Part shown: positions 1 to 64,000 of the stretch, one piece after another
Layout of the letters: each line of letters starts with the position of its first letter
How positions within the stretch are numbered: position 1 is the first letter of the stretch
Assembly: GCA_964247055.1 (NCBI GenBank)
Contig: OZ176059.1
Coordinates: forward strand, 3,224,001-3,288,000
From: Paragordius varius
Lineage: Eukaryota; Animalia; Nematomorpha
Direction of reading: 5' to 3'
Length of the DNA: 64,000 bases
Notes under the pieces: model-generated
Seen by the model: the letters and a program-made list of their open reading frames with translations, nothing else
What the model was told of the DNA's origin: nothing
Database searches by the model: none
Position numbers and translations under genes: made by a program

Positions 1-1599
1 ACCAGAATTTGTAGTTAAATTTTAGGAAGAAAACTTGATTTTATTGGAATTAAAAATTAATTTTGTTAAGAACAATATTCATTTAAAATACAGTAAAAAC
101 TGGCATTCTACTGGAAAAATTTCTATTTTTTAGTAAAATTTTCAAAGAAACCTTCACATTTACTGATAATATCACATACTTTTCAAATCTTAAGTAATAA
201 ATTTTAGTTTATATCTAAAGATTTAGGAAAATATCTAAATTTTTACTGTAAAAATTGCGAATTTTTAAAATTCATACTCATTTCTTAAGTTTTGAAATAA
301 TTCTAAGCAAAAACTCCATTTTTTTTCTAAAAAAAACAGAATAAATTTTTTTTTATTAGAAATAACTCTGAATAAGTTTTTTCATCTTTTGAGAATTATA
401 AATAAATTTTGTTAATATAAAAATTCATTTTTAAATAAGAAAAATTAAAAATAAATTAATTCTGTAAGAAATGTTAATTTTTTAAGTTTTTACTCATTTT
501 CCTGAAAATTTTTATATTATTTAAAATAGAGAATCCTCTCGTCAAATATATAAAATCTAATTTTTATTTTAAAACTTTAGAAAAATAATAATAATTTCTG
601 AATATTAAGATTTTTTTTCATTAAATATAGCATTTTTTCTATATTATTTTTTTTAATTAATTAATTTGAATTAAAGTGCTAATTTATGTTAATTAACTAT
701 ATTTATATTAATTTTTAATTATATTTCTATTATTTTTTAAAAAAATTTAAAATCATTTTATTTTTTTTATTATTTATTATATATATATATATATAACATT
801 TCTCCCATATTGTCTAAAATATGACATTCCTTGAAAACATATAACTAATTACAGAATAGGAATTAATATTCTTTTCTTTCCTTATGAAATGTTTGGCTCA
901 TAGATTCCCAATATATTATATTTTTTATTTTTTTAGATAAAATTAATTTTTATTATACAATAATTTATCAATTTTTTAAAACAGCAAAATATTTATAAAT
1001 CTTTTACTTATTGTCTCCTCCACAATTCTGAGTTAATAATTTGAGTTAAATAATATTAATTAATGTTATTAAAATATAAATGTTAAAATTTGTTTTTTTT
1101 AAATTTAATTATTTTTTAGGGAAAATTTAAAGAAAAATTTTATTTATTGTAATTCTTGATAATTTATCAAATTTTATCATAAATATTTACAAAAAACTCA
1201 TATTTTTTTAGTGAAAAATCAGAAAAAAAACTCAAATTTTGTTGAAAAAACTGAAAATTCTTCAACTTTTAACTCATTTATTCATGAATTATTCAGTAAA
1301 ATCATCAAAAAGTGTCAAAAATTCCAATTTTTAACAAAAATATTCATAATTTTAGTGTAAATTGTCTCAAAAATTCTTCATTTTAGTCAAAAAAAGAATG
1401 AAAATCAAGAATATTCATCATTCTTCAACAATATTCTTCATTCTTCTTTAGTAGTAGCTTAACATTTTCTTCATTCATTCATTCAATCTTGTATATGTGT
1501 GTGTGTCTCAACTAGAATCAACAACAAAAACCTTCTTCTCTCTCTTCTCTTCTTCTTCTTCTTCTTCATTTATTAATAGTAAGTGAGTGAATAAGTGTC

Positions 1600-1657
1600 C
1601 ATCACACACACATCAAATGAGTGATGACGTCATCACTCATTTGATGTGTGTGTGATG
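1600..1657. repeat. Perfect 58-bp loopless palindrome, arm type A (unit 1; also units 2 and 11)
   Basis: CATCACACACACATCAAATGAGTGATGAC|GTCATCACTCATTTGATGTGTGTGTGATG; the 29-nt arms are exact reverse complements. Confidence 0.98.
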
Positions 1658-3901
1658 TTGTTGTTGTTACACTTCTCTCTCACACATCACTCTTGTTGTA
1701 GCTGTTGTTGTAGTTGTTGTTGGTGGTGTTGCACATCTCTCTCTCTCTCTCTCATTCTCTCTCATATATGTATGTGATGAAATGAGTGTCATTTGTTATT
1801 TTTGATATTATATATATGTATATATAAAGAATGAAAAATGTTATTTTTGAATGAAAAATTGTTATTTTTGAATGAAATATTTTATTTTTTGTTGATTTTT
1901 TGATATTTTTTGAATATTTTTTTTAATTTTATTCTTATTTTTGAGTATTTTTTTAATTATTTTTGTTGAAATTTGACATTTTTGATGATTTTTTGAGGAT
2001 TTGATGAATATTTTGTGGATATTTTAGTTACTTTTTCTAGTTTTTACTCATTTTTTAATCAAAATTCTCATTTTTAAGTAGGAATAATTTAGTTTTTATT
2101 CAAAAAATTCTAAATTTGAGTAATTTTTACTCATTTTTTCTTATTTTTACTCATTTTTTGAAGAATTTTTGCTAAATTTCAAGAATAAATTCAATTTTTT
2201 GTCAAAAATATTCAAAAAAAATGAATTTTAACGAGTAAAAGTGTTAATTTTTCAAGATTTTTTTCATTTTTTCAAGAATTTCATCAAAAATTCAACTAAA
2301 AATTGATGTTTTATTCAAAAAATAAGAAAAATTCATCTTTTTAATCAAAAATTAGAGAAAAAAAGTTCATTTTTCAGTTAAAAATCACAAATTTTACTCA
2401 AAAAACTCAAAATTCTCCAACTTTTCATTCATTTATTCATGAATTATGAGAAAAACAAGCTTAAAAGTGTCAAAATTACCAATTTTCAACAATATTATTC
2501 ATTATTTCTAGTAAAATTGTCTCAAAAATCTTCATTCTTAGTCAAAAACAGTATAAAAAACAAGAATTTTCATCATTTCTTCAACAATATTCATTATTCT
2601 TCTTTAGTAGTAGCTTAACATTTTCTTCATTCATTCATTCAATCTTGTATATGTGTGTGTGTCTCAACTAGAATCAACAACAAAAACCTTCTTCTCTCTC
2701 TTCTCTTCTTCTTCTTCTTCTTCATTTATTAATAGTAAGTGAGTGAATAAGTGTCCATCACACACACATCAAATGAGTGATGACGTCATCACTCATTTGA
2801 TGTGTGTGTGATGTTGTTGTTGTTACACTTCTCTCTCACACATCACTCTTGTTGTAGCTGTTGTTGTAGTTGTTGTTGGTGGTGTTGCACATCTCTCTCT
2901 CTCTCTCTCATTCTCTCTCATATATGTATGTGATGAAATGAGTGTCATTTGTTATTTTTGATATTATATATATGTATATATAAAGAATGAAAAATGTTAT
3001 TTTTGAATGAAAAATTGTTATTTTTGAATGAAATATTTTATTTTTTGTTGATTTTTTGATATTTTTTGAATATTTTTTTTAATTTTATTCTTATTTTTGA
3101 GTATTTTTTTAATTATTTTTGTTGAAATTTGACATTTTTGATGATTTTTTGAGGATTTGATGAATATTTTGTGGATATTTTAGTTACTTTTTCTAGTTTT
3201 TACTCATTTTTTAATCAAAATTCTCATTTTTAAGTAGGAATAATTTAGTTTTTATTCAAAAAATTCTAAATTTGAGTAATTTTTACTCATTTTTTCTTAT
3301 TTTTACTCATTTTTTGAAGAATTTTTGCTAAATTTCAAGAATAAATTCAATTTTTTGTCAAAAATATTCAAAAAAAATGAATTTTAACGAGTAAAAGTGT
3401 TAATTTTTCAAGATTTTTTTCATTTTTTCAAGAATTTCATCAAAAATTCAACTAAAAATTGATGTTTTATTCAAAAAATAAGAAAAATTCATCTTTTTAA
3501 TCAAAAATTAGAGAAAAAAAGTTCATTTTTCAGTTAAAAATCACAAATTTTACTCAAAAAACTCAAAATTCTCCAACTTTTCATTCATTTATTCATGAAT
3601 TATGAGAAAAACAAGCTTAAAAGTGTCAAAATTACCAATTTTCAACAATATTATTCATTATTTCTAGTAAAATTGTCTCAAAAATCTTCATTCTTAGTCA
3701 AAAACAGTATAAAAAACAAGAATTTTCATCATTTCTTCAACAATATTCATTATTCTTCTTTAGTAGTAGCTTAACATTTTCTTCATTCATTCATTCAATC
3801 TTGTATATGTGTGTGTGTCTCAACTAGAATCAACAACAAAAACCTTCTTCTCTCTCTTCTCTTCTTCTTCTTCTTCTTCATTAATAATAATATTCTTCTT
3901 C

Positions 3902-3959
3902 ACAACAACACTCACCACAAGAGTGATGACGTCATCACTCTTGTGGTGAGTGTTGTTGT
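3902..3959. repeat. Perfect 58-bp loopless palindrome, arm type B (unit 3; related arms in units 4, 5, 9, 10, 12, 14, 15)
   Basis: ACAACAACACTCACCACAAGAGTGATGAC|GTCATCACTCTTGTGGTGAGTGTTGTTGT. Confidence 0.97.
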
Positions 3960-6900
3960 TGTTACATCTCTCTCTCACCACTCACTCTCTCACACACACA
4001 TACTAGTAGTTGTTGTTGTAGTTGTTGCTGCACATCTCTCTCTCTCATTTATGTATGTGGATGAAATGAGTGTAGATTTGTTATTTTTGTTATTTTTGTT
4101 ATTATATATATATGTATATATATTATATATAGAGAAGAAGAATTGTTATTTTTGAATGAAAAATAGGACAATTTTAAGAATTTTTAAATGAAAAATTGTT
4201 ATTTTTTGTGAAATTTTGTTAATTTTTTTATTTTTTGAGTATTTTTTGATATTTTTTGAATATTTTTTTTTAATTTTTCAATTGTTTTTGTTATTTTTTA
4301 TTATTTTTTTGGTTTATAAATGACATTTTTGAACAATTTTTGAATTTTTTGTGGATATTTTACTTATTTTTTGACATTTTTTCTAGTTTTTATTCATTTT
4401 TTGATTAAATTTCTCAATTTTGAGTGAGAAATAATTGATTCTTATTCAAAAAATTCTGAATTTTTGTAATTTTCACTTGATTTTTGAAGAATTTTTACTA
4501 AATTTCAAGAATAAATTCAATTTTTTGTCAAAAATGTTCAAAAAAAATGATTTTTATTGGATAAAAGTGTTAATTTTTCAAGATTTTAATCATTTTTTCA
4601 AGAATTTTTGATTAATTTCAACTAAAAATTCATTTTTTATTCAAAAAATAAGAAATAATCATCTTTTTAATCAAAAATTAGAGAAAAAAATGAATTTTTC
4701 TAGAAAAAAACTCAATTTTTAATGAAAAATAATCAAAATTCTCCAACTTTTCATTCATTTATTCATAAATTATGAGAAAAATAACCTTAAAAAGTAATCA
4801 AAATATCATTTTTAAGTGTAATATTCATAAATATTCATCAAAATTGTCTCAAAATCTTCATTTTTATTCAAAAAATGATGAAAATCAAGAATGACACTTA
4901 TTTATTCAACAATATTCTTCATTCTTCTTCTAGTAGTAGTGTAACATTTTCATCATTCATTCATTTATTCATGTATGTATGTGTTTGTGTCAACAAGAAT
5001 CAACAACAAAACCTTCTTCTCTCTCAACTCTTCTCTTCTTCTTCTTCATCACTCACAACAACAACACTCACCACAAGAGTGATGACGTCATCACTCTTGT
5101 GGTGAGTGTTGTTGTAGTTACACATTCTCTCTCTCTCTCTCTCTCCACTCTCACACACATCACTCTTAATTGTTGTTGTTGTAGTTGTTGTTGTACATGG
5201 TGCACAATGTGTGTCTCTCTCTCTCTCTCTCATTTATGAATGTTGATGAAATGAGTGATGGTTTGTTATTTTTGTTTGTTATTTTTATTCTTATATATAT
5301 ATGTATATATAATATATAGAGAAGAAGAATTGTTATTTTTGAATGAAAAATAGGACAATTTTAAGAATTTTTAAATGAAAAATTGTTATTTTTTGTGAAA
5401 TTTTGTTAATTTTTTTATTTTTTGAGTATTTTTTGATATTTTTTGAATATTTTTTTTTAATTTTTCAATTGTTTTTGTTATTTTTTATTATTTTTTTGGT
5501 TTATAAATGACATTTTTGAACAATTTTTGAATTTTTTGTGGATATTTTACTTATTTTTTGACATTTTTTCTAGTTTTTATTCATTTTTTGATTAAATTTC
5601 TCAATTTTGAGTGAGAAATAATTGATTCTTATTCAAAAAATTCTGAATTTTTGTAATTTTCACTTGATTTTTGAAGAATTTTTACTAAATTTCAAGAATA
5701 AATTCAATTTTTTGTCAAAAATGTTCAAAAAAAATGATTTTTATTGGATAAAAGTGTTAATTTTTCAAGATTTTAATCATTTTTTCAAGAATTTTTGATT
5801 AATTTCAACTAAAAATTCATTTTTTATTCAAAAAATAAGAAATAATCATCTTTTTAATCAAAAATTAGAGAAAAAAATGAATTTTTCTAGAAAAAAACTC
5901 AATTTTTAATGAAAAATAATCAAAATTCTCCAACTTTTCATTCATTTATTCATAAATTATGAGAAAAATAACCTTAAAAAGTAATCAAAATATCATTTTT
6001 AAGTGTAATATTCATAAATATTCATCAAAATTGTCTCAAAATCTTCATTTTTATTCAAAAAATGATGAAAATCAAGAATGACACTTATTTATTCAACAAT
6101 ATTCTTCATTCTTCTTCTAGTAGTAGTGTAACATTTTCATCATTCATTCATTTATTCATGTATGTATGTGTTTGTGTCAACAAGAATCAACAACAAAACC
6201 TTCTTCTCTCTCAACTCTTCTCTTCTTCTTCTTCATCACTCACAACAACAACACTCACCACAAGAGTGATGACGTCATCACTCTTGTGGTGAGTGTTGTT
6301 GTAGTTACACATTCTCTCTCTCTCTCTCTCTCCACTCTCACACACATCACTCTTAATTGTTGTTGTTGTAGTTGTTGTTGTACATGGTGCACAATGTGTG
6401 TCTCTCTCTCTCTCTCTCATTTATGAATGTTGATGAAATGAGTGATGGTTTGTTATTTTTGTTTGTTATTTTTATTCTTATATATATATGTATATATAAT
6501 ATATAGAGAAGAAGAATTGTTATTTTTGAATGAAAAATAGGACAATTTTAAGAATTTTTAAATGAAAAATTGTTATTTTTTGTGAAATTTTGTTAATTTT
6601 TTTATTTTTTGAGTATTTTTTGATATTTTTTGAATATTTTTTTTTAATTTTTCAATTGTTTTTGTTATTTTTTATTATTTTTTTGGTTTATAAATGACAT
6701 TTTTGAACAATTTTTGAATTTTTTGTGGATATTTTACTTATTTTTTGACATTTTTTCTAGTTTTTATTCATTTTTTGATTAAATTTCTCAATTTTGAGTG
6801 AGAAATAATTGATTCTTATTCAAAAAATTCTGAATTTTTGTAATTTTCACTTGATTTTTGAAGAATTTTTACTAAATTTCAAGAATAAATTCAATTTTTT

Positions 6901-9900
6901 GTCAAAAATGTTCAAAAAAAATGATTTTTATTGGATAAAAGTGTTAATTTTTCAAGATTTTAATCATTTTTTCAAGAATTTTTGATTAATTTCAACTAAA
7001 AATTCATTTTTTATTCAAAAAATAAGAAATAATCATCTTTTTAATCAAAAATTAGAGAAAAAAATGAATTTTTCTAGAAAAAAACTCAATTTTTAATGAA
7101 AAATAATCAAAATTCTCCAACTTTTCATTCATTTATTCATAAATTATGAGAAAAATAACCTTAAAAAGTAATCAAAATATCATTTTTAAGTGTAATATTC
7201 ATAAATATTCATCAAAATTGTCTCAAAATCTTCATTTTTATTCAAAAAATGATGAAAATCAAGAATGACACTCATTTCTTCAACAATTTCTTCATCATTC
7301 TTCTTTAGTAGTAGTAGTGTAACATTTTCATCATTCATTCATTCAATCATGTATGTGTTTGTGTCATTAACAAGAATCAACAACAAAACCTTCTTCTCTC
7401 TCAACTCTTCTCTTCTTCTTCTTCTTCATCTAATAATAATAATATTCTTCTTCACAACAACACTCACAACAAGAGTGATGACGTCATCACTCTTGTTGTG
7501 AGTGTTGTTGTTGAACACTCATCTCTCTCTCTCTCACACACACTCTCACCACTCACACATCATTCTTGTTGTTGTAGTTGTTGTTGTTGGTGGTGGTGCA
7601 CATCTCTCTCTCTCTCTCTCACTCATTTATGTATGTGATGAAATGAGTGATGTTTGTTATTTTTATTTGATATATATGTATATGTATATAGAGAAGAAGA
7701 ATGAAAAATGTTATTTTTGAATGAAACATTGTTATTTTTGGTATAATATTGTTATTTTTGAATGAAATGTAGGATAATTTTAAGAATTTTTTTTATTTTT
7801 TGTTGAATTTTGTTATTTTTTAATCATTTTTTTAATTTTATTCATATTTTTGAATATTTTTTGTCATTTTTTTTTAATTTTTCAATTGTTTTTGTTATTT
7901 TTTATTATTTTTTTTGGTATATAAATGACATTTTTGATGATTATATGAATATTTTGTGGATATTTTAGTTGTTTTTTCTCATTTTCTCTAGTTTTTACTC
8001 ATTTTTTAATTAAATTTATTCATTTTTAAGTAGAAATAATGGATTTTTCATTTGAAAAAATTGATTTTTACACTAAAATTTGCAAATTTTTCTTATTTTT
8101 ACTCATTTTTTCTCACTTTTTTTGACAATTTTTGATAAATTTCAACTAAAAATTCATTTTTTATTCAAAAATATTCAAAAAAAATGAAATTTATTGAATA
8201 AAAGTGTTAATTTTTCAAGATTTTATTCATTTTTTCAAGAATTTTTGATAAATTTCAACTGAAAATTCATATTTTATTCAAAAAATGATGAAAAACAAGA
8301 ATAATCATCTATTCTACAACATTATTCTTCATCATTCTTCTTAGTAGTAGTAGTGTAACATTTTCAGCATTCATTCATTCAATCTTGTATGTATGTGTGT
8401 GTCAACAAGAATCAACAACAAAAACCTTCTTCTCTCTCATCTCTTCTCTTCTTCTTCTTCTTCATCTAATAATAATAATATTCTTCTTCAACAACACTCA
8501 CAACAAGAGTGATGACGTCATCACTCTTGTGGTGAGTGTTGTTGTTGTAGTTACACACTCACTCCACTCACTCACACACTACTAGTTGTTGTTGTTGTAG
8601 TTGTTGTTGGACTATGTGGGTGTGTCTCTCATTCTCACTCATTTATATATGTATGTGGATGAAATGAGTGTCATTTGTTATTTTTGTTTGTTATTTTTGT
8701 TATTATTATTATATATGTATATGTATATAGAGAAGAAGAATTGTTATTTTTCAATGAAACATTGTTATTTTTGAATGAAAATTTGTTATTTTTGATTATT
8801 TTTTGAATATTTTTAATTTTTTTGAATAATTTTGAGTATTTTTTAATTATTTTTGTTATTTTTTCATTAAAATTAATATTTTTGAAGAATATTTTGGTTT
8901 AAAAATGACATTTTTGATGATTTTATGAATATTTTTACTATATTTTGGATATTTTATATTAATTTTTTGTAATTTTTACTCATTTTTAATTAAAATTCTC
9001 AATTTTGAGTGAGAAATAATTCATTTTTATTCAAAAAATACTAAATTTTCACAAATTTCACTTATTTTTTCAAGAATTTCTAGTAAATTTTAAAAAAAAT
9101 TCAATTTTTATTCAAAAATATTCAAAAAAAATGAATTTTAGCGAGTAAAAGTGTTAATTTTTTAAGATTTTAATCATTTTTTCAACAATTTTTCATAAAT
9201 TCCAACTAAAAATTCATTTTTTTGTCAAAAATTAGAGAAAAGAATGAATTTTCATTCAAAAAACTAGAAAAAAACTCAAATTTTAATGAAAAAACTCTAA
9301 ATTTTTCAATTTTTAACTCAATTATTCATGAATTTTCACAAAAAAACCTTAAAAAGTATCAAAAATGTCAATTTTCAACAAAAATATTCATAATTTCATT
9401 AAGATTGTCCAAAATTGTTGAGTAAATCATCAAAAAAAGTGTCAAAATTGTCATCTAAACACAGAAATAATCTTGTTTTTCATTAAAATTGTCTAAAAAA
9501 TGTCACTTTCAAGTGTAATATTCATAAATATTCATCAAAATTGTCTCAAAATGCTTCATTTTCATTCAAAAAATGATGAAAAACAAGAATAACACTCATT
9601 TCTACAACAATATTCTTCATTCTTCTTCTAGTAGTAGTTGTGTAACATTTTCTTCATTCATTCATTCTATCTTGTATATGTGTGTGTGTCTCAACTAGAA
9701 TCAACAACAAAAACCTTCTTCTCTCTCTACTCTTCTCTTCTTCTTCTTCTACTCTAATAATAATAATATTCTTCTTCTACAACAACACACACAACAAGAG
9801 TGATGACGTCATCACTCTTGTTGTGTGTGTAGTTGTTGTTGTTACTCTCTCTCTCTCACACACATACAAGAGTAGTGATGATGTTGGTTGTTGTAGTTGT

Positions 9901-12900
9901 GGTTGTGTATCTCTCTCTCATTTATGTATGTGATGGAATGAGAGATGGTTTGTTATTTTTGTTTGTTAATTTTGTTATTATATATATGTATATATAATAT
10001 ATAGAGAAGAAGAATGAAGAATGTTATTTTTGAATGAAACATTGTTATTTAAGAATGATATATGATATTTTTGGTTGAATTTTGTTAATTTTTAATATTT
10101 TTTTGTTGAAAATGATGATTTTTTGATTAAAATTATTAATTTTAAACATTTTTTGAATTTTGTTCATATTTTTGATGAATATTTTGTGGATTTTTTAATT
10201 ATTTTTGTTGAAATTTGACATTTTTGAAGATTTTATCTTGTTTCTGATGTTAAAAATAATATTTTTTTTAATTTTTTTGAGAGAAATGACAATTTTAAAC
10301 AAGATTTATTCATTTTTTATTCAAAAAATACTCAATTTTTACAAATTTCACTTTTTTTTGAAGAATTTCTAGTAAATTTTAAGAAAAAATTCAATTTTTA
10401 CTCAAAAATATTCAAAAAAAATGATTTTTTATCAAAAAAAGTGTCAATTTTTGAAATTTTTATTCATTTTTGTGACAATTTTAGAGAAATTTCAACTAAA
10501 AATTCAATTTTTTGTCAAAAACTAGAGAAAAAAATGAATTTTTGTTCAAAAAAAGTGTCAATTTTTGAAATTTTTGTTCAATTTTGTAAGAATTTCTCAA
10601 AAATTTTAAGAAAAAACATCCTTTCTGTTCAAAAAAGAATGAAAAATACATTTTTTATTCAAAATTCATAGAAAAAATATTCAATTTTAGTTAAAAATTA
10701 GAAAAAAACTCAAAATTCTTCAAATTTTAACTCATTTATTCATGAATTTTGAGTAAAATCATCTAAAATTGTATCAAAATTGTTATTTTCAACAAAAATA
10801 TTAATAATTCTAGTAAAATTGTTTCAAAAATCTTCATTTTAGTCAAAAAACAGTATAAAAACAAGAATTTCTTCATTTCTTCAACAATATTCATCATTCT
10901 TCTTAGTAGTAGTAGTGTAACATTTTCATCATTCATTCATTCAATCATGTATGTATGTGTGTGCGTCAACAAGAATCAACAACAAAAACCTTCTTCTCTC
11001 TCTACTCTTCTTCTTCTTCTTCAACTAATAATAATAGTAAGTGAGTAAGTGTCACTCACAACAACAACACTCACCACAAGAGTGATGACGTCATCACTCT
11101 TGTGGTGAGTGTTGTTGTGTATACATCTCTCTCTCTCACACACATCATTCTTGTAGTTGTTGTTGTAGTTGTTGCTGCTACACATCTTTCTCTCTCAATT
11201 GTGTATATGAATGAGATATATGTATTTGTTATTTTTGTTATTTTTATTATTATATATATATGTATATGTATATAGAGAAGAAGAATGAAGAATGATATTT
11301 TTGAATGAAACATTGTTATTTTTTGTTGAATAATAGGAAAATTTTAAGAATATTTTTTGTTGAAATTGAATATTTTTTTTAATTTTTTGAATTTTTTTGA
11401 TTATTTTTTTTAATTTTTTAATTAATTTTGTTACTTTTTATCATTTTTTTGGTTTTTAAATGACATTTTTGAACAATTTTTGAAGATTTGATGAATATTT
11501 TAGTTATTTTTTGTCTTTTTTTTGTACTATTTACTCATTTTTTAATAAAAAATTCAATTTTGACGATGAATTATTCATTTTTTATTCAAAAAATTCTGAA
11601 TTTTTGTAATTTTCACTTATTTTTTGAAGAATTTCTGCTCAATTTCAAGAGAAAATTCAGTTTTGACTCAAAAATAATGAATTTTATTCAAAAAAAGTGT
11701 CAATTTCTCAAATTTTTGTTGAATTTTGTAAGAATTTCTCAAAAATTTCATGAAAAAACATCATTTTTGTTCAAAAAATAAGAAAAATTCATCTTTTTAA
11801 TCAAAAAATCAAGAAAAAAATTCAATTTTTACTGAAAAAACACAAAATTCTTCAACTTTTCATTCATTTATTCAAGAATTATTCAGTAAAATCATCAAAA
11901 AATGTCAAAATTTTCAATTTAAAACATAAATATTCATTAATTTTCATTAAAAATGTCAAAAATTCTTCATTTTTATCAAAAAAATTGTCAAAATTGTCAT
12001 TTTTAAGTGTAATATTCATTAATTTTTATTAAAATTGTCTTAAAAATGTCATTTTTAGTCAAAAAACAGTATAAAAATCAAGAATGACACTCATTTATTC
12101 AACATTTTCTTCATTATTCTTGTTTAGTAGTAGTAGTGTAACATTCTCTTCATTCATTCATTCATTCATGTATATATGTGTTTGTGTCAACAAGAATCAA
12201 CAACAAAAACCTTCTTCTCTCTCTACTCTTCTTCTTCTTCTTCAACTAATAATAATAGTAAGTGAGTAAGTGTCACTCACAACAACAACACTCACCACAA
12301 GAGTGATGACGTCATCACTCTTGTGGTGAGTGTTGTTGTGTATACATCTCTCTCTCTCACACACATCATTCTTGTAGTTGTTGTTGTAGTTGTTGCTGCT
12401 ACACATCTTTCTCTCTCAATTGTGTATATGAATGAGATATATGTATTTGTTATTTTTGTTATTTTTATTATTATATATATATGTATATGTATATAGAGAA
12501 GAAGAATGAAGAATGATATTTTTGAATGAAACATTGTTATTTTTTGTTGAATAATAGGACAATTTTAAGAATTTTGTTGAATTTTTTGAGTATTTTTTAA
12601 TATTTTTTGAGTATTTTTTGATTTTTTTTGTTTAATAAAGAATATTTTTGTTGCAAAATGTCAATTTTTTTGTTTAAATTTGACAATTTTGAGAGTTTTT
12701 ACTTATTTTTGAAGAATTTTTCGATACATTTTAGGAGAAAATAACATTTTTATTCATGATATTCAAAATAAAATTCATTTTTACAGTAAAAATTGCAAAT
12801 ATTCTATAATTTTTGCTTGTTTTTACTCATTTTTACTCATTTTTTCTAGAATTATTGAATAATCACATGAAAATTGTCAATTTTTACTCAAAAATATTCA

Positions 12901-15900
12901 AAAAATTGATTTTTTCATCAAAAAAAGTGTTAATTTTTGAAATTTTTGTTCAATTTTGCAACAGTTTTTGATAAATTTCAACCAAAATTTCACTTTTTTG
13001 TCAAAAATTTAAGAAAAAATTCATTTTTTCAGTGAAAAATTAGAAAAAAAACTCAATTTTAGATGAAAAAAATCAAAATTCTTCAAAAATCAGTCATTTA
13101 TTCATTAATTTTTACTAGAATAAGCTTAAAAAGTATCAAATTTGTCAGTATTCAACCTAAATATTCATAATTTTCATTAAAAATGTCAAAAAATCTTCAT
13201 TTTTATCTAAAAAATTGTCAAAATTGTCATTTTCAACCATATTATTCATTAATTTTTATTAAAATTGTCTTAAAAATGTCATTTTTAGTCAAAAAACAGT
13301 ATAAAAATCAAGAGTATTCATCATTCTTCAACAATATTCATCATTCTTCTTTAGTAGTAGTAGTGAGTAACATTTTCATCATTCATTCATTCAATCATGT
13401 ATGTATGTGTGTGTGTCTCAACAAGAATCAACAACAAAAACCTTCTTCTCTCTCTCTCATCTCTTCTCTTCTTCTTCTTCTTCATCTAATAATAATAATA
13501 ATATTCTTCTTCTTCATTAATTAACAAGTGAGTGAATAAGTGTCCATCACACACACATCAAATGAGTGATGACGTCATCACTCATTTGATGTGTGTGTGA
13601 TGTTGGTGTGTTACACTCTCTCTCACACACACTACTAGTTGTAGTTGTTGTTGGTTGTTGTTGGACTATGTGGGTGTGTTTCTCTCATTCTCTCTCTCAT
13701 TTATGTATGTGGATGAAATGAGTGTAGATGTGTTATATTTATTTGTTATTTTTGTTATTATATATATGTATATGTATAAATAAAGAAGAGTGAAGAATGT
13801 TATTTTTGAATGAAAAATAGGATAATTTTAGGATTATTTTTTTATTTTTTAATAATTTATCTTTAATTTTGTTATTTTTTACTAATATTTTTGAGTATTT
13901 TTTGAATTTTTGAATTATTTTTGTTGAAATTTTTGACATTTTTGAAGATTTATTCTTGTTTTTAATCTTAAAAATGATATTTTTCTTGATTTTTTCAAGA
14001 ATTGATGAATATTTTGTGGATATTTTAGTTATTTTTTCTAGTTTTATCTCATTTTTAATTAAATTTCTCAATTTTGAGTAAGAATTAATTAATTTTTATT
14101 CAAAAAATTCTAGATTTTTGTAATTTTTGTTTATTTTTGAAGAATTTTTGCTAAATTTCAAGAATTAATTCAATTTTTATTCAAAAATAATGAATTTTAT
14201 TGAGTAAAAGTGTTAATTTTTCAAATTTTTATTAATTTTTTCAAGAATTATTGATAAATTTCAACAAAAAATTCATATTTTAGTCAAAAAAGTGAGAAAA
14301 ATTCAGTTTCTTGGTCAAAAATTAGAGAAAAAAATCATTTTTATTGAAAAAAAAATTAAAAAAACTAAATTTTAAGTGAAAAAACTCAAAATTCTTCAAC
14401 TTTTCACTCATTTTTCAAGAATTAATCATAAAAATTAACAAAAAAACTCAATTTTTACTAAGAAAATCTCAAAATTCTTCAATTTTTAACTCAATTATTC
14501 ATGAATTTTTGAGTAAAATCAACAAAAAGTGTCAAAATTGTCAATTTAACACAGAAATAATCTTGTTTATCATTAGAATTGTCTCAAAAATGTCATTTTT
14601 AACTATATTATTCATTAATTTTCATTAAAAATCCTCAAAATTCTTCATTTCATTCAAAAAATAGTATAAAAAACAAGAATATTCATCATTTCTACAACAA
14701 TATTCATCATTCTTCTTTAGTAGTAGTGAGTAACATTTTCATCATTCATTCATTCAATCATGTATGTGTGTTTGTGTCTCAACAAGAATCAACAACAAAA
14801 ACCTTCTTCTCTCTCTCTCTCTTCTTCTTCTTCTTCTTCTACTCTTCTAATAATAATATTCTTCTTCTTCAACAACACTCACCACAAGAGTGATGACGTC
14901 ATCACTCTTGTGGTGAGTGTTGTTGTAGTTACACACTCACTCTCTCACACACATCATTCTTGTAGTTGTTGTTGTTGGTGGTGGTGGTGGTGCACATCTC
15001 TCTCTCTCTCTCTCTTTCTCTCATTCTCACTCATTTATATATGTATGTGGATGAAATGAGTGATGTTTGTTATTTTTGATTTGTTATTTTTGTTATTATA
15101 TATATATATGTATATAGAGAAGAAGAATGAAGAATGTTATTTTTGAATGAAAAATGATATATTTTTGTGTAATATTGTTATTTTTTAATATTTTTGAGTA
15201 TTTTTTATTAATTTTTAATATTTTTTTAATTGTTTCTGAGTATTTTTTGATTTTTTAAAATATATTTTACTAATAAATCTCAATTTTTTTGTTGAGAAAT
15301 GACAATTTTACACAGTTTTTACTTATTTTTTAACAATTTTTCCATACATTATAGTTGGAAGTGACATTTTTATGCATAAAATTCAATATAAAATTCATTT
15401 TTACAGTAAAAATTGCAATTTTTCACTTATTTTTGCTTGTTTTTACTCATTTTTACTCATTTTTTCAAGAATTTTTGAATAAAAACATGAAAATTGTCAA
15501 TTTTTACTCAAAAATATTCAAAAAATTGATTTTTTCATCAAAAAAAGTGTCAATTTTTGAAATTTTTGTTGAATTTTGTAAGAATTTCTCAAAAATTTCA
15601 AGAAAAAACATCATTTTTGTTCAAAAAATAAGAAAATTCATCTCTTTAATCAAAAAACTAGAAAAAAAATTCAATTTTTACTGAAAAAACACAAAATTCT
15701 TCAACTTTTCATTCATTTATTCAAGAATTATTCAGTAAAATCATCAAAAAATGTCAAAATTTCCAATTTAAAACATAAATATTCATAAATTAAATGTTCA
15801 AAAAATTCTTATTTTTATTCAAAAAACTAGAAAAAAAACTCAATTTTTACTCAAAAAACTGAAAAATCTTCAAAAATCAGTCAATTATTCATGAATTATT

Positions 15901-18900
15901 GAGAAAAACAACCTTAAAAGTGTCAAAAATGGCAATTTTCAACAAAAATATTAGTAATTCTAGTAAGAAGTGTCTCAAAATTCTTCATTTTAGTCAAAAA
16001 ACAGTATAAAAATCAAGAATATTCATCATTCTTCAACAATTTCTTCTTCATTCTTCTTTAGTAGTAGTAGTGTAACATTTGTTTCATTCATTCATTCAAT
16101 CATGTATATATGTGTGTCTCAACAAGAATCAACAACAAAAACCTTCTTCTCTCTCTTCTCTTCTTCTTCTTCTTCTTCATTATTTATTAACAAGTGTCCG
16201 TCGACAACACTCACAACAAGAGTGATGACGTCATCACTCTTGTGGTGAGTGTTGTTGTAGTTGTTACATTTCTCTCCACTCACTCTCTCACACACACTAG
16301 TTGTTGTTGTTGTAGTTGTAGTTGTTGGTGTACAGTGATTCTCTCTCTCATTTATGTATGTGATGAAATGAGTGTCATTTGTTATTTTTATTATTATTAT
16401 ATATATATGTATATATAGAGAAGAAGAATGAAAAATGTTATTTTTGAATGAAACATTGTTATTTTTGGTGTAAAATTGTTATTTTTTGAATAATTTTTTG
16501 AATTTTTTGAATTTTTTTGTTGAAAAATAATATTTTTTGATTAAAATTGATCATTTATTCATTAAAATTAATATTTTTGAAGAATTTTTTGGTTTAAAAA
16601 TGACATTTTTGATGATTTTATTAATATTTTGTGGATATTTTACTTATTTTTGTCATTTTTTCTACTTTTTATTCATTTTTTAATAAAAATACTCAATTTT
16701 GAGTGAGAATTATTCAATTTTAACAGTAAAATTTGCAAATTTTTCTTATTTTTACTCATTTTTTCTCACTTTTTTTGACAATTTTTGTTAAATTTCAACT
16801 AAAAATTCATTTTTTCAATCAAAAATTAGAGAAAATATTCATTTTTTACTGTAAAATTCTAAAAAAAGTGAATTTTTAGCGAGAAAATTCTTAATTTTTC
16901 AAGATTTTCATTCATTTTTTCAGAATTATCGAGTAAATCATCAAAAAAAGTGTCAAAAATGTCATTTTCATACAAAAATATTCTTGTATTTCATAAAAAT
17001 TTTCCAAAAATCTTCTTATTCATTCAAAAATTAGAGAAAAATTATCATTTTTAGTGAAAAAATAGAAAAAAAACTCAAATTTTACTCAAAAAACTGAAAA
17101 TTCTTCAAAAATTAACCCATTTATTCATGAATTTTGACTAAAATAACCTTAAAAGTGTCCAAAATGTCAATTTAAAGCATAAATATTCATTAATTTAGTA
17201 ATATTGTCTCAAAAATCCTCATTTTTATTCAAAAAAAGAATGAAAAACAAGCGTAACACTCATTTCTTCAACAATATTCTTCATTATTCTTCTTTAGTAG
17301 TAGTAGTGAGTAACATTTTCTTCATTCATTCATTCATTTCATGTATGTGTCTGTGTGTCTCAACAAGAATCAACAACAAAACCTTCTTCTCTCTCAATTC
17401 TTCTCTTCTTCTTCTTCAACTAATAATAATAATATTCTTCTTCATTAATAAGTGAGTGAGTGGTTGTGTCCATCACAACAACACTCACCACAAGAGTGAT
17501 GACGTCATCACTCTTGTGGTGAGTGTTGTTGTACACTCAATCTCTCTCCACTCACTCTCCCACTCACATACACACTAGTTGTTGTTGTTGTAGTTGAACA
17601 ATGATTCTCTCTCTCATTTATGTATGTGGATGAAATGAGTGAAATGAGTGTCATTTGTTATTTTTGGTTTGTTATTTTTGTTATTATATATATGTATGTT
17701 TATAGAGAAGAAGAATGAAATATTGTTACTTTTGAATGAAAAATTGTTATTTTTGAATGAAAAATAGGACAATTTTAAGAATTTTTTTTAATTTTTGATG
17801 AATTTTGTTATTTTTTGAGTATTTTTAATTGTTTTTGAGTATTTTTTGATTTTTAAAAATATATTTCAGTATTAAAATTTAATTTTTTTGTTGAGAAATG
17901 ACATTTTTGATGATTTTATGAATATTTTTTGGATATTTTAGTCAATTTTTGTGATTTTTTCTAGTTTTTACTAATTTTTAATTAAATTTATTCATTTTTA
18001 AGTAAAAATAATGGATTTTTCATTTAAAAAAATTGATTTTTAGACTAAAATTTGCAAATTTTTCTTATTTTTACTCATTTTTTCTCACTTTTTTTGACAA
18101 TTTTTGTTAAATTTCAACTAAAAATTCATTTTTTCAATCAAAAATTAGAGAAAATATTCATTTTTTACTGTAAAATTCTAAAAAAAGTGAATTTTTAGCG
18201 AGAAAATTCTTAATTTTTCAAGATTTTCATTCATTTTTTCAGAATTATCGAGTAAATCATCAAAAAAAGTGTCTAAAATGTCATTTTCATACAAAAATAT
18301 TCTTGTATTTCATAAAAATTGTCCAAAAATCTTCTTATTCATTCAAAAATTAGAGAAAAATTATCATTTTTAGTGAAAAAATAGAAAAAAAACTCAAATT
18401 TTACTCAAAAAACTGAAAATTCTTCAAAAATTAACCCATTTATTCATGAATTTTGACTAAAATAACCTTAAAAGTGTCCAAAATGTCAATTTAAAGCATA
18501 AATATTCATTAATTTAGTAATATTGTCTCAAAAATCCTCATTTTTATTCAAAAAAAGAATGAAAATCAAGAATATTCATCATTTCTTCAACAATATTCTT
18601 CATTCTTCTTTAGTAGTAGTAGTGTAACATTTTCTTCATTCATTCATTCAATCATGTATGTATGTGTTTGTGTCAACAAGAATCAACAACAAAAACATTC
18701 TTCTCTCTCTTCTCTTCTTCTTCTTCTTCTACTCTAATAATAATAATATTCTTCTTCATTATTAATATGTGAGTGGTTGTGTCCGTCACAACAACACTCA
18801 CCACAAGAGTGATGACGTCATCACTCTTGTGGTGAGTGTTGTTGTACACTCAATCTCTCTCCACTCACTCTCCCACTCACATACACACTAGTTGTTGTTG

Positions 18901-21900
18901 TTGTAGTTGAACAATGATTCTCTCTCTCATTTATGTATGTGGATGAAATGAGTGAAATGAGTGTCATTTGTTATTTTTGGTTTGTTATTTTTGTTATTAT
19001 ATATATGTATATGTATATATATAGAGAAGAATGAAAAATGTTATTTTTGAATGAAACATTATTATTTTTGGTGTAAAATTGTTATTTTTGAATATTTTTT
19101 TAATTTTTTTTTCATTTTTGAGTATTTTTTAATTGTTTTTGAGTATTTTTTTTAATTTTATTCATATTTTTGAGTATTTTTTGAATTATTTTTGTTGAAA
19201 TTTGACATTTTTGAAGATTTATTCTTGTTTTTAATGTTAAAAATGACATTTTTAAGTAGGAATAATTCAGTTTTTATTCTAAATAATTGATTTTTACAGT
19301 AAAATTAGCAAATTTTTACTTAATTTTGATTGTTTTTACTCATTTTGATTCATTTTTTTGACAATATTAGAAAAATAACAGAAAAAAACACAATTCTTAT
19401 TCAAAAATTGAAGAATAAATTCATTTTTATTGAAAAATTTCTCAATTTTGAAAGATTTTTCTCATTTCTGTGAGAATTTTTGATAAATTTCAACTAAAAA
19501 TTCATTTTTGTGTCAAAAATTTAAGAAAAAATTCATTTTTTCAGTGAAAAATTAGAAAAAAAACTAAATTTTAAGTGAAAAAACTGAAAATTCTTCAAAA
19601 ATTAAGCCATTTATTCATGAATTTTGACTAAAATAACCTTAAAAGTGTCAAAATATTCAATTTAACACAGAAATATTCATAAATTTAGTAAAAATGTGTC
19701 AAAAATGTCAATTTTAAGTGTAAAATTCATAAATTTAGTAAAAAGTGTCTTAAAAATGTTCATTTTTAGTCAAAAATCAGTATAAAAATCAAGAATATTC
19801 ATTATTCTTCAACAATATTCTTCATTCTTCTTTAGTAGTAGTAGTAGTGTATCATTTTCATCATTCATTCATTTAATCATGTATGTGTTTGTGTGTGTCA
19901 ACAAGAATCATCAACAAAAACCTTCTTCTCTCTCTTCTCTACTCTTCTTCTTCTTCATTAATTAACAAGTGTCCATCACAACTACACTCACAACAAGAGT
20001 GATGACGTCATCACTCTTGTTGTGAGTGTTGTAGTAGTTGTTACACACTCTTTCTCTCTCTCACACACATACACTGTAGAGTAGTGATGATGTTGTTGTT
20101 GGATGTGTAGCTACATCTCTCATTCTCTCTCATTTATGTATGTTGATGAAATGAGTGATGATTTGTTATTTTTGTACATATATATATATTTGTTATTTTT
20201 GTTATTATATATATGTATATATAATATAGAGAAGAAGAATTGTTATTTTTTGATTAAATAAAGACAATTTTAGTATTTTTTTATTTTATTCATTTTTTGA
20301 GTATTTTTAATTATTTTTTAAATATTTTTGAGTATTTTTTATCATTTTTTAATTATTTTTGTTAATTTTTATCATTTTTTTGGTTTATAAATGTCATTTT
20401 TGAACAATTTTTGAAGAAGTGATGAATATTTTGTGGATATTTTAGTCATTTTTTCTAGTTTTTACTCATTTTTGATTAAAATTGTTAATTTTGAGTGAGA
20501 AATAATTAATTTTTATTCAAAAAATTGGGAATTTTTGTAATTTTCACTCATTTTTTGAAGATTTTTTGCTAAATTTCAAGAAAAAATTCAATTTTTATTC
20601 AGAAATTTGAGAAAAAAATCATTTTTTCATCAAAAAAAGTGTTATTTTTTTAAATTTTATTCATTTTTTCAAGAATTTTTGATAATTTTCAACTAAAAAT
20701 TCATTTTTTAAATCAAAAATACAAGAAAAATGATCAATTTTAGTCAAAAATTAGAAAAAAAACTCAAATTTTGTTGAAAAAACTGAAAATTCTTGAAGTT
20801 TTAACTCTATTATTCATGAAAAATTAATAAAAATCATTAAAAAGTGTCAAAAATGTCATTTTAACACAGAAATATTCAAAAATTTAGTAAAAAAGTGTCA
20901 AAAATGTCAATTTTAATAGTAATATTCAGAAATTTAGTAAAAATTGTCTCAAAATCTTCATTTTTATTCAAAAAAAGAATGAAAATCAAGAATAACACTC
21001 ATTTCTTCAACAATATTCTTCATTCTTCTTCTAGTAGTAGTGAGTAACATTTACATCATTCATTCATTTAATCATGTATGTATGTGTGTGTCAACAAGAA
21101 TCAACAACAAAAACATTCTTCTCTCTCTTCTCTTCTTCTTCTTCTTCAACTAATAATAATAATAATATTCTTCTTCACAACAACACTCACAACAAGAGTG
21201 ATGACGTCATCACTCTTGTTGTGAGTGTTGTAGTAGTTGTTACACACTCTTTCTCTCTCTCACACACATACACTGTAGAGTAGTGATGATGTTGTTGTTG
21301 GATGTGTAGCTACATCTCTCATTCTCTCTCATACATGTATGTGATGAAATGAGTGATGTTTGTTATTTTTGTTTGTTATTTTTGTTTGTTATTTTTATTA
21401 TTATTATTATTATTATATTATAGAGAAGAAGAATGAATATTGTTATTTTTGAATGAAACATTGTTATTTTTGAATGAAATATAGGATAATTTTAAGAATT
21501 TTTTTTTATTTTTTTATTTTTTTGAATATTTTTGAATATTTTTTCTAATTTTATTGATTATTTTTTTTATTTTTTTAATTATTTTTGTTACTTTTTATCA
21601 TTTTTTTGATTTATAAATGACATTTTTGAACAATTTTTGAATATTTTGTGGATATTTGACTTATTTTTTGTCATTTTTTACTCATTTTTAATTAAAATTT
21701 CATTTTTATGTAGGAATAATTTAGTTTTTAATCAAAAAAATTCAAAATTTTAACATTTTTATTCATTTTTTTGACAATTTTTGTTAAATTTCAACTTAAA
21801 ATTCAATTTTTCAATCAAAATCTAGAGAAAATATTCATTTTTTACTGTAAAATTTCAAAAAAAAGTGAATTTTTAGTGAGAAAATTCTTAATTTTTCAAG

Positions 21901-22430
21901 ATTTTTGTTCATTTTTTCAAAATTATCGAGTAAAACATCAAAAAAAGTGTCAAAAATGTCATTTTCATACAAAAATATTCTTGTATTTCATAAAAATTGT
22001 CCAAAAATCTTCTTATTCATTCAAAAATTAGAGAAAAATTATCATTTTTAGTGAAAAAATAGAAAAAAAACTCAAATTTTACTCAAAAAACTGAAAATTC
22101 TTCAAAAATTAACCCATTTATTCATGAATTTTGACTATAATAACCTTAAAAGTGTCCAAAATGTCAATTTAAAGCATAAATATTCATTAATTTAGTAATA
22201 TTGTCTCAAAAATCCTCATTTTTATTCAAAAATAAGTGTAAAACAAGAATATTTAGTATTTCTTCAACAATATTCATCATTCTTCTTTAGTAGTAGTGTA
22301 ACAATCTTCATTCATTCATTCAATCATGTATGTGTGTATGTGTGTCAACAAGAAACAACAACAAAAACCTTCTTCTCTCTCAATTCTTCTCTTCTTCTTC
22401 TTCTACTCTACTAATAATAATATTCTTCTT

Positions 22431-22490
22431 CACAACCACACACACAACAAGAGTGATGACGTCATCACTCTTGTTGTGTGTGTGGTTGTG
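22431..22490. repeat. Perfect 60-bp loopless palindrome, arm type D (unit 18; identical in unit 19)
   Basis: CACAACCACACACACAACAAGAGTGATGAC|GTCATCACTCTTGTTGTGTGTGTGGTTGTG. Confidence 0.97.
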
Positions 22491-25400
22491 TTACACACTC
22501 ATCTCTCTCTCTCACACACACACATCACACATACACTAGTAGTTGTTGTTGTTGGTGGTGGTGGTGCACAACTCTCTCTCTCATTTATGTATGTGAATGA
22601 AATGAGTGTCATTTGTTATTTTTGTTTGTTATTTTTATTATTATTATTATTATTATATTATAGAGAAGAAGAATGAATATTGTTATTTTTGAATGAAACA
22701 TTGTTATTTTTGAATGAAATATAGGATAATTTTAAGAATTTTTTTTTATTTTTTTATTTTTTTGAATATTTTTGAATATTTTTTCTAATTTTATTGATTA
22801 TTTTTTTTATTTTTTTAATTATTTTTGTTACTTTTTATCATTTTTTTGATTTATAAATGACATTTTTGAACAATTTTTGAATATTTTGTGGATATTTGAC
22901 TTATTTTTTGTCATTTTTTACTCATTTTTAATTAAAATTTCATTTTTATGTAGGAATAATTTAGTTTTTAATCAAAAAAATTCAAAATTTTAACATTTTT
23001 ATTCATTTTTTTGACAATTTTTGTTAAATTTCAACTTAAAATTCAATTTTTCAATCAAAATCTAGAGAAAATATTCATTTTTTACTGTAAAATTTCAAAA
23101 AAAAGTGAATTTTTAGTGAGAAAATTCTTAATTTTTCAAGATTTTTGTTCATTTTTTCAAAATTATCGAGTAAAACATCAAAAAAAGTGTCAAAAATGTC
23201 ATTTTCATACAAAAATATTCTTGTATTTCATAAAAATTGTCCAAAAATCTTCTTATTCATTCAAAAATTAGAGAAAAATTATCATTTTTAGTGAAAAAAT
23301 AGAAAAAAAACTCAAATTTTACTCAAAAAACTGAAAATTCTTCAAAAATTAACCCATTTATTCATGAATTTTGACTATAATAACCTTAAAAGTGTCCAAA
23401 ATGTCAATTTAAAGCATAAATATTCATTAATTTAGTAATATTGTCTCAAAAATCCTCATTTTTATTCAAAAATAAGTGTAAAACAAGAATATTTAGTATT
23501 TCTTCAACAATATTCATCATTCTTCTTTAGTAGTAGTGTAACAATCTTCATTCATTCATTCAATCATGTATGTGTGTATGTGTGTCAACAAGAAACAACA
23601 ACAAAAACCTTCTTCTCTCTCAATTCTTCTCTTCTTCTTCTTCTACTCTACTAATAATAATATTCTTCTTCACAACCACACACACAACAAGAGTGATGAC
23701 GTCATCACTCTTGTTGTGTGTGTGGTTGTGTTACACACTCATCTCTCTCTCTCACACACACACATCACACATACACTAGTAGTTGTTGTTGTTGGTGGTG
23801 GTGGTGCACAACTCTCTCTCGCATTTATGTATGTGAATGAAATGAGTGTCATTTGTTATTTTTGTTTGTTATTTTTATTATTATTATTATTATTATATTA
23901 TATAGAAGAAGAATGAATATTGTTATTTTTGAATGAAAAATAGGACAATTTTAAATATTTTTTTTTATTTTTTGAATATTTTTTAATTTTTTTTAATCAT
24001 TTTATTATTTTTATTCATATTTTTGAGTATTTTTTGAATTATTTTTGTTGAAATTTGTTATTTTTGATGCTTTTTTGAGGATTTGATGAATATTTTGTGG
24101 ATATTTTAGTTACTTTTTCTAGTTTTTACTCATTTTTTCTAATTTTTACTCATTTAACTGAGAATTTTTGCTAAATTTCAAGAATAAATTCAATTTTTTG
24201 TCAAAAATATTCAAAAAAATGATTTTTTCATCAAAAAAAGTGTTAATTTTTGAATTTTTCACTCATTTTTTCAAGAATTATTTATAAATTTTAACTGAAA
24301 ATTCATTTTTTATTCAATATTTGTTAAAAAAATTTATTTTTTTAGTAAAAATTAGAAAAAAAACTCAATTTTTACTGAAAAATTTCAAAATTCTCCATAT
24401 ATTCACTCATTTTTCAAGAATTAATCATAAAAATTAACAGAAAAACTCAATTTTTAATGAAAAAAACTCAAAATTCTTCAAAAATTAACCCATTTATTCA
24501 TGAATTTTGACTAAAATAACCTTAAAAGTGTCAAAAATGTCAGTTTAACACAGAAATAATCTTGTTTTTCATTAGAATTGTCTCAAAATTGTCACTTTTA
24601 AACAAAATTATTCATATTTTTCAATAAAAATCCTCAAAATTCTTCATTTTTATTCAAAAAATGATGAAAAACAAGAATATTCATTATTTCTTCAACATTA
24701 CTCTTCATTCTTCTTTAGTAGTAGTAATGTAACATTTTCATCATTCATTCATTTAATCATGTATGTGTGTATGTGTGTCAACAAGAATCAACAACAAAAA
24801 CCTTCTTCTCTCTCTTCTTCTTCTTCTTCTTCAACTAATAATAATAATATTCCTCTTCAACAACTACACTCACCACAAGAGTGATGACGTCATGACTCTT
24901 GTTGTGTGTGTTGTTGTTGTTACACACTCACACTTCTTTCTCTCTCTCTCCACTCACACACACATACACTAGTAGTTGTTGTTGCTGCACATCTCTCTCT
25001 CACACTCATTTGTATGTGATGAAATGAGTGATGTTTGTTATTTTTTATTTGTTATTTTTGTTATTATTATTATTATTATTATATATATGTATATAGAAGA
25101 AGAATGAAAAATTGTTATTTTTGAATGAAAAATAGGACAATTTTAAATATTTTTTTTTATTTTTTGAATATTTTTTAATTTTTTTTAATCATTTTATTAT
25201 TTTTATTCATATTTTTGAGTATTTTTTGAATTATTTTTGTTGAAATTTGTTATTTTTGATGCTTTTTTGAGGATTTGATGAATATTTTGTGGATATTTTA
25301 GTTACTTTTTCTAGTTTTTACTCATTTTTTCTAATTTTTACTCATTTAACTGAGAATTTTTGCTAAATTTCAAGAATAAATTCAATTTTTTGTCAAAAAT

Positions 25401-28400
25401 ATTCAAAAAAATGATTTTTTCATCAAAAAAAGTGTTAATTTTTGAATTTTTCACTCATTTTTTCAAGAATTATTTATAAATTTTAACTGAAAATTCATTT
25501 TTTATTCAATATTTGTTAAAAAAATTTATTTTTTTAGTAAAAATTAGAAAAAAAACTCAATTTTTACTGAAAAATTTCAAAATTCTCCATATATTCACTC
25601 ATTTTTCAAGAATTAATCATAAAAATTAACAGAAAAACTCAATTTTTAATGAAAAAAACTCAAAATTCTTCAAAAATTAACCCATTTATTCATGAATTTT
25701 GACTAAAATAACCTTAAAAGTGTCAAAAATGTCAGTTTAACACAGAAATAATCTTGTTTTTCATTAGAATTGTCTCAAAATTGTCACTTTTAAACAAAAT
25801 TATTCATATTTTTCAATAAAAATCCTCAAAATTCTTCATTTTTATTCAAAAAATGATGAAAAACAAGAATATTCATTATTTCTTCAACATTACTCTTCAT
25901 TCTTCTTTAGTAGTAGTAATGTAACATTTTCATCATTCATTCATTTAATCATGTATGTGTGTATGTGTGTCAACAAGAATCAACAACAAAAACCTTCTTC
26001 TCTCTCTTCTTCTTCTTCTTCTTCAACTAATAATAATAATATTCCTCTTCAACAACTACACTCACCACAAGAGTGATGACGTCATGACTCTTGTTGTGTG
26101 TGTTGTTGTTGTTACACACTCACACTTCTTTCTCTCTCTCTCCACTCACACACACATACACTAGTAGTTGTTGTTGCTGCACATCTCTCTCTCACACTCA
26201 TTTGTATGTGATGAAATGAGTGATGTTTGTTATTTTTTATTTGTTATTTTTGTTATTATTATTATTATTATTATATATATGTATATAGAAGAAGAATGAA
26301 AAATTGTTATTTTTGAATGAAAAATAGGACAATTTTAAATATTTTTTTTTATTTTTTGAATATTTTTTAATTTTTTTTAATCATTTTATTATTTTTATTC
26401 ATATTTTTGAGTATTTTTTGAATTATTTTTGTTGAAATTTGTTATTTTTGATGCTTTTTTGAGGATTTGATGAATATTTTGTGGATATTTTAGTTACTTT
26501 TTCTAGTTTTTACTCATTTTTTCTAATTTTTACTCATTTAACTGAGAATTTTTGCTAAATTTCAAGAATAAATTCAATTTTTTGTCAAAAATATTCAAAA
26601 AAATGATTTTTTCATCAAAAAAAGTGTTAATTTTTGAATTTTTCACTCATTTTTTCAAGAATTATTTATAAATTTTAACTGAAAATTCATTTTTTATTCA
26701 ATATTTGTTAAAAAAATTTATTTTTTTAGTAAAAATTAGAAAAAAAACTCAATTTTTACTGAAAAATTTCAAAATTCTCCATATATTCACTCATTTTTCA
26801 AGAATTAATCATAAAAATTAACAGAAAAACTCAATTTTTAATGAAAAAAACTCAAAATTCTTCAAAAATTAACCCATTTATTCATGAATTTTGACTAAAA
26901 TAACCTTAAAAGTGTCAAAAATGTCAGTTTAACACAGAAATAATCTTGTTTTTCATTAGAATTGTCTCAAAATTGTCACTTTTAAACAAAATTATTCATA
27001 TTTTTCAATAAAAATCCTCAAAATTCTTCATTTTTATTCAAAAAATGATGAAAAACAAGAATATTCATTATTTCTTCAACATTACTCTTCATTCTTCTTT
27101 AGTAGTAGTAATGTAACATTTTCATCATTCATTCATTTAATCATGTATGTGTGTATGTGTGTCAACAAGAATCAACAACAAAAACCTTCTTCTCTCTCTT
27201 CTTCTTCTTCTTCTTCAACTAATAATAATAATATTCCTCTTCAACAACTACACTCACCACAAGAGTGATGACGTCATGACTCTTGTTGTGTGTGTTGTTG
27301 TTGTTACACACTCACACTTCTTTCTCTCTCTCTCCACTCACACACACATCACTCTTGTTGTAGTTGTTGTTGTTGCACATCTCTCTCTCTCTCACACACA
27401 TCAATTGTAAATGTGATGAAATGAGTGACTTTTGTTACTATATGTATTTGTTATTTTTGTTATTATTATTATTATTATATATATATGTATATATAAGAAG
27501 AATAAAAATTGTTATTTTTTGATTAAATAAAGACAATTTTAGGATTATTTTTTGTTGAGAAATGACATTTTTTGAATATTTTTTTATTTTTATTCATATT
27601 TTTGAATATTTTTTATCATTTTTTAATTGTTTTTGTTAATTTTTATCATTTTTTTGGTTTAAAAATGACATTTTTGAACATTTTTTGAATATTTTGTGGA
27701 TATTTTACTTATTTTTTATCATTTTTTCTCTTTTTTGCTCATTTTTCAATGATAATTCACAATTTTGACGATGAATAATTCATTTTTTATTTGAAAAATT
27801 CTAAATTTTTGTAATTTTTGATTATTTTTTCGAGTTTTTGTTCATTTTTTTGACAATTTTTCATGAATTTTAACAAAAAATTCATTTTTTATTCATAAAT
27901 TAGAGAAAAAAATGAATTTTTAAGTGAAAAATAAGAAAAAAAACTCAATTTTTAGTGAAAAAACTCAAATTTCATCAACTTTTTATTCATTTATTCATGA
28001 ATTATTCAGTAAAATCATTAAAAAGTGTCAAAATTGTCAATTTTCAACAAAAATATTCATAAATTTTCATTAAAAATGTCAAAAATTCTTCATTTTTATC
28101 AAAAAAATTGTCAAAATTGTCATTTTTAAGTGTAATATTGATGAATTTTCATTAGAATAACCTTAAAAAGTGTAAAAATTGTTAATTTTCATCAAACATA
28201 TTCATAATTCTAGTATAATTGTCTCAAAAAATCTTCATTTTTAGTCAAAAAACAGTATAAAAAACAAGAATGACACTCATTTCTACAACAATATTCTTCA
28301 TTCTTCTTTAGTAGTAGTGTAACATTTACATCATTCATTCATTCAATCATGTATATGTGTATGTCTCAACAAGAATCAACAACAAAAAACATTCTTCTCT

Positions 28401-29546
28401 CTCATCTCAACTCTTCTCTTCTTCTTCTTCTTCATCTAATAATAATAATATTCTTCTTCACAACAACACTCACAACAAGAGTGATGACGTCATCACTCTT
28501 GTTATGAGTGTTGTTGCACTCTCTCTCTCACTCACACACTAGTTGTTGTTGTAGTTGTTGGTGAAGAATGAATGTGTGTCTCTCTCTCATATATGTATGT
28601 GATGAAATGAGTGTCATTTGTTATTTTTGATTTGTTATTTTTGTTATTATTATATATATGTATATGTATATAGAGAAGAAGAAGGAAAATTGTTATTTTT
28701 GAATGTAACATTGTTATTTTTGTGTAATATTGTTATTTTTTGAATATTTTTTTAATTTTGTTATTTTTTGAGTATTTTTTATTATTTTTTGAATATTTTT
28801 TTTATTTTAAAAATATATTTTAGTAATAAAATTCAATTTTTTTGTTGAAAAATGACAATTTTATAATATTTTCTTAATTTTATTCATATTTTTGAACATT
28901 TTTAATTATTTTTTTGTTGAAAAATAATATTTTTTGATGATTTTTTTGTTAAAAAATGACATTTTTGATGATTTATTCTTGTTTTTAATGTTAAAAATGA
29001 TATTTTTTTGATTTTTTCAAGATTTGATGAATGTTTTGTGGTTTTAGTTATTTTTGATGAAATTTGACATTGAAGATTTATTCTTGTTTTTTGATGTTAA
29101 AAATGTTATTTTTCTTGATTTTTCGAGAGAATTGACAATTTTAATTAATTTATTACTTATATTTTTTAGTTAATTCTCATTTTATGACATTTATAAAATA
29201 TCAGAAAAAAACTTAATTTTTCTTTCTCCAAATTTAGATTTTTATTGAAAAAATAATATTAAAATTTAATTTTTTTATGAAATTCATTTTTAGTGAAAAA
29301 TTAGAGAATAAAATTTTTTAAGTACAAATCTAATATTACTTCATTTATACAGTAAAATTATCAAATTATCACTAATTTCTTTTAACTCATTTTTACTCAT
29401 TTTTTTAATAATTTTTGATAAAGTTTTAAGAAAGAATAAAATTTTATTTAAAAAATTCAAAAAAAATTATTTTTATTCAAAAAAACTGATAATTTCTCCA
29501 ATTTTTACTTATTTTTGTAAGATTGCTGGAAAATTTTAATTAAAAA

Positions 29547-30790
29547 TTTATTTTTTCTGCTAAAATAATATATAAAAATGTTTTAAATAATTGTAATTTA
29601 GTAATAGAAAATGATTATTAAAAAATTTTTCCAAAGAAATTTAAAAATTAGGATTTATGGTTAAAAATCTTCGTCTGCTTCTTCATAGGTTAAAATTCTC
29701 GTCTGCTATTTTTAAATTTAGAAGTTTATCAGCTATTTCTTTTTTTAATGAATTAGTTTTCGGCTAAAAATAATATTTGAAATGTTTAAATAAATAATAA
29801 ATATATATAAATATATAAATATGATAAAATTGAAAAAATAGCTGATTGCTGTAAAAAAACCAAATAAACCCCTTTTAGATAAGTTTTATTTTATTTGTAG
29901 AAAATATAATAATATATTAATCTTTTTGTTTTGAAATTATTTTTTTATACAAAAATTTAATTTTTAGATATTTTTATATTGTTTTAATTTTTTGAAAAAA
30001 AAAATAATTTATTTTAATTTTAAAATAATTTTATATTATAATTTAATTAATAATTAAATAATTAAATTTTATTTTTAATTTAAAATAAAATTATTTTTTT
30101 GTTAAGAAGTCTGCCATTTTAGAATTTATCGCTAACGATCATCTGTCAATTAAAAAAAATATATATAAAAAATATCGCTTGGCATCAAATACCTTAAAAA
30201 AAATTGTTTGAAAAAAATATTGGGGGGGCGTCTCCTAAATAGTTTAAATAAATTTTATAGTCTGCTATTAATGACATAGTAACATAAAGCCAATTTTACA
30301 GATTTTTAAATAGAATCGTCTGTTGTAAAACGGATAATAAATAACGTCTGCTAAAATGATATAAAGATACTATAAAATTAAAATCTTAAAATATATTAAT
30401 ATTTATTTTTGTAAATTTGTCAAGTTATCGTCTGCCAACATATAAAACTGAAATTTATCGTCTGCCAAACATAAAAAAATTAAATAATCGTCTGAAAAAA
30501 ATAATTTTATATTAAAATATCTTCTCTGCCTTAGTTATCTCTGTTGTAAAAAGTATGATAATTTTTCGTCTGCTAATTTTTACAAGTTTGTGTAATTATC
30601 GTCTGCGTAATATCATCTGCATCCATAAGAATTTGTTCATCTGCTATTCTTAAGGAATATTTAAGGTTGTTTGGAAAAAATCGTCTGCAAAATATATTAG
30701 CATACAATTTTAATTTAAATAAATCGTCTGCTCTACAAAACATATATAAATGTTTATAAAATAGTCTTCTGCCATTTTTGAATGAACCTT
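29547..30790 (-). repeat. Degenerate repeat field homologous to the eIF5A upstream/start-codon region (TCGTCTGC motif cluster)
   Basis: AAAATCTTCGTCTGC near 29664 matches the real start context at ~36390-36404. TTTATTTTTTCTGCTAAAATAA (29547) resembles ~36671. TTAGTTTTCGGCTAAAAATAA (~29753) resembles ~37305. Many further TCGTCTG copies run to ~30780. Confidence 0.75.
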
Positions 30791-30880
30791 TAAAATAATA
30801 TATTTGGTAATTATTATTTTATTTATTTCTAAAATGGGAAAATATTTATATGAAACAATAATTCAAAACAAATTAATGAA

Positions 30881-30911
<31 letters not shown>

Positions 30912-30999
30912 TTAAAGAATAAAAAAATTAAAAGAAATTTTAAAATATATTTACAATTTTATTATATATATCCAAATTAATATAATATAAAAATGACTT

Positions 31000-31200
31000 T
31001 TTATGAATGAATGAGCGAGTATATATATAAATTTTTCCAAAAAAAATTGTTTAATTTAAAGAAAAAAAAACGTCTGCATTTATATTTTCATACAAAACAG
31101 TGTTTGCGTGAATGAATGCGAATCATGCCGTAAAAAAATTTGAAATAATGATTCAAATATAAATTTATTCATATTAAACAAAAAAATTATGGTTTATGCA

Positions 31201-31231
<31 letters not shown>

Positions 31232-31820
31232 AACATTATCATTCAAATTATGATATATGATAAATATATATATCGTTGCGTGAAAGAATGTTATTTAATA
31301 TATATATGTATATATATATATATACATAAAGAGAGAAAATATAAATCATATTGATTCAAATTATCAAATTTTGGGTACTATAATAAACATTATCATTCAT
31401 GCCTGAAATCATATATTTTATTATTTAAAATAATCATTTATACCATCATAATCATATGATATTGTGAAAGAATGCTAAATGTAAACCGTTATTTTGTAAA
31501 TCATATGTTTGTGAAAATATGCCATAGGTATAAATCAAAAAAATTATTTTGTAAAATCATATGTTTGTGTGAAATATTATGTATTATATCTAAATATTTT
31601 AAAATCATATGTTTGTGTGAAAAAATGGCATTATATAAAGAATTAAAATAGGTATATTGATTGTAAACATAAACTACATGCACTCAAATATAAAATAAAA
31701 CATTCACCCATAATAAAATCATATTCATATAATAAGGATTTATACTATATTTTCAAATAATTATCTTTAAACAAACACACACATGTTTGCGTGAATGAAT
31801 GCACAATTGTCATGCGGCCA
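31000..31820 (-). repeat. Degenerate tandem copies of the segment just 3' of eIF5A, interspersed with (TA)n
   Basis: TGTTTGCGTGAATGAATGC near 31785 recurs near 31102, with weaker copies near 31275 and 31462; AATCATATGTTTGTGTGAAA recurs at ~31500, 31557 and 31604. Confidence 0.65.
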
Positions 31821-31860
31821 GATCACCTGATTTAACATCAGCTGACCGGATAGTAAAGGC

Positions 31861-31866
31861 TTTATT
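31861..31866 (-). promoter_or_regulatory. Candidate AATAAA polyadenylation signal overlapping the eIF5A stop codon
   Basis: The minus strand reads GCT TAA TAAA. AATAAA is common in AT-rich DNA, so support is weak. Confidence 0.3.
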
Positions 31867-32009
31867 AAGCATTGGAAGACATGGTTTTATAACTGATGGC
31901 ACATTCACAACCCATAGCTTTCTGAACCGTTATAAGCAAGTCTGAACCACCAGCCCCAAATTTCTCACTCACATCCTTCTTGAGGTCAGGATTTAAAGCT
32001 CCATCAAGT
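31865..32009 (-). CDS. eIF5A: eIF5A coding exon 4 (terminal)
   Basis: Acceptor TTTATTTTAG; completes the split AG|A Arg codon; the only copy that continues through ITVQKAMG to TAA. Confidence 0.92.
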
Positions 32010-35000
32010 CTAAAATAAAATGTATAAAAGAATGTAAAAAACAGCTGATTTGGATAATTTTTATATTGTGATATTGTAGTGCAAAACTAGCAAACACAGC
32101 TGATTTAATTTCTTTAACAATTATAAGAAAGCCCCAAATTTTTCACTCACATCTTTCTTAAGGTCAGGATTAAGACCTCCATCTAGTCTGAAAAATTTTA
32201 TAAATATGAGTTATTTGAATTAAAAATCAGCTAATTTGCAAAAAAATTTGGTGTGGAGAAGTCAAAATAGGTTTTTAACTCAGAAAGCCCTGAAAACAGC
32301 TGTTGTTTTACTTTTATTTTTTAAAGAGGAATATTTTATAAGCAAGGTCTGAACTGCCTGCCCAAATTTTTCACTCACATCCTTTTTGAGGTCAGGATTT
32401 AGAGCACCATCAAGTCTAAAAATTTGATAAAAGAATGTAAAAATCAGCTGATTTGGGAAAATATTTGGTGTGGAGAAAGCCAGTTAGTTTTTTAACTTAT
32501 TAAATCCTAAAAACAGCTGTTATTTATTTTTTAGCAAAAAGAATTTTATTTAATTTATTTTATAAGCAAGTCTGAACCACCCGCTCCAAATTTTTCACTC
32601 ACATCCTTTTTGAGGTCAGGATTTAGAGCTCCAACTAATCTGTTTTATAAATAAAAAAGTTAATAATCAGCAAAAACGGCTGATTTTATGATGTAGGAGG
32701 ATTAAACAAGTCATTTTAGTCGTAAGAATGAGCAAAAACAGCCGATTTAATAGAGCTTAAAAGCAGCTTTTACAGATTTTTTTAACCAGCCCCGAAGCTC
32801 ACGTATTTCTTGAAGTCAGGATTTAGAGCTCCATCAAGTCTAGAAGATTTTATAAAAATAAGTTATTTGTATAAAAAATCAGCCGATTTGCAAAAAAATT
32901 GGTGTGGAGAAGTCAAAATGGTGTTCAAACCCTAACAGCTATCATTTTAATTTTATCACAATTTTCTAAGCTTTTTTTATAAGGAGGTCTGAACCACCCG
33001 CCCCAAATTTTTAACTCGCGTCTTTCTTGAGGTCAAGAAGCACCATCAAGTATAATCGTGATAAATAAATGTAAAAACAGCTGATTTGTATATTAATATA
33101 GTAGTTTAAAAAATGCATAAAACAGCTGGTTTTAGAGAAATTCAATTAATTTTAGTGTTTTAAGCTTTTTATAAGCAAATCTGAACCGCCAACCTTAAAT
33201 TTTTTAATCATATTTTTCTTGAGATCAGGATTTAGAGTTCCGTCGAGTCAAAAATTTTTCATAAAAATAATAAATAAAACAGCTGATTTGGAAAAGAATT
33301 CGATGTGGAGAAGTCAAATTGGTGTTCAAAACCTAAAAACATCTGTTATTTTAATTTTTTTCAAAAATTTTTATAAGCAGGTCCGTCAGCCCCAAATTTT
33401 TCACTCACATCCTTTTTAAGGTCAGGATTTAATGCTCCATCAAGTCTAGAAGATTTAATAAAAGAATGTAAAAAATGAGATGATTTGTAAGGTGTGGAAA
33501 AGTCAAAATGGGTTATAACTCGGAAAGCCTGAAAAACAGCTGTTATTTTACTTTTTGAAAAATTATTTTTTAAAGAGATATATTTTATAAGCAAGTCTGA
33601 ACCACCAGTCCCAAATTTCCCACTCACATCTTTCTTGAGGTCAGGATTTAGAGCTCCATCTAATCTGTTATAAAATGCATAAAAGAATGTAAAAAACAGC
33701 TGCTTTGGCAATTTTTACATCTAATTTCAAGTCTTAAGAGAAAATGTGTTTTAACAGAGATTCAAAAAACAGCCGATTTAAAAAAATTTAATGAAATAAA
33801 TATTTTTAAACGTTTATGAGCAAGCAACTACCAGCCCCAAAATTTTCTTGCATCTTTTTTAAGGTCGGGATTCTGAGCTCCGTCTAAAAAACGAAAAAAT
33901 GTAAAAACAGCTGATTTAGAGAAATTTAAAAATATTTATCTGCACAGCTGAATGCTTGATAGGTGTCTTTTAACTCCAAAAATAGTAGAAAAAAACTGTT
34001 TCAGTTCTTTAAAATAAATATAATTAAAAACAGCTGATAAAATTTTTTGTTTTTTAAGCTTTTTTATAAGAGCAGGTCTGAACCTTAAACCCTGGATTCT
34101 AAGCTCTATCTAATCTGTTTTTAAAAAAATATCATTTTATATATAAAATTTATAAAAATATTTTATATTTATTTAACTATTTATAAAAAATTAAAAAAAT
34201 TTATTTTTTTAAATTTATAAAAGATAAAAAATTATTTATTAAATTTACAAATATATTTTTATAAAAATATTAAAATATGAAATCAAATTTAAAATTATTT
34301 CATATTTATTTTTATAATTTGATTAAAAATTCATTTTTTTTATCAAAAAACTAAAAAAAACCTCAAATCACTGCGAGTATCTCCCTTTTCATCCATGAGT
34401 GTCATGTAACCTTCTCCATCCATGTCGATCAGCTGATAAAACATAAAAACATTAAAACAGCTGATAAATCACATAACATTAAAGCAGCTGATATTAAAAA
34501 ATTAAATAAAGGTATTGATATGAAATTATTAATTAAATGTTCTTTTTAAAATAATTAAAATAAATATTAAAAACAAACAAAATTTATTAAACCTCATACT
34601 TACTCTTATTATTACAAAATAAATATTTTCCATCCATGTCGATAAGCTGATGAATCGCATAAAAATACTAACACATCTGATATTTACCAATTAAAATAAA
34701 AAACGTATAAAAAAGAACTGATAACGCAAATTTAGTACATAAATCATTACAAAACAACTGATCAAACACAACATCAACCATATAAAAATTAAGTTTTAAG
34801 ATATTGTTAACAAGAACGAATATTTTATGTTTAAATAATAATTTAAATTCTCGTAAAATTTAATAAATTAATATACAAAAAATCCATTGAATACTCCCAT
34901 GTATCGAAAATGGATACAGTTTAAATTTAAAAAATTTAACCGCTTTTTTACTAAAAATATGTGTTATTCAATTTCATAAAAATACTTTTTCAAAAAACAG

Positions 35001-36407
35001 CTGATATTTATGTTAATCAGCTGGTTGTTTTCGTATATAAAAATTAACCTTTAAACTATTGAAAATTATTTATATCTAAAATATAATACAAAACCGCTTT
35101 TATACTATGAGATATTTTTGTTTTAAAATACATGTTATTAGATTTTGCTCAAAATACTCTTAAAACAGCTGATAACTAACTTTCAAAATTCAAAATATAT
35201 TCCTAATTGTTTAAACCAATGTTAAAATTAAAACTGACCTTTTTTGTTTAAGCTAAATATATATATCATTAATCAAGTAAATGATATATCATTGCTAAAT
35301 TTTTACTAAAATACAAAATTTCGAAAAATAAGTTTAAAAATCTTTATAAAACAAAACATTTTAAATAAAACAGCTGATGTTAACCCAATATGTTAACCAG
35401 CTGTTCTAAACATATGCATAAAATCACCTGATATTCAATGCGTGAAACGTTTGGAACTTCCATATTGTGTGTTGAAGGGCAAATATCTTCATACTTTTTC
35501 CCAGTAAATATATCAATGCCAACCAAGTGAACCTAAAAATACAAATAGATATCAGTTGATTTAAGATTAAAAAGGGTAAAAACACCCACCTGATTTGTAG
35601 CAAAAACAAATTATTAAACAAACAGCTGTTCTGAAATATATAAAAACACGAATTTATATATATAATTCTTTATTTTTATCTTATATAATATCTTCATATT
35701 TTTCCCAGTAAATATATTAATGCCAACAAGGTGAAATTAAATATATAAATTATCGATATCAGCTGATTTTTGCATTTTTCTCAATTTTTAAATATCTATC
35801 CATTTTTTTTACAAAAACGAGTAAATACTTAATATTAAACCATTTTATCAAATCTTTTAACCATTTTAAGGTTAAAACCCCCTAAATCAGCTGTTTTACT
35901 CATTTTTTCGAGAATATTCTTTAAATCTCTAACTAATCTTGGCATGCCCACGTTTCCCAGTTTTAGAGGTTGACATTTCGACAATTTTACAGGGACGTCC
36001 TTTGGGAACTATCAAGCCATTTTTAACCATTTTAAGTTAGAAACCCAAGAAAACAGCTGATTTTCTCAATTTTTAAGTATTTTTGTCAATTTTTAAATAT
36101 CTATCCATTTCCACAAAAAACGAGTAAATACCTAATTTTAAACCATTTTTTTAAATTTTTGGACAATTTTTTCGGTAAAAAACAGAAAATCAGCTGTTTT
36201 ACTCATTTTTTTCCAGAATATTCTTCAAAAATCTTTCAAACTAACCTTTGCATGTCCATGTTTTCCAGTTTTAGATGTTGACATTTCAACAATTTTACAG
36301 GGACGTCCTTTAAGAACTACGAGGCCATTTTTCCTTAAAGCTGAACATTGCATAGGGAATGTTTCAGACGCTCCTGAGCACACCTGTTCAAAATCTTCGT
36401 CTGCCAT
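31865..36407 (-). CDS. eIF5A: Eukaryotic translation initiation/elongation factor 5A; join(36407-36246, 35532-35428, 34432-34362, 32009-31865), 160 aa
   Basis: Manual splicing at GT-AG introns gives 483 nt in frame: [160 protein letters not shown]. The hypusination motif [12 protein letters not shown] (Lys49) is intact. Confidence 0.96.
32115..34115 (-). repeat. Ten tandem ~200-250 bp copies of [intron 3' end + acceptor + first ~60-80 nt of eIF5A exon 4]
   Basis: Exon-like parts begin at or near 32187, 32415, 32639, 32839, ~33050, ~33248, 33445, 33664, ~33885 and ~34113. They translate to RLDG(A/G)[14 protein letters not shown] variants. Most keep an AG acceptor; the copies near 33050 and 33248 have lost it. 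Confidence 0.92.
34362..34432 (-). CDS. eIF5A: eIF5A coding exon 3
   Basis: TTTATCAG|CTGATCGACATG...GATTTGAG|GTTTTT; encodes [23 protein letters not shown] plus 2 nt. Confidence 0.92.
34628..34655 (-). pseudogene. Truncated echo of eIF5A exon 3 5' end with intact acceptor
   Basis: TTCATCAG|CTTATCGACATGGATGGA versus the real TTTATCAG|CTGATCGACATGGATGGA. Confidence 0.75.
35428..35532 (-). CDS. eIF5A: eIF5A coding exon 2
   Basis: TTTTTAG|GTTCACTTG...GAATATCAG|GTGATT; encodes [35 protein letters not shown]. Confidence 0.95.
35689..35734 (-). pseudogene. Truncated echo of eIF5A exon 2 5' half
   Basis: CACCTTGTTGGCATTAATATATTTACTGGGAAAAATATGAAGATAT ([14 protein letters not shown]) with a 1-nt deletion; the acceptor is lost. 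Confidence 0.8.
35938..36025 (-). pseudogene. Echo of the 3' half of eIF5A coding exon 1, with the donor mutated GT>AT
   Basis: Translates [29 protein letters not shown] and is followed by ATTAG instead of GTTAG. It belongs to a ~306-bp tandem duplication that makes up much of intron 1. Confidence 0.9.
36246..36407 (-). CDS. eIF5A: eIF5A coding exon 1
   Basis: ORF-track hit MADEDFEQ...GKHGHAK with donor GCAAAG|GTTAGT. Confidence 0.97.
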
Positions 36408-36419
36408 TTTTTGATTGGT

Positions 36420-36440
36420 CTGCTAAAAATTAAAAAATTT
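36420..36440 (-). promoter_or_regulatory. Tandem NAGNAG splice acceptor (TTTTTAG CAG) 12-15 nt upstream of the eIF5A ATG
   Basis: The minus strand reads TTTTTAATTTTTAG CAG ACCAATCAAAAAATG. This implies an upstream 5' UTR intron or a trans-splice site. Confidence 0.55.
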
Positions 36441-37975
36441 TAAAATATATTAGATAATTGAAAAAATAATTATGTTTAGTAAATATATATTTAATATAAT
36501 TAGATAATAAGAAAATATTTAAAGATATGAAATTTGATATTTAAAATTCATGTCAGCCATTTTTTATTGGTCTGCTAAAAATAAAAAAAATATTAAAAAG
36601 TTAAAAAAATTATTTATATTTATAAAAATAAAATTTAATTTTATAATTCAAAATGTTTGTCTGCCATATTTTTTATTTTTCTGCTAAAAATAAAAAATAA
36701 GGAATTTAAAAATGTTTAAAAAATTGAATTATAAAATATTAATTTATGTACATGTATATATTTAATATATAAAAAAATAAAGGATTTAAAAAAATTGAAA
36801 AAAATTAAAAAAATATTTGATAAAATATAGAATTTATCGTTTAAAATGTTCGTCTGCTATAAAATTTATGATTTAAAATGTTCAGCTGCTTTTTTATTGT
36901 TTTTTGCTAAAAATACAAAAAATTAAAATTTGTTTAAATTTTAATAATAAAATTTAGAATTTAATATGTTCATCCGCCATTTTTTTATTGTTGTTCTGCT
37001 AAAAATATAATAATGTTTAAAATGGTAGAAATATAGGAAATAAAAAATAAAAGAATATATATATATATATATATTTTTAAATTTAATAAAAAAAACTTTT
37101 ATAAAATTTTTTCAAAGATATATATATATATATTAAAAATTGATAAAATTTAAAATTTATGGTTTGAAATGTTCGTTTGCTATTTTAAATTAATGGTATA
37201 AAATTTTCGTTGGCCATTTAAATATTCTAAATGTTCGTCTGCTATTTTAGAATTTATCGTTCAAAATGTTCGTCTGACATTTTTTTATTGGTTTTAATAA
37301 GTTAGTTAGTTTTCGAATAAAAATAAAAAATATGAATTTTTTAAAAAAATATCAGAAAATTGGAAAAAAATTATATTTAGTATTAAATAATAAATTAATT
37401 AAAATATATTTCAAAATCGTCTGCTATTTTAAAATTTATCGTTTAAAATGTTCGTCTGCTAAAAAATAATGGTATAAAATTTTCGTCTGCTTAAAAGTTA
37501 TAGTTCAAAATGTTCGTCTGCTATTTTAAAATTCAAAATGTTCGTATGTGCCATTTTAAATATTGTAAATATTCGTCTACTATTAAAAATTTTTCCATGT
37601 TCGTCTGCTATTTTATATAAAAAATTCGTCTGCCAGTTTAAAATTTGTGGTTGTAAATGTTCGTCTGACATTTTTTTATTGGTTTTAATGAGTTAATTAA
37701 TTTTCGGATAAAAATAAAAAAATATGAATTTAAAAAAATTATCAGAAAATTGAAAAAAAATTATATTTAGTAATAAATAATAAATTAATTAAAATTTATT
37801 TCAAGATGTTCGTCTGCCATTTTTTGAATTTTCAAAATTATTCGTCTGACTATTAAACCGTGTAAATATTTTTAAATTATAATCGTCTGATCATATTATA
37901 TATATAAGATTTGATTTCTTTTCAAAATCGTCTGTTAAAATAAATTAAAAATAATTATAAATCGTCTGACTATAA
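36430..37975 (-). repeat. Degenerate tandem copies of the eIF5A acceptor and start-codon context
   Basis: Plus-strand (G)TTCGTCTGC(C/T)AT, the reverse complement of ATGGCAGACGAA, recurs many times. The nearest copies (~36545, ~36655, ~36880, ~36970) also keep TTTTATTGGTCTGCTAAAAA. Confidence 0.85.
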
Positions 37976-38199
37976 AAATTATTTTAAAAATACTTAAATA
38001 TAAAAAAATAATTAATATAAATAATATAATAAAAAAGTTATTTTAATGAAAAAGTTATTTTATTATAAAAATTTCGGATTTAAATAATAAAAAACTATAA
38101 ATATAAAATCTAAAATATTACAAAAACTACACTAATTATAATATTTTATTTTACAATGGTATTATATTTAAAAATATTTTTTTTTATAAAATTAAGAAA

Positions 38200-38960
38200 A
38201 ACTTAAAATTCAAAAAAGCACCATTTTTAAAAATATTATAAAAGTTATAATAAATAAAAAAAATCAAAAGATACTATAATTTTATTTTAGATTTTTTATA
38301 CATTATTCTCAAGTAATTTTAAAACTTTTCTTACTAATACTCAAAAATATAATTTAACAAAATATATATATCAAATTAATTTTATCATAAAAGTTAAATT
38401 ATTTATTTTAAAAAAATAAAAATCCTAACATACCCTTTTAAAAGTGTTTTAAACAGGTCAAATTATTTTACCAAATCATTAAAATTATTTATATAGTAAA
38501 CCTTTTTTATGAGTTTAAAATATTCTCAAAACTAAAAATTATAATTCTTTAAAATTTTTCTAAAGTTAGTTTGAAACTATCTATAAATTTTATAACTTTA
38601 AATTAGTAAATATAATTCTTTTAAATTTTATAAAACTACATAAATTTTTGATATGAAACTAGAAAAAATATACGTTTTAAAAAGTGTTTTAACAAAATAT
38701 TCTTAATTTGATTAAAATTGTTGGAAAGTTTATAAAATAATATATAAAACATACCTTTAAAGTTTGTAGAGAAGCTTGTGATTTGGTTTGATCGTTAAAA
38801 ACTTTTCAAGAATTCAAACTAAAAATATTTGATCTAATCGTTGCAAAACTTTTTCAAGAACTGTAAAAATAAAACTATTAAAATAAAAAAAAATACCTGC
38901 TTAAAAAAGTTTATAATTCTTGTTCGTTCAAATTTATTTAATTTTGATAAGTCGAATTTT
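38200..38960 (-). repeat. Inverted copy of the 'Y' module that interrupts the satellite
   Basis: 38746-38818 (CATACCTTTAAAGTTTGTAGAGAAGCTTGTGATTTGGTTTGATCGTTAAAAACTTTTCAAGAATTC) is the reverse complement of segments at ~48477-48553, ~59525-59590 and ~63560-63620. Boundaries are approximate. Confidence 0.7.
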
Positions 38961-39203
38961 CTAGAAATCTAAAATATATTTAAATATAAAAATACTTGTC
39001 TGAAGCTTATTTTACAGTTGATTTGAAAGAATTATTGAGAACCGGAACCAAAAAATTTACACGCGGTTGAAAAAAACACACTACGTTTCCAAACAAGACA
39101 ATTTTTGCTGTTTTATTTTTTTAAAAAAACAAAAATATATATAATATTTTTCATAAATTATAAATGAAAATTATCTCAAAAATATAAATAAATAACTACT
39201 AAA

Positions 39204-41155
39204 TATACCATTTACTATTTAAATTCATCTCCTTAAACAATTGAAAAGCACCCTAAAACAATTTAAACTCACCATTCTCGAACGATTCAAATTCACCCTT
39301 GAACAATTAAAACATATTTGAAAGCAAATTTACCCTTGATAAATTCTAGTTCACCTTAAACAATTCAGATTTACTCTTGAAATATTCAAATTTACCCATG
39401 ATTAATTCTAGTTCACCTTAAACAATTCAGATTACCCTTCAAAATTCAAATTTACTCTTTAATACAACTTCAGCCTCCAACAATTCAAATTCACCCTTCT
39501 CGAATTTAAATATACTATTTATAATTTAAATTCACCTCTTTGAACAAATCAGATTACCCTTAAAAATTTAAATTTCCATTCTCAAACGATTCTAACTCAC
39601 CCTTGAACATTTTAAATTCTCTCCTGAACTATTCAATGTACCTTAAAAACAATAAATCACCTTTGGAAAATTTAAATTCATCATTGAATTCAAATTCACT
39701 CTTAAAATATTCAAATTCAAACTTGTATTTAAATTCACCCTTGAACAATTTAAGTTCACTCTTAACTATTTACATTCACTTTAAAAAACAATACGAATTC
39801 GCTTTTGGAAAATTCAAATTCATCCTTGAAATTCGGCCTTATCTGACAAATAAAATTCAAACAATTAAAATTCACCCTTGAAAAAAATATAAGCTTTTTC
39901 AGCAGTTAATACAACTCATTATTAAATATATATATAACGCGCATAGTTTATTATTTTTTCAGTATTATTCCTATTTAAAACAGAAATTAACTTTTTGAAA
40001 TATATATTATAAAATAAAGGTTATCTTTAATCATAAAAAAACATAGTTCGAGGGGTGAATTTGAATTGAATAAAAGGTGAATTTGAATTATTTTTCGACG
40101 AATTTAAATTTTTGTTAATATTTTTGTTCAAGAATAAATTAGAAATATTCAAGAGTGAATTTGAATTGTTTAAGGGTGAATTTGAATTTATTGAAGGTGA
40201 ATTTAATTGTTTAAGGGGGTGAATTTAATTTTCAGTAATTTATATTGTTCAAGGATGAATTTAAATTGTTTAAGGGTGAATGTGAATTAATTAAAGGTGA
40301 ATTTAATTTTTCAGTAATATTTTTTTATTCGAGGGTGATTTAAATTGTTCAAGAAGGGTAAATTTGAATTATTCAAGGGTGTATATAAATTGTTCAAGGG
40401 TGCATTTGAATTGTCAATTTTGTTCAAGGGAATTTAAATTTATTAAAAGTGAATTTAAATTGTTTAAGGGTTAATTCGATTGTTCAAGGGTGAATTTGAT
40501 TGTTTAAGGAAATATTTGAATTATTTAAGGGTGAATTTGAATTATTTTTCGCGTGAATTCAAATTTTCGGTAATATTTTCAAGGGTTTATTTGAATTGTT
40601 TAAGGTCGAATTGAATTTATCAATGGTGAATATAAATTGTTTAAGGATTAATTTAAATTTTATCAATGGTGAATTTAAATTGTTTAAGGGTGAATTTGAA
40701 TTATTTAAGGGTGAATTTAAATTTTCGGTAATATTTTTTTGTTCAAGGGCTAATATGAATTGTATAAGGACGAATTGAATTTATCAATGGTAGGGTGATT
40801 TAAATTGTTTAAGAAGGTGAATTTGAATTTATTTAATTTGTATTTAAATTGTTTAAGGTTGAATTTACATTGTTTAAGGGTGAATTTAAAAATTGTTTAA
40901 GGGTAAATTTATTTTGAAATATTCAAAAGTATATTTGAATTCAAGGATGAATTTAAATAAAGGTGGAATTTGAATTAAGGTAAATATATAATGTTTAGAG
41001 TAAATTTAAAATTAAGGTGTTGAATTTAGTAAAGGTGAATTTGAATTATTCGAGGGTGATTTGAATTCTTCAGGGGTGAATGAAATTGTTCAAGGGTAAA
41101 TTTGAATTTAGGATTAAACTTATCTTTTTTTAAAAAAACATGAGTATTTGGTATA
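39204..41155. mobile_element. Foldback-like non-autonomous element with long inverted arms built from ~21-bp subrepeats
   Basis: Left arm (~39204-39885) is tandem AATTCAAATTCACCCTTGAAC; right arm (~40045-41110) is tandem GTTCAAGGGTGAATTTGAATT. There is a ~160-bp centre. The left end starts TATACCATTTAC; the right end (TTGGTATA, ~41155) is less certain. No transposase ORF. Confidence 0.8.
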
Positions 41156-43928
41156 TACTCGCTTTAATATTGTTAAGCTTTTAAGTAAAACAGAATTTAT
41201 AAAGAAAAAAAAGTGTTTATTATAGATAATAATATAATTTTTATAATAATTCAATTTTAGATTATTTCCTTTTACTTATTTTTTTTCGAGTTTATACTTG
41301 AAATTACTATTTTTCGCTTTAACTCAAACAAGGTAGTTAGTTTTAGAATAAAAGTTTTTGTTTTTAAATACTTGAGTAATTAAGTATATACTCGCTGTAA
41401 TATTGATAAGCTTTTAAGTAAAAGAAAATTTATAAAGAAAAAAAAGTGTTTATTTTATAGACTAATAAAATCTATTATAAATATAAATAGATTATTATAT
41501 ATGCATTAATGAATTTATTATGATATATCGATTACTACAAGTAATCTTTGTCAAACGTAAAAATAAAATTAATATAAACTAAAATTTAAATTATAAATTT
41601 CAATTTCTAGATTATTTCCTTTTACTTATTTTTTCGAGTTTTTACTTGAAATTTTTATTTCTTGTTCTAACTCGAGCAAGGAAGCCACAGGAATATTTTA
41701 GATTCTAAAAACCTTGCTTTTACATGAGTAATTAAGTATATACTCGCTGCAAATAAGAAAACCTTAAAAATATCATCAATTCAATTCCTAGATTTCCTTT
41801 TACTCAATTTTTTCGAGTTTTATAATTTGAAATTTCTATCTATAGAGATTTATTAAGAAAAATGTATATTTCAGACATTAATATTATTATTATTATTATT
41901 ATCAATTTTAATTTCTAGATTATTTCCTTTTACTTATTTTTTTCGAGTTTTCACTTGAAATTTTTTTCGCCCTCACTCGTAATTGAAATTTAAAAATCCT
42001 TGATTTTCAAATATTTGAGTAATGTAGTATATACTCGCTGTAATATTAAGAAGCTTTTAAGTAAAAAAGAAATTTATAAAGAAAAAAAGTGTTTTGTTTT
42101 AAAGAATAATAATATTATTATTATTATAATTTACATATTAAATTTCTAAATTGTTTCCTTTTTTTATTTTCGAGTTTTTACTTGAATTTCTATTAGAATA
42201 AAAGTCTTTGTTTTTAAATACTTGAGTAATTAAGTATATACTCGCTTTAATATTAAAAAGCTTTTAAGTAAAAGAGATTTTTAAGAAAAAAAGTGTTTAT
42301 TATAGATAATAATTTTATTTTTATAAATTTTAATTAGATGTTTCCTTTTACTTTATTTCTTTTTTTATTGTCTTAAAAAAAGATTTATTTATAAAAAAAA
42401 ACTTTATTTTATAGACTAATAATAATATTTTTAATTATAAATTTTAATTAGATTTCCTTTTTTTCGTGTTTTAATAATTTTCGAGTTTTATAATTTGAAA
42501 TTTCTATCTATAGAGATTTATCAAGAAAAAAAAGTGTTTTGTTTTAATGAATAATATTAATATTATCATTTCTAATTAGATGTTTCCTTTTACTCAATTT
42601 TTTCGAGTTTTATAATTTGAAATTTCTATCTATAGAGATTTATCAAGAAAAAAAGTGTTTATTATAGATAATAATATTATTTTTATAATTAACAATTTTT
42701 ATTAAATTATTTTCTTTTACTTCTTTTATTATTTACGAGTTTATAAATTGAAATTTCAAAGGAAATCGACATGAATATATTAGATTCTAAAAACCTTGCT
42801 TTTAAAATACTTGAGTAATGTAGTATATACTCGCTGTAATATTAAGAAGCTTTTAAGTAAAATACAGATTTATCCAGAAAAAAAGTATGTTATTTTAGAG
42901 AATAATATTATTTTATTATTAATTTTAATTAGATTTTTTCCTTTTACTTATTTTTTTAAGTTTTTACTTGAAATTTCTGTCTACAGAGATTTATAAAGAA
43001 AAAAAGTGTTTATTTTATAGACTAATAATATCTATTATAATTAACAATTTTAATTTCTAGATTATTTGCTTTACTTATTTTTTTCGAGTTTTTACTTGAA
43101 ATTTTCATTTCTCGTTCTAACTCGAACAAGTAAACCACTGGAATAATTGAAATTCAAAAAACCTTGCTTTTAAAATACTTGAGTAATGTAGTAAATACTC
43201 GCTGTAATATTAAGAAGCTTTTAAGTAAAAGAAAATCTATAAAAAAAACTTTATTTTAAAGAATAATAATATTATTATTAACAATTTCAATTTCTAGATT
43301 ATTTCCTTTTACTTATTTTTTTCGAGTTTTTTCATTTGAAATTTCTATTAGAATAAAAGTCTTTGTTTTTAAAATACTTGAGTAATGTAGTATATACTCG
43401 CTATAATATTAAGAAGCTTTTAAGTAAAAGAGATTTATCAAGAAAAAAGTGTGTTGTTTTAGAGAATAATATTGTTTTTATTATCAATTTTAATTTCTAG
43501 ATTATTTCCTTTTACTTCTTTTTTATTTTCGAGTTTTTTTTTTGAATTTCTATTAGAATAAAAGTCCTTGCTTTTAGAATAATTGAGTGTAGTATATACT
43601 CGCTGTAATATTACGAAGCTTTTAAGTAAAAAAAAAATTATAAAGAAAAAAAGTCTTTATTTAAATAATATTATTATTATCAATTTCAATTATTTTTAGT
43701 TTATTTCTTTTAACTTATTTTTTGATTTTTCAATTTTTTTAGTTTGAAAGCCTTAAAAATACAGATTTATCCAAAAAAAAGTATGTTTTGTTTTAGAATA
43801 ATATTATTTTTATTATCATTTCAATTTCTAGATTATGCCTTTTACTTATTTTTTTCGAGTTATTACTTGAAATTACTATCTTTAGAGATTTATCAAGAAA
43901 AAAAGTGTTTTGTTTTAAAAAACCAATA

Positions 43929-45197
43929 CAGTGAAAACTGTGAATTTATACGGATAAAATGTAAAAATATATTCTTTATTTCAAAAAAAACCATACTTTT
44001 TTATTTCTTTTATAAAAACATTTAATTACGAAAAATACTTATTTAATTGAATTACCAGTAAAAATTTCTATATAATACTTGATTTATATACCATTACAAT
44101 TCAAATTCACTCTTAAACAATTCAAATTTACCCTTAAACAATTTAAATTCACCCTCAAATAAAATATATGTTTTTTCAAAAGATAAAAAATTACCTATAT
44201 TTTAATATATTTTTAGAAAATAAAAATTTCTATATAATACTTGATTTATATACCATTACAATTCAAATTCACTCTTAAACAATTCAAATTTACCCTTAAA
44301 CAATTTAAATTCACCCTCAAATAAAATATATGTTTTTTCAAAAGATAAAAAATTACCTATATTTTAATATATTTTTAGAAAATAAAAATTTCTATATAAT
44401 ACTTGATTTATATACCATTACAATTCAAATTCACCCTCAAATAAAATATATGTTTTTTAAGATAAATAATTATCTATATTTTAATATATTTTTATAAATA
44501 AAAATGTAACTGAAAAAATTTTATATACCATTACAATTCAAATTCACCCTTGAACAATTCAAATTCACCCTCAAATAAAATATATTTTTTTTAAGATAAA
44601 AATTACCTATATTTTAATATATTTTAGAAAATAAAAATTTTGTTTTAAATAAAAAATTTTATATACCATTAGAATTCAAATTCACCCTTGAACAATTCAA
44701 ATTCATCCTAAAATAAAAATATATGTTTTTAAGATAAAAAATTACCTATATATTAATTATATTTTTAAAAAATAAAAATTTTGTTTTAAATAAAATTTAT
44801 ATATACCATTACAATTCAAATTTACCCTTGAACAATTCAAATTCACCCTCAAATAAAATATATGTTTTTTCAAAAAATAAAAAATTACCTATATTTTAAT
44901 ATATTTTTAAAAAATAAAAATTTTGTTTTATACTGAAAAAATAATAAACTATGCGCCATACAGATATATTTCATATAAAATTAATAAGTTATATTTGTTT
45001 CTAAAACACATAATTTCTTTTTAGGGTAAATTTTAATTTCTTTTTAGGGTGAATTTGAATTTTTTAAGGGTGAATTTGAACTGTAAATGGTATATATAAT
45101 ATAAAAATATAAATTTTAAAAGTATGGTTGTCTTTTAGATAAAAATATTTGTTTTTATATTTTTACGTTTTTTTCCGTAAAATTTAAATTTTTACCG
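43929..45197. mobile_element. MITE-like element copy 1 (imperfect ~80-bp TIRs starting CAGT, flanked by TA)
   Basis: Left TA|CAGTGAAAACTGTGAATTTATACGG...CCATACTTT; right AAAGTATGGTTGTCTTTT...CCGTAAAATTTAAATTTTTACCG|TA. TA flanks and CAGT termini are typical of Tc1/mariner-pogo-type elements. Confidence 0.75.
44087..45092. mobile_element. Inner inverted-repeat element (TATACCATTACAATTCAAATTCACCC ... GGGTGAATTTGAACTGTAAATGGTATA), same family as 39204-41155
   Basis: It shares the subrepeat and the internal marker ATAATAAACTATGCGC (reverse complement at ~39940-39955). The left end is tandemly repeated about 6 times, the first repeats with a 162-bp period. Confidence 0.7.
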
Positions 45198-47559
45198 TAT
45201 TACTATTAGAATAAAAGTCTTTTTTTTAAAAAACTTGAGTAATATAGTATATACTCGCTGTAATATTGAGAAGCTTTTAAGTAAAAGAGATTTATCAAGA
45301 AAAAAGTGTTTTGTTTTAGAGAATAATATTATTATTATTATAATTAACAATTTCAATTTCTAGATTATTTCCTTTTACTTATTATTTTCGAGTTTTTACT
45401 TGAAATTTTCAATTCTCGTTTTCATAGGAATATTTTAGATTAAAAAACCTATCTTTTTTTTAAAATACTTGAGTAATTAAGTTTATACTCGCTGTAATAT
45501 TGTTAAGCTTTTAAGTAAAAGAGATTTATAAAGAAAAAAATGCTTAATTTAAAGAATAATAATAATATTATTATTATTATCAATTTTATTTAGATTCTTT
45601 CTTTTTACTACTTTTTTTCGAATTTTTGTTTTAAAATACTTGAGTAATGTAGTATATACTCGCTGTAATATTAAGAAGCTTTTAAGTAAAAGAGATTTAT
45701 CAAGAAAAAAGTGTTTTGTTTCAGAGAACAAATAATATTATCATAAATTTTAATTAGATGTTTCCTTTTACTTTTTTTACTATCTTTTACATTTGGCATT
45801 TCAAAGGAAATCCACAATAATATATTAGATTAAAAAACCTTGCTTTTAAAATACTTGAGTAATGTAGTATATACTCGCTTTAATATTGTTAAGCTTCTAA
45901 GTAAAAGAAATTTATTAAGAAAAAAGTGCTTATTATAGATAATAATATTATTTTTATTAACAATTTCAATTACTAGATTATTTTCTTTTACTAATTTTTT
46001 CGACTTTTTGTCTTAAAATACTTGAGTAATATAGTAAATACTCGCTGTAATATTAAGAAGCTTTTGAGTAAAAGAGATTTATAAGAAAAATAGTGTTTAT
46101 TTTAGAGTATTATTTTTATTAATTTCAATTTTAGATTATTTCCTTTTACTTATTTTTTTTCGAGTTTTTACTTGAAATTTTTATTTTTCGCCCTCACTCG
46201 AGCAAGGAAGCCACAGGAATATTTGAGATTCAAAATACTTTGATTTTAAAATACTTGAGTAATTAAGTATATACTCGCTGTAATATTAAGAAGCTTTTAA
46301 GTAAAAGAGAATTATTAAGAAAAAAAGTGTTTTGTTTTAGAGAATAATATTATTTTTATTATCAATTTCAATAGATTGTTTCCTTTTACTTATTATTTTC
46401 GAGTTTTTACTTGAAATTTTAATTTCAAAGGAAACCCACAGGAATATTTTAGAATTGAAAAAACCTTTTTTAAAATACTTGATTAATTAATATACTCGCT
46501 GAAACATAGATTTTATTATTATTATTATAATTATCAATTTCAATTTCTAGATTGTTTCCTTTTACTTTTATTTTCGAGTTTATAATTTGAAATTTCAAAG
46601 GGAATCCACAGGAATATTTTAGAATAAAAGTCTTTGTTTTTAAATACTTTAGTAATGTAGTATATACTCGCTTTAATATTGAGAGCCTTAAAAAGGGATT
46701 TTGAGAAAAAAGTTTTGTTTTAGAGAATAATATTTTTATTATTATTATCAATTTTATTTAAATTGTTTCCTTTTACTTATTTTTTTCGAGTTTTTTTGAA
46801 TTTTTATTAGAATAAAAACCTTTTTTTTCTTTTAAAATACTTGAGTAATGTAGTATATACTCGCTGTAATATTAAGAAGCTTTTAAGTAAAAGAGATTTA
46901 TCAAGACAAAAAAGTGTTTTGTTTTTAGAGAATAATTTTATTATTAACAATTTCAATTTCTAGATTATTTCCTTTTACTTATTTTTTTCGAGTTTTAAAT
47001 TTTTGAAATTTTCTATTAGAATAAAAGTTTGCTTTTATAATAATTGAGTAATGTAGTATATACTCGCTGTAATATTATAAGCTTTTAAGTAAAAGAGATT
47101 AATTAAGCAAAAAAGTTTATTTCAGACATTAATATTATTATTATAATTAACAATTTCAATTTCTAGATTGTTTCCTTTTACTTATTATTTTTTTCGAATT
47201 TTTGTCTTAAAATACTTGAGTAATGTAGTATATACTCGTTGTAATATATAAGCTTTTAAGTATTAGAGTTTTTTTTAAAAAAAGTGTTTTTTAGAGAATA
47301 ATAATATTACTATCAATTTTAATTTCTAGATTGGTTTCTTTTACTAAATTTTTTTCAAGTTTTACTTGAAATTCTATTAGAATTAAATTTTTTAAAAAAA
47401 AAATCTTTATTTAAAGAATAATATTATATTTATATCAATTTCAATTTCTAGATTATTTCCTTTTACTTATTTTTTTCGAGTTTTATAAAATTTGAAATTT
47501 CTATTTTTCGTTCTGACTCGAGCAAGTAAGCCAGATGAATATTTTAGAATAAAAGTCTT

Positions 47560-48750
47560 TGTTTTATAAATAATTCTTAAATTTAAAAATGGAATTTATT
47601 TTTGAAATTTTATAAAATATCTATTATTTGGTAATTTTCCAATCAAAAAAAACCCTTTTATTTTTGAATATTATAAATAATTCTTCTTAAAGATGGAATT
47701 TATTTTTGAAATTGTGTAAAATATCTATTATTTGGTAATTTTTCAGTCAAAAAAACCTTTTTATTAATTATTATTTTAAAAAAATAAATAATTTAACAAA
47801 AAATGATTTTAAATTTCTAGACCTCTTTGTTTTAGATAATATTTCTTAGATTTAAAAAATGGAATATTTTTTAAAGAAAAAATTATTTATTCAACAAGAA
47901 ATGATTAAATTTTCTAGAGTATATCTTTGTTTTAGATAATTCTTTTTTTAAATTTAAAAGATGGAATAAATATTTTTTAAAAAAATTATTTTATTTAACA
48001 AGAAATGATTTTTATTTTCGAGTTTTATAAATAATTCTTCTTAAAGATGGAATAAATATTTTTGAAATTTTGTAAAATGACTATTATTTGGTAATTTTCA
48101 TTTAAAAGAAATTTTTATTAACAAATTGAAACGTTTTGCATTTAAAAGATTTTTTTTAAATAAAATATTTTTAATTTAACAAGAATTGATTTTAGTTTTC
48201 GATACCTCTTTGTTTTAGATAATTCTTCTTTTAAATTTAAAAGATGGAATAAATATTTTTGAAAGTTTATGAAATTTCATATTAGCTATTATTTAGTAAT
48301 TTTCCTCAATCAAAAAAAAACCTTTTTATTTTTGAAAAAATTTATTTATTCAACAAGAAATGATTTTAATTTTCTAGAGTTTTTATTTTCTTTCATTAGT
48401 GATCTCAAGAGAAAAAAAGCAAATTTTTTAGTTCAAAGAAGTATTTTGCTTTTAAATTTTAAAAAGTTTTTAGTTTTTGAATTCTTGCAAAAACGTTTTC
48501 AACGATCAAATCAAATCATAACAAGCTTCTTAAACTAAATTTTAAAGGGTATGTATATTTTAAATCTTTTTTTTAAAATTTTCTACAATTATAATTAAGA
48601 TTTTCTTAAAATATTTTGAAAAATTTATAATTTTTTTAATTTTATATCAAAAATTCATGTGGTTTTTTAAAAAAGCTATAAATATATATAGTCGCTGTTG
48701 GAAAGCTTTTAAAAAGAGATTTATCCACTTTATTTTAGAGATTATATTTT
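47560..48750 (+). repeat. X-Y module interrupting the satellite (copy 1)
   Basis: Subrepeats AATAATTCTTCTT..AAAGATGGAAT..TATTATTTGGTAATTTTC..AACAAGAAATGATT, followed by the Y marker CAACGATCAAATCAAATCA..AAGCTTCTTAAACT..AAAGGGTATG. Confidence 0.7.
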
Positions 48751-51700
48751 AATAATATAATTAACAATTTCAATTTCTAGATTATTTCCTTTTACTTATT
48801 TTTTTTCGAGTTTTATAATTTGAAATTCCTATTTCTTGTTCTCATTCAAACAAGAAGCCTGATAAATATTTATTAAAAAATCTCTTACTCTCTTTCTCTT
48901 AAAATACTTGAGTAATGTAGTATATACTCGTTTTTATATTGTTAAGCTTTTAAGTAAAAGAGTATTAAGAAAAAAATGTTTATTTTAGAAAATAATATTT
49001 TTATTAAAATTAACAATTTCAATTTCATTGTTACCTTTTACTTATTTTTTTAGAGTTTTTGTCTTGAAATACTTGAGTAATGTAGTATATACTAGTTGTT
49101 TGAAAGCTTTTAAAATACAGATATATCCAGAAAAAAAGTGTTTAGTTTTAGAGAATAAATAATATTAATTTTATTATAATTAACAATTTCAATTTTTAGA
49201 TTGTTTCCTTTTACATATTTTATTTCGAGTTTTTACTTGAAATTTCTATTTTCGCCCTTACTCGAACAAAGAAAGTTAGATTAATATTTAAGATTAAAAA
49301 ACCTTGTTTCTAAAATTTTTGAGTAATGTAGTATATACTCACTTTAATATTAAGAAGCTTTTAAGTAAAAGAGATTTATCAAGAAAAAAGTGTTTATTTT
49401 AAAGAATATTCAATTTTAATTTCTATTTTGTTTCCTTTTACTTATTTTTTTCGAGTTTTTACTTGAAATTTTAAAAGGGATCCACAGGAATAGTTGAGAT
49501 TCAAAAAACCTGTTTTAAATACTTGAGTAATGAAGTATATACTCGCTGTAATATTAAAAAGCTTTTAAGTAAAAGAAAATTTATAAAAAAAAATTTTTAT
49601 TTAAAGAATAATATTATTATTATTATTAATTCCAATTTCTAGATTATTTCCTTTTACTTGTTTTTTTCGAGTTTTTTTTGAATATCTATTTGAATAAGAG
49701 TCTTTGCTTTTAAAATACTTGAGTAGTATATACTCGCTGTAATATTAAGAAGCTTTTAAGTAAAAGAGATTTATCAATAAAAAAGTGTGTTGTTTTAGAG
49801 AATAATAATTTTATTAAAATTTTAATTTCTAGATTATTTCTTTTTACTTATTTTTTTCGAGTTTTTCATTTGAAATTTTTATTTTTCGTTCTCAAACAAG
49901 TAAGCCAAATGAATATTTAGGATTTTGAGTAATTTAGAATATACTCGCTGTAATAAGAAGCTTTTAAGTAAAAGAGACTTATTATAATTATTATGAAATA
50001 TTTCAGAGAATAATATTTTTATTATCAATTTCAATTTCTAGATTATTTCCTTTTACTTATTTTTTTCGAGTTTTATAATTTGAAATTTTCATTTTTCGCC
50101 CTCACTCGAGCAAGGAAGCCACAGAAATAATTGAAATTCAAAAAACCTTCTTTTAAAATACTTGAGTAATGTAGTATATACTCGCTGTAATATAAAGAAC
50201 CTTTTAAGTAAAAGAGATTTATCTAGAAAAAAAGTTTTTTGTTTCAGAGAACAAATAATATTATTATTATTATAATTAACAATTTCAATTTCTAGATTAT
50301 TTCCTTTTACTTATTTTTTTCAAGTTTACTTGAAATTTCTATCTAAAGAGATTTATAAAGAAAAAAGTGTTTTGTTTTAGATATTAATAATATATTATTA
50401 TTATAATTGACAATTTTAATTTCTAGATTATTTCCTTTTACTTAATTTTTTGAATTTTTTAAAAAATTTTATTCTCGTTCTTACTCGTAATTGAAATTTA
50501 AAAACCTTGCTTTTAAAGTACTTGAGTAATGTAGTATATATTCGCTGTAATATTGAAAGCCTTAAAAAGAGATTTATTAAGAAAAAAAGTGTTTTTTATA
50601 GATAATAATATTATTTTTATTAACAATTTCAATTTCTAGATTATTTCCTTTTACTTATTTTATACGAGTTTTATAATTTGAAATTTCTATCTATAGAGAT
50701 TTATCAAGAAAAAATGTGTTTTGTTTTAAAGAATATTATTTTTTTCCGAATCTTTGTCTTAAAATACTTGAGTAATTAAGTATATACTCGCTGTAATATT
50801 GATAAGCTTTTAAGTAAAAGAGATATATCAAGAAAAAAAGTATTTTGTTTCAGAGAAAAATATTTTTATTTAAATTAACAAATTCAACATCTAAATTATT
50901 CCTTTTATTTCTTTTTTATTTTCCAGTTTTAATTTTGAAATATAATTTGTGATTACTATCTAAAGAGAATTTCTAAAGAAAAAAAGTGTTTAGTTTTAGA
51001 GAATAAATAATATTATTATTAAAATTAACATATTAAATTTCTAGATTCTTTTCTTTTAGTACTTTTTTTTCGAATTTTTGTCTTATTTGAGTAATTAAGT
51101 AAATACTCGCTGTAATATTAATAAGCTTTTAAGTAAAAGAGTTTTATAGAAAATTTTCTTATAGAAAATAATATTATTATTATATTTATTATCAATTTCA
51201 ATTTCTAGATTATTTCCTTTTACTTATTTTTTTCGAGTTTTTTTTGAATTTCTATTAGAATAAAAGTCTTTGTTTTAGATAATTCTTCTTGAGTAATGTA
51301 GTATATACTCGCTGTAATATTAAGAAGCTTTTAAGTAAAAGAGAATTATTAAGAAGAAAAGTGATTTGTTTTAGAGAAAATATTATATTTATTATGAATT
51401 TCAATTTCTAGTGTTTCCTTTTACTTTTTTATTTAAAAAGTTTTTCTTTTGGAATTTCAAAGGATATCCACAAGAATATTTTAAATATAAAAATTTCTTT
51501 CTCTTAAAATACTTGAGTAATGTAGTATATACTCGTTGAAATATAAGAAGCTTTTAAGTAACAGAGATTTATCAAGAAAAAAAGTGTTTTGTTTTAGAGA
51601 ACTAATAATATTATTATTATTATAATTAACAATTTCAATTTCTAGATTATTTCCTTTTACTTATTTTTAAGTTTTTACATTTAATATTTTTATTTCTCAC

Positions 51701-52905
51701 TCTAGCTCGAACAAGGAAACTATATGAATATTTAGGATTAAAAAACCTTTTGCTTTTTCTCTTAAAATATTTGAGTAATTTAGTATATACTCGTTGAAAC
51801 ATTGATTATCAATTTTAATTAGATTCTTTCCTTTTACTACTTTTCGAATTATGTCTTAAAATACTTGAGTAATGTAGTATATACTCGCTTTAATATTATG
51901 AAGCTTTTAAAGTTTATCAAGAAAAAAAGGGTGTTGTTTTAGAGAATAATATTATTTTTATTATAAATTTCAATTACTAGATTATTTCCTTTTACTCAAT
52001 TTTTTCGAGTTTTTGTTTTAAAATACTTGATTAATGTAGTATATACTCGCTTTAATATTGTTAAGCTTTTAAGTAAAAGAGATTTATCAAGAAAAAACTT
52101 TATTTAAAGAATAATATTATTTTTATTAACAATTTCAATTTCTAGATTATTTCCTTTTACTTATTTTTTTATTTTCGAGTTTTTTACTTGAATTTCTATT
52201 AGAATAAAAGTTTGTTTTTAAAATACTTGAGTAATTAAGTATATACTCGCTGTAATATTGTTAAGCTTTTAAGTAAAAGAAAATTTATAAAAAAAAACTT
52301 TATTTAAAGAATAATATTATATTTTCAATTTCTAGATTGTTTCCCTTTACTTGTTTTTTATTTTTTGAGTTTTTATTTGAAATTTTTATTTCTAGCTCTC
52401 ACTCAAACAAGGAAGCCACAAGAATATTTAGGATTAAAAAACCTTTTTTTTTCTTTTAAAATACTTGAGTAATTAAGTATATACTCGCTGTAATATTAAC
52501 AAGCTTTAACTAAAAGAGATTTATTAAGAAAAAAGTATGTTGTTTAAAGAATAATATTATTAATATTATTAACAATTTTAATTTCTAGATTATTTCCTTT
52601 TACTTATTTTTTTCGAGTTTTAAATTTTCATTTCGAATTTCATAAGAAATCCATAGGAATATTTTAGATTCAAAAAACCTTTTTCTTAAAAATCTTGAGT
52701 AATGTAGTATATACTCGCTTTAATATTAGGAACCTTTAAGTAAAAGAGATTTTTCAAGAAAAAAATGTTTATTAACAATTTCAATTAGATTATTATAAAT
52801 TTTAATTAAATTATTTCCTTTTACTTATTTTTTTCGAGTTTTTCATTTTAAATTTTTATCCTATAGAGATTTATTAAAAAAAACTGTTTTGTTTTAGAAC
52901 CAACA

Positions 52906-53484
52906 CAGTGAAAACTGTGAATTTATACGGACAAAATGTAAAAATATATTTTTATTTCAATAGACAACCATACTTTTTATTTTTCCTCAAAAACATTTGA
53001 TTACAATGTAAAAATCATATTTTAATATATTTTTATAAAATAAAAATCTAACTGAAAAAATTTTATATACCATTACAAATCAAATTTACCCTTAAACAAT
53101 TCAAATTCACCCTCAAAAATAAAATATATGCTTTTAAAAATCCTATATTTTTTTATTTTTATAAATAAAAATTTTGTTTTAAAATAATACTTGATTTATA
53201 AATCATTAGAATTCAAATTCACCCTTGAACAATTCAAATTCACCCTTGAATATAAAATATATGTTTTTTCAAAAGATAAAAAATTACCTATATATTTAAT
53301 AAATTTTTATAAAAAATAAAAATTTTGTTTAAAATAAAAATAATAAACTATGCGCCATAAAGATATATTTTATATAAAATTAATGAGTTATATTTGTTTC
53401 TAAAACACATAATTTCTTTTTAGGGTAAATTTTAATTTCTTTTTAGGGTGAATTTGAATTGTCCAAGGGTGAATAACTGTAAAT

Positions 53485-53547
<63 letters not shown>

Positions 53548-53631
53548 TAAAAGTATGGTTGTCTTTTAGATAAAAATAATTTGTCTTTATATTTTTACGT
53601 TTTTTTTTCCGTAGAATTTAAATTTTTACTG
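52906..53631. mobile_element. MITE-like element copy 2, with inner element (~53067-53488)
   Basis: Same TIRs as copy 1 (CAGTGAAAACTG...TTTTTACTG|TA); the left flank is CA instead of TA. Confidence 0.75.
53487..53542. repeat. (TA)28 microsatellite at the right end of the inner element
   Basis: Directly follows GTAAATGG. Confidence 0.95.
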
Positions 53632-54858
53632 TATATTATCAACAATTTCTAGATTATTCCTTTTACTTATTTATTTCGAGTTTTTACTTAAAATTTTCAT
53701 TTTTTAATATACTTAAGCAAAGAAACCACAGCAATATTTTAGATTAAAAAAACCCTTTTCTATTAAAATACTTGATTAATGTAGTATATACTCGCTGTAA
53801 TATAAAGAGGCTTTTAAGTAAAAGAAAGATTTATAAAGAAAAAAGTCTTTATATTAGAGAATAATATTATATTTATTATCAATTTCAATTTCTAGATTTG
53901 TTTGCTTTTTATTAATTTTTTCAAGTTTTATAATTTGAAATTTTAATTTCAGAGGAAACCCACAGGAATATTTTAGAATTGAAAAAAAACCTTTTTTAAA
54001 ATACTTGATTAATTAATATACTCGCTGTAATATAGATTTTATTATTATTATTATTATTATTATCAATTTATAATTAAATTCTTTCCTCTTACTACTTTAT
54101 TTCGAATCTTTGTCTTAAAATACTTGAGTAATGTAGTATATACTCGCTGTAATATATGAAGCCTTTAAGTAAAACAGAATTATCAAGAAAAAAGTGTTTT
54201 GTTTTTTAAAATAATATTATATTTATTATTAATTTCAATTTCTAGACTTATCCTTTTACTTAATTTTTTCACGTTTTATTGAATTTTTATTAGAATAAAA
54301 GTCTTTGTTTTAAAACACTTGAGTAATGTAGTATATATATACTCGCTGTAATATGTTAAGCTTTTAAGTAAAAGAAAATTTATAAAAAAAACTTGATTTA
54401 AAAGAATAATAATATTATTTTTATAATTAACAATTTCAATTTCTAGATTATTTACTTTTTTTATTTTTTTCAAGTTTTTACTTGAAATTTCTATTAGAAT
54501 AAAAGTCTTTGTTTTAAAGAACTTGAGTAATGTAGTATATACTCGCTGTAATATTAAGGAGCTTTTAAGTAAAAGAGAATTTATAAAGAAAAAAAGTGTT
54601 TAATTTAGAGAATAATATTATTTTTATAATAAACTATTCTAGATTGTTTCCTTTTACTCAATTTTTCGAGTTTTTAAAAATTTTTATTTACAGAGATTTA
54701 TAAAAAAAAGTGTTTATTAACAATTTCAATTAGATTATTATAAATTTTAATTAGATTGTTTCCTTTTACTCAATTTTTTTCGAGTTTTATAATTTTTGAA
54801 ATTTCTATCTATAGAGATTTATTAAGAAAAAAAAGTGTTTTGTTTTAGAAAACCAATA

Positions 54859-55137
54859 CAGTGAAAACTGTGAATTTATACGGACAAAATGTAAAAATAT
54901 ATTTTTTTTGATCAAAAGACAACCATACTTTTTTAATTTCTTTTGAAAAAACATTTTATTAAAATGTAAAATATTGATTGATTTACCAATAAAAATTTCT
55001 TATAATACTTTGTAGTTTTTAACAATGAGTTATATTCATAAAAATTAAAATTATAAAAGTATGGTTGTCTTTTAGATAAAAAATATTTGTTTTTATATTT
55101 TTACGTTTTTTTTTCCGTAGAATTTAAATTTTTACTG
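54859..55137. mobile_element. MITE-like element copy 3, short, lacking the inner inverted-repeat element
   Basis: Both TIRs are intact (TA|CAGTGAAAACTG...AAAAGACAACCATACTTT and AAAGTATGGTTGTCTTTT...TTTTTACTG|TA); 279 bp; no AATTCAAATTCACCC repeats. Confidence 0.8.
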
Positions 55138-56638
55138 TATATCAATAATTTCAATTAGATTGTTTCCTTTTACTTATTTTTTTCGAGTTTTTTATTTGAA
55201 ATTATAATTTCTCGTTCTAACTCTAACAAGAAAGCCACAGGAATAATTTAGATTTAAAAAAAAATTTGCTTTTTCCAATATTTGAGTAATTAAATTAATA
55301 CATACTCGCTTTAATATAAGGAAGCTTTTAAGTAAAAGCGATTTATTAAAAAAAGTCTTTATTTTAAAGAATAATATTATTATCAATTTAAATAGATTTC
55401 GAGTTTTTCATTTAAAATTTTCAATTCTCGTTCTCACTCGAACAAGGATGGTAAATGAATATTTAGAATTAAAAAAACCTTGTTTTTAAAATACTTGAGT
55501 AATGTAGTATATACTCGCTGTAATATTAAGAAGCTTTTAAGTAAATGGGATTTATAAAAAAAGTGCTTATTTTAGAGAATAATATTATCGATTATTTCAA
55601 TTTCTAGATTATTTACTTTATTTTTTTCGATTAAAATTTTTATTTTTTACCCTCACTCGAGCAAGGAATCCACAGGAATATTTTAGATTTAAAAACCTAT
55701 CTTTTTTTAAAAAAACTTGATTAATGTAGTATATACTCGCTGTAATATTGATTATATAATTATTATTATTATTAATTTCAATTTCTATATTTTTCCTTTT
55801 ACTTATTATTTTCGATCTTTCTTTCTCCTTAAATACTTGAGTAATGTAGTAAATACTCGCTGTAATATTGATAAGCTTTTAGAGCAAAAAAAGTGATTTA
55901 TTAAGAAAAAAAGTGTTTATTATAGATATTAATATTATATTTATTATCAATTTCAATTTCTAGATTGTTTCCTTTTACTTATTTTTTTCGAGTTTTAAAA
56001 TTGAAATTTCTAAGGGAATCCACAGAAATATTTTAGATTAAATACCTATTTCTTTCTCTTAAAATACTTCAGTAATGTAGTATATACTCGCTGTAATATT
56101 AAGAAGCTTTTAAGTAAAAGAAAATTTATAAAAAAATACTTTATTTAAAGAATAATATTATATTTATTATCAATTTTAATTTCTAGATTGTTTTCTTTTA
56201 CTTATTTTTTTCAAGTTTTTACTTAAATTACTATTTCTCGCTTTAAATCAAGCATAAGCCACAGGAATATTTTAGATTAAAAAACCTTGCTAAAATACTT
56301 GAGTAATTAAGTTTATACTCGCTGTAATATTAAGAAGCTTTTAAGTAAAAGAAAATTTATAAAAAAAAAGTGTTTTATTTTAGAGAATAATATTATTTTT
56401 ATTATTATAAATTTAAATAATTCCTTTTATTTTTTTCGAGTTTTGTAATTTGAAATTTCTATCTAAAGACATTTATCCAGAAAAAAGCGTTTAATTCAGA
56501 CATTAATAATATTTTTATAATTATCAATTTCGATTTCTAGATTGTTTCCTTTAACTCAATTTTTTCGAGTTTTATAATTTGAAATTTCTATCTATAGAGA
56601 TTTATCAAGAAAAAAAGTGTTTTGTTTTAGAACCAATA

Positions 56639-57415
56639 CAGTGAAAAGTGTGAATTTATACGGACAAAATGTAAAAATATATTTTTTTTCAAAAAACAAC
56701 CATACTTTTTATTTTTCCATAAAAACATTTAATTACAATGTAAAATACATATTTAATTGAATTACCAGTAAAAATTTCTATATACTTGATTTATATACCA
56801 TTACAATTCAAATTTACCCTTAAACAATTCAAATTCCAAAAAAATTTATGTGTGATTTTAAAATAAAAAATTACCTATATTTTAATATTTTTAAAAAATA
56901 AAAATTTCTATATATACTTGATTTATATACCATTACAATTCAAATTCACCCTTGAACATTTCAAATTCACCCTCAAATAAAAAATATGTTTTTTAAGATA
57001 AAAAATTACCTATATTATAATATATATTTTTAAAAATAAAAATTTTATATCCTTAATTTATATATTCACTCTCGAATTCAAATTCACCCTCAAATATAAA
57101 ATATAGGGTTTTTTAAGATAAAAAATTACCTATATTTTAATATATTTTTAAAAAATAAAAAATAATGTTTTAAATAAAAATTAAAAACTATGCCATACAG
57201 ATATATTTTATATAAAATTAATAAGTTATATTTGTTTCTAAAACATCATAATTTATCTTTTTAGGGTAAATTTTAATAGTTCAAGGGTGAATTTGAACTG
57301 TAAATGGTATATATATATAAAATTAAAAATTTTAAAAAGTATGGTTGTCTCTTTTAAATAAAAATATTTGTTTTTATATTTTTACGTTTTGTACGTAGAA
57401 TTTAAATTTTTACTG
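56639..57415. mobile_element. MITE-like element copy 4, with inner element (~56795-57309)
   Basis: TA|CAGTGAAAAGTG ... TTTTTACTG|TA; inner ends TATACCATTACAATTC and GAACTGTAAATGGTA. Confidence 0.75.
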
Positions 57416-58209
57416 TATAGTATTAAAAATTTTATTAATTAAATTGTTTCCTTTTACTCAATTTTTTCGAGTTTTTACTTGAAATTTTCTTTCTCGTTCT
57501 CACTCAAACAAGGTAGCCAGATGAATATTTTAGATTCAAAAAACCTTTCTCTATTAAAATACTTGAGTAATGTAGTATATACTCGCTGTAATATTGTTAA
57601 GCTTTTTAGTTAAAGAAATTTATTAAAAAAGTGTTTTGTTTTAGAGAATAATATTTTTATTAAAATTAACAATTTCAATTTCTAGATTGTTTCCTTTTAC
57701 TTATTTTTTTCGAGTTTTTACTTGAAATTTTCATTTCTAGTTCTCACTCGAGCAAGGAAGCCACAGGAATTTTTTAGAGTTGAAAAAAACCTTTCTTTTT
57801 CTTTATATACTGAAATTAAGTTTATACTCGCTGTAATATAAATAAACTTTTAGAGGCAAAAAAAGATTTATTAAGAAAATGTTTATTAACAATTTCAATT
57901 AGATTATTATAAATTTTAATTAGATTGTTTCATTTTACTTATTTTTTTCAAAAATTATATTTTGAAATTTCTATCTGAATTAAAGTCTTTGTCTTAAAAT
58001 ACTTGAGTAATTAAGTATATACTCGCTGTAATATTAAGAAGCTTTTAAGTAAAAGAAATTTATTCAGAAAAAAAGTTTTTATAGAGAATAATATTACTTT
58101 TATTATCAATTTCAATTTCTAAATTGTTTCCTTTTACTTATTTTTTCGAGTTTTTATTTGAAATTACTATTTCTCATTCGTAGCCAGTTGAATATTTTAG
58201 ATTAAAAAA

Positions 58210-60120
58210 CCTCTTTGTTTTAGATAAATTCTTCTTTTAAATTTAAAAGATAAATGAATATTTTTGAAAGAAGTTTTTCGTTTAACAAGAATTGATTTTA
58301 GTTTCAGTTCCAGTAAAAAAAATCTTTTTATTAATCATTTAAAATTTCATAATTTTTAAAATAATTATTTATTTTTAAAAAAAATCATTAATTTAACAAG
58401 AAATGAATTGAATTTTCTAGAATATTTCTATGTTTTAGATAATTCTTCTTTTAAATTTAAAAAATGAAATATTTTTTGAGAATTTGTAAGATTTCATATT
58501 AACTATTATTTGGTAATTTTTCCAGTCAAAAAAAATTTTTTTATTTTTGAGTTTTATAAATATCTTCTTAAAGATGGAATTTATTTTTGAAATTTTGTAT
58601 TTTTGTAAAATATCTATTATTTTGGTAATTTTTCAGTCAAAAAAACTTTTTTATTAATAAATCAAAATTTTTTGCATTTAAAAAAGCTTTTTTAAAAGAA
58701 AAAATTTATTATTTTCAAAGAAATGATTTTATTTTCTAGAGTATTTTTTTTTAAATAATTCTTCTTTTAAATTTAAAAGATGGAATAAATATTTTTGAAA
58801 ATTTGTTAGATTTCATATTAGCTATTATTTGGTAATTTTCATCAATCAAAAAAAAAACCTTTTTATTAATAAATCAAAACTTTTTATTTTTGGATTTTTT
58901 TAAAAATTTATTCATTTAACAAGAAAGATTTTAGTTTTAAATAATTCTTTGTTTTTTATAATTCTTCTTAAATTTAAAAAATGGAATAATTATTTTTGAA
59001 AATTATGAAATTTTTTAATTAAACAAGAATTGATTTTGATTTATAAATTTTTGCATTTTATAAATAATTCTTCTTAAAGATGGAATGAATATTTTTGAAA
59101 ATTTGTGAAATTTCATAATAACTATTATTTAGTAATTTTCAGAAATCAAAAAAAACTTTTTATTTAAAAATCAAAGCATTTTGCATTTAAAAGAGCATTT
59201 TTAAAAAAATTTATTCATTTAACAAGAAATGATTTAAGTTTTTGAGAACTCTTTGTTTTAGATAATTCTTCTTTTAAATTTAAAAGATGGAATTTATTTT
59301 TTAAAATTTGTGAGATTTTATATTAGCTATTATTTAGTAATTTTCCATTTCACTTAAAGAAACTTTATTTTTGAAAAAATAATTTATTTAACAAGAAATG
59401 ATTTAATTTTCAAGTCTTTTTCTTTCATTAATGCTCTTAAAGCAAAAAAAAGCCTTTAAAAAAAATTAAAAAAAGTTCAAACAAGTATTTTTTTTAAAAT
59501 TTTAATATTTTTAGTTTTTAAGATTTTAAAAGTTTTCAATAATCAAATCGAATCACAATAAGCTTTTTAAACTAAACTTAAAGGTATGTTTTATATAAAT
59601 TCTTTGGAAAATAAAAATTCCAACAATTTTATTCAAGATATTCTTAAAACATTAAAACGTATGATTTATATAAATTATATATAAAAATTATTTTCAAATT
59701 TCCAACAATTATAATCAAGATTTTTTTAAAAAACGTATGATTTTTTTAGATTTGTATTTTGATTTTTTTTAAATATCCAACAATTATAATCAAAAATATT
59801 TTCTTAAAACATTTTAAAATCTTATGATTTTTCTAGTTTAATGATTTGTAACTTTTTTAAAAATATTCCAACAATCTATATCAAGATTTTCTTAAAACAT
59901 TTTATAATTTTTCTAGTTTTATATTTTAAATTTTTTTTCCAAATTACAACATTTCGAAAACGTATAATTTTTATAGTTTTATATTTTATAACTTTTTTTT
60001 TAAATTTCCAACAATTATAATCAAGATTTTCTTAAAACATTTTGAAAATGTATGATTTTTCTAAATTTATATTTTAAAACTTTTTTTTAAAAAAAGCTAT
60101 AAAAAAACATTGCATATAAT
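58210..60120 (+). repeat. X-Y module interrupting the satellite (copy 2, expanded)
   Basis: Same X subrepeats and Y marker as 47560-48750, then tandem TTCCAACAATTATAATCAAGATTTTCTTAAAACATTTT subrepeats. Confidence 0.7.
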
Positions 60121-63100
60121 AATAATAAAAGCTTTTAAGCAAAAGAGATTTATTAAGAAAAAAGTGTGTTGTTTTAGAGAATAATATTTTTATTAAAATT
60201 AACAATTTCAATTTCTAGATTATTTCCTTTTACTTATTTTTTTCGAGTTTTTTTGAATTTCTAGAAGAATAAAAGTCTTTGTATTTAAAATACTTGAGTA
60301 ATGTAGTATATACTCGCTGTAATATTAAAAAGCTTTTAAGTAAAAGCGATTTATTAAAAAAAAGTTTTTATTTTAAAGAATAATATTATTATTATCAACA
60401 ATTTTAATTAGATTTCCTTTTATTTCTTTTTCTTAAGTTTTTTTTTTGAATTTTTTTATTTGAATTTTCAATTCTTGTTCTCACTCAAGCAAAGAAAGTC
60501 AGATGAATATATTAGATCTAAAAACCTTTTTCTTTTAAAATACTTGAATTAAGTATATACTCGCTTTAATATTGTTAAGCTTTTAAGTAAAAGAGAGATT
60601 TATCCAAAAAAAAGCGTTTTGTTTTAAAGAATAATATTATTATTATTATAATTGACAATTTCGATTTCCAGATAATTTACTTTTACTTTTTAATTCTAAA
60701 AGTTTTTCTTTTGGAATTTCTTTAAAATTGAAAAAAAATGATTTTAAAATACTTGAGTAATTAAGTTTATACTCGCTGTAATAATAATAAGCTTTTAAGT
60801 AAAAGAGATTTATCAAGAAAAAAGTCTTTATTTTATAATATTATATTTATTATCAATTTCAATTTCTATATTGTTTCCTTTTACTTCTACTTTACTATTT
60901 TTTTCGATTTTTTTTTGAATTTCTAATAGAATAAAAGTCTTTGTTATTAAAATACTTGAGTAATTAAGTTTATACTCGCTGTAGTATTAATATGCTTTTG
61001 AGAAAAAGCGATTTATTAAGAAAAAAAGTGTTATTATAGATAATAATATTATTTTTATTATAAAATTGTTTCCTTTTACTTATTTTTTTTTACTTTTTTT
61101 TTATTTTCGAGTTTTTACTTGAAATTTTCATCTACAGAGATTTATTAAGAAGTGTTTATTTTATAGACTAATAATATCTATTATTATCAATTTCAATTTC
61201 TAGATTATTCCTTTTATCTAATTTTATTTTAGAGTTTTTCATTTTTTTATTTCTCGCTTTAACTCGAACAAAGAAGCCACAAGAATAATTGAAAATTTGC
61301 TTTTACTTGAGTAATTAAGTAGATACTCGCTGTAATATATATAAACTTTTAAATAAAAGGGATTTTAAGTTTGTTTTAGATAATAAAATTACTTTTATAA
61401 ATTTTAATTTCTACTATTTTTATTATTTTTCGATTTAATATTTTAATTTTTCAGATAAAAATTCATGATTCAAAAACCTTTTCCTTTTTCTCTTAAAATA
61501 CTTAAGTAATGTATGTAATATTGAAAGAAAATTTATAAAAAAAAGTGTTTTGTTTTAGAGAATAATATTATTTTTATTAACAATTTTATTAGATTATTTC
61601 CTTTTTTATTTTCGAGTTTTATAATTTGAAATTTCTCTCTAAGGAGATTTATTAAAAAAGGTGTTTTAGAGAACAAATAATATTATTATTATTATAATTA
61701 ACAATTTCAATTTCTATATTGTTTTTTACTTATTATTTTCGAGTTTTTACTTGAAATTTATATATCTTGTTCTCACTCGTAATTGAAATTCAAAAAACCT
61801 TGCTCTTAAAATACTTGAGTAATTAAGTTTATACTCGCTGTAATATATAAGCTCTTAAGTAAAAGAGATTTATAAAGAAAAAAGGTGTTTTGTTTTAGAG
61901 AATAATATTATTATTATCAATTTCAATTTCTATATTATTTCCTTTTATTTCTTTTTCAAGTTTTTACTTTAAATTTTCATTTCTCGTTCTAACTCGAGCA
62001 AGGTAGCCTTAGATTTAAAAAATCTTGCTTTTAAAGAACTTAAGTAATTAAGTTTATACTCGCTGTAACATTTATTTTTTTATTATCAATTTTAATTAGA
62101 TTCTTTCCTTTTACTACTTTTTTTCGAATTATGTCTTAAAATACTTGAGTATTTTAGTATATACTCGCTGTAATATTAAGAAGCTTTTAAGTAAAAGAGA
62201 TTTATAAAAAAAAATCTGTATTTTAAAGAATAATATTATTATTATTTTCAATTATAATTTCTAGATTATTTCCTTTTATTTGTTTTTTATTTCGAGTTTT
62301 ATAATTTTAATATATTCGTTCTCACTCGAGCAAGGAAAGTCAGATGTATATTTAGATTAAAAAACCTTGCTTTTTATATACTTGAGTAATGTAGTATATA
62401 TTCGCTTTAATATAAATAAGCTTTTAGAGGCAAAAAAAGGTTTATCAAGAAAAAAGTGTTTATTTTTGAAAATAAATATATTATATCATCAATTTCAATT
62501 TTAATTTCTAGATTATTTCCTTTTACTTATTTTCGAGTTTTGAAATTTGAAATTTCTATCTATAGAGATTTATCAAGAAAAAAGTGTGTTGTTTTAGAGA
62601 AATATTTATTTTTTATTATTTCAATTTAAATTTCTAGATTATTTCCTTTTACTTATTTTTTCGAGTTTTTATTTGAAATTTGAAACCAAATGAATATTTA
62701 GGATTCAAAAATCCTTTCTCTATTAAAATACTTGAGTAATGTAGAATATACTCGCTGTAATATTAAGAAGCTTTTAAGTAAAAGAGAGATTTATAAAGAA
62801 AAAAAATGTTTTTTATAGATAATAATAATTTTATTTATTATCAATTTTAATTTCTAGATTATTTCTTTTTTTTTTCGAGTTTTTCATTTGAAATTAAATT
62901 TTAAACGAAATCCACAGGAATATTTTTTTAAAAACATCTTTCTGTCTTTGTCGCTTAAAATACTTGATTAATTAAGTATATACTCGCTTTAATATTAAGA
63001 AGCTTTTAAGTAAAAGAGATTTATTAAGAAAAAAGTGTTTTGTTTTGGATAATAATATTATTTTTATTATTATTATTATAAATTTTAATTAGATTGTTTC

Positions 63101-63149
63101 CTTTTACTTATTTTTTCAAGTTTTTTATTTAAAATTTTCATTTTTTATT

Positions 63150-64000
63150 AATTATTATTTAGTAATTTTCCATTTCCAGTCAATAAAAAATTTTTTTTCT
63201 AAACAATCAAAACTTTGTACATTTTTGGAAACACAGAGAGACATTTTAAAAGAAAAATTTATTTTTTCAACAAAAATGATTTTATTTTCGAGACCTTTTC
63301 GTTTTAAATAAGATTTAAAAGATGGAATATTTTTGAAAATTATGAGATTATTTGGTAATTTTCCATTTCACTTACAGAAAATTTATTTTTGAAAAAATTA
63401 ATCATTAATTTAACAAGAAATGATTTTAAAGTTTATGAGATTTCATATTATTTAATTTCTTTCATTGGTTTTCTTAAGTGAAAAAAAGCAAATTATATTA
63501 AAAATTTAAAATAAGTATTTTTTTTAAATTTTAATATTTTTAGTTTTTGAGTACTTAAAAAAAGTTTTCAACGATGAGTTCAAATCACAACAAGCTTCTT
63601 AAACTAAACAAAGGTATGTTTTATATTAAAATAACAATTATTATCAATTATTGAAAAAACATTTTAAAAACGTATAATTTTTCTAGTGTTATATTTTTTT
63701 TTAAAATATTCCAACAATTATAATCAAGATATTCTTGAAAAAACAATTTGAAAACGTATGATTTTTCTAGTTTTATATTTTATAACTTTTTTTAAAAATT
63801 TCAAAAATTTAATCACGTTCTTAAAATATTTCTAGTTTTTTAATTTTATATTTTAAATTTTTTTTAAAATTTCCAACAATTATAATTTTCTTAAAACATT
63901 GTTTTTATATAAAAAATTCATCTAGTTTTCTAAAAAAAAGCTATAAAAGAAAATATTTCAATAAAAATACGCTGCTTTGGAAAATTTTTTTAAATAATAA
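63150..64000 (+). repeat. X-Y module (copy 3, truncated by the window end)
   Basis: AAAGATGGAAT, TTATTTGGTAATTTTCC, Y marker at ~63560-63620, CCAACAATTATAATCAAG subrepeats. Confidence 0.65.

Follow-up and report, generated by a model that had tools for sequence, protein, structure and literature searches.

A satellite array in Paragordius varius with spacerless palindromes whose arms vary together around a constant CRE-like core

Perfect palindromes are kept in the mitochondrial DNA of hairworms, and an active conversion mechanism has been proposed for them (PMC6649704). The authors inferred conversion from arm to arm, possibly through template switching, and no function has been proven. These "coding palindromes", probably of the same lineage of animals, resemble the nuclear array described here in being perfect inverted repeats with no excess of imperfect intermediates. 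They differ in lying inside protein genes, having loops, reaching 284 bp and lacking a constant centre, whereas the palindromes of the array are non-coding, spacerless and 58–60 bp long, occur once per monomer and share a constant 20-bp core.

Template switching homogenises and expands the arms of inverted repeats, including those of dimeric transcription factor sites (PMC13100816, PMC8604942), and the compensatory changes that it yields span several bases with no wobble intermediates (PMC8794818). The template-switched inverted repeats of yeast promoters in these three papers share several properties with the array: arm identity gained in one step, growth from the opposite flank, compensatory changes of several bases without wobble, and a palindromic transcription factor site as a possible seed. 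Each known case concerns one locus compared across species and usually spans less than 30 bp in total, while the array offers 23 paralogous copies in one genome, with arms of 29–30 nt.

Two further groups share parts of this layout. The protelomerase targets N15 telRL (56 bp) and PY54 pal (42 bp) have ten central bases in common (PMC3540006), and, like the palindromes here, are spacerless inverted repeats of some 40–60 bp with an identical, conserved centre and differing outer arms, so the likeness to telRL drawn in an earlier note on this DNA holds. They differ in belonging to bacterial phages, in being accompanied by a Tel enzyme gene and in having replicated junctions that are head-to-head; the array is head-to-tail, and no such gene was seen in the window (the whole 64-kb stretch of DNA that was analysed). 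Satellites with dyads or a CENP-B box, and centromeric non-B DNA (PMC5889037), also have monomers that evolve fast except for a short conserved box of protein type, a cruciform-capable dyad or both. Those dyads are shorter than 10 bp, are not perfect over 58 bp and have no reported co-variation of arms.

Large palindromes of sex chromosomes undergo gene conversion between arms of 10 kb to megabases, which are separated by spacers and converted by homologous recombination. As in the array, concerted evolution of the two arms goes along with divergence between copies or species, but that pathway needs longer arms than the 29 nt found here. New in the present array are the mirrored changes, the old units carrying identical 58-mers, the core as the least variable part and the extension of palindromes by copying of a flank.

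The array consists of non-coding satellite DNA in head-to-tail units (Table 1). 23 copies of ATGACGTCAT were found, against a chance expectation of 0.01, all within 1624–28493 and with centres 1,034–1,332 bp apart, in agreement with the recurrence of ca. 1.2 kb noticed earlier. The span first given to the array, 1600–28520, is too narrow. Both ends of the array are AT-rich filler with no palindrome, and 22 units are co-linear and all direct. Except for a few recent duplicates, units are 72–83% identical in pairwise comparison, with a mean pi of 0.25 across the unit; the sequence around the palindromes does drift, as had been described, and the units are, by their divergence, old. There is no conserved ORF in the unit, no frame stays open across units, and no Pfam matches, protein homologues, tRNA or Rfam genes were found for the array. 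Because 31-mers from 11000–17000 recur in the sequencing runs of three studies, under three organism labels, the array DNA is real. It forms a 28-kb island between genes, unlike a centromere-sized block, and the surrounding genome is very AT-rich.

Table 1. Positions of the array, its palindromes, its constant upstream box and its motif fields within the 64-kb window
Feature	Position	Strand	Arm mismatches	Remarks
1.2-kb satellite array	1170..29580	+		ca. 23.3 head-to-tail units; unit homology starts at ca. 1172–1219 and fades at ca. 29580
Palindrome 1	1600..1657	.	0	allele A, perfect 29+29
Palindrome 2	2756..2813	.	0	allele A, perfect
Palindrome 3	3902..3959	.	0	allele B, perfect
Palindrome 4	5058..5115	.	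0	allele B, perfect; 32-nt arms if 1 mismatch is counted
Palindrome 5	6245..6302	.	0	allele B, perfect
Palindrome 6	7454..7511	.	0	allele B' (both arms A for C, position 15), perfect
Palindrome 7	8488..8545	.	2	left B' / right B
Palindrome 8	9779..9836	.	1	CACACAC variant
Palindrome 9	11061..11118	.	0	allele B, perfect
Palindrome 10	12282..12339	.	0	allele B, perfect
Palindrome 11	13545..13602	.	0	allele A, perfect; flank similarity to units 1–2 only 78%
Palindrome 12	14869..14926	.	1	allele B; mismatch at position 29
Palindrome 13	16201..16258	.	3	left B' / right B
Palindrome 14	17475..17532	.	0	allele B, perfect; left linker GTGTCCATC common to allele A
Palindrome 15	18788..18845	.	0	allele B, perfect
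Palindrome 16	19978..20035	.	2	B' + 2 one-sided changes
Palindrome 17	21177..21234	.	1	B' + 1 one-sided change
Palindrome 18	22431..22490	.	0	allele C, perfect 30+30
Palindrome 19	23671..23730	.	0	allele C, perfect 30+30
Palindrome 20	24860..24917	.	4	arms of two alleles + core G->C
Palindrome 21	26052..26109	.	4	copy of palindrome 20
Palindrome 22	27244..27301	.	4	copy of palindrome 20
Palindrome 23	28460..28517	.	2	B' + 2 one-sided changes
Upstream constant box TCAACAAGAATCAACAACAAAAACC, first copy	1508..1532	+		96–155 bp left of centre, 23/23 units
Upstream box, starts of copies 2–12	2664, 3820, 4990, 6177, 7367, 8402, 9691, 10966, 12187, 13418, 14779	+		
Upstream box, starts of copies 13–22	16119, 17360, 18673, 19898, 21091, 22345, 23585, 24778, 25970, 27162	+		
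Upstream box, last copy (23rd)	28366..28390	+		
T/G-rich TTTTTGA motif field, example from unit 1	1778..2078	+		+150..+450 from each centre
A/C-rich TCAAAAA motif field, example from unit 1	2150..2534	+		ca. +500 to -250 of next centre

Thirteen of the 23 units have perfect palindromes of 58–60 nt, and the other ten have between one and four mismatches. The arms measure 29 nt (30 nt in units 18 and 19) with no spacer, consistent with the inverted repeat of up to ca. 60 bp reported before. Symmetry ends sharply at ±29/30, and beyond this the flanks score no better inverted than direct. Identical 58-mers are embedded in flanks that are only 70–85% alike. No complex perfect palindromes were found elsewhere in the 64-kb window, outside the array, and the window therefore gives no sign of a genome-wide process that perfects palindromes.

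The two arms of a palindrome change together. In 11 of the 29 arm pairs the change was two-sided, and no pair had one-sided changes alone. Pairing is strictly Watson-Crick – one cell in 435 was G:U, and the remaining unmatched cells were true mismatches. None of 500 shuffles reached the observed co-variation, and structures slid by 1–3 columns scored far lower; when right arms were shuffled among the 12 distinct palindromes, the observed match occurred in 0.2% of trials (p=0.002). The paired changes, together with the near-absence of G:U, indicate that the mirroring was copied at the level of DNA.

Alleles A and B have in common a left linker, GTGTCCATCAC, and a right flank, (GTT)n. The right arm of allele A has GTGATG, the mirror of CATCAC in the left linker, while ACAACA, in the left arm of allele B, mirrors the (GTT)n tract on the right. 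Copying thus ran both ways across the dyad, and each allele appears, from this reconstruction of their ancestry, to have lengthened the palindrome by adding the mirror image of the flank on the other side. That both allele families have 29-nt arms hints at a constraint on length, unpredicted by a purely mutational process, though with two independent boundaries only.

The central 20-mer, GAGTGATGACGTCATCACTC, is unchanged in 20 of the 23 units, as counted earlier, and the exceptions (units 20–22) are one recent triplication with a single G to C change in the right arm. Its pi of 0.006 is the lowest of all 1,139 20-column segments of the unit (median 0.256); the arms are at ca. 0.15 and the linkers at 0.3–0.5. 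The CRE octamer TGACGTCA, also recognised in the earlier note, lies intact inside ATGACGTCAT in all 23 units. The core is constant, but it is not the only constant part of the unit, as had been supposed: the upstream box TCAACAAGAATCAACAACAAAAACC is present in every unit as well (pi 0.012), and conservation is also good over ca. 230 bp upstream of the palindrome. The core is conserved beyond what homogenisation of the array would give, and this, with the co-variation of the arms, agrees with the active upkeep of the site that had been proposed. Judged by this variation, the core and the upstream box are under sequence-specific constraint. As the alleles of the outer arms are highly dissimilar even within one array, no sequence-specific protein can read them, and a protein site, if there is one, would be confined to the core.

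The interpretation that we favour, with a probability of about 0.5, is that of a non-coding satellite in which a CRE-like core is constrained, probably by a dimeric protein, and in which the flanks are made and kept palindromic by template switching from arm to arm. Such a repeat would have two layers. In the first, the central 20 bp with TGACGTCA, plus the upstream box, would be held by sequence-specific constraint, the likeliest cause being a dimeric DNA-binding protein (of the bZIP/CREB-ATF type) or a similar factor on every monomer. A site for a bZIP protein accounts for some 10–14 bp, and the core has 20. In the second layer, the outer 19–20 nt of each arm would be free in sequence but copied from arm to arm as DNA, either by template switching on the nascent or opposite strand during replication ("quasipalindrome correction"), a process that would be read here from its footprint, or by repair of a mismatched hairpin. 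A change in one arm would then be erased or mirrored, and copies of the opposite flank could lengthen the palindrome. Its growth to 58 bp may have started from the short palindromic site of the protein. As ten of the 23 palindromes are imperfect, correction would be slow, or in competition with exchange between units.

The alternative that fares best, though it is rather unlikely, is a neutral satellite, in which template switching gave rise to the palindrome incidentally and the constancy of core and box reflects no more than local differences in mutation or homogenisation: the core and box would be complex sequence set among AT-rich or microsatellite filler that is prone to slippage, or breaks at the palindrome would have started conversion. 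The variable parts of the unit are indeed microsatellite-like or made of 10–31-bp subrepeats, and another repeat family, the second of the window, likewise has one short complex box that stays constant amid drifting filler. The correlation between similarity matrices of adjacent segments is also lowest immediately to the right of the palindrome (r=0.27), where exchanges that break at this point would place the minimum. However, other parts of the unit that are not repetitive vary 30-fold more than the core (pi 0.18–0.3), and a conversion gradient starting at the centre cannot explain why the arms and linkers are more variable than a box 100–150 bp away. The central ACGT, moreover, would be unpaired in a hairpin and hence uncorrectable, yet it never varies.

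It is improbable that the site is bound by a protein for cutting, resolution or replication, with a nuclease, recombinase or initiator recognising the core or the extruded cruciform. Programmed breaks, 1.2-kb circles or local origins would on that model spread and homogenise the array. The constant centre and looser symmetric arms of the 58-bp palindrome are laid out like telRL and pal, the skew changes sign at the palindrome block in the direction expected of an origin or a divergent promoter, and duplication borders adjoin the palindrome. Against this, the ends of the array do not coincide with palindromes, head-to-tail units are not junctions of hairpin-ended replicons, and the search for recombinase (tyrosine recombinase included), protelomerase, Rep and transposase genes, part of which the earlier note had suggested, found no such ORF in the 64-kb window.

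A source of hairpin RNA, also raised in the earlier note, is no better placed. The satellite would be transcribed, its perfect stems of 27–29 bp would be processed by Dicer to siRNA or miRNA-like RNA, and pairing would be selected. Single-strand folding (-31 to -34 kcal/mol, z ca. -11), sub-threshold matches to miRNA precursor models and the similar arm length of different alleles would fit. The scarcity of G:U and the true mismatches are unlike RNA-selected stems, though, a perfect stem with a 4-nt loop is unlike Drosha substrates, and a constant core with free arms is left unexplained. No Rfam family reached its gathering threshold (best match 35 bits, gathering score 100), and array words occurred in no RNA run among those searched, a weak result, as short RNAs are easily missed.

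The junction of two terminal inverted repeats (TIRs) is inherently a spacerless palindrome. The monomer could accordingly be a small DNA transposon or foldback-like element amplified via a circle or tandem junction, its right TIR abutting its left. In its two AT-rich halves the unit has motif fields that seem to be inverted relative to each other, with subrepeats of 10, 20 and 31 bp, a possible likeness to foldback elements: the TTTTTGA field has 135 TTTTTGA to 0 TCAAAAA, a GC skew of +0.6 to +0.9 and subrepeat periods of 10–11, 20–21 and 31 bp, and the two fields compared in inverted orientation score 45–66 (shuffles 28±4) with no sharp second axis. This origin is nevertheless very improbable. 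The array starts and stops in filler rather than in half-palindromes, the other 34 kb of the window have no solo copies or single arms, a transposase is absent from the window, and dead TIRs would decay independently after amplification, whereas new variants here are mirrored. A concatemer of small linear hairpin-ended replicons, suggested earlier, was rejected, for it predicts head-to-head neighbours, while all 22 units are head-to-tail, their flanks are not inverted copies and the window has no enzyme gene.

In this satellite one can see how the perfection of a short palindrome is preserved in a genome, with arms that vary between copies and match within a copy. More speculatively, hairworm nuclei, like their mitochondria, may perfect and extend short palindromes unusually actively, and the array may have recorded this 23 times around a protein-bound CRE-like seed; the regularly spaced, cruciform-capable sites might be points of breakage or exchange that amplify, homogenise and disperse the array. 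If so, the repeat would maintain itself through its own secondary structure.

There are 23 copies of ATGACGTCAT in the window, against 0.01 expected, and all of them lie within one tandem array of ca. 1.2-kb units, numbered 1–23 from left to right, with 1,034–1,332 bp between neighbouring sites. Each site is the exact midpoint (centre) of an inverted repeat without a spacer, with arms of 29 nt except in units 18 and 19, where they are 30 nt. Of the 23 palindromes, 13 are perfect, and the remaining ones have 1–4 mismatches. In single-strand folding, the perfect sites reach −31 to −34 kcal/mol (z about −11) and the allele with four mismatches −17.5 kcal/mol. The core, meaning the central 20-mer GAGTGATGACGTCATCACTC, does not differ among 20 of the 23 units; the other three form a single recent triplication that carries a G to C change on the right arm. 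The palindromes are real and statistically solid, and both the regular spacing of spacerless sites and the invariant core, as an earlier note had described them, are borne out by these counts. The edge of the symmetry is sharp: in the flanks from ±30 to ±250, inverted alignments scored no higher than direct, mirror or complement ones. A larger decayed palindrome around the 58-mer is ruled out over that range, the only inverted similarity being between distant AT-rich fields.

The satellite array is old. A few recent duplications aside (units 1–2, 3–5, 17–18 and 19–21), identity between units is 72–83%, and unit homology gives way to AT-rich filler at both ends. The array is no assembly artefact, since 31-mers from 11000–17000 are present in runs from three studies with three organism labels, the listed runs all being contigs. 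The window as a whole is very AT-rich (16–30% GC), which is compatible with the published hairworm GC content of 26.9%.

The array is a non-coding satellite. No reading frame is conserved across units, and a coding exon or micro-exon was rejected on that account; the frame that crosses the centre has 22–126 open codons, depending on the unit. The ORFs spanning the palindrome block had no Pfam family, no homologue and no exact product on record. There were no tRNA genes, and no Rfam family reached threshold, so an SL RNA, snRNA or 5S-type tandem gene was also rejected. A sigma-70 promoter scan gave chance-level matches, which are irrelevant in an animal.

Features of the window, with the allelic versions of the outer palindrome arms
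Feature	Position or units	Strand	Description
Satellite array	about 1170 to about 29580		extent of unit homology
Palindrome sites	1624–28493		extent of ATGACGTCAT copies
Allele A	units 1, 2 and 11		outer arm CATCACACACACATCAAAT
Allele B	7 units		outer arm ACAACAACACTCACCACAA
Allele B'			position 15 = A on both arms
Allele C	units 18 and 19
Shorter (TA)n tracts	30881–30908
eIF5A gene	31868–36422	minus	exon ORFs 36228–36422 and 35383–35532 match Pfam IF5A-like_N
eIF5A exon-like echoes	31868–32086, 32283–32483, 33364–33714		one 19-residue stretch recurring
Short tandem arrays	39582–40890, 44059–44930		periods 100–169 bp, TTCACCCTT / AAGGGTGAA motif
Second repeat field	41381–62997	+ (all copies)	box GTAGTATATACTCGCTGTAATATTA, 45 copies, about 200 bp apart
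(TA)28	53487–53542		only other long perfect palindrome in window

Each unit has two fields of opposite composition. Between +150 and +450 past a centre, T and G are abundant on the top strand, with a GC skew of +0.6 to +0.9 and 135 TTTTTGA motifs against 0 TCAAAAA; the reverse motif predominates between about +500 and position −250 of the following centre. The two fields are alike in inverted orientation (scores of 45–66, against 28±4 in shuffles) and have subrepeats of 10–11, 20–21 and 31 bp. The second switch between them is gradual and has no palindrome. Tracts of (CTT)n, (CT)n, (CA)n and (GTT)n flank the palindrome block. The observed/expected ratio of CpG is 0.13 in the array (1170–29580; GpC 0.20) against 1.06 in 29580–64000, and 23 of the 43 CpGs in the array are at the palindrome centres. 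Several duplication borders lie within about 80 bp of a palindrome, and when the unit-to-unit similarity of neighbouring 120-bp segments was compared, agreement was weakest about +40 from the centre (r = 0.27, against 0.39–0.84 elsewhere) – a weak hint that exchanges may break just right of the palindrome.

Identical 58-mers are found within flanks that are 70–85% alike (78% for palindromes 1 and 11). Among 16 representative units, pi was 0.000–0.013 in the central ±10 nt, 0.14–0.18 at arm positions 11–30, 0.29–0.48 in the linkers bordering the arms, and 0.013–0.045 in a box some 100 bp upstream. The core ranked first of 1,139 windows across the unit, with a pi of 0.006 against a median of 0.256, which upholds the earlier claim that it is kept beyond the drift of the array; CAACAAAAACCTTCTTCTCT ranked second (0.012). 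All 23 units have the upstream box (TCAACAAGAATCAACAACAAAAACC), each time on the + strand, and its distance varies from 96 to 155 bp. Arms and linkers are bracketed by two constant islands, a profile that a conversion gradient spreading from a central break cannot produce. Symmetrisation alone cannot keep a sequence constant, and no unit varies in the central ACGT, the part that a hairpin would leave unpaired; core and box are therefore read as sequence-constrained. The simplest source of that constraint would be a putative binding protein. The core contains a perfect CRE octamer, and its palindromic form would suit a dimeric protein. No sequence-specific protein reads the outer arms, since very different arm alleles coexist in one array.

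There are 12 distinct combinations of left and right arm. When 16 representative sites were aligned without gaps, changes on both sides were found in 11 of the 29 arm pairs and one-sided changes alone in none; 96.6% of all cells were paired, with G:U in 1 of 435. None of 500 shuffles matched any of five co-variation measures, structures slid by 1–3 columns scored far lower, and shuffling the right arms among distinct units gave p = 0.002. The matching is strictly Watson–Crick and the arm changes are mostly A:T to C:G or the reverse, and so the mirroring was made on DNA, not selected in RNA. Exchange between units has no way of transferring a left-arm change to the opposite arm within one unit, so the mirroring must come from a process inside the palindrome.

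The direction of copying can be read from alleles A and B, which have a common outer context: a left linker ending in GTGTCCATCAC and a right (GTT)n tract. Allele A has GTGATG inserted ahead of (GTT)n on its right arm, a mirror of the left linker, while allele B has ACAACA(AC) inserted past CATC on its left arm, a mirror of the right tract. Since both insertions mirror the opposite flank, each lengthened the palindrome by copying that flank; the ancestral state behind the two extensions we infer from sequence. Inverted repeats that expand by template switching have been described as bearing just such copies of the opposite flank (PMC13100816, PMC8604942, PMC8794818). The palindromes with different alleles on their two arms (units 7, 13 and 20–22) resemble the products of allelic exchange at the centre.

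Our reading, with a probability of about 0.5, is a non-coding satellite with a two-layer palindrome, in which template switching is the best-supported mechanism. In the first layer, the CRE-like core would be held under constraint by putative protein binding; in the second, the arms would be kept mirror-matched by DNA-level copying within the palindrome, through template switching. That DNA-level copying keeps the arms matched is, taken alone, the likelier statement. The satellite is of known kinds: satellite DNA and inverted repeats maintained by template switching.

A source of hairpin RNA had also been proposed. Generic miRNA-precursor models touch the hairpin at a relaxed threshold, far under gathering scores, but the near absence of wobble pairs, the loop of 4 nt and, as a weak point, the lack of any RNA run among the listed runs with array words disfavour it. 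Cut, resolution or replicon function at the palindrome centres is improbable: copies at replicated hairpin-telomere junctions are joined head-to-head, whereas the satellite units are all head-to-tail, and the recombinase-type gene that the earlier note suggested searching for has no ORF in the window, where the sole recognisable gene is eIF5A. The likeness to phage hairpin telomeres is fair as regards layout, with N15 telRL at 56 bp, PY54 pal a 42-bp perfect palindrome, and ten central bases identical in both (PMC3540006).

Metagenomes gave 7 matches to the core 20-mer, all unrelated (GC 38–51%, arms of 10–15 nt), and viral sequences none. No paper was found on nuclear satellites of hairworms, nor on any satellite built around TGACGTCA. 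The window has no other complex perfect palindromes, with only (TA)n tracts outside the array, and a genome-wide palindrome excess is not apparent within it. A second, unrelated repeat field has a box, including the 10-bp palindrome AGTATATACT, that is constant amid drifting AT-rich filler in the style of the 1.2-kb satellite. The TTCACCCTT / AAGGGTGAA arrays have opposite orientations either side of 40 kb, where GC skew flips from −0.35 to +0.39.

Both the CRE-like core, which is constant, and the box upstream of it can be tested as candidate targets of a satellite-binding protein. What lets perfect palindromes persist, and how paired changes come about without unfit intermediates, are long-standing problems, mostly studied at single loci between species. 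The array is a natural experiment with dozens of diverged paralogous copies within one genome – perfect palindromes, palindromes with a different allele on each arm and extended alleles – so that the rates and directions of arm-to-arm copying are directly measurable. Perfect palindromes are known from hairworm mitochondrial DNA, where an active conversion of the arms, possibly by template switching, has been proposed (PMC6649704). If the genome is that of a hairworm, the array would be a nuclear counterpart to the unexplained mitochondrial 'coding palindromes' of the phylum.

What the first reader, a model, noticed from the sequence alone, without database searches (positions are those of the whole stretch)
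1600..28520. Palindrome arms differ between units but change in mirror image within a unit
Seen: at least four arm types, each self-complementary: A (CATCACACACACATCAAAT / ATTTGATGTGTGTGTGATG; units 1, 2, 11), B (CACTCACCACAA / TTGTGGTGAGTG), C (CACTCACAACAA / TTGTTGTGAGTG; units 6, 16, 17) and D (CACAACCACACACACAACAA / TTGTTGTGTGTGTGGTTGTG; units 18, 19). Units 7 and 13 are hybrids (C left arm, B right arm). Inference: independent mutation cannot easily give such multi-base compensation. Either one arm is recopied from the other (template switch, cruciform resolution, hairpin opening) or base pairing is under selection. Hybrids would then be recombinants crossing at the centre. A constant core with variable stems resembles a family of hairpin guides.
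Basis: partly seen in the sequence, partly recalled or inferred. Interest (0 to 1): 0.85.

Follow-up and report, generated by a model that had tools for sequence, protein, structure and literature searches.

The report
Self-mirroring palindrome in a satellite repeat
Each copy of a 1.2 kb non-coding tandem repeat in this AT-rich animal carries a roughly 58-letter palindrome whose two halves differ between copies yet mirror each other within a copy, most likely because one half is re-copied from the other during DNA replication or repair.

Summary
A 28.4 kb satellite (window 1192-29579) has 23 units of 1034-1332 bp. Each unit is centred on a palindrome with no spacer and the invariant octamer TGACGTCA.

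- **Palindrome quality:** 13 of 23 palindromes have perfect half-arms of 28-30 nt. The other 10 carry 1-4 mismatches.
- **Arm types:** types A to D exist as described. There is also a type E (unit 8) and further hybrids (units 20-22 and 23).
- **Mirroring is more than linkage:** the two arms of one unit differ at 1.0 site on average, against 3.7 sites for the same arm in two different units (P = 5e-5, or 0.005 without type A). Five stem positions changed on both sides and none on one side only. Arm types are shuffled relative to their own flanks.
- **Direction of copying:** the type A right arm mirrors sequence that in related units exists only in the left flank. This points to DNA-level copying from left arm to right arm, as in template switching or hairpin repair.
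- **What found no support:** RNA hairpins and "hairpin guides". Most changes are transversions, there is no G:U pattern, the window holds no targets, and Rfam gives only sub-threshold generic hairpin hits.
- **Hybrids:** units 20-22 look like recombinants joined at the centre. Units 7 and 13 are undecided.

The scan had already found this satellite on other DNA of the same genome.

The parts
1192..29579 (.). Tandem satellite array: 23 units of about 1.2 kb, non-coding, about 20% G+C. It starts and ends at the same phase of the unit (about unit position 695).
   Evidence: There are no ORFs of 150 aa or more under the standard code, no Pfam hit above threshold and no Rfam family above threshold.
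1600..1657 (.). Unit 1 palindrome, type A, perfect 29+29
2756..2813 (.). Unit 2 palindrome, type A, perfect 29+29 (recent duplicate of unit 1)
3902..3959 (.). Unit 3 palindrome, type B, perfect 29+29
5058..5115 (.). Unit 4 palindrome, type B, perfect 29+29
6245..6302 (.). Unit 5 palindrome, type B, perfect (duplicate of unit 4)
7454..7511 (.). Unit 6 palindrome, type C, perfect 29+29
8489..8544 (.). Unit 7 palindrome, hybrid C left / B right, one mismatch at position 15 from the centre
9779..9836 (.). Unit 8 palindrome, type E, one mismatch at position 24
11061..11118 (.). Unit 9 palindrome, type B, perfect
12282..12339 (.). Unit 10 palindrome, type B, perfect
13545..13602 (.). Unit 11 palindrome, type A, perfect, in flanks unlike those of units 1 and 2
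14870..14925 (.). Unit 12 palindrome, type B, perfect 28+28
16204..16255 (.). Unit 13 palindrome, hybrid C left / B right, mismatch at position 15 (plus outer mismatches)
17475..17532 (.). Unit 14 palindrome, type B, perfect; the left flank keeps the outer 'module' of an older, longer palindrome
18788..18845 (.). Unit 15 palindrome, type B, perfect
19978..20035 (.). Unit 16 palindrome, type C, with mismatches at positions 24 and 27
21177..21234 (.). Unit 17 palindrome, type C, with a mismatch at position 27
22431..22490 (.). Unit 18 palindrome, type D, perfect 30+30
23671..23730 (.). Unit 19 palindrome, type D, perfect 30+30 (duplicate of unit 18)
24858..24919 (.). Unit 20 palindrome, hybrid B-like left / E-like right, four mismatches (positions 6, 15, 19, 24), including a core change
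26050..26111 (.). Unit 21 palindrome, identical to unit 20
27242..27303 (.). Unit 22 palindrome, identical to unit 20
28461..28516 (.). Unit 23 palindrome, type C, with a private right-arm change at position 16

Best explanation
This is a non-coding 1.2 kb satellite whose monomer contains a spacer-less palindrome. The inner 20 bp (GAGTGATGACGTCATCACTC, holding the CRE-type octamer TGACGTCA) is held constant. I infer that a dimeric DNA-binding protein keeps it so. This is not shown.

The next roughly 19 nt of each arm drift at about the same rate as the conserved left flank. They are repeatedly re-symmetrised at the DNA level. When one arm changes, a hairpin forms on a single strand during replication or repair. 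That hairpin lets the new strand, or mismatch repair, copy one arm from the other. This is the known correction of quasi-palindromes by template switching.

A whole cluster of changes can be mirrored in one step this way. Units awaiting correction, or made by exchange between units, appear as hybrids. Unit duplication, unequal exchange and short conversion between units then spread and shuffle the palindrome types along the array.

**Shown:** the anatomy, the excess of mirrored changes, the lack of linkage between arms and flanks, and the polarity of the type A event.

**Inferred:** the molecular mechanism and any protein binding.
For: 1. **Arms of one unit are closer than they should be.** If the arms had simply diverged since an ancestral palindrome, the two arms of one unit should be no closer than arms of different units. 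Observed: 16 mismatches within 16 non-duplicate units, against 57 +/- 9 under random pairing (P = 5e-5). Without type A the P value is 0.005.
2. **Changes come in mirrored pairs.** Five stem positions changed on both sides and none on one side only. Controls with slid partners give 0.
3. **Type A differs massively yet is perfect.** It differs from B at 10 of 29 arm positions (ungapped), all mirrored. It occurs in two units with unrelated flanks.
4. **Polarity of the type A event.** The type A right arm ends in GATG, the complement of CATC. In related units 13-16, CATC is left-flank-only sequence (GTGTCCATC|ACAAC). The right flank (TTG)n-TTACAC lies intact just outside. So the right arm was re-synthesised from the left arm.
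5. **No sign of RNA-style compensation.** Six of the seven kinds of change are transversions. Only one of about nine kinds of mismatch could be a wobble pair, and only on one strand.
6. **Arms are unlinked from flanks.** Mantel r is 0.95 (0.70 on alignment blocks) between the arms, against 0.39 and 0.11 for an arm and its own flank.
7. **The hairpins are stable.** As single-stranded DNA the perfect units fold at -31 to -35 kcal/mol with a 4-nt loop.
8. **The mechanism is documented.** Template switching is known to homogenise and extend inverted-repeat arms and to give multi-base 'compensatory' changes in one event (PMC8794818, PMC5453318, PMC8604942, PMC13100816).
Against: - **Few independent events.** There are about four: the type A cluster, position 24 in type D, position 19 and position 15.
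- **Two of them are weak.** Positions 15 and 19 change towards (CAA)n or (CA)n microsatellite patterns, so parallel mutation in both arms is conceivable. Position 15 shows all four left/right combinations.
- **Correction is not fast.** There are about as many private unmirrored changes (units 8, 13, 16, 17, 20-22, 23) as mirrored events. An imperfect unit (20) was triplicated recently.
- **Template switching does not explain the centre.** It does not account for the four central bases being self-complementary or for the invariance of the core.
- **No direct evidence.** No reads, population data or RNA data could be examined.
- **Selection is not excluded.** Sequence alone cannot rule out selection for a cruciform or hairpin.
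Confidence: 0.6

Rival explanations
1. Selection on structure. The palindrome must extrude as a cruciform, or fold as a DNA or RNA hairpin, for some function such as a centromere or replication-origin mark, or a small-RNA precursor. Selection then keeps compensating changes that arose stepwise.
For: - The palindrome and about 300 bp around it are the best conserved part of an otherwise 50-80% identical monomer.
- Pairing is 98.5%.
- Dyad symmetries are a reported feature of centromeric satellites (PMC5889037).
- Perfect hairpins are strongly favoured energetically.
Against: - A 10-site mirrored difference, including a mirrored length change and a mirrored copy of flank-only sequence (type A), is hard to reach by stepwise selection.
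- There is no G:U or transition bias.
- The centre needs no pairing in a hairpin, yet it is perfectly symmetric.
- A unit with four mismatches was recently triplicated.
- Rfam gives only sub-threshold generic hairpin hits.
- RNA runs of the same species label hold next to none of the stretch's words.
Confidence: 0.2
2. No symmetrising process at all. A few ancient perfect palindrome lineages were spread by unit duplication. Parallel hot-spot mutation in the microsatellite-like arms, plus exchange between units, accounts for the rest.
For: - Positions 15 and 19 mutate towards (CAA)n or (CA)n.
- All four left/right combinations exist at position 15.
- Recent unit duplications are frequent: units 1=2, 4=5, 18=19 and 20=21=22.
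- Without type A the excess is only P = 0.005.
Against: It does not explain how types A, D and B each became perfect after diverging from one another at up to 10 sites per arm. Linkage cannot make the left arm of a unit closer to its own right arm than to the right arms of other units. Arm types are also not lineage-bound to their flanks.
Confidence: 0.08
3. The palindromes are abutted terminal inverted repeats of a transposon arranged head to tail. Both ends co-evolve because one transposase must recognise both.
For: - Each unit is compositionally mirror-like. It is T-rich to the right of the centre and A-rich to the left, with inverted sub-repeats.
- This genome has satellites born from transposons (earlier notes).
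Against: - The array does not begin or end at a half-palindrome. It starts about 430 bp left of the first centre and ends about 1.1 kb right of the last.
- No dispersed single copies were found in the window.
- No transposase ORF was found.
- No target-site duplication lies between the arms.
- In this reading the two arms of one palindrome belong to different neighbouring elements, so matching arms would need co-variation between neighbours.
Confidence: 0.05
4. Assembly artefact: fold-back or chimeric reads creating false palindromes.
For: I could not lay reads on the stretch.
Against: - There are 23 copies in diverged flanks with five or more arm variants.
- The same satellite was noted on other pieces of the assembly.
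- DNA runs from three studies hold 5-54% of the stretch's sampled words.
Confidence: 0.02

Closest known systems
[quoted passage not shown]
   Same: One arm of an inverted repeat becomes the exact complement of the other. Multi-base clusters are fixed in one step. Arms can be extended into former flank sequence, as in type A here.
   Different: Those cases are single loci compared between species or mutants. Here 23 paralogous copies in one array (and more elsewhere in the genome) show several states side by side. The palindrome has no spacer and is 56-60 bp long, longer than most documented cases. No event has been observed directly.
Satellite DNAs with dyad symmetry or protein-binding boxes at centromeres (PMC5889037; macro-dyad symmetries in Tribolium satellites, PMC13081366)
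   Same: An AT-rich tandem repeat with a conserved box and a dyad symmetry predicted to form non-B DNA.
   Different: The reported centromeric dyads are mostly under 10 bp. Here the palindrome is a perfect 58 bp with a CRE-type core. A centromeric location is unknown.
Palindromic AT-rich repeats (PATRRs) of human chromosomes and arm-to-arm gene conversion in large sex-chromosome palindromes
   Same: Palindromes exist as symmetric and asymmetric variants, and the arms evolve in concert.
   Different: PATRRs are single-locus, several hundred bp, AT-rich and recombinogenic. Sex-chromosome palindromes have kilobase-to-megabase arms with spacers and use homologous recombination. Arms of 29 nt are too short for that.
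cAMP-response element (CRE, TGACGTCA) bound by bZIP dimers
   Same: The octamer is present and invariant in 23 of 23 units and occurs nowhere else in the window.
   Different: It is embedded in a 20-bp invariant palindrome inside a satellite, not in a promoter. Binding was not tested.

Membership tests
Satellite DNA (tandem non-coding repeat) | Head-to-tail copies of one monomer, with many units | tested here: met
   23 units with spacing of 1034-1332 bp. Unit-to-unit similarity runs from 1192 to 29579.
Satellite DNA (tandem non-coding repeat) | No conserved coding capacity and no known RNA gene | tested here: met
   No ORF of 150 aa or more under the standard code. The short ORFs across the palindrome change frame between units. 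Pfam gives nothing above threshold. No Rfam family reaches its gathering score and there are no tRNAs.
Template-switch (quasi-palindrome) corrected inverted repeat | Differences between related copies are mirrored in both arms, more than linkage or chance allows | tested here: met
   P = 5e-5, five pairs changed on both sides, none on one side only.
Template-switch (quasi-palindrome) corrected inverted repeat | A cluster of changes in one arm equals the reverse complement of the adjacent arm, including sequence that was previously outside the repeat (polarity) | tested here: met
   The type A right arm mirrors the CATC of the left-flank module, and the original (TTG)n flank is retained outside it. 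This rests on one polarisable event only.
Template-switch (quasi-palindrome) corrected inverted repeat | Direct observation of conversion (before and after states at an orthologous locus) | not testable with these tools
miRNA, hairpin-RNA or 'hairpin guide' genes | Match to a curated family, or precursor-like architecture | tested here: not met
   There are only sub-threshold hits (23-37 bits against gathering scores of 55-150), scattered over unrelated animal and plant miRNA families. The perfect 27-bp stem with a 4-nt loop is not like an animal pre-miRNA.
miRNA, hairpin-RNA or 'hairpin guide' genes | Transcription, processing into small RNAs, and complementary targets | tested here: inconclusive
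   There are no matches to arm sequences outside the palindromes in this window. RNA-labelled runs hold next to none of the words. No reads were laid.
Abutted transposon termini (TIR-TIR junctions) | The array or element ends coincide with half-palindromes; solo copies exist; a transposase is present | tested here: not met
   The array ends lie about 430 bp and about 1.1 kb from the nearest centres. There are no solo copies in the window and no transposase ORF.
CRE / bZIP binding site | The octamer TGACGTCA | tested here: met
   Present in 23 of 23 units and nowhere else in 64 kb, where 0.15 are expected.
CRE / bZIP binding site | Bound by a bZIP dimer in vivo or in vitro | not testable with these tools
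   This needs EMSA, DAP-seq or ChIP.

The most novel reading that the evidence does not exclude
The invariant 20-bp core could be the landing site of a dimeric protein, either a bZIP-type factor or a structure-specific nuclease or resolvase. That protein would drive cruciform extrusion or hairpin nicking at every monomer. The arms would then be re-copied regularly, as a programmed, locus-specific 'self-symmetrising' system. Hundreds of perfect 58-bp palindromes would be kept as a functional chromosomal mark, for example a centromere or a replication origin.
Probability: 0.1. Interest if true: 0.8.

Novelty: new variant of a known kind. Interest (0 to 1): 0.5.

Why it matters
Long perfect palindromes without a spacer are usually unstable in eukaryotic genomes. 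How inverted repeats stay perfect is normally studied one locus at a time.

This array holds 23 paralogous copies in several states, and earlier notes of this scan report dozens more copies elsewhere in the genome. The states are perfect types, one-arm variants and a probable recombinant. That makes a natural replicated series. From it one could estimate the rate, tract length and direction of arm-to-arm copying relative to mutation and to exchange between units.

It also gives a concrete caution. Multi-base 'compensatory' covariation can arise without any RNA structure being selected.

If the CRE-like core is bound by a protein, the array would also be a large cluster of sites for that factor.

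Tried and rejected
- **Coding reading.** No long ORFs under the standard code. The many ORFs under the ciliate code lie in low-complexity sequence. ORFs crossing the palindrome shift frame between units, and Pfam gives nothing above threshold.
- **Known RNA genes** (5S, spliced leader, snRNA, tRNA). None found. The E-value mode gave only generic hairpin noise.
- **Strong extended inverted symmetry of the whole unit.** Only weak, low-complexity similarity and a compositional mirror were found.
- **Recombination hot spot at the palindrome centre.** Pairwise-alignment Mantel tests suggested the left and right flanks are unlinked (r = 0.09), while left-flank blocks are linked (r = 0.81). Alignment-column blocks, however, showed that neighbouring 80-bp blocks are unlinked almost everywhere in the central region. 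No specific hot spot can be claimed.
- **Relatives in public viral and metagenome contigs.** No exact match to the core.
- **Bacterial-type promoter and terminator scan.** Uninformative for an animal.
- **Reads.** Expression, small RNAs and independent read support therefore remain untested.
- **Organism.** It is coded in the tools and I did not try to identify it.

Full report
**What is there.** The window is about 20% G+C throughout. From 1192 to 29579 it holds one tandem array. The 16-mer GTGATGACGTCATCAC occurs 23 times, spaced 1034-1332 bp apart, against 0.03 expected by chance. Three adjacent identical units carry one core substitution. The octamer TGACGTCA occurs in all 23 units and nowhere else in 64 kb.

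Nothing suggests a gene:
- No ORF of 150 aa or more exists under the standard code. Short ORFs that cross the palindrome change frame between units.
- Pfam gives nothing above threshold.
- No Rfam family reaches its gathering score, and there are no tRNAs.

Earlier notes of this scan call the source an AT-rich animal. They record the same satellite on other pieces of the genome. So the scan found this before on other DNA. I treated those notes as leads only.

**Checking the observation.** I compared each left arm with the reverse complement of its right arm. Thirteen units have perfect half-arms of 28-30 nt, giving palindromes of 56-60 bp with no spacer. Ten units have 1-4 mismatches.

The additions are:
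- a type E in unit 8;
- a second hybrid class in units 20-22 (B-like left arm, E-like right arm, one core change);
- a private right-arm change in unit 23;
- outer mismatches in units 16 and 17.

The innermost 10 nt on each side form an invariant 20-bp core. Positions 11-19 carry the type-defining differences. In types B to E, positions 20-30 are a (CAA)n/(TTG)n microsatellite. Beyond the perfect part lies an older, longer quasi-palindrome. A left 'module' (GTGAGTG...GTGTCCATC) mirrors the right ACAC...CACTCAC imperfectly. The module is present in units 1, 2, 9-11 and 13-16 and deleted in the others.

**Is the mirroring more than chance or linkage?** On the alignment of the 23 palindromes, 98.5% of cells pair, against 21-56% when the partner columns are slid. 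Five stem positions changed on both sides and none on one side only. The covariation score is 0.118, against 0.033 in shuffles and 0.010 or less in slid controls.

Linkage alone cannot produce this. If the arms had merely diverged since an ancestral palindrome, a unit's left arm would be no closer to its own right arm than to the right arm of any other unit. I collapsed recent duplicates to 16 units and tested this:
- Own-arm mismatches total 16, against 57 +/- 9 for random pairing (P = 5e-5).
- Without type A the totals are 16 against 24 (P = 0.005).
- The same arm differs at 3.7 sites on average between units, against 1.0 between the two arms of one unit.

- Flanks are 45-85% identical between most units. 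There are a few recent duplicates: units 1=2, 4=5, 18=19 and 20=21=22.
- Units 2 and 3 share 90% of the left flank but carry types A and B.
- Type A sits in units 1/2 and 11, whose left flanks are 59% identical.
- The left-flank lineage of units 8, 12, 16, 17 and 20 carries types E, B, C, C and B-like.
- The module just outside the left arm occurs with types A, B and C.

Mantel correlations point the same way. The two arms correlate at r = 0.95 (0.70 on alignment-column blocks). An arm and its own 100-bp flank correlate at 0.39 and 0.11.

A first test suggested that genealogies are uncoupled specifically across the palindrome. The block analysis then showed that neighbouring 80-bp blocks are uncoupled almost everywhere in the central region. 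I therefore claim a mosaic array, not a hot spot at the centre.

**DNA copying or selected pairing?** Several points favour copying.
- Six of the seven kinds of change are transversions (A/T, C/A, T/A, A/C). These have no wobble intermediate.
- No pair varies on one side only. Of the mismatches present, only the one in unit 23 could be G:U, and only on the minus strand.
- Type A differs from type B at 10 of 29 arm positions, all mirrored.
- The type A right arm ends in GATG, the complement of CATC. In the related module-bearing units 13-16, CATC lies outside the palindrome on the left side only. The usual right flank, (TTG)n-TTACAC, sits untouched just beyond.

The simplest reading has two steps. 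A complex change arose in the left arm. Then one copying event rewrote the inner right arm from the left arm.

A possible donor exists for the first step. The inner type A arm (ATCAAATGAGTG) is 11/12 identical to a conserved motif about 150 bp to the right of nearly every centre. This is suggestive only.

This pattern matches what template-switch mutation is documented to do: create or repair perfect stems and give multi-base 'compensatory' changes in one event (PMC8794818, PMC5453318, PMC8604942, PMC13100816). The single strands would fold at -31 to -35 kcal/mol with a 4-nt loop.

**Limits.**
- There are only about four independent mirrored events.
- Positions 15 and 19 change towards microsatellite patterns, so parallel mutation in both arms is possible. 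Position 15 shows all four left/right combinations.
- Unmirrored private changes are about as numerous as mirrored events. A four-mismatch unit was recently triplicated. Correction is therefore slow or occasional.
- Copying does not explain the invariant, self-complementary centre. I infer, without a test, that the 20-bp core is held by something else, most simply a dimeric protein recognising the CRE-type site.
- The core is not uniquely conserved. Several 20-bp blocks in the left flank are conserved at 0.93-0.94, against 0.95-0.96 for the core.

**Hybrids.** Units 20-22 fit a recombinant joined inside the palindrome. Their left flank resembles unit 12 (83%, type B). Their right flank resembles unit 19 (84%, type D, close to E). 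Units 7 and 13 have B-like surroundings on both sides and differ only at left position 15. A one-arm change awaiting correction explains them as well as a crossover does.

**Hairpin guides.** Nothing supports this idea. Arm sequences occur only in the palindromes themselves. Rfam in E-value mode gives 23-37 bit hits to many unrelated miRNA families, including plant ones, far below their thresholds. The core has no exact match in the viral or metagenome contig collections.

**Reads.** DNA runs from three studies hold 5-54% of the sampled words of a 6-kb stretch. RNA-labelled runs of the same species label hold next to none. No read-level evidence exists here on expression, small RNAs or the assembly.

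**Verdict.** The inference that the arms are kept symmetric by a process beyond independent mutation is supported. DNA-level re-copying is the best explanation (confidence 0.6). Selection on structure is the main rival (0.2). The guide-RNA idea is unsupported. This is a new variant of a known kind: a satellite with a dyad, combined with quasi-palindrome correction. Its value is as a replicated natural series rather than as a new mechanism.

Noticed in passing
window 29671-30731 and 36850-37817 (+ strand motif TCGTCTGC); real copy at 36397-36404: The 8-mer TCGTCTGC occurs 18 times where 0.11 are expected. On the minus strand it reads GCAGACGA, which is the start of the eIF5A coding sequence (ATG GCA GAC GA., MADE...) in the exon at 36225-36407. 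Seventeen 'echo' copies of the start-codon region lie both upstream of the gene and beyond its 3' end, next to the satellite. This fits other readers' notes on a 'stuttering' eIF5A gene.
   Followed up: partly
each unit, e.g. window 2785-3940: Every monomer is compositionally mirror-like. It is T- and G-rich (almost no C) for about 500 bp to the right of the palindrome. It then switches to A- and C-rich up to the next palindrome. Its 10-11 bp and 30-31 bp sub-repeats (ATTTTTTGA / TCAAAAAAT) are reverse complements of each other. The whole array therefore alternates between two symmetry centres. Sequence-level inverted similarity is weak.
   Followed up: partly
about +150 bp from each centre, e.g. 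window 1777-1788, 4061-4072, 28602-28613: The conserved flank motif ATGAAATGAGTG is present in 20 units. It is 11/12 identical to the inner arm of type A (ATCAAATGAGTG). It may be the donor of the complex change that created type A.
   Followed up: partly
window 4900-6300, 22300-23730, 24700-27300, 1450-2820: Several neighbouring units are identical or nearly so over hundreds of bases (units 4=5, 18=19, 20=21=22, 1=2). Most other units are only 45-85% identical. The old array is therefore still gaining units by local single-unit duplication.
   Followed up: partly
left flank of units 1, 2, 9-11, 13-16, e.g. window 17440-17474: A module of about 35 bp (GTGAGTG...GTGTCCATC) lies just outside the left arm and is present or absent between units. 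It is an imperfect mirror of the right flank (ACAC...CACTCAC). The palindrome was therefore once longer, about 45 nt per arm, and has been eroded on the left in 14 units.
   Followed up: partly
They lie in the AT-rich part of unit 12/13, not in a palindrome.
   Followed up: no
window 40000-64000: The right third of the window is 16-19% G+C and dense with other short tandem and dispersed repeats. Tandem Repeats Finder returned 325 rows for the window. I did not examine this region.
   Followed up: no
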